A stretch of DNA of 64,000 nucleotides from Hemiscyllium ocellatum (GCF_020745735.1 NC_083401.1:77001740-77065739), one strand, 5' to 3'; counted from the stretch's first letter, positions 1 through 64,000 are shown. Program-made: numbers and translations. The notes: generated from the letters alone by a model not told the origin.

Positions 1-1000
1 AGACAACAGTATGGGGATTGATCAGTCTTTTCAGGTTTGGAAGATGTAACCAATGGACAGTTACAAGGATCAGTCCTAGAACCTCAAATATCATGACCTA
101 CATTAATAGCTTGGAGGCGGCGCAGAGTGTAATGTATCCAAATTTGTAGAAGCTGCAGGATAGGTAGGAACGCATTTTGTGATAGGACAGAGGAAAATCT
201 GTAAAAGGATATAGTAAGATTAAGCAAATGGGGATACATTTTGGCGGAGATGAAGTTTGATGTATGAAGTGTAAAGTTTTGTACTTCTATATACTGGTGG
301 GAAGAATCAAAAGATAGACTGTTATTTAAATGTGCCAAGACAATTAGCATTTGAGGTAAAAAAAACTGCCAACCTACAATCTACAATTTCAGTGATCTGA
401 GATTCAGTGTGAAATTCTACAATGAGTGCAATAAAACCTAAGACAGATACAAACCAACTTCTTCAACCTAATACCTATCATGTTTTAATAGAGAGTCCCC
501 TTATTTGGTAACTATGGCACCTAGTTCGCGATTCCCCACACATCATCTCAACATCAACCCTGTTAAGTCCCTTCAGAATCTTATATGGTTCAACAAGATC
601 ACCCCTCATTCATCTCAACCCTAATGGATAAAGGGATCAAGCCATTTTGTTGATAAGTCAATCCTTTCATCCCAGGAATCAGCCTCGTGAATCACTTTTC
701 AACTGCCTTCAATGCCAGTATACCCTTTCTTAAATGCAGAGATCGAAACTTCACATTGTGCTCCAGATGTGGCCTCTCTAACACACTGCACAAGCTTTCA
801 CTATATTTAAACTCTTCCAGCAGTAAAGGGCAAAATTCCATTTGCTTTCTTAATTACTTGCTGTGTCTGCTTGCATTTTTGTGTTTCGTGCACAAGAACA
901 TCCATATCCCTCTGCGTTCCTCTTTTCTTAGTGTCTTGGCACATTTAAAAAACAGTCAATCTTTTGATTCTTCCCACCAATATATAAAAAGTACAAAACT
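1..1000. mobile_element. Decayed CR1 LINE RT fragment, internally inverted (+ at ~1-342, - at ~530-1000)
   Basis: Degenerate CR1 RT text (caaggatcagtcctag..., aagatcacccctcatt...) in two orientations. Confidence 0.7.
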
Positions 1001-1163
1001 CTGTAATGGTGCACCATCTATTAAACCATGATAGGGATTAGGTTGAAGAAGTTGGTTTGTATCTGTTTTAGGTTTTATTGCACTCATTGTAGAATTTCAC
1101 ACTGAATCTCAGATCACTGAAATTGTAGATTGGCAGTTTTTTTTAAACCTCAAACTGCTAATT
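275..1163. repeat. Two pairs of inverted duplications (A 275-342 / A' 932-1000; B 342-492 / B' 1017-1163)
   Basis: Near-identical reverse-complement matches read directly from the sequence. Confidence 0.9.
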
Positions 1164-3216
1164 GATGGGGGTTGTGTCCTACTTACCTATCTGAGTGCTG
1201 ATGCTTGCAGACCTGGGGGTTTCCAGAGTATTGATCTGCAATTGTACATTTATGTCTGAAAACATCCTGAAAAGGTTACAGAAAAAGAAACCTTTGGATG
1301 GAAGTGTGTTTTTGTTCATGTTTTTTACTGGCAAAGGATCAGGGAAACACATTCAGAACAAAGAGAGAAAAAAAATACAGTTTGTCAAATGATCTGGCAG
1401 GGCATCAAGAAGAGTAATATTCAGTCAGCTTGTGACATATTTCCTGTCTGCACATAAGAAAAACCTATTGTGGTTGTGATTTATAACAGAATTTGAACCA
1501 AGTACCCTAGGCAGCAGGAACTTCTGGACTGAATGTTTTGATAGTGTTATGCAACTTAGCAGCTGAGGTGAGAGTTCCTGCCTTTGTCTCATTTCTTCTG
1601 AAACCACATAACGTGTGCGACACTTAGCTGGAAGAAAACAAAACAGATCATATCCACACTTATACTTACAATCAACGACATTTTGGGGATAACCGACTGT
1701 TTCTTAGTGAGGCATCAGGGACAAAATGACCTTCTACAGCACCTTTTATGATTTTATTTAAAAAAAATGCTTTCTGAAAAATTATTCCTGATTCTTTTTA
1801 AGTAATTGTTATGTTATTGTTGAACAATACAAACATTCAAACATTTTTGGTTTCTTAGTTGTAATCCACAAGGGCTGAAGGAGAAAGCTGGACAGGACAA
1901 GGGGATTAAAATTAGTTACAGGTAGGGAGGAGAATGACAGAAGATTTAAAGGGAGGGAGATGGCAATGTGGAGAACGGGAGAGTGGAATATAGAAGGGAA
2001 GTACAAGTGAGGGTTTAAGTTTTACAAGTGTTAACAAGTAACAAAAAGCAGGTAGGTAGAACTGCTCCTTTGCAAAATGGATCTCGGTCAAACTCTCTCA
2101 GAATAGTTTTGTTCAAGGAACAGCAGGTCTTTAGTGTCCACACAGTCAGTCAAAAACACAAGTCTCAATGTTCTAATACTGTGGTGGGACAGGATTTTTG
2201 TCACACTTCCTTACCAGAATTCAGTCAATAGTTTGACACGACTCATTTCCTTAAGAATATCTCACAGCTCAATGGTGAAATGTCTGGTTAACATTTTAAA
2301 AAAAGTAGGGTGGAATTTTCCTCTCTCTGAAGTTGGTGAGGGAGGTGGTGAAAAGGGGGAATGATTAAATGAGTTTGGTCTGGAGCAAAACTTGCCCCTT
2401 CTTGCCACATCTGCAATGATGGGCTGGGCAACAAGGTCCAGTGGAAACTTTCTTGATTTAACCAGCAATTAAGGCCCTTATAGACAAGCAATAGTCCTTT
2501 ACTCTGAACCTCTCTTCCCACAAGCTCCACTTGATGAGCAGAAGGATATAAAAGATTCCCTTCTCAGCAGTAGATCTCCTGAGGGGTGGGCCTCATCCAG
2601 CAGCTTTTAGTAACTAGAAGCAGCTAGCCTTTACCTGGTAGCTTCTGGAGAAGATGGGATGTCACCATTAACGCCTGTGATAGGATAAAATACATAATCT
2701 ACTTGTCAATTCTTAATGAGCTAATTGGCAGACAATCCTGTGAGTCATCTCAGTGGTGAAGGTGATGAGTTAAATACTCACCACATTTAGAAGGATTCTT
2801 GAAAGAAATTATATTCAATAGGTATGAATATCAGCACAAATACCAAATTTTCTTGTAGTTTTAATTTCTTAATAGACAAAATAAACAAAGTGTACTATAT
2901 ATTACCACATAGTATTTCATTTATACTAACAATTATTGGTACTTTTTAGGCCAAGATTTGTATCCTACTGACACTTAGTGTTTACACTTTTGACTAAATT
3001 TACATAACAATTAAAATGTTAATAGTAACTTTTAAAAAAAATCTAAATATGAAACAGATTTGCCACTAACCTTTTATTTACTAATGATAATTACAATGGT
3101 CAAAAGTTCTTAGAGTTAATAATTATGGAAAGGAAAGATTAATTTTCAACAGTGTTAACATTGTGGAACTGCATGGATCAGCACCAGATCATAATGCTGA
3201 ACAATTATATTGCACA

Positions 3217-3540
3217 ATCATAGAATCCTTATGGTGCAGAAAGAGGCCATTTGGCCCATCAACCAACCATCCAAACTGCATCCAACCCAGACCCAGCTCC
3301 CTCACCCCACATTGGGTTTTTACCATAGCTAACCATGTAATATATCCCATGACACTACATAGCTATATAGCATAGCCAATCCACTTAACCGACACATCTT
3401 TGGACTATAGGAGGAAACCAGACTACCTGGAGAAAACCTATGCAGCACAGGGAGAGCACACAAACTCCACATAGACTGTTGCCCATGGCTGGAATCAAAC
3501 ACAGGTCCCGTTGCTGTGAGGCACTAAACCACTGTGCTGA
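3217..3540 (-). mobile_element. HE1/V-SINE, diverged
   Basis: Reverse complement of the HE1 core (…caaactccacatagac…cactaaaccactgtgc). Confidence 0.75.
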
Positions 3541-3661
3541 GAATGTAGAACAGAAGATGTCACAGTTTTTGCATTTAGCTAACAGTATTTGCTCAATAGG
3601 ATTCATAATGGCCATTATATGATTTTAGCTTCTTGTTGGATCCTTATCTATAGCCCAGTTA

Positions 3662-3774
3662 TAGTGATTGGGAGCAGGTTGACATTGTTAACAAAGTGGT
3701 TCTTGATTGGGGTTGTTAAACTGGGCCAATCAGGAACCCTGTAGTTAATGAGGTCAACCTCATCCCAATCACTA
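3662..3774. repeat. 113-bp element bounded by ~22-bp terminal inverted repeats
   Basis: tagtgattgggagcaggttgac ... gtcaacctcatcccaatcacta (20/22 match). Confidence 0.7.
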
Positions 3775-4605
3775 CACTCGTTCTTGGCAAAATGAGGCCC
3801 TTAAGTACACAATCAATAGCCACTTAAGAGCCTCAACTCACGGACCTCCCTGATTATCTGCCTTCCTGACGGGTGAGAATTGTGGCTAGTTTCTGAACTG
3901 GGAAACCATGGTCGCCTGCTGAGTTGGGGCCAATCTTGAAGCAATTAGAGACATGAATGGCAGGAAAGGGAGTGGTACCTGAAAATCATACCCCTGTCCT
4001 TGACTCTAACCCTTTCCTCCCGCAAGCTCCACTTGATGACAAAATCAAGGATCAGGATTAGTAACCAGAGAAAGACCCACCACTGATTAGTCATACTTAA
4101 CAAGAAGGAAGATGGTTGTGGTTGTTGGAAACCAGTCATCTCTGCTTCAATGTTGTCATAAGAGTTCCACAAAACTGTGGCTGAGATCTAAACTTCTTCA
4201 ACTACTTCAGCAGTGACTTTTCCTCCAACAGAAGGCTGGAAATATGAATATTTGATAATTGCCCAATGTTTATGTCACACTGGCATCATTTCTGAAGCAA
4301 TCCATTTCTATAAGCAGCAGCAGCTGGACAACTTGCAGGCTTGGCTGATAAGTAGCAACATGAGCTTCACAAAAATGCCAGACAATGACGACCTCCAATA
4401 AGGAAGAATGTTCCCTTTATATTCAATGGCATTGCAAACACCGAATTCTCTGCCACAATTACTTGGCTACAAGAGCATGTCGGAAACTAGGAATTCTACA
4501 GCAAATAACTCATTTTCTGGCAATCAGTATCTGATCAAAGTGTTTGCTTCTTTGCTTCAATCCCCTCTGCTCCATTCTGCAAACCATCCCCAACCTACAA
4601 AACAT

Positions 4606-4920
4606 GCGGCGGCACGGTGGCACAATGGTTAGCACTGCTGCCTCACAGTGCCTGAGACCCGGGTTCAATTCCCGACTCAGGCGACAGACTGTGTGGAGTT
4701 TGCACGTTCTTCCCGTGTCTGCGTGGGTTTCCTCCGGGTGCTCCGGTTTCCTCCCACAGTCCAAAGATGTGCGGGTCAGGTGAATTGGCCATGCTAAATT
4801 GCCCGTAGTGTTCGGTAAGGGGTAAATGTAGGGGTATGGGTGGGTTGCGCTTCGGCGGGTCGGTGTGGACTTGTTGGGCCGAAGGGCTTGTTTCCACACT
4901 GTAAGTCTAATCTAATCTAA
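4606..4920 (+). mobile_element. HE1 (V-SINE), young copy
   Basis: tRNA-like head with A box (tggcacaatgg) and B box (ggttcaattcc), V-domain tgtgtggagtttgcacgttct..., (tctaa)n tail. Confidence 0.92.
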
Positions 4921-5269
4921 AAAAAATCTAATCATGCTGTGGCCTGAGTTCTCTGTGATCCTATGATTCTGGCTGTGGAAGGGGTGGGGGCGAGAAAGGG
5001 TTGCTATCCTCCTGAAAACACTGCTGGTGTTCTTTCAACATTTCATGCCCACAGTCTGTATACATTAGAACACCAGTACCATCAATGTAACAGATCGTTG
5101 TGTGAGAGCAGAATGTTAAAAAAAATGTTTTTGGGAGGAAATGAAATAGAATAAGAAGGTAGGAATTAGGAGGAATGAATGTGTGAAAGAGTTTCTCCAG
5201 CCAGTAGGTGAGACCCACTGATGCTACAACAGATTCTATTAAATTTTTAAAAATATGTCAGTCATGGAT

Positions 5270-7505
5270 TTTGTTCATGTATCATTCATGAACATTGCTG
5301 GCTGGGCCAGCATTTATAGCCACTTTATAAATGCCCTTGAGAAAGGCATGGTAAGCTGCCTTCTTGAAGTGCTGCCATCCATGTGCTAGAGGGAGACACA
5401 CAATGCTGTTATGGAGGGAGTTCCAGGATTTTGACCCAGTGACACTGAAGGAGTGGTGATTTATTTCCAGTTCAGAATGGTGAGGGGAACCTTGGCTTTG
5501 GAAGGTACTATTAAAAGAGCCTTAATGAGCCACAGCAGTTTGTCTTGTAGATGGTTCATATTGTGTTGGAGGTGAAGCAACAGAGAGTTGAAGATGGTAG
5601 ATGTGGTCCCATATAAGTGGACTGCTTTGTCCTGGATGCTATCAAGCTTCTTGAGTGTCGTTGGAGCTGCACCGATCCAAGCAAGTGGGGAGTATTCCAT
5701 CACACTCCTGACTTGTATCTTGTAGATGGTTTTGATTGCTGTGGGGAGTTAGGACTTGTAGTCTCTAACTATCTCTTCTAACAAAGTATTTATATAGCCC
5801 ATGCAGTTCAGTAAATGGTAAATGGTAACCGCCAGACCATTGTTGATGGGAGGTTAAGTGATGGTAATGCCATTAAATATCAAGGAATGATGATCAGATT
5901 CTCTTTTGCTGGAAATGATTATTGCCTGGCACTGGTGCAGTGTAATTGTTACTTGCCACTTATCAGTCCAAGCTTGGATGTTGCTTATGTCTTGCTGCAT
6001 ATAGACATGGACAGTTTCAACAACTGAGAGTCACAGAAGGTGCTGAACATTGTGCAATCAACAGCAAACATCCCCTTTTCTGATCTTATGATGGAGGGGA
6101 AGCCATTGATAAAATAGCTGGATGGAGCAAGACCGCAGAGCTTAGCTCTGATCTAATGGTTTTAGGATCTTGTCTTGTCTATTGCATTCTATTTCTGATA
6201 TTTGGCAAGTAATCCCATGTTGCAGCTTCACCAGATCGACAGCTCATTGTTACATTTGCCTGGTGCTGCTTCTGGCATCTCCACCTGCACTGTTCATTGA
6301 ACCAGTGTTGATCTCCAGGCTTGTATTCTGTTGTAGTATGCTGGATATGCCAGGCCACAACATTATAGATTATGGTCAAATAGAGTGCTGTTGCTGCTGG
6401 TGACGCACAGCACTTCAAATTTGTGTTACGAGATCTGTACAAATCTGTCCTGTTAAGCATGGTGCTAGTATCACCCACACAATGTATCCTCAATGTGATG
6501 ATGGGACATCTTCTCCACAAGGACTTTGAGGTAGTCACTCCTATTGTCACGGTAGTCATGAGGAGACAGATCTGTGACAGGTAGATTGGTGTGACGAGGA
6601 TAAGTAGAATTTTTCCTCTCGTTGGTTCCCTCACTCCTGCTACAGACCCAGGCTGGCAGCTCTGTCATTTAGAATTTGGCTAGCTTGGTCAGTAAAGGTA
6701 CTGTCAAGTCACTCTTCATGATGGATACGGAAGTCTGCCAATCAGAGTAAATTCTGTGCCCACTCCACTCTTAGCGCTTCTTGCAAGTAATGTTCAACAA
6801 GGAGGAGTGTTATTCATCAGTTGAGGGGGGTGAAGGAGGACAGTCTGTTTCCTTGACCATGTTTGACCTGATGGCATGAGATTTTATGGGGTCCAGGAAT
6901 ACTGTTGAGAACTCGCAAAGCAACTCTTTCAAGTCTGTACACAACTGTACCATAATGTCCGGTGGGTCCATCCTACTGACAGGAGAGGACATATCCAGGG
7001 TGGTGGTGTGATATCTGGGACATTGTCTGTAAGGTGAGTGTGACTGTGCCAGGTTGGTGCTTGACTAGTGTAACAGTCCGCTCTTCCAATTTTGGTACTA
7101 ACCACCAACTTTGGTATGGAGGACTTTATAGGGTTGACTGGGCTGAGTTTATGACTGTTATTTCCAGTGCTTAGTTTGATGCCAGACAGTCAGGCCAGTG
7201 TTATTCTTTTGATTAGGGGTTGTAGCTGTTGGGTATATTGTGTGACTTGTTAGGCCAATTCAGAGGGCAGTTAATAGTCAACCACATTGCTGAGAATCTA
7301 AGGCCTCATGTAGAACAGACTAGGTAAGGATGGCAGATTTCCTTCCCTGAAAGATATTCATGAACTAGATGGATTTTTATAATAATCAACAATGATTATT
7401 ATAATCATTCGGCCAACTTTTAATTCCAGATTTTTGTTTACTCAATTCACATTTCACCATTTGACATAGTGGGATTTATATCCCTCTCCCAGAACAGTAA
7501 CCTGC
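5270..7505 (-). mobile_element. Decayed CR1/L2-group LINE with EN/RT remnants and a tRNA-like 5' head
   Basis: ORF remnants MEYSPLAWIGAAPTTLKKLDSIQ and MREPTRGK; 3' tail and 5' head shared with copies elsewhere in the window. Confidence 0.7.
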
Positions 7506-9079
7506 CATTGACAACCTTTCGTCACAGCTCACAACTATTTCAAGGGCAAGATTTTAGCTTTTGACTTAATTTCAGTTATGAGACTTTAATTCAATTACAA
7601 TTATAGACTGGGTTGAAAAGTCCAATCTAAAGGTTTATTAATCCTGATTATTTGCCAGGTCGATTCCAGGGATAAGTTTGTTTCACAAGTTTTGCAGATG
7701 TAATTAAGTTTATTAAAACAAACATAAAAGAAATGATTTTCAATAAAAACTATGATTTTTCAATTAATCCACTTCAGTTCGCCAACTCATGGTTTCTGGC
7801 TGACAAAGTACTTGTCTCTTGTTCTGTTCTCTTGTGTTTGGTTGACTGATGTTATCCTTTTGTCTTCAGATTTTTCTTCTGTGCATTGAACTACCAAGTA
7901 TTGCTGCTTATAAATTCTGTTGCCACTGTTCCCTTAGATTTTTTTTATATCTTGAAGCACTCTTACACACAACAAAACATATTTTTCTATTACCAATTAA
8001 TCTGTACCCTTTGTTTGTATCTATTAACCACCACCAGGAAATCACCACTTTTTTCCAATTGAATCATTTACTTATAAAGCTTGTTGAAGGCAATGCAGGG
8101 AGAGGGAGAGGTCAAAATGGAGCTGGAAGGGTCTCCTCATAGTAATCAGAAGTATCCTGAGCTCTAATTGCCTTACCAAGGGGTGATCAAAATCAGTTCA
8201 GCCAGGTGTGTCCAATTCCTATCTGGTTTCTCTAAAAGTGATAACCACCTTATTGATTTCACTTCCTACTATCTCGTTATTCATTCCTTAAAATGAGAAT
8301 TTAATGACATCTTGTCCCTCAGCTTCCTAACTTCATAAATCTTTACCAAGATAATGTGGCACCAGCAGAATACGTTGTGAGTTTGCTGAGAGTACGTTGT
8401 GTCACCCTTTAGTGACTAATATTATCTCAACTCCAAAGCCTATCTTCCTTTACTAAAAATAATTGTGCATTCCAAAATAACTATTGATGCATAAAGTAAA
8501 CTATAGCTTAGACAAAACTAATATAATTTACCAAACTAAAACCCATTTAGCAGTATGTTTGAATAAAAGGTTTCTTTTATCTCAAACATTTTCATAATTT
8601 TTATCCTAATGTCTATATTAGCTCAAACCATATTTTTAAAAAACCCAGGAAACCATGAACCTTGATTCTAACTTGGACCATATGACTATTCTTCCTTTCA
8701 GAAAGTGCTTTACAACTAAACACAATGTCATTTGATTCCTTACTTGTTTAATCATGTCAAAATTATTGGTTATTACTCACTCCTGCAGATGGGGAATAGC
8801 TATCAGCCTTGACGGTGCTCATATCCTAAAAATAAGAAAATCAAATTCAATCAGTCCATTTCTATTCTTATCAATTTCCAAAGGAAGATAAATTGTAAAT
8901 GAAGTCTGGAGTGAGTCAGCCAACCCTTATGGAGAGGACAGAGAGATTCATGCTTCAGTTAAACATCCATTTTTATGTGTTGATAATTCCCAATTGTTTT
9001 TTTCACTGATTTTTGCGGTTAGATTGTGTTTGTTTCAATAATTAAAATCAATTTATAAGTTATATATTTAATTTTACAG

Positions 9080-9142
9080 TTACCACACAAAATCTAATCT
9101 CTACTTGGATATGGGTGATGATAAGTACATTTATTATTGAAG
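9080..9142 (+). CDS. Probable signal-peptide exon (TTQNLISTWIWVMISTFIIE-G)
   Basis: Acceptor attttacag|, donor GAAG|gtaagc. Phase 1-1, hydrophobic, and splices in frame to GELKLLC, like gp130 TWLVQ...TG|ELLDPC. Confidence 0.7.
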
Positions 9143-12100
9143 GTAAGCAATGCATGGCATAATTATTGCAATGATCTTCTCTGACGCATGGATATGCTTT
9201 ACAGTTCAGCCTGTGATGTACTTAGAGAACAGCTCTATCTTTCTGCTTCTGTTTGATATTGCACCTTTTATGTAAGTTGTGAGTATTCCTGTCATTCCAT
9301 AACAAGGGAGTTCTGCATTGGCTATCAGCTAATATTAGGCAAAAGTGAGGACTGCAGATGCTGGAAATCAGAGTCTAGTTTTGAGTGGTGCTGGAAAAGC
9401 ACAGCAGATCAGGCAGCATCTGAGGAGCAGGAAAATCAACATTTTGGGCAAAAGCTCTTCAGCTCCACTCTAATCTATCAGCTACTATTGCAAGTGTAAA
9501 AGCAGCTTTTATTTTTCTTTCCCTGATTATCTTTATCTTTCAATCGTGACTAAATGTGTGTTAAAATTTAGGACATTCCACCCACCCAATCTCCCTGCAG
9601 TGAAAAAGCTGGACTATGGTGAAAATAAGGAACAAGCAGGAAAAATGTCTTCCAAGAGAAATCAAGAAATGATTGTCATCCCCATCATACCTGGAATATG
9701 GAGAACTTTAACAAAATGGAAAATCTGATAAATATAATAAACAGCCAGGGCAGCATTGTTGCTTAGTGGTTAGCACTGCTACTTCACAGTGACAAGGATT
9801 GAGGTTCAAATCCACTCTTAGGTGACGGTCTGTGTGGAGTTTGCATATTCTCCCCATGGCTGCTTGGATTTCTTCCGGGTGCACCGGCTTCCTCCCAGTC
9901 CAAAAATGCACAGGTTAGATGGATTAGCCACGTTAAATTGCTCATAGTGTCCAGGGATGTGTAGGCTAGGTGGATTAGCAATGGGGAATGCAGGGTGATA
10001 GGGTAGAGGATGGGTTTGGGTGAGATGCTGTTCAGAGGGTCAGTGTGGACTTAATGGGCTGAATGGCCTGCTACCACACTGTAGGGATTCTATGAATTTA
10101 TGGTTCAGATGGTATGTCTCCAGAGTGATCTCTTTCTCCTGCATTTGGCTATTTATTTTTCTGATGCTGTTAGCTAAAATTTACATTTGGGAAGATTATT
10201 ATGATAGTGGCTGCACTTCAAAATTTCTTCATTAACTCTGCAACACTTTATGGCATTGTAAGATCAAGAAAGACCCTATATAAGTTGTAAAATTGTTCTT
10301 CTTCCTTCTGATACTGCACTACAGTCTGAGTCAGCAGCAGAATAGAGTCATACAGTCATAGAGATGTACAGCATGGAAACAGACCCTTCGGTCCAACCTG
10401 TCCATGCCGACCAGATATCCCAACCCAGCCTAGTCCCACCTGCCAGCACTCGGCCCATATCCCTCCATATCCTTCCTATTCAAATACCCGTCCACATGCC
10501 TCTTAAATGTTGCAATTGTACCAGCCTCCACCACATGCTCTGGCTTCTCATTCCATACACATACCATTCTCTTCGTGAAAAAGTTGCCCCTTAGGACCCT
10601 TTTATACCTTTCCCCTCTCACCCTAAACCTATGCCCTCTAGTTCTGGACTCCCCGACCCCAGGGAAAAGACTTTGTCTATTTATCCTAACCATGCCCCTC
10701 ATAATTTTGTAAATCTCTATCAGGTCACCCCTCAGCCTCCGACGCTCCAGGGAAAACAGCCCCAGCCTGTTCAGCCTCTCCCTGTAGCTCAGATCCTCCA
10801 ACCCTGCTAACATCCTTGTAAATCTTTTCTGAACCCTTTCAAGTTTCACAACATCTTTCCGATAGGAAGGAGACCAGAATTGCACGCAATATTCCAATAG
10901 TGTCCTAACCAATGTCCTGTACAGCCGCAACATGACCTCCCAACTCCTGTACTCGATACTCTGACCAATAAAAGAAAGCATACCAAACGCCTTCTTCACT
11001 ATCCTATTTACCTGCAACTCCTTTTTCAAGGAGCTATGAACCTGCACTCCAAGGTCTCTCTGTTCAGCAACACTCCCTAGGACTTTACCATTAAGTTTCA
11101 GAATTTAAGCAGGAAAGTTAACTAAAGATTAACAAGAAGCCACTTGGTGGGTAGAAGTGGAGCCATTGTTTGCACATGTTTATAAGCACTTATTTAGTTG
11201 CACATTATAAACATGTAACTCCTAACGTAACCAACACAGATGCTGTCTGGGACAATTTATAGTGGCAGACAGAATACTCGGTTAATTGTCACTACCTGTG
11301 GCATTCAAACACAACTTACATGTATGTAACAGGTAGATGGTGTGAGAAAAGAATGTAAAATGAAAAGCTAGTGAGAAAAAATGAAAGAGATTAACAAGTT
11401 AGAAGTTAGAATTAAACAGTGTGTGAAAAAGAAACAGATTGGATCATAAGACATAACAGCAGACTATATGTATTTCAGGAATAAAAGAATGACTAGAGCA
11501 AGATTATGGCAATCAAGCCTAGTAGTGGGAAGTTGTGAATGGAGTCGGAAGAGATTGGGGAAGCGCTAAATGAATATTTTTCATTATTCACACTAGAAAA
11601 ATCGACGAGAATACTGAGATACAGGCTAATAGACTAGATGGAATTGAGGTGTATAGGGAGGAGGTGTTAGCAATTCTGGAAAGTGTGAAAATAGATGAGT
11701 CCCCTGGGCTGGTTGACATTTAACCTAGGATTCTCTTGGAAACCAGGGAGGAGATTGCAGAGCCTTTGACTTTGATCATTATGTTTCTACAGGAATAGTG
11801 CCAGAAGACTGGAGAATAGCAAATGTTCCCTTGTTCAAGAAGGGGAGTAGAGACAACCCTGGAAATAATAGACCTGAGTCTTACTTTGGTTGTGGGTAAA
11901 GTGTTGGGAAGAGTTATAAGAGGTAGGATTTATAATCACACAGAAAGGAATAAGTTGATTATAGTCAACATGGTTTTGTGAAGGGTAGATCGTGCCTCAC
12001 AAACCTTATCGAGTTTTTTGAGAAGGTGACCAAACAGGTGGATGAGGGTAAAGCAGTTAATGTGGTGTATATGGATTTCAGTAAGGCATTTGATAAGGTT

Positions 12101-15100
12101 CCCTACGGTAGGTTATTGCACAAAATACAGAGGCATGGGATTGAGAGTGATTTAGTGGTTTGGATCAGAAATTGGCTAGCTGAAAGAAGACACAGGGTGG
12201 TGGTTGATGGGAAATATTCATCCTGGTGTTCAGTTACTAGTGGGGTACCACAAGGATCTATATTGTGTCCACTGTTGCTTGTCATTTTTATAAATGACCT
12301 GGATGAGGGCATAGAAGGATGGGTTAGTAAATTTGTGGATGACACTAAAGTCGGTAGAGTTGTGGATAGTGATGAAGGATGCTGTAGGTTACAGAGAGAC
12401 ATAGATAAGCTGCAGAGTGGGCTGAGAGGTGGCAAATGGAGTTTAATGCAGAAAAGTGTGTGGTGATTCATTTTGGAAGGAGTACAGGACTGCAGAGTAC
12501 AGGGCTCATGGTATTTTTCTTGGTAGTGTAGATGAGCAGAGAGATCTTGGTGTCCAGGTGTGTAAATCACTGAAAGTTGCCACCCAGGTGGATGGGGTTG
12601 TTAAGAAGGCATACAGTGTGTTAGCTTTTATTGGTAGAGGAATTGAGTTTCGGAGCCACGAGGTCATGCTGCAGCTGTACAAAACTCTGGTGCGGCCATA
12701 TTTGGAGTATTGCGTACAGTTCTGGTCACTGCATTATTGGAAGGATTGTGGAAGCTTTGGAAAAGATTCAAAGAAGATTTACTAGGATGTTGCCTGGTAT
12801 GGAGGGAAGGTCTTATGAGGAAAGGCTGAGTGACTTGAGGCTGTTTTCATTAGAGAGAAAAAGGTTGAGAGGTCATTTAATTGAGACATATATGATAATC
12901 AGAGGTTTAGATAGGGTGGACAGGGAGAATCTTTTTCCTCAGATGGTGATGGCTAGCAGGAGGGAGCATAGCTTTAAATTGAGGGATGATAGATATAGGA
13001 CAAATGACAGAGGTAGTTTCTTTGATCAGATAGTAGTAGGTACGTGGATCGCACTGCCTGCAACAGTAGTAGTCTTGCCAACCTTGTGGGCATATAAATG
13101 GTCATTGGTTAGACATATGGATTAGAATAGAATAGTATAGGTTAGATGGGCTTCAGATTGATTTCACAGGTGGGCACAACATTTAGGGCTGAGGAGCCTA
13201 TACTGCAGTGTAATGTTCTAGGTTCTATTAGCTCACGTGGCCCATCATGTTTAATCCTAAATGATTTGATCATGACTGATACTGTTTCTCAACCCCATTC
13301 TCCTGTTTTCTCCCTATAACCTTTAATCCCCTTACCAATCAAGAGCCTATCTATTTCTTGTCTTAAGTATGTTCAATGACTTGGTCTCCACAACATTCTC
13401 TGAGAATGAGTTCCACAGATTCACCACTCTCTGGCTGAAGAAATTTCTCCTCATCTCTGTTCTAGAGGATCCCCATTTCACTCTGAGGCTGTGCCCTCAG
13501 GCTCTAATCTCTCCTGCTTGTGGAAACATCTTCTTCAGGTCCATTCTATATTCAGGCCTCTCAGTGTTCTGTAACTTTCAATGTGATCCCCCCCTTGCCC
13601 TTCTAAACTCCAAGTACAGATCTAGAGTTCCCAACTGCTCTTCATATAACATAGAACATAGAACATTACAGCGCAGTACAGGCCCTTCAGCCCTCGATGT
13701 TGCACCACCTTGTCATACTAATCTGAAGCCCATCCCACCTACACTATTCCATGTACGTCCAATTGCTTGTCCAATGACGACTTAAATGCATTTAAACTTG
13801 TTGAATTTACTACCGTTGCAGGCAAAGTATTCCATACCCTTACTACTCTCTGAGTAAAGAAACTACCTCTGACATCTGTTTTATACCTATCTCCCCTCAC
13901 TTTAAAGTTGTGTCCCCTTGTGTTTGTCGTCCCCGTACTTGGAAAAAGGCTCTCCCTGTCTACCCTATCTAACCCTCTGATTATCTTGTATGTCTCTATT
14001 AAGTCACCTCTCAACCTCTTTCTCTGTAACGAGAACAGCCTCATGGCCCTCAGCCTTCCCTTGTAAGACATTCCTTCCATACCAGTAAAAAGTGAGGTCT
14101 GCAGATGCTGGAGATCAGAGCTGAAAATGTGTTGCTGGTCAAAGCACAGCAGGTTGGGCAGCATCCAAGGAACAGGAAATTCGACGTTTCGGGCCATAAA
14201 TCTCCTCTGCACCAAAGCTTCCACATCCTTCTTATAATGCGGTGACCACAACTGGACACAATACTCCAAGTGTGGCTGTACCAGAGCTTTGTACAGCTGC
14301 AGCATAACCTCCTGGTTCCAGAACTCAATCCCTCTATTAATAAAGGCCAAAACACTCTATGCCTTCTTAACAACCCTGTCAATCTGGGTGGCAACTTGTG
14401 GGGATCTGTGTACATGGACACCGAGATCTCTCTGCTCATCTGTACTCCCAAGAATCTTACCATTAGTCCAGTACTTTGCACTCCGATTACTCCATCCAAA
14501 GTGTATCACCTCACACTTGTCCACTTTAAACTCCATTTGCCACCTTTCAACCCAGCTCTGCATCCTATCTATGTCTCTCTGCAACCTACTACATCCTTTG
14601 TCACTATCCACAACTCCACCGACCTTAGTATCGTCCACAAATTTACTAACCCACCCTTCTAAGCCCTCATCCAGGTCATTTATAAAAATGACGAACAGCA
14701 GTGGACCCAACACTGACCCTTGTGGTGCGCCTTGGTGACCCTTGGTGTCCATCTAACTGGACACCAAGATGAACATGTTCCATCAACTACAACCCTCTGT
14801 TTTCTTTCAGCAAGCCAATTACTGATCCAAACTGCTATGTCTCCCACAATCCCATTCCTCTAATTTTTTATAATAGCCTACTATGGGGAACCATATCGAA
14901 CGCCTTGCTGAAATCCATATACACCACATCAACCAGTTTACTCTCATCTACTTGTTTGGTCACTTTGTCAAAAACTCAATAAGATTCGTTAGACACGACC
15001 TACCCTTCACAAAACCGTGTTGACTGTCCCTTATCAGATTATTCTTTTCTAGATGGTTATAAATCCTATCTCTTATAACCTTTTCCAACGCTTTACCAAC

Positions 15101-18100
15101 AACTGAAGTGAGACTCACTGATCTCTAATTACCAGAGTTGTCTCTAGTAGCCTTCTTGAACAAGGGAACCACATTTGCTATCCTCCAGTCCTCAGGCACT
15201 ATTCCTGTAGACAATGATGATTTGAAGATCAATGCCAAAGGCTCGGCAATCTCTTCCTTTGTTTCCCAGAGGATCCTAGGATAGATCCCATCCGGCCCAG
15301 GGGACTTGTCTATTTTCACACTCTGCAGTATTTCTAATACCTCTTCCTTATGAACCTCTCTAGTCTCTCTGTATCTTCTTCGCCAACATTTTCATTTTCT
15401 ATAGTGAACACTGTCGAAAAGTATTTATTTAATCCTTCTCCTATCTCCTCTGACTCCACACACAACTTCCCACTATTATCCTCGATTGTCCCTAATTTAA
15501 CTCTCATCATTCTTTTATTCCTGACATACCTATGGAAGGGCTTAGGGTTAACCCTGATCCTATCTACCAACAACTTCTCATGTCCCCTCCTGGCTCTTCT
15601 GAGCTTTCTTTTTAGGTCTTTCCTGACTTCCTTGTAACCCTCAAGCGCCCTGAGTTTTTGCATTTTGTCCTAACATAAGCTGTCTTCTTCTTGACCAGGG
15701 ATTCCACTTCCTTAGTAAACCCTGGCTCACATGTTCTATATCTTCCTCCCTGCCTGACAGGTACATACTTATCTAGGACACACAGGAGCTTTTCCTTGAA
15801 TAAGCTCCACATTTTTAATGTGCTCATCCCCTGCAGTTTCCTTCCCCATTCTACGCTTCCTAGATCTTTCCTAATTGTATCATAATTTCCCTTCCCCCAG
15901 CTGTAACTCTTGCTCGGTGGAGTACACCTATCCCTTTCCATTACTAAAGTAAACCTGACAGAATTGTGATCGCTGTCTCCAAAGTGCTCACCTACTTCCA
16001 AATCTAACACCTGGCCAGGCTCGTTACCCAGTACTAAATCTAAAGTGGCTTCGCCCCTTCTAGGTCTGTCTACATACTGTGTCAGGAAGCCCTCCTGCAC
16101 ACACTGGACAAAAACTGACCCATCTATAGTACTCGTACTGTAGTGATCCCAGTCAATATTTGGATAGTTGAAGTCCCCCATGACAACTACCTTGCCTCTC
16201 TCACTCCTATCAAGAATCATCTTTGCTATCCTTTCCTCTACATCTCTGGGACTATTCGGAGGCCTATAGAAAACTTCCAGCATGGTGACTTCTCCTTTCC
16301 TGTTTCTAACCTCAGCCCATACTAACTCAGTTATGAGTCCCCAAACATCTTTTCTACAACTGTATTATTGTCCCTCATCAACAAAGCCACAGCTCCCCCT
16401 CTTTTACCATCTTCTCTGTTCTTACTGAAATATCTGAATCCCGGAACCTGCATCAGTCATTCCTGTCCCTGCTTTATCCATGTCTCCGTAATGGCCACAA
16501 CATTGAAGTCCGAGGTACCAACCCAAGCTGCCAGTTCACCCACTTTATTTCGGATGCTCCTCGCATTGAAGTACACACACTTCAAACCAGGTTCTCACTT
16601 GCCAGTGTCAGATACTTGATTTTGGATCTCGCAACTCTCATCCTCTTCTGTACCTGTCCTACCATTTTGGTTCCTATCCCCCTGCTGTATTAGTTTAAAT
16701 CCACCTTAATAGCTTTAGTGAATTTCCCACCCAGGATATTGGTACCCCTCTGGTTTCGATGAAGAGCATCCTGCTTGTAGAGGTCCCACTTACCCCAGAA
16801 AGAGCTCGAATTATCCAAAAACTCTAAACCCTCCCTCCTGCACCAGCCCTGTAGCCAAGTGTTCAACTCCTTTCTCTCCCTATTCCTCACCTCACTAGCA
16901 CATGGCAAGGGCAGCCAACCAGAGAAAACAACTCTATTTGTCCTAGCTCTAAGCTTCCATCCTAGCTCCCTGAATTTCTGCCTCAAGTCCCCATCTCTTG
17001 TCTGACCTATGTCGTTGGTGCGAATGTGGACCACGACTTGGGGCTGCTCTCCCTCCCCCCGAAGGATCCCAAAAAACACGATCAGAGACATCACAGACCA
17101 TGGCACCCGTGAGTCTCTCTCGTCCCCACAGAACCTCCTATCTGTCCCCCTAACTATCGAGTCCCCAATGACTACTGCTCTGCTCCTCTTCCCCCTTCCC
17201 TTCTAAGCAGCAGGTGCCCCACTGCTTTCCCCTAGTAAGTCATCCCCCCCAACAGTATCCAAAACGGTATACTTATTGTTGAGGGGAATGGTCACAGGGG
17301 ATTCCTGCACTGCCTGCCGGTTCCCTTTCAGTCTCCTGTCACCCATCTGTCTTTTTCTTTTATCTGGGGAGTGACTACCTCTCTGTAAGTCCTGTCAATA
17401 ACCCCCTCTGCCTCCCGAATGATCTGAAGTTCATCCAACTCCAGCTCCAGTTCTCTAATGCAGTTTTTGAGGAGCTGGTGTTGGATACACTTCCCACAGA
17501 TGTAGTCAGCAGGGACACTAGTGGTGACCCTTACTTCCCACATTCTGCAGGAGAACATTCCACTGCCCTACACTCCACTCCCACTGTTCTAACTCCCGAA
17601 GTGACTACTAAAAAAAAAGGATTAGAAAATAAACTATTTACCTTCCCTTCATTCCCAGGATCATTCTGGTCAGCCTCCTCTGGATCCCCTCCTAGACCAG
17701 CACATCCTTCTTAGGTACACTGCCCAAAACTGCTCCCAATATTCCAAAAGCAGTCTGCTTGGAGCCTGACACAACCTCAGCAATACATCACTATTCTTGT
17801 ATTCTGGCGCTCTCAAAATGTGTGCAATCATTGAATTTGCCTTTCTACCTATCAACTGAACCTGTATGTTAATCTTAAGAGAATCCTGAACAAGGACTCC
17901 CAAGTCCATTTGTGCTTCAGATTTCAGAAGCATTTCCTGTTTGGAAAATAGTCCATCTATTCTTCCTACCAAAATGCATAACCCTACACTTTCCCACATT
18001 GTATTCCATCTGCCATTTCTTTGCCCAGTCTCCTAGCCTGTCCAAGTCTTTCTGCATCCTCCCCACCTCCTCAACACTACCTATAACCTCTAACTATCTT

Positions 18101-21100
18101 TGTGTCATCTGCAACAATGTCATCAGTTCCTTCATCCAGACTGTTAATGTATAATGCGAATAGTTGAAGTTCCAACACTGACCCCTGAGGAACTCCATAG
18201 TCACCAGCTGCCTGAAAAAAATGCTTTTATCCCCACACTCTACCTTCTGCCAGCCAGCCAATCCTTTATCCATGCCAATCCCTTGCCCCTAACACAATGG
18301 GTTCTTATTTAGCAGCCTCCTGTGCAGCACGATGTCAAAGGCCTTCTGGAAATCCAAATAGTTAATATCCACTGATTATCCTTTTTCTAACTTGCTTCTC
18401 AAAGAATTCTAATAGATTTGTCAGGCATGACCATCTTTTGACAAAGCAGTGCTGACTTCCCCCTATTTTATCCTGCCATGTCATCCTAAATAATGGACTC
18501 TAAATTCTCACCAGCTACCGAGGTCAGGCTAATCAGCCTGTAATGTTCCATCTTCTGCCTCTTCCCTTCTTATACAGGGACAAGATTATAATAGCCTGGC
18601 AATAAAATCAAATATTAAGTAGAAGCAGTGACAAAAGACAGTTTGGTACAGATGATAAAGAAGTAATTTAAGTGAAGACTAAAGATGACAGACCTGAGAA
18701 ACAGGAGAGGAAATGAAGTACAGGAAATCTATGTGGTACAGTTGTGATCACAGTCTGGCATTGCTATATAATGCAAATAACATGTTTACATGGAACCTAA
18801 CAATATTATTTTGATTCAGAAACTAAAGTACAATTTCTTTCCCCTTTTACTGAAATACTGTTCACCGACATTCTCTGTTTTCCAATATCCAATCTAAGTG
18901 AACAAAGTAGGTATCGGTCCAGTCAAGGATAGTAGTGGGAAGTTGTGCGTGGAGGCGGAGGAGATTGGTGAGACACTAAATCAATACTTTTCATCAGTAT
19001 TCACGCAGGAACGGGACTCTGTTGCTGGTGTGAATATTGAGTCACAAGTGATTAGAATGGATGGCCTTGAAGTATGTAGGGAGGAGGTTTTGGGAATACT
19101 GGAAAGGATGAAAATAGATAAGTCTCCTGGGCCTGATGGCATTTATCCTAGGATCCTCTGGGAAGCTAGGGAGGAGATAGCAGAGCCATTGGCCTTGATT
19201 TTTATGTTGTCATTGTCAACGGGAATAGTACCAGAAGACTGGAGGATAGCGAATGTGGTCCCCTTGTTCAAGAAGGGGAGTAGGGACAGCCCGAGTAACT
19301 ATAGGCCAGTGAGTCTCACTTCTGTTGTGGGTAAAGTCTTAGAGAGAATTGTAAGGGATAAGATTTATGAACATCTGGATAGGAATAATGTGATCAAGGA
19401 TAGTCAGCATGGTTTTGTGAAGGGCAGGTCGTGCCTCACAAACCTTATTGAGTTCTTTGAGAAGGTGACTAAGGAGGTGGATGAGGGTAAAGCAGTAGAT
19501 GTGGTGTATATGGATTTTAGCAAGGCGTTCGATAAGGTACCCCATGGTAGGCTAATGCAAAAACTACGGAGGTATGGCATTGAGGGTGCATTAGAGGTTT
19601 GGATTAGGAATTGGCTGGCTGGAAGGAGACAGAGGGTAGTAGTTGATGGACTAGGTTCATCTTGGAGTGCAGTTACTAGTGGTGTACCACAGGGATCTGT
19701 TTTGGGACCGTTGCTGTTTGTCATCTTTATAAATGATCTAGAGGAGGGGCTTGAAAGCTGGGTGAGCAAGTTTGCGGATGACACAAAGGTCGGTGGAGTT
19801 GTGGACAGTGAAGAAGGATGTGGCAGGTTACAGCGGGATATAGATAGGTTGCAGAGCTGGGCAGAAAGGTGGCAGATGGAATTCAATGTAGCTAAGTGTG
19901 AAGTCATTCACTTTGGTAGGAGTAACAAGAAGATGGATTACTGGGCAAATGGTAGGCTACTTGGTAGTGTGGATGAGCAGAGGGATCTTGGTGTCCATGT
20001 ACACAGATCTCTGAAAGTTGCCACCCAGGTAAATAGTGCTGTGAGGAAGGCATATGGTGTACTGGGCTTTATTGGTAGAGGAATTGAGTTCCGGAGTCCT
20101 GAGGTCATGTTGCAGTTGTATAAGACTCTGGTGTGGCCTCATCTGGAGTATTGTGTGCAATTTTGGTCGCCATACTATAGGAAGGATGTGGAGGCATTGG
20201 AACGAGTGCAGAGGAGGTTTACCAGAATGTTGCCTGGCATGGTAGGAAGATCGTATGAGGAAAGGCTGAGGCACTTGGGGCTGTTCTCATTGGAGAAAAG
20301 AAGGTTTAGGGGAGATTTGATAGAGGTGTACAAGATGATTAGGCGTTTAGATAGGGTAGACACTGAGAACCTTTTACCGCTAATGGAGTCAGCTGTTACT
20401 AGGGGACACAGCTTTAAATTAAGGGGTGGTAGGTATAGGACAGATGTTAGGGGTAGATTCTTTACGCAGCGGGTTGTGAGTTCATGGAATGCCCTGCCAG
20501 TAGCAGTGGTGAACTCTCCCTCTTTATGGTCATTTAAGCGGGCATTGGATAGGCATATGGAAGTTATTGGGCTAGTGTAGGTTAGGTAGGATTTGGTCGG
20601 CGCAACATCGAGGGCCGAAGGGCCTGTACTGCGCTGTATTTTTCTATGTTCTATGTTCTATTCTGTATCTGACAGGCTATACAGGATACTGGAAGTAATG
20701 CCAAGACTATTATCAGTTGATATCTATACGCATGTAATTTCCTTTCGAAAGTCACTCAGTAACAATAAGGAAATGCGAACAGTGTCTCAACTTAACTTTC
20801 CTTCCCCTAGGGATACAAAATTCAATCAGAGCACATCCTATTGTTGGGATTGCAATCGGTAAACTCATGACATATGCTGGGAACTGAAGCATGAATGTTT
20901 AGCCAGAGTGAATGGCTTGTACGTGGGTGGTGTTTCATAGAAAAAAAGATGACAAAATTCACACAACAGTGAGAACACGCTAAATTTATAGAGTTGCCTT
21001 AAATTAGTAAATTCATCCAAGCCAGTTCACAGGAGCATTACAAATCCAAATTTACTACCAGGCCGCTTAAGTCGATATTAAGGTAGATGTCCAAAAGCTT

Positions 21101-24100
21101 GTTCAAAGAAGAGATTTTAATAGCGTCTTGAAGGAGAAAAGAGAGAAAGACAGAGGGAGGTAGAAAGATTTAAGAGAGTGTTCTAGACGTTGGTAGCTGC
21201 AATCACAGCCACCAGTGAAAGTCAAGGATGAGTTAGATGCCAGAGTTTGAAATGTGCAGAGTTCTGAAAATATCAAGTTGATTCTGGTTATCGGAGGAAG
21301 GGAAACCCTGAAGACAACTGAAAACAGGAATGGGAATTTTAAAATTGAGGCAGTTCTGGAAGGAGCTAATGTAAGTTAATGAGGACGGGGTAATTAGGGG
21401 TAGAAGTTAGAGCATACTAAAATAGAAAAATAATACACAATAAATGGTATGTTACAGAGTAACTGAGGGATGGTGGAGTTCAAGTCCACAGATCACTGAC
21501 AGTAGTAGGACAGATAGTTACAGGAGTTAAGATGACAAACTGTATACTTTCCTTTAATAACTGAAGGTTTGGATGCAAGAATAGGGAGTTTAGAATAGCA
21601 TCAAACAATAGTTTGGCATGAACTAGAGTACTAGGTTCATACTGTAACTTCTTACAGGAAACATTTTATATAGAGGCTATGAAGGAAATTTATGAGGATA
21701 TTGCCAAGATTGGGGAATTTTGATTATGAAGAAAAATGAATAGGATGGTGTTGTTTACTGTGGAGAGAGGAAGCTAAGTGTAGTTTTAATTGAGGTGTAT
21801 AAAATTATATTGTATCTGGATAGAATGGATAGGAAGGACCTATTCCGCTCAGCAGAAAGGTCAGTAGTCGGGGGCATTGATTTAAAGAGTTGAAGAGAAA
21901 TCATTTTCTCTGAAAGATGGTAGGAATTTGAAACTCACGACTTCAATCAATGAAAGGGGTAAAAATACTCTTTGTATTTATAAATCTGTTTGGATGTGCA
22001 TTTGAAGCACAGTAACTTAAAGGACTACAGACCAAGCAGTGGAAAGTGGAATTAGGCTGGTTAACCTAATGTTGGCTGACCTAGAAATGATGGATGCAAG
22101 GGCCTCCTTTTATGCTGCAGATGTTCTGTTTGTATAGTCCCTGGTGTTGAGTCTAGAGATAAGAAAGACAGATAAGAATTTCAGCTGCAGAAGAGCTGAG
22201 TCAGGAAATTGGCGAAAGGATTCATCATGATTTACCATTGAAAGACCTTCAATTGCTGATACTTATAGCTTGCTGTTCAATATATCATTCAGTGACATTG
22301 TCCGGCAATACAGTTGATTTCCATCTGTACAATGTGACATGACTTTTTCTTTCAGTGCTATTTCTTTCTCTGAATGCACAGGTGAATTGAAATTGCTATG
22401 CCATCATGTTGATTCAACATCAAAAGTGGTTCAACTACAATCAAATATATCTCTGTCTTGTGCATTACGAGAGGAGTGCCTCCAGTTATTAGATGCAAAT
22501 GCAAGTCACATATTTTGGAGAATGAATGATACCCAAATTTCACGAGAACAATATTATTTCAATGCAACTGTTTCCTGGGTAACCTTAAAGAGGATTGATG
22601 CTTTAAGAACCTATTTGACATGTCACATTAACATCAAAGGAGCACCAAATATCCTTCACCGTTTTGAAATTAAAGCAGGCTGTAAGTATCTTTTCTGTAA
22701 CAATGTTTGTATTTCTTGCTAGGCTAGAATAAGGGCTCTAGGAAATAGAAATTCTAATATGGCTGATTAGAGCATGTGACCATATTTAATGTCAGTTTTC
22801 GTCGAATGAAACCTCATATAAAGAAATACCAAGTTCTGGGAATAATCCACATAATTATTAGTATCCCAGTAATATGTAAAACTTTGCTTTTGTGGTTGAG
22901 AATCAAAGGCTTGGATGCAGACAAAAAGTTTTCCCCAGTTCTCGCCCTATTGTGGTACATATAGGGTTAAGCTCAGATTCACTCAACAGGAATGTGCTGT
23001 CTTTGGCTGAGTCAGCATTTGTTGCCCATTCATAATTGCTGTGGAGAAGATTATGGTGATTTGATACAGTGACATCAGTTTATAGAGAATGGGTCCAAAA
23101 TTCCTTTTAGCTTAGGAGATGCAATTTGGATCCATGAGGCTTCCATTCCATTTAACTTATAATCCAACACTGTTTAAAGAGCCTTGATGAACCTCTTGCC
23201 TGAATTCCTCCTTCTTGTGGTGCAGGTTTGAACAGTTCTCAGGCTACTCAGAAAATTGGACTCATTGCTGTAGAAATCTGTTATAGCTGGTTTGTGCATG
23301 CAACATATAAAAATAAAGCCAAAAGTTTGCCAAATATCAAGCCACGTTGCTCAAAATGGATTGAACTGCAGCGTCAGAAAAGCCTTAGACTGCTCTAGAA
23401 AAAGGAAATCAAGAACAGAATAATGTAGCTGCTGGAAATCTGCAGTCTGAACATAAAATGCCAGAAATACTGAGAGGGTCTGGAGGAAGAACCTGAACTA
23501 ATGTTCCAGGTCAGTGACCTTCTGGTGAAAAGTTAATGGATTGAAAGGCCAATTCTGCTTTTCTCTCCATCAATGTTACCTGACCTGTTGAGTATTTTTA
23601 GCATTAGTAACCCCAGAGAGACAAAGTTTATGACCTTCTCCATGCTGTCACTTTAATGCTGCTTTTTGAGATGTCTTATCATAGCTTTGGTTCTTTCAGG
23701 TTCTATTCCTTCTCCATGGAAGGACCACAAATTTGTGGTGACTGAATGCAATCTGCTGCTGGAGTGGATATCTCCATTGTGCCTCCACATCATAGCCACA
23801 AATCATCTAATCACATATAGTAATAACCTTGTCTGAAGGCCAACAGAAGTCCCACTCAGCTACATTTGTTTTGCTGTTTATTCCTTAAACAGCATATTAC
23901 AAATTATGTATTCTACTATCTTCCGAAATCCAAGAAAGGTATATATGGTGTTGAACTAATAAGCATTTTCTGTTCAGTCCCTGGGTTCACTTCAAAATGG
24001 TAATTGTCCGATGTAAGGCACAAGACAGGGATTGAACACTGAATGTTGTGTACAGTTATGGCCTGAAATACTGATTACGAGAGAACAATCTTCGGGTACA

Positions 24101-27100
24101 ACTGAGGGTGTGGCATTGATTAATATAACGGAGTTAAGGTTTTCGAGGAGAAGAAGCAAATAAATAGAAGAACTACGGATGCTGGAAATCAGAAACAAAA
24201 ACAGAAATTGCTGGAAAAGTTCAGCAGGCCTGGCAGAACCTGTGGAGAGAAATTAGAGTTCACGTTTTGGGTCCAGTGACCCTTCCTCAGAACCTGAATA
24301 CTTTAACTAGTTAGCCTTTAATTAAGCTTTTCAAGATTGCATCTAGTTTGAAGTTTCATTCTGAAATAACCAGTTCCTTGCTGGATTAATTGGAAATGAA
24401 TTGCTTTTCATTTGGGTAAGTGAGTATGTTTAGTGGCTGCAATGTGCTAGCCTGCTAGGAACGCTGCTCCAAAGAGGACTGCCAGGAAGGCAATTAGGAA
24501 GCCACAACTTGGCATGTTACTATATTCCTGCAGAATAAAAGCAATAAACTCCAGGTGACTTTTTTTATATTCTCTTGTCAGATCTGAAATTGTAATCTTT
24601 TTACATGCAATTTTTCCCTCAGCAAAGCAGAGAAATTCATTGCACTTGCACATACTGAGGGATTACTATAGTGTCTACCAAGCTGAAATTTCTAACACTT
24701 GTCTCTTTTAAGACATCACTTTTTAAAACTGAAAGGCATCAACTTTTCAAGATTTCGGCATAATTTCCTTTTAATGATTCATAATTGTTGCTATCTTCTG
24801 AATTAGATTTTGTTGAACTTAATTTCTGAATTGCCAAAACATAATGCTTCATGCACTGGACAGAAATGCAAATTCATAAAATATGCTGCCTGTAGTGTTT
24901 CATCATAATTATTTTGTTTCAGTGCCTCCTGATAAGCCAAAGAATATTTCCTGCATTTCATACTGGCGTGTAAACTTTACTTGTTCCTGGGACCAAGGGC
25001 GTGAAACCCACCTAAAGACTAATTTCACATTAACTAGACAACAGTGAGTATAAAAATTACATATTGCCCTTGATCTTGAAACACTGGACTTGATACCAAT
25101 GTTTCAATCAATTTCTTTGTGCCAAAGAAGAACTGTATTACTTCCATAGAATGTTTCAAACCATGTACTGTAGAATGAATTCAAATTTTGTTGTCATTTC
25201 CAGTATATTATTGGTGCTGGTATGGTGTCTCTACTCTTAGAAAACTGCTGATCAGGGATCAAATTTGCTTTTGCTTTGGATTATTTCCTGTTAGGTCTGT
25301 ATATGCTGATATTGCTACATTTTAAGTACAGTATTTGGTCATGACAGGGTCATTATAAACAAATGAAAATCATATACATTACATTATTGCTGCTGCATTA
25401 AGAATAATTGATGATGAAACTGCTGGGAAGTGCCTCCAGTTAAAACCAGAAAGAATTGTTAAGTTTTAAAAATTGTTGGAATTCCAGAAAAAATGTAGTT
25501 TTTCATTTGCAGAGCATCTGAGCACAAGACAGGATCTTGATAAAAGGGCTGTGCGGTAGTCCTGTGGCTATCACGTTTAGCAATTGTTATCTCTGACCCA
25601 AAAGTTAACCTAATGGAAGTAGAATAATGATAATGAAAGGGGATCCTTAAACAAGTAAGCATTAATTGATGGAGAGCGAGAGGTCATCTGTGCTGAAATC
25701 ATCTCAGAAGATTTGAAGAAGAGGTCGTTTAGCTATAGTTGAAGTACATTTCTACATATGGGGAAGAAATGTCCAACAAACCGGTGCTCCCAAGGTGATG
25801 AAAAAAAAAGAGAAAGCTGAAACTGAAAAAATGGATGCATGACTGATATACAGTTGATAATGGTAAAACAATTATAAAAATAAAATAAATTCATTGGTGA
25901 AGGGAAAAGTGATTAAGAAACAAAGAAAATGTAAGGAGAGGCTGGTATCTAATATAAAAGGAAATCCAAGAGTCTTCTATAGGCATCAAGAGGAGACTGT
26001 ATTGTAGTAGTGTCACTTGACTTATAATTCAGAGGCCCAGAGTAGAAGTTTGGGGAGGATGGGTTAAAATCTTACTGTAGCTAGTATAATTTGAATTCAA
26101 CTAATGAAGCTTTAATTAAAAACTTGTCTCATTGAAACAATTCTCAATTGTCATAAAAATCCCTTCTGGTTCACTGAAGCCCTTCAGCGAAGAAAATCTG
26201 CCATTCTTGTCTCGTTTATTACTCCAGGCCCAAAGCAATACAGCTGAGTCTTATATGGTTTAGCAAGCCTCCAAATTCTACTAAGGCACTAAGGAGCCTA
26301 AAAGAAAATATGAAACCAGATGGACCATCTATCAACAGGTTACACACTGGGAATGACAACAGCAACCTAGCAAAATCCTCCCTACTAACATCTGGGGGTT
26401 GTGCCAATATTGGAGAGCTGTCCCACAAACTAGTCCAGCAACAGCCTTATACACTCATACTCTGAGAATATTCTTTACAATAGTCCAGACAACATGGCCA
26501 CTATCCCTGGCATAATCAGAGAAAGCAGCACAGTGGTAGACAGTCAGGAAGGAGTTGCCTGAGAGCCCTCAAAATTGTTTTTCAAGGATTTGAATAGGTT
26601 TTGTGATAGGACAAGAATATTGAAATGGAATGTAATGTGGAAAAATATGAGGTTATCCACCTTGCTAGGAAGAACAGAAACTCCATGAAGTCTCATGGCA
26701 TTGGGTCAGACATGGGCAAAGAAACCTCCTGATTACCATCTAGTCCCTTTGGACATCTACACTTTCCAAAGTTTCACTATTTAAGAATTACTGTGCACAT
26801 CTGTTCTTCTTATCAAAGCAGAGAGCCTCACATTTTTCCACATTATATTCTATTTTAACATTCTTTTCCAATCAGTAAGACTGTCCAAATCATCCTGAAA
26901 ATGTTTTCCACTTTCTGCCCGACACACATTCTGGCATGGCTTTGTATTTGCAATTACATTTGAACTCCGTCTCCAATCATTGAAAGATATTGTGAATAGC
27001 TGGGTCCCAAGCACTGATCCTTGCAGTACCCCATTAGTCACAGTCTGCAAATGTTGGAATGACCCATTTATTCTGACTGTCTGTTTTCTGTCTGTTAGCT

Positions 27101-30100
27101 ACTGTATTAGCTTCTATACAATGTGCTTCAATTTTGCCAACCAATCTCTTGTATGGGATCTTATCAAAAGTTTCTGAAGATCCAAATATAAATATATATA
27201 AACATCCAAACTTATATCCATCTACTCCCCATAATAAATGTTGTTAGTAGCTTACTCAACAAGTTCATCAAACATGATTTCCTCATTGTAAATCCGTGCT
27301 GACTATGCCTAATCAAATTTTTTTTCTTCAAGTATAGATATCAAGGCCTTCATGATAGATTCTAATATTTTCATATTATTGATGTAAAGTCGATGGGTTT
27401 GTAGTTTATATTATCTTCTCTTGCTCCTTTTTTAAATAATGGAATGATATTTGTTTCCTTCTAATTTGCTGAAGTCATTCCAGAATCCATAGAATTTGCA
27501 AGATCATCAAAATGCATCAATGCCTACTATAGCCATGTCCTTTAACACTCTGTGATGTAGACTATCACGTTCTGGGAACCTAACAACTTGTAATGCTGTC
27601 AAATTCTCTTGTTCAACATTTTTGCTAATTTCCTTCAACTCCTCTTTCTCCCTAGTCACTTAGATCTCTAATTCTGGGATATTTCTTATGTTTTCTTCAG
27701 TGAAAACAAACATAAGTGTTTGTGTAGCTTCTTTAAGTAACTTCTCTGTCATTTCTCTGTTCTCCCTTAGCAATTCTCTTGACTTTACTTTTAATGGAGC
27801 AACATTTGTTTTAGCCAAACATTTCCTTTTCACATACCATGGAAGCTTTTACAGTCCATTTTTATGTTTTTGCTAGATGGCATTAATGTTCTATTCTTTC
27901 GCTCTTTATCAATTTTGTGGTCCCCTTTCACTGTATTCAAAAAACTTTCAGTACTCACATTTATTATTATTTCCAGCCATTTTATATGCCCCTTCTTTTA
28001 AACTAATACAATCCTTAATGTTCTTTGTAAGCCATAGCACAGACTTTTCTTTTTTAAAACTTTGCCAATTGACGGAATATATAGTTGCTGTAAGCCATTA
28101 CCTATTACCTAGGTTTTCCATTACCTATGTACAGTCATGCCTTTTAATGCACTTTCCCAATTTAGCCCAGCCAATCTCATGCTTTTGTCATTTCCCTTAA
28201 TCATATAAAACATTTTTTATGTGGGTTGACCTACCTTCTCCAAAAGCAGAATGTGGATTTGTGTCATATTGTGTTCACGCATCGCTAATGGTTCTTTTGC
28301 AGAAAGTTTATTAATTAACTCTTTCCATTAGATAGTACTAGATCTAAAATAGCATGTCCTTTAGTTGGCTCCTCAACATACTGTTCTAGAAAATCATCTC
28401 TGACACAGTCCAGAAACTGGTCCTCCACAGCTTTAGTTCACAATTAGTTAAAGTCTATACACAGATTAAAGTCTGTGTTGCCTGTACTACATCCTTCCGT
28501 CTTGATTAATACCATGCCGCACACTACCAGTACTATTTGGCGGCCTATTAATAACTTGAATCAAAGTCTTACTACCCTTTGTTATTTCTTAGTTCTACTC
28601 AAACAAATTTCACGTATTGCTTTCCTGATCTGAGACCCTCGCTTTCCAAAGTATTGATTCCGTCCCTTATTATTTGTGCAACTCTACTCTCTTTTCCTCC
28701 TTGTCTGTCTTTCTTAAAATTTGAATATCTGTGTATATTTGTTTACCAGCCATTAATCAGCCATGTTTCTGTAATGGCAATTTGATCAAAACCATTTACC
28801 TCTATTTGTGCCTTTGACCTTAGGTCATTAACCTTGTTGTGAAAGCTTTGTGTATTCAGATAGTGTTTGTCTTTGAGAACACTGTCTTTTTACATTATTC
28901 CACATTCCAGGTAGACCTGTACTTGATGGTAGTTTTTTTTTCTTTTTCTGTCTTCAACTTTTCTACTTCTGGATATCCACTTACCTTCTTCCAATTTGGG
29001 GTNNNNNNNNNNNNNNNNNNNNNNNNNNNNNNNNNNNNNNNNNNNNNNNNNNNNNNNNNNNNNNNNNNNNNNNNNNNNNNNNNNNNNNNNNNNNNNNNNN
29101 NNNNNNNNNNNNNNNNNNNNNNNNNNNNNNNNNNNNNNAGTTAATAACAGCTCTTAATATCAAATTTGACCCAGTGAAGCATCAAGGAGCCCTAGCATAC
29201 TTGGAATCAGTGGGCATCAGGGGAAACTCTCGGCTGTTGGAGTCATATCTGGCACATTGGAGGATGGTTGTGGTTATTGAAGGTCAGTCATGTCAGTTCC
29301 AGGACATCTCTGCAGGAGTTTCTCAGGGTAGTGCCCTCGGCTCAATCATCTTCAGCTGCTCAGAAGTGGGCATTTTTGCTGATTATACAATGTTCAGCAT
29401 TACTTCTGACTCCTCAAATATTGAAGCATTAGGTGCTCAGATGTAGCAAGACCATGACAGCATTGTTTTCTTGCCTCACTATTTTTAAATTGGTACTGCA
29501 TTGCCATCATACCAGTACTTCCATAATGTTCTTTTGCTTTTGCCATTTCAGCAAAGATACCATCACACAAACATATTCAAAGGGACAATAGCTAAGGACC
29601 GCCAAGGAGAAAATTACAGCTTTTGGTTGATCTAATTTGATTCAGAAACAGCAAAAAAAGCCTTTTCATCCACATTGGCTCAGCTTTATGACAATGAGGC
29701 GTAATAGATAGATTGGACATTGATAATGGTGCATGTTGGCACTTCTGATGTGATCTGCAATGATAGAACCTGTTTAGCACTGGCATGTTGATTTATTTCA
29801 TGAAATCCCTGTCATTTATATAATCAATTTAAAAAAAGTAAATTATTTCTTTTGACAGTATTTCAATTTTATCCCCGCTTTTATTTTTATTTTACAGGCA
29901 ATATAAGAAAAGTGAGATCTGTCCTAACTTGAAGAAGAGCTCGTGTTCCTTTGAATACCCAGAGTTAGACATTTTAGGAAATTATGCAATTACTGTAGAG
30001 GCACAGAATGCTCTCGGCAAAGTCTCATCTGATCCTTTAGACCTGGACATTTGGCATACTTGTAATTATCAATATTTCATTCAACAATCTATGTTGTGCA

Positions 30101-33100
30101 GTAATTTTCAAAGCCATTGTAAGCGTGAAAGTGTCAGTAAAATGGGGGAAAATAGAACACGCATTATGTTCCTGAGAACATCCTTCTTTATTGTACACTT
30201 TCCTTTCAAATAGCAATACACATAAGACTATAAGACATAGGAACAGAAAAAGGCCATTCAGCCCATTCCATCTGCTCTGCCATTCAATGAAATTATGGCT
30301 AATCTGATAACCCTTAACTCTATTTTTCTGCCTTTTCCCCATAACCCTTGATTTCCTTTAGATTAAACATCTGTCTATCTCAAGTTTAAATACTTATTTA
30401 ACAACCTAGCCTTGACATTCCTCTGTGGTAAAGCATTCCATAGATTTAATACCACCTTACAGAAGAAGTTCCTCCTCATCTCTGTCTTAAATGTGCAACT
30501 CCTTATTCTGAGATTATGTCCTTTGGTCCTAGGCTGTCCAACAAGGGGAAACAACCCTTCCACATGTATCCAATGTCCCTAAGAATCTCGTCTGTTTCAA
30601 TAAGATCACTCCTCATTCTTCTCAATTCCAATAAATACAAGTCCAACCTGATCAATGTCTCCCCATAAGACAGCCCCTCTATACTTGGTGTAACCAAGTG
30701 AACCTTCTTTGGACTGTCTCCAATGGCAGTGTATCTTCCTTTAGAAAGTGCTCAAAACTGTTCACAGTATTGTGGGCGGCACGGTGGCACAGTGGTTAGC
30801 ACTGCTGCCTCACAGCACCAGAGACCTGGGTTCAATTCCCGACTCAGGCGACTGACTGTGTGGAGTTTGCACGTTCTCCCCGTGTCTGCGTGGGTTTCCT
30901 CCGGGTGCTCCGGTTTCCTCCCACAGTCACAAAGATGTGCGGGTCAGGTGAATTGGCCATGCTAAATTGCCCGTAGTGTTAGGTAAGGGGTAAATGTAAG
31001 GGTATGGGTGGGTTGCGCTTCGGCGGGTCGGTGTGGACTTGTTGGGCCGAAGGGCCTGTTTCCACACTGTAAGTCTAAGTCTAAGTATTCCCTGACTGAT
31101 GCCTCCTATAGTTTAGCAAAGAACAGTATGAGTGGCCTGTTCTTCATTCTCAAGGTTGGTTGCGACTCCGCTTCGACGTTCCAAATTGACTGTAAATGTT
31201 CTCAATTGTCTGCCTGTGCTCCCAGAAAGGGGGAACCAGCCATTCCTTACCCATAACTGGTAAAAGAGTACAGAGGCAGGGAAATATCAGGGAATCCATC
31301 ATGTCTCTCTCAAAATTTACTTTTGGTCCTGCCTCCAAATCACATTCCTCAGTAATGCTATAATTTTTCTCAATGTATCCAAGAATATGTTCACTTAAGA
31401 ATGGCTAATATAGGCTAAGATGAACATGAAGCAATCTCATTGTCATTTGTTTTTTGAAATTTTAATAAATGCAAGATAACTTGACTGATTACTGGTTTAT
31501 TCTTTAATACAGGGAAAACTGATCCACCTTGGAATGTAACTGTTCACTCTATCCTGGGTCAATCAAGGTCTTTGCTTGTAACATGGTGCAAACCTAAAAT
31601 GGCACCACCAAACCTTCCATTATATTATGTTCTGCAATATCAAGCCATTGGTACAAGCAAATGGATTCAGGTACACAACCATTTGAATCAATTGTAAGCC
31701 ACTGTTTTGAACTAGCATGCCACCAAAGTGCAAACAAATAGTGTTTCAAGTTCTGTGTAATATTTTATCTATGTAACTAATAGTTTGAAATGTATCTTGT
31801 TTGTGACAACATTAGACTGTATTTGTCTGCTCACTTAGCCATCTAAATCCCCTTGAACTCTTGATGAATCAAGCTGATAACACACATTCCCACTTAGTTT
31901 TGTGTCATCCACAAACTTGGGAATATTTCATCTGGCATCCTCATGTATATCAATGATCATGAGTTTGACTTCTAAGTTTTCCTGGAATGTTAAAAGAACT
32001 TTGGTCTTTAATGACTAAAACAAAACTAAGATGCTGATCAAAACTGATCGAACTTCAGATGCTGGAAACCGGAAACAGTGCTGATCCTTGTGACATCCAC
32101 TAGTCATAACCAGCCAACCGGAGATCTACTCATTATTCCAATGCTCAGCTTTCTTTCTGTTAATCAACGCACAATGCAAGCTAACATATTACCCTCTTTC
32201 ACATGTACGTGAATGTTGTGTGCAACTTATCAAAAGCTTCCTGACCATCCAAATATAAATAGACAAGCAGAACCAGACTATCATCATGCCTTTTAAATAC
32301 ATTTTTCCAAATCCATCACAGCCAACTTGCTTCCAATACTTCTATGGTTCAAGAGTCTTGTTTTAGATTGAATTACATTGTTTTCAAACATAATGGAATA
32401 ATCCAGCATATTTTGGGTACTCTTTTCTAAACATTATTTTACAAGAGTAATTTGACCCTTTTTATTGTATAAAGCTAGATCTAAAATAGCCTATTCCTTT
32501 TTTGGATCCTTAAAATCCTGCTGGAGAAACCAATTTGTACAAATTCCTGAAATCCAGCCCCCATCAAATTGGTGCTCATTAGATTTGCTCATTCTATATG
32601 TAGATTTAAGTAGTCCATGCTAATTGCAGCACCTCTAACTCAATGATTTGTACTGTATGCTACATTACCACAACTGTTTGGTGAGTTTACAAAAAGTCTA
32701 CCAATGTTTCTTGCCCTTTGCTTTTTCGAGCTCCACTTGGACAGATTTATACTGTGTGCCACATTAGCACAACTGTTTGGTGAGTTTAAAAAAAATGAAA
32801 TCATCTTTTGATTTAAGATGCTCTCTCACCAATATACAGATCACATCCTAAATTAAAAATACCACCTTAGTTCCTTTCTCTTTTTGTCTGCCCTTCTTAA
32901 ATATTGAATATCCTTGAATATTCATAGCCGTGGTGACTTTTCAGCCATGTTCCCATAATGGCAACTAGATTATGCTGTCATCTTCTATTTATGCTATCAA
33001 TTCACCCACCTTGCTGTGAATGCCTCATGAATGTTATTCTGCTTTTGCTCTATTTGATGTTGGTATTTGTTATTGGTGTGTTCCATTTTTACCTCCTACT

Positions 33101-36100
33101 TTTCTACTTCCCATTGCCAGTTTTGATTGCCTCATTTCTGAAAAGGGTCATTCAACCCGAAACGTTAACTCTGATTTCTCTCCACAGATGCTGCCAGACC
33201 TGCTGGCCTTTTCCAGAAATTTCTATTTTTGTCTTTGATTGTCTCATTTCTGTCTTGCCTCTCAGGATCCCAACACCCTGACAAGCCAACTTAAACCATG
33301 CCAACAACATGAGCAAATCCTCCTGGGACAGTCATGTAGTGATAATGTTATTGGACTAGTAATTCAGAGGCCAGGCTAATGCTTTAGGGGGATACCAGTT
33401 CTAATCCCACCATGACATCTAGTGGAATTTAAATTCTATTCATTAATAAAAATCTGAAATATAAACCTCATTTTAGTAATGGTGATCATAAACTTATCAC
33501 GGACTGTCATAAAAATCCATCTGGCTCAGATTCTTCACAGAAGAAAACCTTTCATTCTTAGTCAGCTAACCCACATTTGGCTCTAGATCTACAGTGGCTG
33601 ATGCATGACAACTCCCTGAAATTGCCTAGCAAGCTATTCAGTTCAAGGGCAATTGGGGATGGTCTTCTCAAACACCGGTTAACAATTTAGTTCTTGATCC
33701 ATCTTTTTTTTCCAGAAAAGTTATTACTGGTGTGACATTTTGCATTCATTGCTGTTTGAATTAAATACAATTATTTATACATGCCCATTACATTTCTTAG
33801 GTAAAAGAAGAAACAACTAGTAACACTTCATTTGTGCTTAAGAACCTCAAACCCTTCACCAACTATACAGTGGCTGTGCGATGCATTGGTAAAGACCAAA
33901 TTTACTGGAGTCAATGGAGCTCAATGAAAACTGGAGTAATCTCTGAAGATAGTATGTATTAAAATTTTACAATATTAATAGAACTTCTGGACTAATAGCT
34001 GCATATTTTGGGATGTTTCTTGTTAGGAGGCCAGTGAGCTTTTTCATTGTACGTTACCACGTGTACCTCATTAACTACAGACCCTGCTGCAACTTTTTTC
34101 AACTTGGATTTTTCCACATGCCATTCTCAGAACACCTCACCATTCACTGAGTACATGCTCAAAAGACCAGCACCACTTGCACCCATGCATCTTTAGAAGT
34201 TCACTGTATACCCAGCAATCTGGTGTTGGCCCTCACTGGTAAAGTAACAGTACATTATCCACAAAGCCATGCTGCTCACAGCACATAGCCAACATAGCTG
34301 AACTCTCCCACATACAATCCACTCTCTCACCATAATCACTGTTTATCCACCAGGCCTCATAGTTTACCTGTCCTCAGCTACACCCTGTTTTAAAAACTCC
34401 CTCTAAGTCATAGCTACTCTGACTCCAATACCAAATGTGCAGCCACATCTTGTCCTTGTGCAGTAGAAGATCATTATATGCAAGCAAGCCATTGGACAAT
34501 TCCAAACATGAGCTTTAATTGACAGTAGCAAAAATCAAACAAACCAAAATGATCGAGGTTGCATTTTGCCCTGTTGGTGTAATCCACCTGTTGGCAGGAT
34601 AACCAGTGTGAGTTATTCAGTCCATGATGGTCTGCTGCACCTGGCTTTCACCCACAGGCACTGGATGTCAATCAGGTTCAACTCTATCGTGTCCTTGTCT
34701 CTTCATTGGAAGATTGCTGCTTTCCCCGACGCCTCAGTATCTGTCATGTCCTCTCGTGGCCTCCTCCAACACTGTGGAGCACAGCACTCCAGGATGATGC
34801 AGCACACTCTGTATGGGTCATACTGCAGGGGCACCTCAAACCATTCCAAGCAGAAAAACCCCATCTTCAGCAGTTGCTTATTCACTTATAGTTCTGGTTG
34901 AGGAATGGGCAATATTGTATCTGTGCTCCACATCAGTCAGGGGCTTGTGCAATGTTGTCCTGAGCCGTGCTGCAATTGGTAGCCCTGTGCCCCAGTAACC
35001 AGCCTTGTAAGGCACCAGGTACATGGGAGTCCTCCAGAATAAAGGAGTGGTGGCAGCTGCCGGGATAGTAGGCACACATCTCCAGGAAGTGTAATGGATT
35101 GTAAGCCTTCCCTCTGATGAATTCCACAGTATTGTGACACTGCCCTTTCAGTGCCAAGTGGGTGGGATTGATGGTCCCTGCCTCCGGAGGAACCAGCTAT
35201 GTTTGCACTATCCAGGTTCCAGTCTAAACTTGTCATGGGAAAATAACAGGAAAATGAGCCAGTGTGATATTGCACCTATGGCATCAGTACAACACAGAGA
35301 TCCCATTCAGGTCGCCCATCAATCACTTAGGTTCTCTCATGTGTAGCTTGTTTGATATGTTAATAAGATAGGAAACTAGATTAGTGAGGTGAGTTGTGGC
35401 ATTAACTGGTAATTTGCTGCTGTCTAGTGCTAATTTCAACCTGCTGCTTGATAAATCATGCATGATGCAAAGAGGTGAGTGTGAAGTAGTGAATAGCCTC
35501 TGCAACTCCTTACACATTTCTACCACTCAATCCAGCCTAGCCCACATTGCTCTTATCAGACTGTACCCTATATTGCCAAACAAAGCACAGAACAGGTTGG
35601 TGTTTGTTGTCAATGGACTCAACATTGATAAATCAAGCTTTTCACTGCTGTAAGGATATTTTTCCATCTGACATTGTTACTCTCTGACCTTTTGCACTAA
35701 CCTTGATGTACAAAAATTTGAACAGCAACAAAGATATTTCTGTCTCTTCTATGTCTGTCTCTCTGAACCTTTCCACAATAGCCTTTCTTCTCTGAACCCA
35801 ATGTATTTCACATTATGCTTACTGAAAGCAGTTCAGTTTTAGTTTTATATTTGAGACTGCAGCAACATAAGAATCCTTGTTAACACAGCACTCCTGCAGA
35901 AATGAGAAAGCATCAATAATGAAGACAATATGACAAAACATATAGGAGCAGAGTTAGGCCATTCAATCCATCTGGTCTGATCCACCATTCGATCATGGCT
36001 GATTATGTTTCTCAAGTTCATTGTCCTGCCTTTTCCTTTAACCTTTGATCTCCTTACTAATCAAGAACCTACCTATGAACATGAACATCTGAAGACTGAC

Positions 36101-39100
36101 TTATTTCATTAAAGTAAGACATGGAATAAGTGGATTGTTCAGGATGAAGTTTAATAGAGTTCTGTGTTTATTTTATACTTCCTCTTGTTGTTTGCAGATC
36201 CATTAACGGGACCCTCTATTTGGAGAAAAATTAAAAATCTTGATTCTGAGGGAAAGAGAAAAGTGCATGTTCAGTGGAAGGTAGCTTTAAAATGTTACGT
36301 GATTGTCAAGAGATAAATTTGGACCAACAAATTATATTAACCTTGGGAGAATTGCATTAACTTTGCTTTAAATTTGCAGCCCTCTTTGTTTATCTATCAC
36401 TCTCGTTGTTTGCTTCCTGGTATTCTTTCTGTGATGGGTTTTCTTTCTGTAAAGATTCCATCCCTCTTCTTTTGCTTCATCTCTGTCATATCTGTTCTGA
36501 CACTGTCACATTATGCATAAAAGCTTCTAAAATGTCTTCCTATCGGCTAAGGATTCCACCCTACAATAATTTGAGGTTAATTCCATCCAATTTTTAGTTC
36601 TTCAGATTTCAATCTCCAGTCTCTTACCCCCCCCCCCCAACTCCTTCTGACCCAAAAGAAGTGCGATGATAAACTCCTTCGTTAATAGTGGATGTTGTCA
36701 GGTCACTTCTTCCTGATATTTTTACCCTAACAAACCTCTCCCAGTTTTTCCCCTGATATCTTGCTAATGATTGATCATGGTGCTCTCTAATATTCTCAGT
36801 TCTAGTTCTGAGGAAGGGTCACTGGACCCAAAATGTTAACTCTGACATCTCTCCACAGATACTGCCAAACCTGCTGAGCTTTTCCAGCAACTTCTGTTTT
36901 TGTTACAATTCCAGGAAATTCAGCTTTACTTTGTGAAGAGTCACTGGACTCAAAATGTTATCTGATTCTGCCAGACCTGCTGAGTTTCTCCACAAAGTCC
37001 TGGTTTTGTTTGCTTCAGATTGCTACGTCCTGCAGTTCTTTGTTTTGTTTTATTTTACTTTGTTTAGTTTCTTCTTTAAGTTAACTCTTGGAGTCCAGGT
37101 ATCATTTTGGTAAATCTCATTGAACCCCATCTTAGACCAGTATAGGCATTTTGGAATAAACCTTCTCACAGATGTTATTACATGTCTCTGAAGCAGGTGG
37201 AACTTGAACCTGGGCCTTCTGGCTCAGACGTAGAGGTACAACCACTATGTGACAAGATCCCTATTCAAGACTGGTATGTCCTTTCAAGGATGTGGTGTCC
37301 AAAACAGTTTTGATGACTCTAGGTGAGGTCTAACCAGGTCCTTGTACAGTTGAAGTAACATTTCTACTCCTTTATATTCAAATCCCTTCTCTTAGCCTCT
37401 TTGTTTACTTCCTGCATCTGTTCATTATATTTTAATACCTAGCCCAGCAAATACACTAGTGTCTCCCCTGTTTCTACCCAATCACCAGTTAAAAAGTATC
37501 TTTTCTATTCCGTTATGTCTCCCAAAGTGGATGGGCCCATTCTCTTAATCCATCGCTTTTCCATATATACTGCATACAATACTTATTTTTGTGTCATCAA
37601 CAAATGTGGATATATGACTTTCTATGCCATCATCTAAGTTGTTAATTAATACTGTGAATTGTCAAAGTGAAATACATATTATTTTAATGTGATTTTCTAC
37701 CAACTGAGTTACAGTCTTGGCTGCAGAAATGCCATTATGGACAGCTAAGATGAAATAATTGTGGTTTGATTATGAAAGGCTTTTTAGCAATTTTTACTTT
37801 CAGTAGGTATCTATTTTAAATTGATCTTCCAGTTAGTGTTGTTTGTATCTACGCAAATTCTAGAAGTCAGAATTTATAGTTTTCCCAACATCTTTAATTT
37901 TCCAAATTGCGCAAGCATAAGGGGATACAAGAAGTGAGAAATGACTCAGAGTTTGTGGGGAAATGGTATTATTTTCAGTTATGTACTACTTGTCAAATTA
38001 TTAGCATCTACTATGATCTTGAATATGCACTGATACAAATCTATAAGCCTTACCATGAAAAATAATGGGAAGTGAAATTATTTTCAAAATGACTTGTTAT
38101 TTTTGTTGCAGGCATTAAACAGGTCCAAAGCCAATGGAATCATCTTAGGATACAGAGTCTGGTATGAGAAAAGAAGAGATCGAACAATCATACAACAGTT
38201 TAATACAACATCTTTGAACTCGTCTTTCCTCCTGACCCGTGATGCATACATGATAACTGTAATTGCTTATAACTCAGCTGGTGATTCTCCTGAAGCCACT
38301 TTGAAAGTTCCGGCAGTAAACCAAATGGGTATGTTTTACTGTCCTTACTATATAACAATTACTTAACTAAAATCTTTTCAAAATACCACAGAAGAAATTA
38401 TTAATATTAATATCTGAAATGTTATGAAAAGCCTTTTTGCTGTGCTTAACTCCAAAGTACTTCTTCCCAATCACCACTTTATAGTCTCCACTAGTCTCTC
38501 ATCTCAAAACTTTAGATAAAAAGCTAGACAATTATGCATTCTCCAAAGGATGAGTTGATGTTTTGCACAAACTCAAAGTATCACCTGCTGCCCCTCACTC
38601 CAAGTTACTTCATCCCTTTCCCATGTATCTGCTAGAATTCAATGAGGCAAAATCCTGAGTACAGATTCTGGACCAAATGGGATTTGAACTGAGGCTAATG
38701 ATACCTCCAATAAAATGCTAGAATAGACCCCTTCTACATTGTCAATTATATGGTGTACTCCAACTAATGTTACACATCTCCTAGTGACCAGTTTCAGAGT
38801 CATTGACTGACCTGAACGGACCGTACTGGATAGCAGCTTGCCTCATGCAGTTTTTGTCAGTAGAAATCAACAAGTAAAATGGCGATATTATTAGTCCTGC
38901 TTCCTAACAATATAAGACATATTCTTATTAGTTTATTAGGCTTCATGCTGCAATGTGCATTAATGTCTCTGCATCTTTTTTTTAAAAGATGATCTTCCAG
39001 CTGTTCAAGACATTACCACAACATCACAGAATAACCAACTGCTCATACACTGGAACACTTCAAGGCCACCTGATGATGGATATGTCATTGAATGGTGTTT

Positions 39101-42100
39101 GATATTGAATGCAAGTTCATGTGCAGGGCCATTACACTGGCAACATGAGCCCAACACTTCCAAAATGGCATACTTACAGGGTAAGCACTTACAATAACAT
39201 TAAAAGAGACTTTCTTTTTTATTTATTCATGGGATGTGGATGTCATTGACCAGGCCATTATTTATAGCCCATCTGTTATTGAGAGTCAATCATATTGCTG
39301 TGCATTTGGATTCATACATGGACCAGACTAGGTAAGGGTGGCATATTTTCTCCACTAAACAACATTAGTAAACTGACAATTTTTCCTGACAATTGGCAAG
39401 GGTTTTATGGTCATCTTTAGACCTGTAATCTCTGATTTTAAAAAGTTGAGTTCAAATTTGCCATGACAGGAATTGAACTCAGTCCCCAGAGCATTAGCTG
39501 GGTCTCTGGATTAATAGTCAAGAGTGTGGTGGTGGAAAAGCACAGCAGGTCAGGCAGCATCCGAGGAGCAGGAGAGTCGACGTTTCGGGCAAAAGCACTT
39601 GATGAAGGGCTTTTGCCTGAAATGTCGACTCTCCTGCTCCTCGGATGCTGCCTGACCTGCTGTGCTATTCCAGCACCACACTCTCGACTCTAATCTCCAG
39701 CATCTGCATTCCTTGCTTTCGCTGTCTGGATTAATAGCCCAGTGTTAATGTCACTAGGCTATCACCTTCCCTGTCTGGGTATTAGTCTACAATGAAATGA
39801 CCACTGTGGAGAATACACTGTGGAGAGAGACAGCTATTCCTTTCACCCCATTTCCATCTTTATTTCCTGAGGATGTTGACTTTTACTGGGATTGGGCTCC
39901 ATGGATCATTTGAAATTATACCTTCTTCTGGGTGAGCTGAAATGACCAGTAAGATTCATCAGTAATATTCTCACCTAATAACCACATAACAATCTTTTGA
40001 GGGTTCTCCAGACTGGCAAGCAGGGCTACTCATCTCAATTTCATCTCATCTCATTCTACTCACACCACTTCCATCGTGATGGCCATCAAATATAGAACAT
40101 AGAACAGTACAGCACAGAGCAGGCCTTTCGGCCCTCAATGGTATGCCAGGGGGATTGCACTCCTCTGTGACCTGACCACCAACTGTACTCCCATTTCCAA
40201 GTATGTATGTGCTGCCATTCTAACTTTCCATTGCTTATCAATGTCTTTGCAAATGCTGAATTTAATGTTGAACATTAGAGAACTCTGGAAAGCTTACCAA
40301 TAATGTTATTCTAAATAAAGCCATTAGAGTTGTAATAGATATTATACCATCAAGCCAGGGGTCAACTCTGGTTCAATAGAGAGTGCAAGACAGCATGGTA
40401 GGTTCAGCATAGAGATCAGAGTGGTGCTGGAAAAGCACAGCAGGTCAGGCACTATCGGAGGAGCAGGAAAATCGACATTTCGGGCAAAAGCCCTTCATCA
40501 GGAATCCATCAGGCATACCTAAGAATGAGCTGTCAACCTGTTGAAGCTACCAAACAGGACTATTTGCATGCCAAACACCATAAGCAACAAGTGATAGAGC
40601 TAAGAGACTTCCACACTAACAGATCAGTTCTAAACTCTGCAGACCTGCCATATCCAGTTATGAATGGTAGCAGACAGTTAAAAAATGCACTGGACGAGGA
40701 GACTCCACAAATATCCCCATCCTCGATGATGGAGGAGCCCAGTACATCAGTGCCAGAGATAAGGCAGAAGCATTTGCAACAATCTTCAACCAAAAATGCA
40801 GAGTAAAAGATGATCCATTCCAGCCTCTTCCAGTGGTCTCCAGCATTACAGATACCAGTCTTCAGCCACAAAAATGTAAATTGCTGGAGAAACGCAACAG
40901 TACTGACAGCATCTGTGGAGAGAAATGAGAGTTAACCCTTCGGGTCGTGTTGCGCCCTTCCTCAGGGTTGTGTACTAGATCCAGTTTTCAGCCAATTCAA
41001 TTCACTCCACTTGATATCAAGAAAGGAGTGGAGGTCCAGGATACTGCAAAGGTTACAGGCCTTGATAACATTCTGGCAATGATATTGAAGACTTGTGCTC
41101 CGGAACCTGCTTCTCCCCAGCCAAGCTGTTCCACTACAGTTACAACACTGGCATCTGCCCGACAATGTGGAAAATGTGATCTGTACAAGAACAGGAGGAC
41201 AAATCCAACTCTGCCAATTACCGCCCCATCATTCTACTCTCAATTATCAGTCGAGTGATGGAAGGTGTCATCAACAGTACTATCAAGCAGCACCTACTCA
41301 GCAATAACCTTCTCAGTGACACCCAGTTTGGGTTCTGCAGGTCCCAATCTCACTACAGCCTTGGTTCAAACATGGACAAAAGAGCTCAATTCCAGAGGTG
41401 AGCTGAGAGTGACAGCTCTTGACGTCAAGGCCAGATTTGACCGGGTGTGACATCAACAAGCCTTGGCAAAATCGGGGCAAACTCTCTGCTGGTTGGAATC
41501 ATACCTGACACTTAGGAAGATGGTTGTGGTTTTTGGAGGTCAGTCAACTCAGCTTAAGGAGTTCCTCAGGAAAAGGTCCTAGGCCCAACCATCTTCATCT
41601 GCTCCATCAATGACCTTCCCTCCATCATAAAGTCAGAGGTGGGGATGTTCACCAGTAATTGCACAGTGTTCAGGACCTTTTGTGACTCCTTAGATACTGA
41701 AGTAGTCCATGCTCAAATGCAACAAGATCTGGATGATATCCAGGCTTGGACTGAAAAGTGCCAGGCAATGACCATCACCAATAAGAGACAATTTAATCAG
41801 TGCCCCTTGATATTCAATGGTGTTGCCATCACTGAAACCCCCTATCAACATCTAGAGGTCACAATTGAGCAGAAACTCAACTGGACTCCCCACATGCACA
41901 CAGTGGCTACAAGAGCAGGTCAAAGGCAAGGCATACTGCAGTGAGTAACTCAACTCCTGACTCACCAAAGCCTATTCACCATCAGAAGCATGCTCCCCAA
42001 CTGCCTGGATGGATGCAGCTCCAACAGCACTCAGGAAGCTTGACACCATCCAAGACAAAATGGCCCACTTGATTGGCATAATATGCACAAATATCCACTC

Positions 42101-45100
42101 CCCCCAGCACTGACATTGTCACAAACCTGGTCCCTTTTTTCTCAAAGCTGTTCCTTTTCTCAAGGATACTGTGTCCTTGGTTTTTTTTTTCAGAGGGATT
42201 ATAAACAGCTTCCAGTTCTGATTAGACTGGTTTGATACAGAGATTGACAGATATTGAGAGGCCTTTTTGTTTATATGTAAACCAATGAGACCTCAGGCCA
42301 AAGTGGTCATGTTTTAGAAGTGACCTGTATAATGAAAGGGGAGTGGTCAGCTCTCTAGCTGAGCAGTTCAGTTCAGAACTAGTTGGAAGTTCAGCACTGG
42401 AGTGTGTGAACTGGCAACAAAAACTCTCTCTCCTTCTGCCCTTCTAACTTAAACCTGTAGACATTTGTTTCATTTTTACTGTTTTTTTTAAGGGGGTTTG
42501 CTTATTGAGACTGTGGTGTATATTTGGAACAGCATAATTAAATCAGAGTTCTGTAGGGGTCTTTCTTCTGTTCTTTGTGTTTCATTGTGTAATTTTGTGA
42601 ATAAAGTTTGTCTGTTTTAAAACCTGGTGGTCAACCTAGCTAACTTACTCTGGGTAATGTTCACTGTACACGTACCGAAACAAATTGCAAAGTTATGGTC
42701 TGGGCTGCCTGCTTAAGAATATTTTGAGTAGTCTGGCCGAGTTCATAACCCACTCAATAGCAACCATGTATACTACCTACAAGATTCACTGCAGAAATTC
42801 ACTAAGTTCACCTTTCAAACCCATGACCATTTCTTTCTAAAATGAAAAGGACAGCAGATACACCACCACCTGAAAGTTTCCATCCAAGCCACTCACCACC
42901 CTGACTTGAAAATATATCACCACTTCTTCATTGTCGCTGGGTCAAAATCCTGGAATTCGTTCCCTAAGGACATTGTGTGTATAACTGCAGCAAAGGGACA
43001 GCAATAGTTCAAGAAGGCAGCTCACCCCCACTTTCTCAAGGGCAACGAGGAACGGGCAATAAATACCAGTGACGCCCACATCCCACGAATGAAATAAAAA
43101 AAGTCTCCTTTTGATTTTAATTATTATTTTCATAATCACCTTAAGGAGCTGTTTACGCATTTTTTCTCTCAAGAGAGAGTTCCCAGCATTGAATTAAATA
43201 TGTGCCTGAGCGCACCCACTAAGTATGAATAAAGCTAACCCTGCAGAATCAGCTATGTGCAGCCTGCTGGCTGAGTTGGTACTAATAACTTACTGCTAAC
43301 TGATCAGAAAAAGCAAAGAACTGTGAATGCTGAAAATCAGAAAGGCAAACAGAAATTGCTGAAAAACTCAGCAGGTTTGGCAGCATTTGTGAAGAAACAC
43401 AGAGTTAACATTTCAGGTTTTTTTTTCTCTCTCTCTCTCTCTCTCCCTCTTATGGTCTCCATTAATAGTTATTCATTCTCCCAGGCTGATCTGTACCTGT
43501 TCCTTTTTCCTTTCTCTGGGCTCTATCTCCACCTATTGTTTTTTCCTTGCCTCTCCCTCCGAGCTACTATCAGTTCTGAAGAAGGGTTATTCGTTCCGAA
43601 ACATTAACTGTGCTGCCAGACCAGTTAGGTTTTTCCAACAATTTCAGTTTTTGTTGCTGCTAACTGATGCTTGATTGGAAAATCTGTACTTATGTCTAAT
43701 TTAGCGGACATACTCGAAGCGCATTTTTATGAGCTTGAACAACTACACCCATTCTTAATGCACATTTAAATAAAATGTGAATGTAAAATAATAAAAGTGC
43801 TTAAGAAATGTTAGTCTATTTGCAATCGTCTTCCAAACTTGTGGACTTTAAGAGAGTAGAAATTACAGATTACTTTTTATAGCAGTTTGTTTATTATCAA
43901 ATCTGAGACCATAGTATTCCCACTTATATACTTTAATGAACATGCTACAATATTTTTAATTGATTAATATAAAACAAAGATGAGAGTCTACCCAATGTAT
44001 CTTCTCATCTACATCAGTTTGTTGTAAAACAGGCAGCTACAGCTCGAATTAACTTCTCCTCAGTTGTTCGGAGTATAATGATATAAACAATTCAGCAGGG
44101 TTGAGATGTCTGTGAAGACTCATAATGAGTCTGCTGATTAATGTCCTTTTGTTTGGAACAGCGACTATCACAAATGTGTGGTTCTAGATTAGTGAGAAGG
44201 ATCAAGCAATGCATTGCATACACTATTGTAAAGAATGTGACGAGTTAAAGTTTGAGCATGACATCTACATTTTGTTTTTTAATGCTGAAAGTAAAGTGCA
44301 TAAGAATCTTCATGAGCTGCACATTTCCCCTTTGTTGATTTTTTTTCACAGGAGATTTAGAAAAGTTTAAGCGCTATAACATCTCTGTTTATGCTGTGTA
44401 CACTGATGGCGCTGGAAATCCATTCTCAATACCGGCATACCTACAGCAAGATAGTAAGTAAATATTCAAGGATTTAACAGCTAATAAGAGACTTTCCAAA
44501 GGCCTTGATTTCAGATAGTTTATATAAATTTGATTAAACAGCAGAGAGGAGGCTATATCCTCTATTGTATTGCCAATTTACAAATGCAGCTTGTAAAATT
44601 GGCCTTGTTCAAATTTTCTATTTCCTGACCTTAAAAACTGGATATACTCTAGAAAGTTTAAAACCTTTTTTATTTCTGAATAGTTAAAATTATTTATTTG
44701 TAATCCTGTCTCCTAGTATTATTATACACAATAATAATGAGTCCTTGATTAAATTACAAATACAACATTGTATTTCTTATGTGGAAATATGATTTTTCTC
44801 ATTGATTTGTTACTTTACCTGGAGTAGCTATGTAAATACTGTAGCTATAAGAACAGATCAGAGGCTTGGGATCTTGTGGAGAGTAACTCACCTCCTCCTG
44901 ACTCCCCAGACTTTGTCCATCATCTAAAAGACACAAGTCAGGAGTATGTTGGAATACTCCCCAGATGTCTGGTTGAATGCAGCTCCTACAACATGTTTGA
45001 CACCAACCAAGTCATAACAGCCCACTAATTGGCACCACGTACCCAAACATTAACTCCGTGCACCACTGCTACACAGTAGCTACAATGTGTGCCATCTACA

Positions 45101-48100
45101 AGATGCATTGCTGTAATTCATCAAGGCTCCTTCAACGACACCTTCCAAACCTGTGACTTGTACCAACTGGAAGGACAGGACAGCAGCTACTTGGGAACAC
45201 CAGTAATTACAAGCTCCCCTTCAAATCACAAATCTTGACTTGGAAATATATCACTGTTCCTTCACTGCCACTGGATCAAAATCCTGGAACTCCTCCACCA
45301 ATAGCATTCTTGTTGGACCTACATTAAAAGGACTGTTCAAGAGGGCAGCTCACCACCACCTTCTGCAGGGCAAGTAGTCTAATGAACAAATTTTATTTGC
45401 CAACAGTGATGGCATCCTATGAAAGGATTATTTTAAAAATTGTTAATCATATTTTGATCAGATCCTAACACAAAGAATGCATTCCTTTTAATGGGCAAAG
45501 AAATAAAATTCACTTTGAAAAATAACATGACTGACTTATTAGATCTGATTTTAATTATTAAAACCGATCCACATTAACCAGGTTAAAATTGGGCCCATCT
45601 TGTTCTGTAATAGTGGAGGTGATTGCTATATTCGTTTAATATGTTCCTGGCAAATGAGTGGGATAAACGTAAGTTGAGCTGATATGGTGTTACGAGGCTG
45701 TTGAATGCTGTTACCTGGAAAATCCCATGGCAATGTCATGTAAGACTACACACTCTCTGTGCTGAATACTAGTGAAAGTGAGAAGGGTAAAAACATCTCT
45801 GATTCTAAATGAATAAATGTTAAGGATTGTTAGTGTTCGCTGCTTGTTCAATGAAGATTTTCTTTATCAGTTCCAGAAGTAGGCCCAATTATTGATGCTC
45901 CACTTGCGAGAGAAACAGAATGCACAATTAAATGGCATGAAATCCCAGTGGAAAAGAGGCGTGGATTCATCACCAATTACACCATTTTTTACAAATCTGC
46001 AAAAGGCGAGGCAGGTAAGTGTGCTTTTTCAAGGAGTCTTGTAAACAAATAAATATGAGGGCACAGTCATATCCATATCATTGCTGCAGCAATTGCTCCA
46101 GTATTGGCGTGTACATTCACTATCATTTATATGTTTCCTGCGTATGAACTATTCTACCCTTCTGAAACTCTCTTCGTACTGGTTAACTTGTTGGCTAATT
46201 GGCCGGACCATGGTACAGATGATGTCAACAGCATGGATCTCAATCCCTGTATCAGCTGTGGTAGTTCCTTGTCATGCCCCATGTTTGATGCAGTGTGATA
46301 CCTCTCAAGCTATACAGCCATTTGTCTGTAACAGAGAGAAATGTTTATGGTCCATTTACCTCAACTAAACCTGTAGTCTCTTTGTGAGGTTTTTGCAGTG
46401 AGTCTGTCCTCTGCTCCCACATGTTTTGACTGCTGGTGTTCACAGATCTAATGAGACACGTACATAAGGTGGTTAAAAGGCATTTCAGGTACACTGCTTA
46501 GAGGAGGCATAGAATGCAGTAGCAAGGACTTTACGCTGGAACTCTATATGATGCTAAACCAGCCCAGTTATGGTAATCATCACCACGAAGGATATGATGA
46601 CACTGGAAAAACATAGAGTTTTACCAAGGATTGAAGAATTTTAATTGAAGAAAGAATGAAGAGGCTGATGTTGTTTGTTTTGGAACTTATTGATATATAA
46701 ATAAACTATGAGGACCTGAGACGGTGTGGATGGAAATGACCTATTTCCCTTAGTAGAGAGGTCATTAACCAAGAGTGGAATTTAAAGGATTAAGGATTAA
46801 CACAGAAGGAATAAGACGGAAACAAGGTGAACATTTTGTCACTCAGAATCTGGAGGGCCTATAACTCACTGACTGAAGGGCTGCCGAGACAGAAACATTT
46901 AACAGTACATGGCAATACTCTTGAAGTGCTCTGCACTATAGCACAAGGAACTATAAGTGCTAATGGCCTCCTGTGTGGTGATTTTTTTGAATAAATGATC
47001 CTACAAATTCGTAAAATGAACACTATATTAAACATTATTGTTGCACACAGAGACGTCTTCACAAAACTCTCTTGGACAAAGGTTTACTGCCTTCTAATAA
47101 TGTTTTCCATTATTTCGCAGGTGTAACAGTGAATTCAACAGTCCATGAATATACACTGAAATCTCTGCAAAAGAATACTGATTACACATTTTATGTTATG
47201 GCATCCACTGTGAAGGGAAGCATGAACAGCACGTTGAATTCCTTCACAACAAATGCTCTTGGTCAGTGAAAAAAACTTCGAAAAAGTTCAATGTTACTTT
47301 ATTCCTGAGTTGTGTTTGTGTCAAGGACTGAAACCAGCTATGGTGTTCCCCTGCCAAGCCAACTTTCCTGACCTATAAAGCTAACACGCATCCCTAATAG
47401 GCCTGTGTGCCAGGGCTGACTTTAAAGTGATAGACCTTGTGTTCCCTGTGATTTCTTGGGTCTCATTCCCTTTACTGAAGGGAATGGTGCATGTTTGTGA
47501 CAGAAGAGGTGAATTTCAGATTTTATCAGTGTCAAATTGCCATCAGGAAATGGAACTGAATAGAGCCTATTTGCATAAAAAAGGTACCAGTCCCTGTTTC
47601 CGCACACCACCTTAAATTGTGGACCTATTTCTAATTACAATCCACAAAGCAGATTAATGCATTCTAACTTCTTTAAAAATATTACATTTCATTATATTTG
47701 TAGTCATTTGACTGAGAATTTATGCATATTCAGTTATGGCAGTGTTCTGCAGATGTTGCAAGATTCAAACACTATTTCAAAATAATTGACATTCCCATGA
47801 GATCAAGTATTTTATGAGTTTAGCAAATGAACATACAAACACACAAATTAGGAGCAAGAGTAGGCCACTTGGCCTCTTGAGCCATCTCCACCATTCAACA
47901 GGATCATAGCCGATCTGATTCCAGATCCACATTCCTGCTTTACCATAAGAACCTTTCATCCCCTTGCTTGTTAAGAATCTATCTACCTGTACTTTATAAA
48001 GACTCAAAGACTCTAATTTCACCTTATTTATCGAGGAAAAGAGTTCTAAGCATTCATGTCCCTTTGTGAGACGAAGGTTTCTGCTAATCTCTATTTTTAA

Positions 48101-51100
48101 ACAATGACCACAAGTGGAAAAATCATTTCCATAATCATCTGATCCTCAGGATCTTTTATGCTTCAAATAATTTGCCTCCTACTCTTCTAAATTTTAATGG
48201 GAACAACCTTAGCCTGTCCAAACCTCTCCTCATAGGGCAAATGGTCCATTCCAGCTATTAGTTCAGTAAACCTTGTCTGAACCATTTTCCCTTCAAACAA
48301 GAAGCAGTGTAACCTGGTTTTGCTGGATGCCGGACGTTAAGGAATTGCTATTTTCATTTTCATTTATATAAGTTGGTCAACACAGTCACTTAATATCAAA
48401 TTATAGACTATTTTTAAATCTACATGTATGGTATTGGCTGAAAAATTGTGTTCTGTGAATATAAATGTTAAATTTCTGATCTGTGGAATTCATGTTTTGG
48501 ATATCATAAACCAAAAATTTAAGTCATTCAAAATAGTTGATTAATAGGTTTCAAACAATAGGTATTATTATTTGTGTGGCAATGGCAAACCTTTAGAGAG
48601 TTTGTTTAAATGTTCAGAATTTTCAGCATTTTCTGGTAAGACATTCAATGCCTGCAAATGGAACAAAATGGCAGAAAACAAAATGCTGTGGGAAGTTTTG
48701 CTGAATCTAAATAGAAATACAAGCATTATATGTTGCTGATCAGAGTTGTGACTGGTATTGCTTCAAAGTAATATCTAGTTTATAATTTTATTACAGGGCA
48801 AAAAGATATTGTGGTGATTCTGGTGCCTGTTCTCGTCATCTTCCTACTGCTAGTAAATATGTTGATAATCTGTTTCAACAACAAGCATAGGTTAGTATGT
48901 TAACTCTTAATGTTTTGAGTTCCAAGTACCAGAGGTAAGTTCCGGCCATCAGCATTCAAGGCAGAAAAATTCACACACAGTACATATGGACAAATCAAAA
49001 ATGGGTTTGATTTTCCATCAACTCAATTCTGTAGGTGTGAACACTGAATAGTACCTGCCCAAATTTCCATTGCATATTCCCTGCATGTGGAGCTCTGTAC
49101 TGGCAACATTGAATATGAACGTGTATATAATTTAAAGGTTGACATATTACAATATTTTGTGGCATTGCAACATGTATCACATGAAGCATGAGGATTAGGC
49201 TGTGGGTTGTGATCTGGAGTATCTTGATCTCGGCAATCAGTGCAGGAACTGCTGACTGTGCTTCCAACATTGGAACCTCATTCTCTTGTAGGATTTTGTC
49301 CAGGGCCACCCTGAGGGCAGACATAATGAGGATGCATAAAATTGTGTATAGACAGGGTAGATGGTAAGGGATAAATGACCAGGGGCATACCTTTAAGGTT
49401 AGGGGGCAGGACGTTCAGAGGAATGTGAAGGGATGCTATGGACCAAGTGCTGGAAATTGGGATTAGAATAATTGGTCATTTTTGACCAGTGTAGACTCGA
49501 AGGGATGAAGGGCCTTTTTTGGTGCTGTTAACCTCTATGGTTCTATGACTATATGACTCTATATGGGTGCTAGGAACCAAAAAGAAACAAGTGTAGGGTG
49601 GAAGGTGGTCGTACTTTAAGGAGGGGGATACTCTGGAGCGGTTTGTTTTTCTTTGACTTGGTCTCCCAATAGCGTCCATACCACACTGAATATCTTAAAA
49701 TATCAAACTTAATGTAAGTGTATACTTATGTTGGAGGAGACAGTGATATCATGGTAAGATTATGTGACTAGTAATCTAGAAATAGGCTAATGCTCAAAGG
49801 ATGTGTGTTTGAAGTGCAACATGGCAGATTGTGAAATTTGATTTCAATAAAATCTGGAATTAAAAATTTTAATAACAATCATAAAACTGTTGTTGATTGT
49901 CATTTAAAAAAAAAAGACCATGTGCGCCACTAATACCATTTAGGGAAAGAGATTTGGCATTCTAATGTGCTCTGGCCTGAAAGTGACTCCAGACCTATCA
50001 ACACTGTCCACATTCGTCCCTTTGCCATCAACGTGCAGTGGCAGTAATGTTTACCATCGACAAGATGTATCTTTAACAGCACGTTATAAGCATGTGACCT
50101 CTTGTACCTGGAATGATAAAGGTAAAAGAGGCATGGGACCCCCACCACCATCATGCTCCCTCCCTCAAGCTGCATTCCATCTTGTATTGGAATTACATTC
50201 CTCCTCCTTCAGTGTCACTGAGCCAAAATCTGGAACACCCTCACTAACAGGGTGATGTTAAATGTCAAAAAAAAGCTAAAGTTAGTATTTTGTATCTGCC
50301 ATCAATATTATAGAGTATGTCTCCACTCATTTTGAATGACAATCAAGTATAGAAATGGCATTTGAAATACACTGCAGCCATGGTTTGTTTTGTCATTTGA
50401 AGGATGTACAGCTGTAATTGTTACCTCTGACTCTTAGGATTGCAAAACACATTTGGCCTGACGTGGCAGATCCTGCAGGTAGCAGTTTAGCTGATTGGTT
50501 TCATGAACATCAATACAAGGTATACCTTTCTCCTTTTATGTCTTTGACTTGTAGAGGTTTAATTTGGTACAGAAGTAAAAAATATTGGAAATTCTCTGTA
50601 GGCGAGACACCGTTTGTAAGAGGGTTAGCATTTAAAATCAATAGTCTTGTTTTTTTTTTCACTTAACCCAGTGTTTTGCTTTTATTTTAAGTTGATGTTT
50701 ATCTTTGTTACATTTTGGAAAGGAATTCAATCAGTAGCAAAATTCTCTGCTTGCTCCATGTTTCTACAAATTTTAAATTCCTACTTTGAAATGATTTTAA
50801 TTTAAAAAGTCATCATAATCCTTATGGCAGCTTAGCTTCTGATCTTCTTTAATTGCACTAATACTTGGTGTCATCTTGCGATCTGTCACTAAAATAAAAG
50901 CAGTGATTGAACTATTAGTCACACTTCAATTACTTTTATATTTTTCCTAAGCAACACATCTTTCATTGTCTTGACTTCACTTTACTGTTTAATGTGAGCA
51001 TCTCTTTAATTTACTGTTTGTGCTTGCATCACCACGTGCTGGAATGCTATAGGAACAAAGGAGTGTAGGATTAGGAATAGGCCATTCAGTCTGTTGAGTT

Positions 51101-54100
51101 GAGATAATTGCTGATCATCTGCCTCAGCGCTGCTTTTTTCTGCACCAACTCTTGATGTCATTCCTTAATAGAAATCTATCGATGTGGCTTAAACGTGCAT
51201 AATGAAGTGCCCACGAGAACCTTCTGGAATAGAGAATAGAGAAAGACTTACTACACACTGAGTGAAAAATTCCTCTTCATCTCAGTCATAATGCCTTGCC
51301 TCTTTTTAGGAAACTATAGTGTCTGCATTCACTCATCCCTCCATCCCAGCCAGGGAAAACATCCTTTCTGCATTTATCTTGTTTGGACCTTTACAAATGA
51401 AAACCCTATTCAGATGAGAGCAGACAGCAAAAAGCTGTTGGCTGCCACTTTCACCTGGCAAGGAAAGTACATGGTGAAGGTGGGCATTTCCATTTATAAT
51501 GAAAGCACTGCCCTTTCTTTAACACTTTTCTTCCAAACGTGTGCTGCTCAGGTTCTCCAGCTATTATGACAGGTTACATCATCTAATTGTAATGAGCCTC
51601 CCACACAATACAAACTTATTGAATTCTAGCACCCTTTGCTCCTGTTGCTGAATTTCTGGGACATGCTGAATTCTTTCTATACCTCCTGCTTTTGGGTAGC
51701 TCATTCCCCACAATGTATTTCAGTTCATTGGCAATTGCCATTGTATTACCAATCCCTTTAATTTAAAAGATATCCCGCAGGATAATCATCATTAAATAAA
51801 CTTAGTTGTACAAACTTGTGGAGCGAATTACTTGGTATTGATTATGCACATACAGGGGAAGTGCAGGCAGTTAAACAGAAGGAAAACAGTGCTAATCTGC
51901 TGTCAGATAACCATGATGCTTCAGATTTAATCAGTTTTTTATTAGAATGTAATCTGTTGTTTTGTGCGAGTCAGTTGGCATACATCTAGGTTCATGAAAC
52001 AATACCTCTGCACCTTCTCTATAGCCATAACACTATATTCTGCATTTTGTTCTAATATATTGGTGTAAGGATTAATTTGCCTGGATAGAGTGCAAAGCAA
52101 TAATTTTCACTGTATCTTGGTACATGAGACAATAATAAATCAAATCAAATCAATTCAATTCAATACTGAATGTTGCCAGGGTTGGAAGATATGACCTATT
52201 GGGAGAGTCTGAATAGGCATTTTTCCCTGGAGAGGCTGAGGGGTGACTTTATAGATGTTTATAAAAACATGAGAGGAATGGATAGGGTAACTAGACAAGG
52301 TCTTTTCCCTGTGATGGGGGAGTCCAGAACTAGAGGGCACACGTTTCAGATGAGAGGGGAAAAATTTAAAAGGGACCTGAGGGGCAAATTTTTTACACAG
52401 AGGGTAATGTGTGCATGGAATGAGCTGCCAGAGGAACTGGTGGAGGCTGGTACAATTGCAGCATTTAAATGGTATCAGGATGGGTATATGAACAGGAATG
52501 GTTTAGAGTGATATAGGCCAAGTGCTGGCAAATAGGACTAGTTTAGGTTCGGATATCTGGTCGGCATGGACGAATTAGACTGAAGCGTCTGTTTCCATGC
52601 TGTATATCTCTATGACTCTATGACTCTCTAATATATCGAGTAAATAACCAGTTAATCTGTTTTGGTGGTTTGACTTGAAGGATAAATACTATCCAAGGAT
52701 CTTGTCTGAACTGCCTCCAATACAATTACATGGTTCCTTAAATTTTAAAATCATGCCACATCAGGTTATAGTCCAACAGGTTTATTTGGAAGTACAAGCT
52801 TTCGGAATGCTGAGAGATTGTGTTCTTTTTGAACAAAATAGAATGTATCTGCAAATGCAAATTCATCCCATAGGTTGATGTGTACACACACTGAAAGCAC
52901 ACAATCTAAAGGCAGTCAGTCCATGTGAGATTTTATAAATTCCTATTTTGGAAATAGATCCAGTTTGACTCAAGATTGGAGTGCGGACAGACTCTAACCT
53001 CACACCTTTAGTATGTTGTCTGAGCTGAGATGTCACCTTTTTATAAAGCCTTTAGTTATCTCAGGAATGTGACTGGAAATAAGTTCTGTGATCTAGATAT
53101 TAATGAATCAAAACCTGCAACCCATGCTAAGTGATTGAAGACTTAACAGCAGTCTTGGTTTGTTCAATACACCAGTTGTTTGACACTTTGATCTTTTACT
53201 ATAAATTCTGTGTCCTATAATCTTGCCCCACTAGTTACCTGGCGAAGGAGCAGCGCTCTGAAAACTTGTACTTCCAAATAAACCTGTTGGACTGTAACCT
53301 GGTTTTGTGTGATTTTTAACTTTCTCCACCCCTCGTCCAACACAGGCACCTCCACATTACATCTTTCTTCAAGTAATGGGACAGCCCTGGAGAGGGATTA
53401 AATCATCAAGCTTTTGACTTTGATGTGAATGCTATCACTGTTTCAAATTGATACTTATTAGCAATAGAATGACAACAAGGATCACTCCAATCATTATTTC
53501 TTGAAGAATAAATGGCATTTAGAATGTGGAATGAGTTGAATATATATTTAAGTGGGGAAAGATTGCAGAATGCTGCAGCACCGAGGGATTTGGGGATCCT
53601 ACTGCATGAATCTCAAAAAGCTAGCATCCAAATTTAGTGGGGAACAGGAAAGGCAAATGATCTGTTGGCCTTTATTTAGTAAGGAATGGAGTATAAAAAT
53701 AGGGAGGTCTTGCTGAAACTGTGAACAGTTTTGATCCCTTATCTAAGGAAAGGCATGTTAGCATTGGATGCAGTCCAAAGAAGGTTAACTTGGTTGATCC
53801 TGGTATGGAGGGATTTTCTTATCAGGAGAGGTTGAGTAGGTTGGGCTTGTACTCATTTGAGGTTTAGAAGTATGAGCAGAGACCTTATTAAAACATATAA
53901 GATTCTTGGGGAGATTGACAGGATAGATGTGGAGAGATGGTTTTTCTATTGTAGGAGAGTTGAGGACCAGAGGGCATCATCTCAGAGTAGTTTGGTCACT
54001 CATTTAAGGAGGATATTGTTCTCTCAGGAGGTAGTCATTCTGTGAAATTCTATGCGACAAAAGGTTGTAGAGGCTGAGTCATTAGTACATCCAAGGATGA

Positions 54101-55235
54101 GATGAACTGATTTTTAATCAGTAAGGGAATCCAGCAATATGGGGAAAGAGGCAGAAAAGTTGGATTGAAGTTTATCAGATCAGTCATGATCTCCTTGAAT
54201 GGCAGAGTAGACTCTATGGATGGAAGGACCCACTTCTGCTCCTATATCCTATGATCTTAGGTGTATTTTGCCTCTTGAGATTAGCATTTGCCAGTTAGCG
54301 CTAAAACAAAGAAGCAACTGATTTCTACCAAAATTAATTTTGGATTGTGCTGACTTTGCTGAGCATGGTAAAGGTAGTGGCATGAATTTGAAATAAAATG
54401 ACAGCTGGTTTAGCCACAAACTCTGGGCGATGATCAATGGTGATGTCTGGGTAGGTAGTGGCAATGGGAATTTCGGCAGTTATACAAAGTATCTGAATGG
54501 TGGCAGTACTGAAATAATAAGAATGTTATGCTACCAGATGGAATAACTTTTCCTTTCTTTTTCAAGAATGATCAAACCCCAAAAATACTGAATCCAGGAA
54601 AAGACCACTACACCGACATCAGCACAGTTGAAGTCTTATATCTGCCTGAGGAAAGCCAGCTACAGTCCATAAAGAAAGACCTGACTTCACATCTACACAC
54701 AGTGGAAGTGGAATGTCCCCCTACTGTGCCTCCCCATCATGAGACCGCATCAAATGGTGAAGAGACCAAGTTGTTACAGCAAACAGATACAGTTGTGTAC
54801 ACAGTCTTAGAAGAAGGCTACAAGAGTCAAATCCCTGACTTCAGCCGGTCATTGTCAAAGCAGCCACTACTTTCAAATACTTCAGAAAAGAGTACAAGTG
54901 ATCATGGAACTGAAATAAGTGCACTTGATGGAGTTGAAGAAAATTGGTGTCCACAAAATACTGATGAAAATGATGTATTTCAACAAATAACTAAAATCAA
55001 CTCATACTTGAATAACTCCTTACAGATGACTGAGTCAAAAATTGCATTGGATTCAGATAGCTCAAGCAATTCTTCAATTGATAGCTCCTGTAAAGAGGGC
55101 ACGAAAGTGCAAGGAGATGCTGGAACTGTCAATGTGAATCCACAGAGTTCTCCTCAAGATAACCAGCCGAATAACCCAGTGCAAACTTACATTACAGTGC
55201 AGTTACTTGGATTAATGTTAAACAATGAAATGTAA
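9080..55235 (+). CDS. il31ra: gp130-family type I cytokine receptor, IL31RA-like/IL6ST paralog (15 coding exons, ~893 aa, start codon not found)
   Basis: Join 9080-9142,22382-22681,24923-25043,29898-30061,31513-31670,33801-33951,36198-36280,38112-38328,38989-39180,44352-44453,45871-46014,47121-47261,48797-48890,50438-50519,54567-55235 gives one open frame (2681 nt) with GT-AG introns. Domain order: signal, Ig, CBM (4 Cys, WSQWS), 3xFNIII, TM, Box1, Box2, Tyr motifs. The family call is strong. The il31ra symbol is tentative and rests on recalled motifs (KTDPP..ILG..W.KP.MAP; PAGSSLADW; NSYLNNSL). Confidence 0.85.
9343..9462 (-). mobile_element. Penelope terminal-repeat fragment (degenerate hammerhead)
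   Basis: tgcagatgctgg...aaagcacagcag...ggcagcatc... matches the terminus of the Penelope element at 61976-62106. Confidence 0.8.
9748..10095 (+). mobile_element. HE1/V-SINE, older copy
   Basis: A/B boxes plus tgtgtggagtttgcatattctcccc core. Confidence 0.85.
10343..11096 (-). mobile_element. CR1 LINE 3' fragment
   Basis: 205-aa ORF (LEYCVQFWSP...LERRRLRGDLIE) and (tatgactc)n tail. Confidence 0.93.
11465..13228 (+). mobile_element. CR1 LINE ORF2 (RT), frameshifted and 5'-truncated
   Basis: DFSKAFDKVP, GVPQGS and FVDD motifs spread over three broken frames. Confidence 0.93.
13646..17640 (-). mobile_element. Near full-length CR1 LINE: ORF1 (Zn-finger/leucine zipper + SGNH esterase) and ORF2 (APE endonuclease + RT), decayed
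   Basis: CRMWEV...YICGKC...IRELELELDEL; GEGEQPQVVVHIRTNDIG; YRPPNS...MGDFNYP...SDHN; [12 protein letters not shown]; (ttctatg)n tail. Confidence 0.93.
14085..14197 (-). mobile_element. Penelope terminal fragment inserted in the CR1 ORF2
   Basis: Near-identical to 61977-62088 and 57343-57455; interrupts the CR1 RRFTRMLPGM coding segment. Confidence 0.9.
18898..20660 (+). mobile_element. Young 5'-truncated CR1 LINE with uninterrupted 560-aa RT/C-terminal frame (18898-20580)
   Basis: [40 protein letters not shown]; 3' UTR and (ttctatg)n tail; no endonuclease domain. Confidence 0.96.
21420..22130 (+). mobile_element. Highly decayed CR1 3' fragment
   Basis: Degenerate CR1 text (...ttaattgaggtgtataaaattat...; ...aaggactacagaccaagcagtggaaagtgg). 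Confidence 0.6.
22382..22681 (+). CDS. Ig-like (D1) domain exon
   Basis: GELKLLCHHVDSTSKVVQLQSNISLSC...NASHIFW...REQY...LTCHI...AG aligns with gp130 D1 (GELLDPCG...VVQLHSN...NANYIVW...KEQY...LTCNI). Splice sites cacag| and |gtaagt. Confidence 0.92.
23425..23605. mobile_element. Old head-to-head Penelope terminal palindrome
   Basis: gctggaaatctg...aatactgagagggtctgg arm and inverse ...cctgacctgttgagtatttttagcatt arm. Confidence 0.55.
24168..24293 (-). mobile_element. Penelope terminal fragment with hammerhead-like motif
   Basis: Reverse complement reads gtt-ctgagga-agggtcactggaccc-aaaac-gtg-aac. Confidence 0.75.
24923..25043 (+). CDS. Cytokine-binding module exon 1 (LPPDKPKNISC...FTCSW...RETHLKTNFTL)
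   Basis: tttcag| and |gtgagt; C-x9-C-x-W signature; phase 1-2. Confidence 0.95.
26005..26740 (+). mobile_element. tRNA-headed LINE 5' portion (same family as 5270-7505)
   Basis: Head (...aattcagaggcccag...ttctggttcact...) followed by sequence matching 7060-7200 in reverse. Confidence 0.6.
26745..28900 (-). mobile_element. Decayed CR1 ORF2
   Basis: VTNGVLQGSVLGTQLF remnant and surrounding degenerate RT/EN text. Confidence 0.7.
29003..29138. other. Assembly gap (136 N)
   Basis: Run of N. Confidence 1.
29898..30061 (+). CDS. Cytokine-binding module exon 2 (...VEAQNALGKVSS...)
   Basis: tttacag| and |gtaatt; second Cys pair and VEA-NALG motif; phase 2-1. Confidence 0.93.
30225..30770 (-). mobile_element. 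CR1 3' fragment
   Basis: ELRRMRSDLIET and FKTEMRRNFF remnants; interrupted by the HE1 at 30774. Confidence 0.8.
30774..31085 (+). mobile_element. HE1 (V-SINE), young copy
   Basis: Nearly identical to 4606-4920; (tctaag)n tail; possible agtatt target duplication. Confidence 0.92.
31513..31670 (+). CDS. Cytokine-binding module exon 3 (WKTDPPWNVTV...LLVTWCKPKMAPP...KWIQ)
   Basis: atacag| and |gtacac; phase 1-0; start of an FNIII fold. Confidence 0.92.
33135..33240 (+). mobile_element. Penelope terminal fragment with degenerate hammerhead
   Basis: ctgaaaagggtcattcaacccgaaacgttaactc...gatgctgccagacctgctg. Confidence 0.75.
33330..33662 (+). mobile_element. tRNA-headed SINE (head joined directly to the LINE-type tail)
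   Basis: A/B-box-like head (tgtagtgataatg...agttctaatccc) followed by gttcaagggcaattggggatgg tail. Confidence 0.65.
33801..33951 (+). CDS. WSxWS exon (LKPFTNYTVAVRC...YWSQWS)
   Basis: ttcttag| and |gtatgt; WSQWS encoded at 33906-33920. Confidence 0.96.
34440..35660 (-). mobile_element. Decayed PIF/Harbinger (HARBI1-like DDE) transposase
   Basis: Broken frames YPGSCHHSFIL, GWLLG, RYNIAHSSTRT and LLKM...LQYDPYRVCCII match Harbinger nuclease motifs (YPGSVHD, WLLGD, RYN.AH..TR, LK.RF...LQY.P). Confidence 0.8.
36198..36280 (+). CDS. FNIII exon (NPLTGPSIWRKI...GKRKVHVQWK)
   Basis: tttgcag| and AAG|gtagct; 83 nt; phase 1-0. Confidence 0.93.
36445..37050 (+). mobile_element. Decayed Penelope element with two tandem terminal repeats
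   Basis: CKDSIP...LCHICSD...ASKMSS parallels CKNSIP...LRRICSQ...AQMAS of the ORF at 63012-63482; hammerhead-like termini at ~36804 and ~36933. Confidence 0.7.
38112..38328 (+). CDS. FNIII exon (ALNRSKANGIILGY...VIAYNSAGDSPEATL)
   Basis: gttgcag| and |gtatgt; phase 0-1. Confidence 0.95.
38989..39180 (+). CDS. FNIII exon (DDLPAVQDI...GYVIEWC...LHWQHE)
   Basis: Polypyrimidine tract plus aaag| (an alternative in-frame acceptor starts at 39001); donor |gtaagc. Confidence 0.92.
39215..39770 (-). mobile_element. tRNA-headed SINE interrupted by a Penelope palindrome
   Basis: Reverse strand has an A box (tagcctagtga), a B box (gagttcaattcc) and the LINE-type tail. Confidence 0.7.
39518..39724. mobile_element. 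Head-to-head Penelope terminal palindrome with 13-bp target-site duplication
   Basis: About 80-bp inverted arms; tctggattaatag at 39505-39517 and 39725-39737. Confidence 0.88.
40410..40505 (-). mobile_element. Penelope terminal fragment with near-intact hammerhead core
   Basis: Reverse complement attc-ctgatga-agggcttttgccc-gaaat-gtc-gatt. Confidence 0.85.
42117..42750 (+). mobile_element. Probable solo LTR inserted in the LINE
   Basis: Starts TGTCACAAAC and ends GTTCATAAC; internal TATA-like and AATAAA motifs; the host LINE resumes after it. Confidence 0.55.
43305..43656. mobile_element. Penelope inverted-terminus insertion with 12-bp target-site duplication
   Basis: ctgctaactgat at 43293-43304 and 43657-43668; hammerhead-like cagtt-ctgaaga-...-gaaac-att-aactg at 43571-43610. 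Confidence 0.8.
44352..44453 (+). CDS. FNIII exon (GDLEKFKRYNISVYAVY...AYLQQD)
   Basis: ttcacag| and |gtaagt; phase 1-1. Confidence 0.94.
44820..45430 (+). mobile_element. 3' fragment of the CR1/L2-group LINE family
   Basis: ...ggaatactcccc...gcagctcctacaac...caaaatcctggaactcc...gcagctcaccaccaccttc. Confidence 0.7.
45871..46014 (+). CDS. FNIII exon (IPEVGP...WHEIPVEKRRGFITNYTIFY)
   Basis: ttatcag| and CAG|gtaagt; GFI-NYTIFY motif typical of the gp130 family. Confidence 0.95.
47121..47261 (+). CDS. Last FNIII exon (VTVNSTVHEYTLKSL...VMAST)
   Basis: ttcgcag| and |gtcagt; phase 1-1. Confidence 0.94.
47830..48300 (-). mobile_element. CR1 3' fragment, decayed
   Basis: gagtaggccacttggcctcttgagcc... 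3' UTR and VDRFLTSKGMK remnant. Confidence 0.65.
48797..48890 (+). CDS. Transmembrane exon (GQKDIVVILVPVLVIFLLLVNMLIICFNNKHR)
   Basis: ttacag| and |gttagt; 23-residue hydrophobic stretch; phase 1-2. Confidence 0.94.
49735..50250 (+). mobile_element. tRNA-headed element with internal deletion (head + LINE 3' part)
   Basis: Same head as 26005 and 33330, followed by ...taccatcgacaagatg...cagtgtcactgagccaaaatctggaac. Confidence 0.6.
50438..50519 (+). CDS. Box1 exon (IAKHIWPDVADPAGSSLADW...)
   Basis: ctcttag| and AAG|gtatac; aligns with gp130 IKKHIWPNVPDP. Confidence 0.94.
52168..52628 (+). mobile_element. CR1 LINE 3' fragment
   Basis: MLPGLED...ERLRGDFIDVYK; (tatgactc)n tail; same subfamily as 10343-11096. 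Confidence 0.9.
52742..53360. mobile_element. Second Penelope-like family: inverted terminal copies
   Basis: caggttatagtccaacaggtttatttggaagtacaag (52757-) is the reverse complement of cttgtacttccaaataaacctgttggactgtaacctg (53265-); degenerate ctggcga-aggagcagcgctct-gaaa motif. Confidence 0.7.
53545..54255 (+). mobile_element. Decayed CR1 3' fragment
   Basis: DLIKTYKILGEIDRIDVE remnant. Confidence 0.75.
54567..55235 (+). CDS. Terminal cytoplasmic exon (Box2-like TDISTVEV; YTVL; YKSQ; YLNN; YITV)
   Basis: Polypyrimidine tract plus caag|; 222 codons to TAA; non-repetitive ORF. Confidence 0.92.
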   Translation, partial: NDQTPKILNPGKDHYTDISTVEVLYLPEESQLQSIKKDLTSHLHTVEVECPPTVPPHHETASNGEETKLLQQTDTVVYTVLEEGYKSQIPDFSRSLSKQPLLSNTSEKSTSDHGTEISALDGVEENWCPQNTDENDVFQQITKINSYLNNSLQMTESKIALDSDSSSNSSIDSSCKEGTKVQGDAGTVNVNPQSSPQDNQPNNPVQTYITVQLLGLMLNNEM

Positions 55236-55897
55236 TTGACTACTGTGCTGCGCCCATTTAGAAATCTCAGTTATCAGCTCAGTTATCTCTTTAGTTATCA
55301 GCATTAAAACTGAAAATTTAATACACAGCTGGCCTGTTGGGATATGAATAGAGGAAAATAAGTTAATGTTTCTGCAATTATGAGCGAACATTAACTTATT
55401 TTGTTTCTTTTGGTTTCATGTCCAATATTTTTATAATTTTATATCGGCATTAACAGTATTTTTTAATGTTAAGCTTGTTTTTATATTTGAGCCACAACTG
55501 TCCTCAAGGAATTGAACTTTTATGTCATGATTGTCAGAACCATTACAGGCTTTATAAGAAAATAATTCATGTAAAAGGCTCACATTACTACTGAAAGCAC
55601 CATCACAATAACAAAATCTGTGTCACATTATGATCTCTGTCCCCAACAGATAATTTCAAAATTGTGCCAGGGATGCAGGAACAATGTAAGCAAAAAGTCA
55701 AAGTCTAAATCATGTGTTAGAAAACATTGTGTTTGAAATCATATTCCCTCATCTATTGGTGAAACTACACCAGTGTTACACAGGTCTAACAGTGTCACTA
55801 TGTGTTGGAGTCATGTAATACATTGAATATATTGATATGAAAGTTAACTGGAGCTAAATATATGAAACTCAGGGCTTGGATGTGCACAGGAAAGGTA

Positions 55898-55903
55898 AAT
55901 AAA
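55898..55903 (+). terminator. Candidate polyadenylation signal (AATAAA; an ATTAAA also lies at 55303-55308)
   Basis: Hexamer in AT-rich unique sequence downstream of the stop codon; no transcript evidence. Confidence 0.3.
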
Positions 55904-56139
55904 ACAGTAGATTATTTCAGGAAGCCAATACAGTGCAATCCACAATTATATGAATGTTTGAATTACCAGCCTTGTGTTCAAATTCCTCCATATGTTCATA
56001 ACCTTCTTGAAATGTACAGTACCCTTGAGATCTCAGTGTGCCTGCAATTCTGACCTGTTCTGCATCACTGTGCTTCATTGTTCTACCACTAGAGGGTATG
56101 CCTTCAGTTGCCTGGGTCCCAAGAGCTGAACTTTGAGAC

Positions 56140-58135
56140 AGATTCATATCGCATAGAATCAGACCCTTTGGTCCAGCTATATGCCAACAATATTCCCAAA
56201 CCAAACTAATCCAGTCTGCCTGAATTTGGTTCAGATCCCTCCAAACATTTCCCATTCATGAACTTATCCAAATATCTTTTCAACATTGTGGCAGTACCTG
56301 CACCTGCATCCATCACTTCCTCTGGCAGTTCATTCCACATAAAAAAACACTCTGCAAAATGATGACCCTCCTGTCCTTTTCAAATCTTTCTCCTCTCACC
56401 TTAAAAATATGCCTCCTAGTTTTTAAATCTCCCACCCTTACGAAAAGACCCTTGCTATTCACCTTATCTAATCTCCTTATGATCTTATAAAACTGTAGAG
56501 GACACCCCTCAACCTCATATGCTCCAGTGAGAAAAGTTACAGCCTACTTTTATAACTCAAATGCTCCTTTCCCAGCAATATCCTGCTAAATCTTTTCTGA
56601 TCCCTCTCCAGTTTAATAATAACCTTCCCAGAGGAGGGGTGACCAGAACTGCACTCAATACTCCAGAAGAGGCCTCGCCAATATTAGACCATGAGACCAT
56701 AAGACAGAGGAGTGGAAGTAAAGCCATTTGGCCCATCGAGTCCACTCTGCCATTCAATCAAGGCTGATGGACATTTCAACACCACTTACCTGTATTTTCC
56801 CCATATCCCTTAATTCCTTGCGAGATTAAGAATTTATCAATCTCTGCCTTGAAGACATTTAATATCCTGGCCTCCACTGCGCTCCGTGGCAATGAATTCC
56901 ACAGGCCCACCACTTTCTGGCTCCTCATTTCTGTTTTAAATTGACCCCGTCTAATTCTAAGGCTGTGGCCACGGGTCCTAGTATCCCCACCTGATGGAAA
57001 CAAATTCCCAGTATCCACCCTTTCTAAGTCATGCATTACCTTGCAAGTTTCTATCAGATCTCCCCTCAATCTTCTAAACTCTAATGAATACAATCCCAGG
57101 ATCCTCAGTCGTTCATCATATGTTAGGCCTACCATTCCAGGGATCAGCTGTGTGAATCTCTGCTGGATACGCCAGTATGTCCTTCCTGAGGTGTGGGGCC
57201 CAAACTGTACACAGTATTCTAAATAGGGCCTAACTAGAGTTTTATACAGTCTTAGAAGCACATCGCTGCTTTTACATTCCAACCCTCTTGAGATAAATGA
57301 TAACATTACATTTGCTTTTTTAACCATGGACTCAACCTGCAAGTAAAAAGTGAGGTCTGCAGATGCTGGAGATCAGAGCTGAAAATGTGTTGCTGGTTAA
57401 AGCACAGCAGGTTAGGCAGCATCCAAGGAACAGGAAATTCGACGTTTCGGGCCAGAGCCCTTCATCAGGAATGAGGAGAATGTGCCAGGCAGGCTAAGAT
57501 AAAAGGCAAGTCAACTTTTAGAGAATCCTGGACTAGTACTCCCAGATTCCTTTGTAGTTTGACTTTAGAAATTTTCTCACTGTTTAGAAAATAGTCCGTT
57601 CCTATATCCTTTCTCCTGAAGTGCAAGACCTCGCATTTGCTCACATTGAATTTCATCAGCCATTTCTTGGACCACTCTCCTAAACTGTCTAAATCTTTCT
57701 GCAGCCTTCCCACCTCCTCAGAAATACTTGCCTATCCACCTAACTTTGTATCATCAGCGAACTTCGCCAGAATGCCCCCAGCCTCTTCATCCAGATCATT
57801 AATATATAAGGTAAACCCCTGCGGCCCCAACACTGAACCCTGCGGGTCACCACTTGTCACCAGTTGCTATTCTGAAAAAGAACCTTTTATCCCAACTCTG
57901 TCTTTTATCAGACAGCCAATCCTCAATCCATCCCAGTAGCTCACCTTACTCAGCAACCTCCCGTGAGGCACCGTATCAAAGGCCTTTTGGAAGTCGAGGT
58001 AGATAACATCCACAATACTCAGTCCAACCTCAACATGATGTCCCAACTCCGATACTCACAGGCCTGAGCAATGAAAGCAAGCATGCTAAATACCTTCTCA
58101 TTCATACTGTCTACCTGTGATGCAAGTTTCAGACT
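56140..58135 (-). mobile_element. CR1 fragment containing a nested CR1 (56688-58011), which itself contains a Penelope terminus (57343-57506)
   Basis: LVRPYLEYCVQF and EFRRLRGDLIE; (atggtct)n tail at 56688; host sequence resumes at ~58012. Confidence 0.85.
57437..57472 (-). ncRNA. Minimal type I hammerhead ribozyme motif in a Penelope terminus
   Basis: AUUC-CUGAUGA-A-GGGC UCUG GCCC-GAAAC-GUC-GAAU. Confidence 0.75.
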
Positions 58136-59199
58136 TTGTTCTCTTAATCTTTCTGTACCCCTCTCCTTTTACATTGGAGCTTAAAATGTGCCCTTTTCAC
58201 CAAATTTTGGTCAAGTCTCATCATGCTTATCATTTCTTTGTGGCTGTATGTGAAATTTTGTTTATTACTCCTGCGAAGCACCATGAGTGATTTTGATTAT
58301 GTTAAAGGCACTATATGAATGTAAGTTGTTATTGTATAAGATTCAAATAAGTTTTCCAGCTGGAGCAATGATTAAGTCACTTATTCAGTTATGATGGGAA
58401 GGCTGGCAGGTCAGATAAACAAAAGTGTGGCCAAAGAGGCAGGTTTTAAGAAATGTCTTAAAGGAGGACAGTGTAAAGAGGTGTAGGGAATGAATCCTAG
58501 AACGTGATGCTGAGATGTCTGAAGGCTGCCAATGGCCCACAATAAATTTAATCGGGAATGCACATAAGGGGAGAATTTGAGTAGTATAGGTTTCTCAAAG
58601 GGTTAAGGATCTGGAAAAGGTTAAGAGATGGAAGGATAAGGCCAAGGAAGGATGCAAAAACAAATAAGAATTTTAAACACCAAATGTTGCTTGACTGGGA
58701 ATTAATGAAGGAACTAACATAAAGGGCAGGGAGTCAGGGCTTCTTGCAGTTAAGATATGGGCAGCAGAGTCTTGGATGAGTTCATATTTTTGAAGATAAA
58801 CGCTACACAAACGATAGTGGGTGATCAGCCAAGGGCACATTGATTGAGTCTGGAGATAACGAAGATGATTGATGGTTTCAGTGGCAGATGAGCTCAGAAA
58901 GGCACAAAATTAGGAAAGTGGGAATAATTGATTTCAGTGATGGTGTAAATATGAATCAGGAGCTTAACACTTTATCAAATGTGACATCAGGATCTGGATG
59001 ACACTCCTGTGTTGGCTGCGCAGAGTTGGGAAAATTCCCAGCTTATTGCACCCACCTTTGAAGACACAATGCCGTATAAAATAAGGTTCTAAATATCTAT
59101 TACACATTTCAACATGGAAAAAACAGTCTTGTATTCTTTTATATTTTCATTGGCAAAGGTATATTTAATACATTTAAAGCTCATTAATTACTTAATCCC

Positions 59200-59800
59200 T
59201 TATAAAAAAACAAGCATTTATATTCATAGTGCCATATCTTTATTACAAAGAGAATGAAGCATATAAGTAGGAAGGAATTGCCAAAGTTGTACAAGGCCGT
59301 AGTCAAACCACAGCTGGAATACTGTGAACTGTTTTGGGTCCCTTATCTAACTGGCAGAGTAGGTTCACTAGGACTGATTAATGAGAGGTTGAGTAGGTTG
59401 GGCCTGTATTCATTGGCATGAGAGACCTCATTGCAAAATTTTAAAAAATCATCTGGGACTTGACAGCGTAGATGTGGAAAGATTATTTCCCCTTGTGGAT
59501 GAACCTGGGGCCAGAAGGCATAATCTGAGAAAAAGGGTCATCAGTTTAAGACAGTGATGAGAAGGAATTTCCTCTCTCAGTGGTTTACGAAGCTGTGAAA
59601 GTCTTTAGCGTCGAGCTTGCATTGTTAAGTACATCCAAGGCTGAGACAGACAAACTTTCAGTCAGTAAGGGAATCAAAGCTTATTGGGAAAAGGCAGGGA
59701 AGTGGATTTGAAGATTGTCAGATCAGCCCTGATGTCATTGACTGGTGGAGCAGACTCAATGTGCAGAATGGCCTATTCTACTTTTACATGTTTTAGTTTC
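59200..59800 (+). mobile_element. Decayed CR1 3' fragment
   Basis: ...ccacagctggaatactgtgaac...aagacagtgatgagaaggaatttcc... Confidence 0.7.
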
Positions 59801-60004
59801 ATAAAAATTCAATCCTTTAATAACCTTTAGGAGCCATTATTTAAACTATGAACTTGCAACTCCTAACTGTGATGATGAAAGGTTACAGAAGCATTCAAGC
59901 AGTAGTAACACCATAATAATAACCCCCAGACTTTTGTCAATTCACAGCTATTGAAATTACAGACATTTTCAAATCCGTGACACAGCATGTTGTTTCTTGT
60001 TCAG

Positions 60005-60298
60005 ATTTGCTCAGTGATTAGCATTGCTACCTCAGAGTGCCAAGGATCCAGGTTCGATTCCAGTTTCAGGTGACTGTGTGGAGTTTGCACATTCTTCCAG
60101 TGTCTGCATGGGTTTCCTCTGGGTGATCTGGTTTCCTCCCACTGTCCAAAGATGTGCAGGCCAGGTGAGTCGGCCATGCTAAATTGTCCACAGTATGAGG
60201 TGCATTAGTCAGAGGGAAATGGCTTTGGATGGGTTTCTCTTCGGAGGGTCGGTGTGGACTGGTTGGGCTGAAAGGCCTGTAGGGAATCTAATCTAATC
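60005..60298 (+). mobile_element. HE1/V-SINE
   Basis: B box ggttcgattcc, V-domain, (aatct)n tail. Confidence 0.85.
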
Positions 60299-60407
60299 AT
60301 TGTATCTACCTTTACGCACATTCCCATCTATTCTTAAAAAATAACGTGTGTAATATGACCTTTCTCCAGTGAAAATAAAATCTGTTTAAACTCAGCACAG
60401 AGTTCAA

Positions 60408-60530
60408 TTGATGAAGGGCTTTTGCCCGAAATGTCGATTTTCCTGCTCCTCAGATGCTGCCTGACCTACTGTGCTTTTCCAGCACCACTCTAATCTTGAC
60501 TCTAATCTCTAGCATCTGCAATACCCACTT
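60408..60530 (+). mobile_element. Penelope terminal fragment
   Basis: ttgatgaagggcttttgcccgaaatgtcga...gatgctgcctgacc...cagc. Confidence 0.85.
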
Positions 60531-61179
60531 CTGCTTGACTGACAAAGTACAATTGGCCTTGGGTTTGGGTTTTCCACATGTGTGGATCACTTTCTGTTCC
60601 CTTCCCTGTTTCTTTGGAAACAACAGGATCTGTCAGTGATTGGGGCAGGATTCTGGATTTGGACTTCAGAAGCTGGGGTTCTGGTGCCATTTTGATTCAT
60701 CCACTGAGTCTTCATGACACCACAAAGATTTGGGCCCAAGCTGGTGAACAAATAGAATTAATCATAAACTTTCTCCCATGAGAGGGAAAGAGTTGGAAAC
60801 TAGGGAACAGAATTTGGATCAGGAACCCTAGACAAATGTGTTAGCCTTTTCAATATTTAATTTTAAGCAGATTCTAGTCATCCTGTACTGGATGCTGTAT
60901 CAACATTCTGACAATTTAGCATCAGTGGAGGAGGGAAGAAAAGTGGTGTTGATCATTCACATGTCTTCTCCAGTGGTCCTCATCATCACAGATACCAGTC
61001 TTCAGCTCATTCCATTCATTCAAGAAATGGTTGGATGCACTGGTTACTGCAAAGACTATGAGTTCTGACAGCATTCTGACAATAGTGGCATTCCTAGCCA
61101 AGCACTTCCAGTAATTGAAATACTGGCATCTACCCAACATTATAGAAATTGCTCAGATATACCCTGCATACTATACATA

Positions 61180-61770
61180 GGAATAAAGAAACATGGGTAG
61201 GCCATTCAGTCCCTTGAGTCTGTTCTGCCATTCAATGAGATCATGACTGATCTGTAACCTACTTCCATATACCTGTCTTTGGCCCATATCCCTCAGTACC
61301 TATGCTTAACAAAATATTATGTATCTCAGATTTGACATTAATAATTGATCTAGTATCAACTGACATTTGCGATGAGAGTTCCAAATCTCTCCCACACTTT
61401 GTGTGTAGGCATGCTTCCTGACATCGCTCCTGAATGGTCTGGCCCTAATTGTTAGATTGTATCCTCTTGTTTTAGACTCTCTAATGGGCAGGGATAGTTT
61501 ATGTTTATCTACCTGGTCTTTTCCTGCTAATATCTTGAAGACTTCAATTAGATCACCCCTTAGCTTTTTAAATCCTAGTAAAAAAAAAGCCTAATTTATA
61601 TAATCTCTCCTTGTAACATAACCTCAGAAGTCCAAGTATCATTCTTGTAAACCTACGTCCTTCCTAAGGTGTGATACCCAGATGTACTCACAGTATTCCA
61701 AGTGAAGCCTGTCCAGGGTTTTGTATAGCTGCAGCATAACTTCTGCATCCTTACACTGCAATCCTCTATA
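61180..61770 (-). mobile_element. Decayed CR1 3' fragment
   Basis: taggccattcag... 3' UTR; agatcacccct; cacagtattccaag. Confidence 0.7.
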
Positions 61771-61975
61771 CACCTTACTGAACAGATTTAAATGGTCTCT
61801 GGAACAGCACTCTTCTGTTTTTAACAGTTTTAGTAATTGTAATAGGACTTGCTTTCCTGCACTTCATAATTACACTTATGTCCTCTCCTTTCCCTATTAA
61901 TGGCTGTCCCAATTGCTCCAGGTCAAATATCTTTATTTCTGAAGGCCCTTCTCCCATTATTGCCAATAGCCTGAA

Positions 61976-63578
61976 GGTAAAAAATGAGGTCTGCAGATGC
62001 TGGAGATCACAGCTGAAAATGTGTTGCTGGTTAAAGCACAGCAGGTTAGGCAGCATCCAAGGAATAGGAAATTCGACGTTTCGGGCATAAGCCCTTCATC
62101 AGGAATGAGGAAAGTGTGCCAAGCAGGCTAAGATAAAAGGTAGGGAGGAGGGACTTGGGGGAGGGGTGATGGAGATGCGATAGGTGGAAGGAGGTCAAGG
62201 TGAGGGTGATAGGCCGGAGTGGGGTGGGGGCGGAGAGGTCAGGAAGAAGATTGCAGCTTAGGAGGGCGGTGCTGAGTTGAGGGAACCGACTGAGACAAGG
62301 TGGGGGGAGGGGAAATGAGGAAACTGGAGAAATCTGAGTTCATCCCTTGTGGTTGGAGGGTTCCCAGGTGGAAGATGAGGCGCTCCTCCTCCAGCCGTCG
62401 TGTTGTTATGTTCTGCCGGTGGAGGAGTCCAAGGACCTGCATGTCCTCAGTGGAGTGGGAGGGAGAGTTAAAGTGTTGAGCCACGGGGTGGTTGGGTTGG
62501 TTGGTCCGGGCGTCCCAGAGGTGTTCTCTGAAGCGTTCCGCAAGTAAGCGGCCCGTCTCCCCAATATAGAGGAGGCCACATCGGGTGCAGCGGATGCAAT
62601 AGATGATGTGTGTGGAGGTGCAGGTGAACTTGTGGCGGATATGGAAGGATCCCTTGGGGCCTTGGAGGGAAGTGAGGGAGGAGGTGTGGGCGCAAGTTTT
62701 ACATTTCCTGCGGTTGCAGGGGAAGGTGCCGGGAGTGGAGGTTGGGTTGGTGGGGGGTGTGGACCTGACGAGGGAGTCACGAAGGGAGTGGTCTTTGCGG
62801 AACGCTGATAGGGATGGGGAGGGAAATATATCCCTGGTGGTGGGGTCCGTTTGGAGGTGGTGGAAATGACGGCGGATGATGCATTGTATACGGAGGTTGG
62901 TGGGGTGGTAGGTGAGAACCAGTGGGGTTCTGTCTTGGTGGCGGTTGGAGGAGCGGGGCTCAAGGGCGGAGGAGTGGGAAGTGGAGGAGATGCGGTGGAG
63001 GGCATCGTCGATCACGTCTGGGGGAATCTGCGGTCCTTGAAGAAGGAGGCCATCTGGGCTGTGCGGTGTTGGAACTGGTCCTCCTGGGAGCAGATGCGGC
63101 GGAGACGAAGGAATTGGGAATATGGGATGGAGTTTTTACAGGGGGCAGGGTGGGAGGAGGTGTAGTCCACGTAGCTGTGGGAGTCAGTCGGTTTATAGTA
63201 GATGTCTGTGTTGAGTCGGTCGCCCGAGATAGAAATGGAAAGGTCTAGGAAGGGGAGGGAGGAGTCTGAGACAGTCCAGGTGAATTTGAGGTCGGGATGG
63301 AAGGTGTTAGTAAAGTTGATGAACTGTTCAACCTCCTCATGGGAGCACGAGGCAGCGCCGATACAGTCATCGATGTATCGGAGGAAAAGGTGGGGGGTGG
63401 TGCCAGTGTAGTTGCGGAAGATGGACTGTTCCACTTGTCCTACGAAGAGACAGGCATAGCTGGGGCCCATGCGGGTGCCCATGGCAACTCCTTTAGTTTG
63501 GAGGAAGTGGGAGGATTGAAAAGAGAAGTTATTCAGGGTGAGGACCAGTTCAGTCAGTCGAAGGAGGGTGTCAGTGGA
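61976..63578 (-). mobile_element. Penelope-like retroelement, 5'-truncated: RT C-terminal half + GIY-YIG endonuclease + terminal repeat
   Basis: GVAMGTRMGPSYA and FLRYIDD (RT); IIYCIRCTRCGLLYIGETGR...RFREH (GIY-YIG); one frameshift at ~63020. Confidence 0.95.
62071..62106 (-). ncRNA. Minimal type I hammerhead ribozyme motif in the Penelope terminal repeat
   Basis: AUUC-CUGAUGA-A-GGGC UUAU GCCC-GAAAC-GUC-GAAU: core boxes, stem I and stem II present; loopless palindromic (ACGU) stem III. Confidence 0.8.
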
Positions 63579-64000
63579 GTGCTATACTTAACGGAGCTTA
63601 GACAACCCAAATGCTCTTGTCAACATAGATCTGATTACACAAGGCTATTCTACTCAATTCTATGAATGCTATAAATCAAATTGTACATAAATGTTATTCC
63701 AAATATTTTCTAAACTTTGGCTTTCCGTCAACCCCAGACTCTGTAAACTGTTTATATTGGTCAGTTCTTGCTGTTAAAGTAATTATGGTGCTAATGGTAG
63801 TTACTGTTATGAATGTGTAAAATCTTTTGTTGTGTGGTTTTCTATGTAAGAATTTGATTTTGGGACTTAATCTTCAAGAAGAAGACAAGGTCTTCAAGCC
63901 GCTGCACTACTTCCCTATCATTCCTCGACTTAAAGCTTCTTCCTTGCTCTCCATGTGTCTATTAACTCAGTCCACATTGTGAATACTGTATATGTTTGTG

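What the first reader, a model, noticed from the sequence alone, without database searches (positions are those of the whole stretch)
9080..55235. gp130/IL31RA mosaic receptor: IL31RA-like body that still carries the gp130 Ig (site III) domain
Seen: a complete Ig-CBM-3xFNIII-TM receptor. Known: human IL31RA is a gp130 paralog adjacent to IL6ST that lacks the N-terminal Ig domain. From recalled human sequences, several segments are closer to IL31RA than to gp130: ISCISYWRVNFTCSW vs ISCVYYYRKNLTCTW; KTDPP..ILG..R...W.KP.MAP vs KTEPP..VLG..R...W.KPELAP; PAGSSLADW vs PAESSIATW; NSYLNNSL vs NPYLKNSV. D1, RETHLKTNFTL and KHIWP are gp130-like. Inference: this may be an ancestral-state IL31RA, or a cartilaginous-fish gp130 paralog. 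With the Ig domain it could engage a cytokine site III and serve an uncharacterised IL-6-family ligand.
Basis: partly seen in the sequence, partly recalled or inferred. Interest (0 to 1): 0.8.

Follow-up and report, generated by a model that had tools for sequence, protein, structure and literature searches.

The report
Shark IL31RA orthologue with Ig domain
This is an intact 15-exon shark gene for the counterpart of IL31RA, the mammalian itch-cytokine receptor; like the bird, reptile and amphibian versions it keeps the N-terminal Ig domain that mammals lost, so it is an ordinary gene that public annotation calls 'IL-6 receptor subunit beta-like'.

Summary
On the + strand, 9080-55235, 15 GT-AG exons splice into an uninterrupted 892-codon reading frame. 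It encodes signal peptide, Ig D1, cytokine-binding module (four Cys, WSQWS), three FNIII domains, TM, Box1 and a 222-residue tail. The N gap lies in an intron and hides no coding sequence.

The product is 95.7% identical, without indels, to the Chiloscyllium punctatum RefSeq protein 'interleukin-6 receptor subunit beta-like'.

It is not a recombinant mosaic, and it is not the shark gp130.
- In an outgroup-rooted ML tree the chondrichthyan clade is sister to bony-vertebrate IL31RA (95/96).
- A separate gp130 clade already holds nine chondrichthyan gp130s.
- The tail carries the IL31RA-only motifs (NPYLKNS-like, C-terminal YxTx) and none of the gp130-only ones.
- In the sawfish the orthologue lies tail-to-tail with il6st, at most 88 kb away.

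The Ig domain is normal for IL31RA in birds, turtles, alligator, tuatara, geckos, amphibians and sturgeon. Only mammals and some squamates lack it.

Verdict: this is the shark IL31RA orthologue in the ancestral architecture, a new member of a known kind. Its ligand is unknown. Caveat: AU tests reject the gp130-sister alternative only marginally.

The parts
9080..9142 (+). Coding exon 2: the signal-peptide hydrophobic core. It starts in phase 1. The ATG plus one base lies on an upstream exon that was not found.
   Evidence: Splice sites and frame. Collinear with residues 3-22 of P0032, which begins M-F-T.
22382..22681 (+). Ig-like domain D1 exon, 300 bp, phase 1/1 (a symmetrical cassette). All four ancestral cysteines are present, at 22399-22401, 22459-22461, 22477-22479 and 22621-22623.
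   Evidence: Pfam PF06328 E 5e-17. PDB gp130 D1 E 6e-13 and G-CSFR E 4.5e-5. Cysteine pattern. dN/dS 0.39 against sawfish.
24923..25043 (+). D2 exon a (N-terminal half of the cytokine-binding module, first Cys pair).
29003..29138 (.). Assembly gap (N), intronic. Not part of the CDS and left untouched.
   Evidence: for position. Searches show no residues are missing across the exon junction that spans it.
29898..30061 (+). D2 exon b (second Cys pair).
31513..31670 (+). D3 exon a. This is the most IL31RA-like segment when compared with human structures.
   Evidence: IL-31RA 30.9 bits, human gp130 13-14 bits.
33801..33951 (+). D3 exon b, with WSQWS at 33906-33920.
36198..36280 (+). FNIII D4 exon a.
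38112..38328 (+). FNIII D4 exon b.
38989..39180 (+). FNIII D5 exon a.
44352..44453 (+). FNIII D5 exon b.
45871..46014 (+). FNIII D6 exon a.
47121..47261 (+). FNIII D6 exon b.
48797..48890 (+). Transmembrane exon. The TM helix is at 48808-48876.
50438..50519 (+). Box1 exon. IWPDVADP lies at 50451-50474, with the middle Pro replaced by Ala.
54567..55235 (+). Last exon: a Box2-like stretch and the signalling tail. Motifs: VVYTVL 54792-54809; YKSQ (YxxQ) 54819-54830; di-leucine SKQPLL 54855-54872; NSYLNNS 54999-55019; YITVQ 55188-55202; stop 55233-55235.

Best explanation
The window holds the shark orthologue of IL31RA, the gp130-like receptor that sits next to il6st.

WHAT IT ENCODES. It encodes a 'tall' class I cytokine receptor in the ancestral architecture: Ig-like D1, a cytokine-binding module (D2-D3, four Cys plus WSQWS), three membrane-proximal FNIII domains, a TM helix, Box1/Box2 and a tyrosine-bearing tail.

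WHAT IS SHOWN.
- An intact, spliceable gene.
- Purifying selection on all exons, including the Ig exon.
- Orthologues across sharks, rays and a chimaera.
- A sister relation to bony-vertebrate IL31RA.
- IL31RA-type tail motifs.
- Tandem position with il6st in a ray.

WHAT IS INFERRED BY HOMOLOGY. The D2-D3 elbow binds a four-helix IL-6-family cytokine at its site 2, as human IL-31RA does with IL-31 (PMC13587731). Box1/Box2 hold a JAK. The phosphorylated YKSQ, NSYLNNS and C-terminal YITV tyrosines recruit STATs. SKQPLL drives internalisation. A LIFR/OSMR-type partner probably supplies site 3.

WHAT IS UNKNOWN. The role of D1 is not known: a site 3 contact, as in gp130 and G-CSFR, or none. The ligand is not known either; IL-31 has not been described in fish (PMC4929537).

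EVOLUTION. The Ig-less form of mammals is the derived state. The Ig exon is a phase-1/1 cassette whose in-frame skipping is already predicted in a skate isoform.
For: GENE INTEGRITY. 15 GT-AG exons and an open frame. 95.7% identity with no indel to the RefSeq protein of C. punctatum. dN/dS 0.40 overall and 0.39 for the Ig exon against the sawfish orthologue.

PHYLOGENY, careful IQ-TREE with LG+C20 PMSF, 54 rows, rooted on CSF3R, IL12RB2 and an unnamed fish clade.
- The chondrichthyan clade holding the window is 100/100.
- It is sister to osteichthyan IL31RA (bichir, sturgeon, coelacanth, amphibians, sauropsids, mammals) at 95/96.
- The gp130 clade is 100/99 and contains 9 chondrichthyan gp130s.
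- The quick tree with another row set gives the same topology at SH-aLRT 92.
- With CSF3R as the only outgroup, support is 99.

AU TESTS.
- 'Window clade outside IL31RA+gp130' is rejected, p 0.0027.
- 'Window clade with gp130' is rejected on D1-D3, p 0.017.
- The same alternative is marginally rejected with the CSF3R outgroup, p 0.043.

DISCRETE TAIL CHARACTERS.
- NPYLKNS-like motif: 75/95 IL31RA, 12/15 of this clade, 0/134 gp130, 0/8 outgroups.
- C-terminal Y[VIL]T[VL][DEQH]: 59/95, 13/15, 0/134.
- gp130's YSTV and terminal YxPQ: 130/134 in gp130, 0 in this clade, 0 in IL31RA.

SYNTENY.
- In Pristis pectinata CM019856.1 the orthologue is on + at 50,335,021-50,387,793. gp130 is on - at 50,476,170-50,505,824. 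They are convergent with at most 88 kb between them.
- Orthologue and gp130 share a chromosome-sized contig in 7 species.
- IL31RA and IL6ST are likewise linked in sturgeon and Ascaphus by adjacent accessions.
- DDX4 lies directly upstream of IL31RA in birds, shown by read-through models.

IG DOMAIN IN IL31RA. PF06328 is listed for bird, turtle, alligator, gecko and amphibian IL31RA. The start of D2 lies about 117-152 residues in for those and about 20 residues in for mammals.
Against: - With all outgroups and the full length, the alternative 'sister to gp130' is only 12.4 lnL units worse and is not rejected (p-AU 0.10).
- The D4-D6 partition on its own puts the clade with gp130 (SH-aLRT 98). 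Holding it with IL31RA there is not rejected (p 0.26).
- Rooting with IL12RB2 alone leaves the node unresolved, and removing long-branch rows destabilises the outgroup.
- Raw similarity is slightly higher to shark gp130 (37%, 466 bits) than to Ambystoma IL31RA (32%, 418 bits). This fits the slower evolution of gp130.
- The tandem position was shown in a sawfish, not in the window's own genome. The window's flanks hold only transposon remains.
- The protein searches depend on shared 5-mers. They cannot exclude a second, more IL31RA-like gene in sharks, nor a bony-fish member of this clade.
- I could not read Table S2 of PMC12284397, so I do not know what label those authors gave the bamboo-shark gene.
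Confidence: 0.85

Rival explanations
1. An old gp130-side paralogue. The clade would be sister to IL6ST, not to IL31RA. It would be kept only in cartilaginous fishes, which would then have lost the true IL31RA.
For: - The alternative topology is not rejected on the full alignment (p-AU 0.10).
- The D4-D6 tree groups the clade with gp130.
- Identity is higher to gp130 in D3-D5, TM/Box1 and the tail.
- RefSeq names it IL6RB-like.
Against: - It is rejected on D1-D3 (p 0.017) and with the CSF3R outgroup (p 0.043).
- The best trees give IL31RA as sister at 95/96.
- The tail has IL31RA-only motifs and lacks all gp130-only motifs.
- It needs two duplications and two losses, where orthology needs one duplication and none.
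- The gene occupies the IL31RA position next to il6st.
Confidence: 0.08
2. A true mosaic. This would be an IL31RA orthologue whose membrane-proximal FNIII region (D4-D6), or whose D1, was overwritten by gene conversion from the neighbouring il6st.
For: - The two genes are tandem neighbours.
- The D4-D6 partition tree differs from the D1-D3 tree.
Against: - In D4-D6 the clade is sister to all gp130s, bony and cartilaginous. It is not nested with shark gp130, as a conversion in the shark lineage would make it.
- The conflict is not significant (p 0.26). It has the look of long-branch attraction, with the fast IL31RA rows falling stepwise towards the outgroup.
- D1 groups with IL31RA D1, not with gp130 D1.
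- Per-domain identities show no sharp switch.
Confidence: 0.04
3. An out-paralogue from the second genome duplication, namely the 'IL6RBL' of Gong et al. [quoted passage not shown]
For: - PMC12284397 describes such a gene class in the same clade as IL6ST and IL31RA.
- The RefSeq name 'IL6RB-like' is the same wording.
Against: - Placing the clade outside IL31RA+gp130 is rejected (p-AU 0.0027).
- The gene is linked to il6st, not on another paralogon.
- No ray-finned member of the clade was found. The bichir and sturgeon relatives fall with IL31RA.
- The other C. plagiosum protein named 'IL6RB-like', on a 51.7-Mb chromosome, is CSF3R.
Confidence: 0.02
4. A decaying or mis-assembled locus: the Ig exon is not used, or the gene is a pseudogene.
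For: - The start codon exon was not found.
- An assembly gap lies inside the locus.
- A skate isoform skips the Ig exon.
Against: - The frame is open through all 15 exons.
- All splice sites are canonical.
- dN/dS is 0.39 on the Ig exon.
- Only 3 of 100 residues in the Ig exon differ from C. punctatum, against 38 of 892 overall.
- The gap is intronic.
Confidence: 0.01

Closest known systems
IL31RA (GPL, gp130-like receptor) of tetrapods
   Same: - Sister clade in the rooted tree.
- CBM plus three FNIII, TM and Box1.
- Tail motifs NPYLKNS-like and C-terminal Q-x-Y-[VIL]-T. YKSQ is shared with salamander IL31RA.
- The same neighbour, il6st.
- An Ig D1, as in bird, turtle, crocodilian, tuatara, gecko and amphibian IL31RA.
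   Different: - Mammalian, snake and iguanian IL31RA lack D1.
- Tetrapod IL31RA D1 has lost the first and third cysteines. The shark protein keeps all four.
- The shark tail keeps the S-x-Q-P-L-L di-leucine motif seen in gp130 and CSF3R but not in the tetrapod IL31RA rows inspected.
- The window's copy has NSYLNNS where most have NPYLKNS.
- The ligand is unknown; IL-31 has not been described in fish (PMC4929537).
gp130 / IL6ST
   Same: - Identical domain order: Ig-CBM-3xFNIII-TM-Box1/2.
- Four-Cys D1 as in bony-vertebrate gp130.
- One YxxQ and the di-leucine motif at equivalent tail positions.
- Best PDB hits for the D1 and D2a exons.
   Different: - It falls outside the gp130 clade, which has its own shark, ray and chimaera members.
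- It lacks YSTV (the SHP2/SOCS3 site), YFKQ and the two terminal YxPQ motifs, which are present in 130/134 gp130s.
- About 37% identity to shark gp130.
RefSeq 'interleukin-6 receptor subunit beta-like' models of sharks, rays and chimaera (e.g. P0032 C. punctatum, P0024 Pristis, P0001 Mobula, P0036 Callorhinchus)
   Same: They are direct orthologues: 46-96% identity, the same length and the same exon order.
   Different: Only the name differs. The automatic name points to gp130, while the evidence here points to IL31RA.
CSF3R (G-CSF receptor)
   Same: - The same tall architecture with an Ig D1.
- The second-best PDB family for D1.
- It shares the 'PA-S' stretch after Box1 and the STQPLL motif.
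   Different: It is an outgroup in all trees. The shark CSF3R is a separate gene (P0302).

Membership tests
IL31RA | Groups with IL31RA, to the exclusion of IL6ST, in an outgroup-rooted phylogeny. | tested here: met
   Support 95/96 in the careful tree, 92 in the quick tree and 99 with the CSF3R outgroup. The alternative topologies give p-AU 0.10, 0.043 and 0.017 for sister-to-gp130, and 0.0027 for placement outside both. This is moderately, not overwhelmingly, decisive.
IL31RA | Lies in tandem with IL6ST (ddx4 - il31ra - il6st - ankrd55 block). | tested here: inconclusive
   Met for the sawfish orthologue: convergent with il6st, at most 88 kb away. Orthologue and gp130 share a chromosome in 7 species. 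This was not testable in the window's own genome. No ddx4 or il6st exon lies in the window's flanks.
IL31RA | IL31RA-specific cytoplasmic motifs: NPYLKNS and a C-terminal Y-[VIL]-T-[VL] motif. | tested here: met
   The window has NSYLNNS and YITVQ. The motifs occur in 12/15 and 13/15 clade members, in 75/95 and 59/95 IL31RA, and in 0/134 gp130.
IL31RA | Absence of an N-terminal Ig domain (the textbook, mammalian definition). | tested here: not met
   D1 is present. The feature does not define the family outside mammals and some squamates.
IL31RA | Binds IL-31 at site 2 and signals with OSMR. | not testable with these tools
   This is known for the human receptor (PMC13587731). No shark ligand or partner was examined.
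gp130 / IL6ST | Falls inside the IL6ST clade. | tested here: not met
   The gp130 clade is 100/99 and excludes it. Nine chondrichthyan gp130s are inside that clade.
gp130 / IL6ST | Tail with YSTV (SHP2/SOCS3 site) and membrane-distal YxxQ/YxPQ STAT3 sites. | tested here: not met
   Only one YxxQ (YKSQ) is present. There is no YSTV and no terminal YxPQ.
gp130 / IL6ST | Ig-CBM-3xFNIII ectodomain. | tested here: met
   This architecture is shared with IL31RA (non-mammalian), CSF3R and IL12RB2, so it does not discriminate.
IL6RBL (Gong et al. 2025, PMC12284397) | [quoted passage not shown] | tested here: not met
   The gene is linked to il6st. Placement outside IL31RA+gp130 is rejected. No ray-finned member was found. 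Their accession table could not be read.
CSF3R / IL12RB2 / IL23R | Groups with one of these in a phylogeny. | tested here: not met
   They form the outgroup side of the tree.

The most novel reading that the evidence does not exclude
Shark IL31RA is a working orphan receptor. It has an intact four-Cys Ig D1, a YxxQ site and a gp130-type di-leucine motif, and no IL-31 is known outside mammals. It could therefore serve an as yet unidentified IL-6-family cytokine. It would use D1 for a site 3 contact, in a gp130- or G-CSFR-like higher-order or homodimeric assembly, rather than the mammalian IL-31/OSMR site 2-only mode. Regulated skipping of the phase-1/1 Ig exon, predicted in a skate, would switch between the two modes.
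Probability: 0.2. Interest if true: 0.6.

Novelty: new member of a known kind. Interest (0 to 1): 0.3.

Why it matters
The finding corrects a name. The shark, ray and chimaera genes that RefSeq calls 'IL-6 receptor subunit beta-like' are best read as IL31RA orthologues.

It places the il6st/il31ra tandem duplication before the split of cartilaginous and bony vertebrates.

It also shows that the Ig-less IL31RA of textbooks is a derived mammalian (and partly squamate) state. The ancestral receptor looked like gp130.

That sharpens a modest open question: what is the ligand of IL31RA outside mammals, where IL-31 has not been described, and does its D1 take part in binding? For the scan this is an ordinary, intact, already-modelled gene, not a new kind of receptor.

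Tried and rejected
1. Neighbour genes. I looked for them in the window's flanks using ORF lists and tblastn with a bird DDX4-IL31RA read-through protein. Only LINE and Penelope remains turned up, with no ddx4 or il6st exon.

2. Coordinates of both genes in more species.
- Isoform X2 proteins are not on record.
- S. torazame, C. plagiosum and Mobula gave no coordinates.
- Amblyraja gave the gene but no neighbour within 10 kb.
- Only Pristis gave both positions.

4. Supplement Table S2/S3 of PMC12284397 is not held, so I could not see how those authors labelled the bamboo-shark genes.

5. The ESM Atlas search returned cluster names only, with no usable ids for outgroups.

6. Earlier scan notes held nothing on il6st, ddx4 or related genes in this genome.

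7. Rooting with IL12RB2 alone, or after removing the long-branch basal IL31RA rows, was uninformative or unstable.

8. A candidate one-residue indel before WSXWS shared by this clade and IL31RA is not clean, because the chimaera and sturgeon lack it. I dropped it as evidence.

9. I considered gene conversion with il6st and rejected it (see rival explanations).

10. I did not run a structure prediction. Fold identity was already clear from sequence, and a model would not discriminate between the candidate families.

11. The spliced protein could not be handed to the database tools because it has no single reference. The close orthologue P0001 and the individual exons were used instead.

Full report
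1. WHAT IS IN THE SEQUENCE

The window is AT-rich vertebrate DNA (40% G+C) with one run of N at 29003-29138. Stop-free segments on the + strand between 9 kb and 55 kb contain the hallmarks of a class I cytokine receptor.

I chose splice sites by requiring AG/GT borders and compatible phases. This gives 15 exons that join into one open frame of 892 codons ending at the stop 55233-55235.

The domain order is:
- signal-peptide core;
- D2 and D3, two exons each, with four cysteines in D2 and WSQWS in D3;
- three FNIII domains, two exons each;
- a TM helix;
- Box1 (IWPDVADP);
- a last exon with a Box2-like stretch and a 222-residue tail.

Pfam recognises the Ig exon as Lep_receptor_Ig (E 5e-17), and the other exons weakly as cytokine-receptor or fn3 pieces.

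2. THE ASSEMBLY GAP AND THE START CODON

The gap lies in the 4854-bp intron between exons 24923-25043 and 29898-30061, next to a LINE reverse-transcriptase fragment.

The spliced protein aligns to P0032 over all 892 residues with 38 substitutions and no indel. P0032 is the C. punctatum RefSeq protein 'interleukin-6 receptor subunit beta-like isoform X2'. No coding exon can therefore be hidden in the gap. I left the gap as it is.

P0032 starts M-F-T, and the window's exon at 9080 starts in phase 1 with TT. So 'ATG' plus one base sits on an upstream exon that I could not locate.

The 95.7% identity says the window comes from a close relative of Chiloscyllium punctatum.

3. RELATIVES

An HMMER search of the Ig exon against 1.8 billion representatives returned 23 hits. 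The best was a full-length Mobula protein, P0001.

Using P0001 as a query found orthologues in sharks, rays and the elephant fish. All are named 'IL-6 receptor subunit beta-like', at 46-96% identity to the window's protein.

Further searches with a shark gp130 (P0038) and with salamander IL31RA (P0048) gave:
- the true gp130 of 13 chondrichthyans;
- about 90 IL31RA sequences;
- the outgroups CSF3R, IL12RB2 and LEPR.

One C. plagiosum protein also named 'IL6RB-like' (P0302) turned out to be the shark CSF3R.

4. PHYLOGENY

Without an outgroup the family forms three clades that meet at one node: IL31RA of bony vertebrates, the chondrichthyan clade holding the window, and gp130.

Rooted on CSF3R, IL12RB2 and an unnamed fish clade, the careful tree (54 rows, 944 columns, LG+C20 PMSF) shows:
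- the window's clade joined to IL31RA at 95/96;
- an order inside that clade that follows the species tree (chondrichthyans; then bichir, sturgeon, coelacanth, tetrapods);
- a gp130 clade at 100/99, with chondrichthyan and bony members as sisters.

AU tests:

| Alternative held | Data | lnL difference | p-AU |
|---|---|---|---|
| Window clade outside IL31RA+gp130 | full length, all outgroups | 18.7 | 0.0027 |
| Window clade with gp130 | full length, all outgroups | 12.4 | 0.10 |
| Window clade with gp130 | full length, CSF3R outgroup only | 17.7 | 0.043 |
| Window clade with gp130 | D1-D3 only | 18.0 | 0.017 |

Partition trees:
- D1 goes with the D1 of non-mammalian IL31RA (support 79).
- D2-D3 goes with IL31RA (99).
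- D4-D6 goes with gp130 (98). There the fast IL31RA rows fall stepwise towards the outgroup, and holding the clade with IL31RA is not rejected (p 0.26).
- The TM/tail partition is noise.

Rooting with the very long IL12RB2 branches alone leaves the node unresolved.

So the tree favours IL31RA orthology. It excludes a lineage-specific gp130 copy and an out-paralogue. It leaves 'ancient sister of gp130' only weakly alive.

5. INDEPENDENT CHARACTERS

The tail settles much of the remaining doubt. Proteins of at least 700 residues were sorted into families by best BLAST hit.

| Motif | IL31RA | Window's clade | gp130 | Outgroups |
|---|---|---|---|---|
| NPYLKNS-like | 75/95 | 12/15 | 0/134 | 0/8 |
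| C-terminal Y-[VIL]-T-[VL]-[DEQH] | 59/95 | 13/15 | 0/134 | 0/8 |
| YSTV | 0 | 0 | 130/134 | 0/8 |
| Terminal YxPQ | 0 | 0 | 130/134 | 0/8 |

The window has NSYLNNS and YITVQ. YKSQ is shared with salamander IL31RA.

The S-x-Q-P-L-L di-leucine motif and the 'PA-S' stretch after Box1 also occur in CSF3R. They are therefore ancestral.

6. POSITION IN THE GENOME

In Pristis pectinata chromosome CM019856.1:
- the orthologue lies on the + strand at 50,335,021-50,387,793;
- gp130 lies on the - strand at 50,476,170-50,505,824.

The two genes are tail to tail, at most 88 kb apart.

Other linkage evidence:
- The orthologue and gp130 sit on the same chromosome-sized contig in Mustelus, Heptranchias, Heterodontus, Cetorhinus, S. 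torazame, Narcine and Pristis.
- IL31RA and IL6ST are likewise neighbours in sturgeon and Ascaphus, shown by adjacent accessions.
- Bird read-through models put DDX4 directly upstream of IL31RA.
- A synteny paper lists ddx4-il31ra-il6st-ankrd55 in gar and other fishes (PMC9222667).
- From my own knowledge, not tested here, human IL31RA and IL6ST are also convergent neighbours.

Reconciliation points the same way. Orthology needs one duplication and no loss. Either alternative needs two duplications and two losses.

The window itself contains no neighbouring gene, so its own synteny remains to be checked.

7. THE IG DOMAIN IS NOT AN ODDITY

PF06328 is recorded for IL31RA of birds, turtles, alligator, geckos, an amphisbaenian and amphibians.

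The D2 start motif shows where the Ig domain is present:
- It lies 117-152 residues from the N terminus in those groups and in sturgeon.
- It lies about 20 residues in for mammals and 32 in for snakes.
- Iguanian models also lack D1.

The Ig-less receptor is thus a derived state.

Evidence that the shark Ig exon is a functional coding exon:
- The shark D1 keeps all four ancestral cysteines. Tetrapod IL31RA D1 and, notably, shark gp130 D1 have lost the first and third.
- The Ig exon is under the same purifying selection as the rest of the gene (dN/dS 0.39 against 0.40, window versus sawfish).

A predicted skate isoform (P0030) joins the signal exon directly to D2. This is an in-frame skip of the cassette exon and reproduces the mammalian architecture.

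8. HOW IT MOST LIKELY WORKS

By homology, the D2-D3 elbow binds site 2 of a four-helix IL-6-family cytokine, as in the human IL-31/IL-31RA/OSMR complex (PMC13587731). A LIFR/OSMR-type partner would supply site 3. Box1/Box2 would hold a JAK. The tail tyrosines would recruit STATs.

These steps are inferred, not shown. Box1 has Ala for the middle Pro in elasmobranch orthologues but not in the chimaera; the effect of this is unknown.

The ligand is unknown, since IL-31 has not been described in fish (PMC4929537). Whether D1 makes a site 3 contact, as in gp130 and G-CSFR, is open.

9. COMPARISON WITH WHAT IS KNOWN, AND VERDICT

The gene is modelled in RefSeq for many relatives under a gp130-like name. 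The IL6ST/IL31RA pair is treated as an old local duplication in PMC12284397 and PMC12162339. I found no paper that describes the shark gene or the Ig-bearing state of non-mammalian IL31RA, but the facts are plain in public annotation.

I file it as a new member of a known kind, with low-to-moderate interest. Its first reading (ancestral-state IL31RA) is supported. Its mosaic framing is not.

Noticed in passing
L002:10001-69253 (Heptranchias perlo CM068637.1, 65.49-65.55 Mb); proteins P0121/P0063 and P0185 (Mustelus asterias): There is a third gp130-family gene in sharks, on the same chromosome as gp130 and the IL31RA orthologue. It is short (608-650 aa), has no Ig domain (signal peptide joined directly to D2), and has a degenerate Box1 and almost no tail. 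It is sister to chondrichthyan gp130 (93/91) on a long stem. It could be a decoy or short-form gp130 duplicate specific to cartilaginous fishes.
   Followed up: partly
protein P0302 (Chiloscyllium plagiosum, contig of 51.7 Mb) and P0190 (Cetorhinus): A RefSeq protein named 'interleukin-6 receptor subunit beta-like isoform X2' is in fact the shark CSF3R orthologue. It is 64% identical to Cetorhinus 'G-CSF receptor-like' and groups with bird CSF3R at 99/96. The same automatic name therefore covers three different shark genes.
   Followed up: yes
protein P0030 versus P0026 (Amblyraja radiata; locus L004): Predicted isoform X2 of the skate orthologue joins the signal-peptide exon directly to D2. 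This is an in-frame skip of the phase-1/1 Ig exon and gives the mammalian-type Ig-less architecture. The window's Ig exon (22382-22681, 300 bp) has the same symmetrical phases.
   Followed up: partly
alignment of D1; shark gp130 proteins P0038 and P0157: Chondrichthyan gp130 D1 lacks the first and third cysteines, which bony-vertebrate gp130, CSF3R and the window's protein keep. Tetrapod IL31RA D1 lost the same pair. The N-terminal D1 disulfide was therefore lost at least twice.
   Followed up: no
window 50451-50474: Box1 reads IWPDVADP, with Ala in place of the middle Pro. The same change is present in the Carcharodon and Pristis orthologues and in Callorhinchus gp130. The Callorhinchus orthologue has the canonical WPNVPDP.
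   Followed up: partly
window 18898-20580 (+), also 10430-11047 (-), 11978-13125 (+), 13739-16283 (-): Intron 1 (13.2 kb) is packed with LINE remains, including one uninterrupted 560-aa reverse-transcriptase ORF. Similar RT fragments lie in other introns and in both flanks.
   Followed up: no
window 62239-63482 (-): Two adjoining ORFs of a Penelope-like element: an RT C-terminal part and a GIY-YIG-type endonuclease motif.
   Followed up: no
proteins P0234, P0237, P0238, P0260 (birds, turtle): Some RefSeq models named 'DDX4' or 'IL6RB-like' are read-through fusions of DDX4 (N-terminal about 570 aa) with a complete IL31RA. They are useful as evidence of adjacency but are annotation artefacts.
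   Followed up: partly
window 1-9079: The first coding exon (ATG plus one base, with the 5' UTR) of the gene was not found. It may lie in the first 9 kb or upstream of the window.
   Followed up: partly
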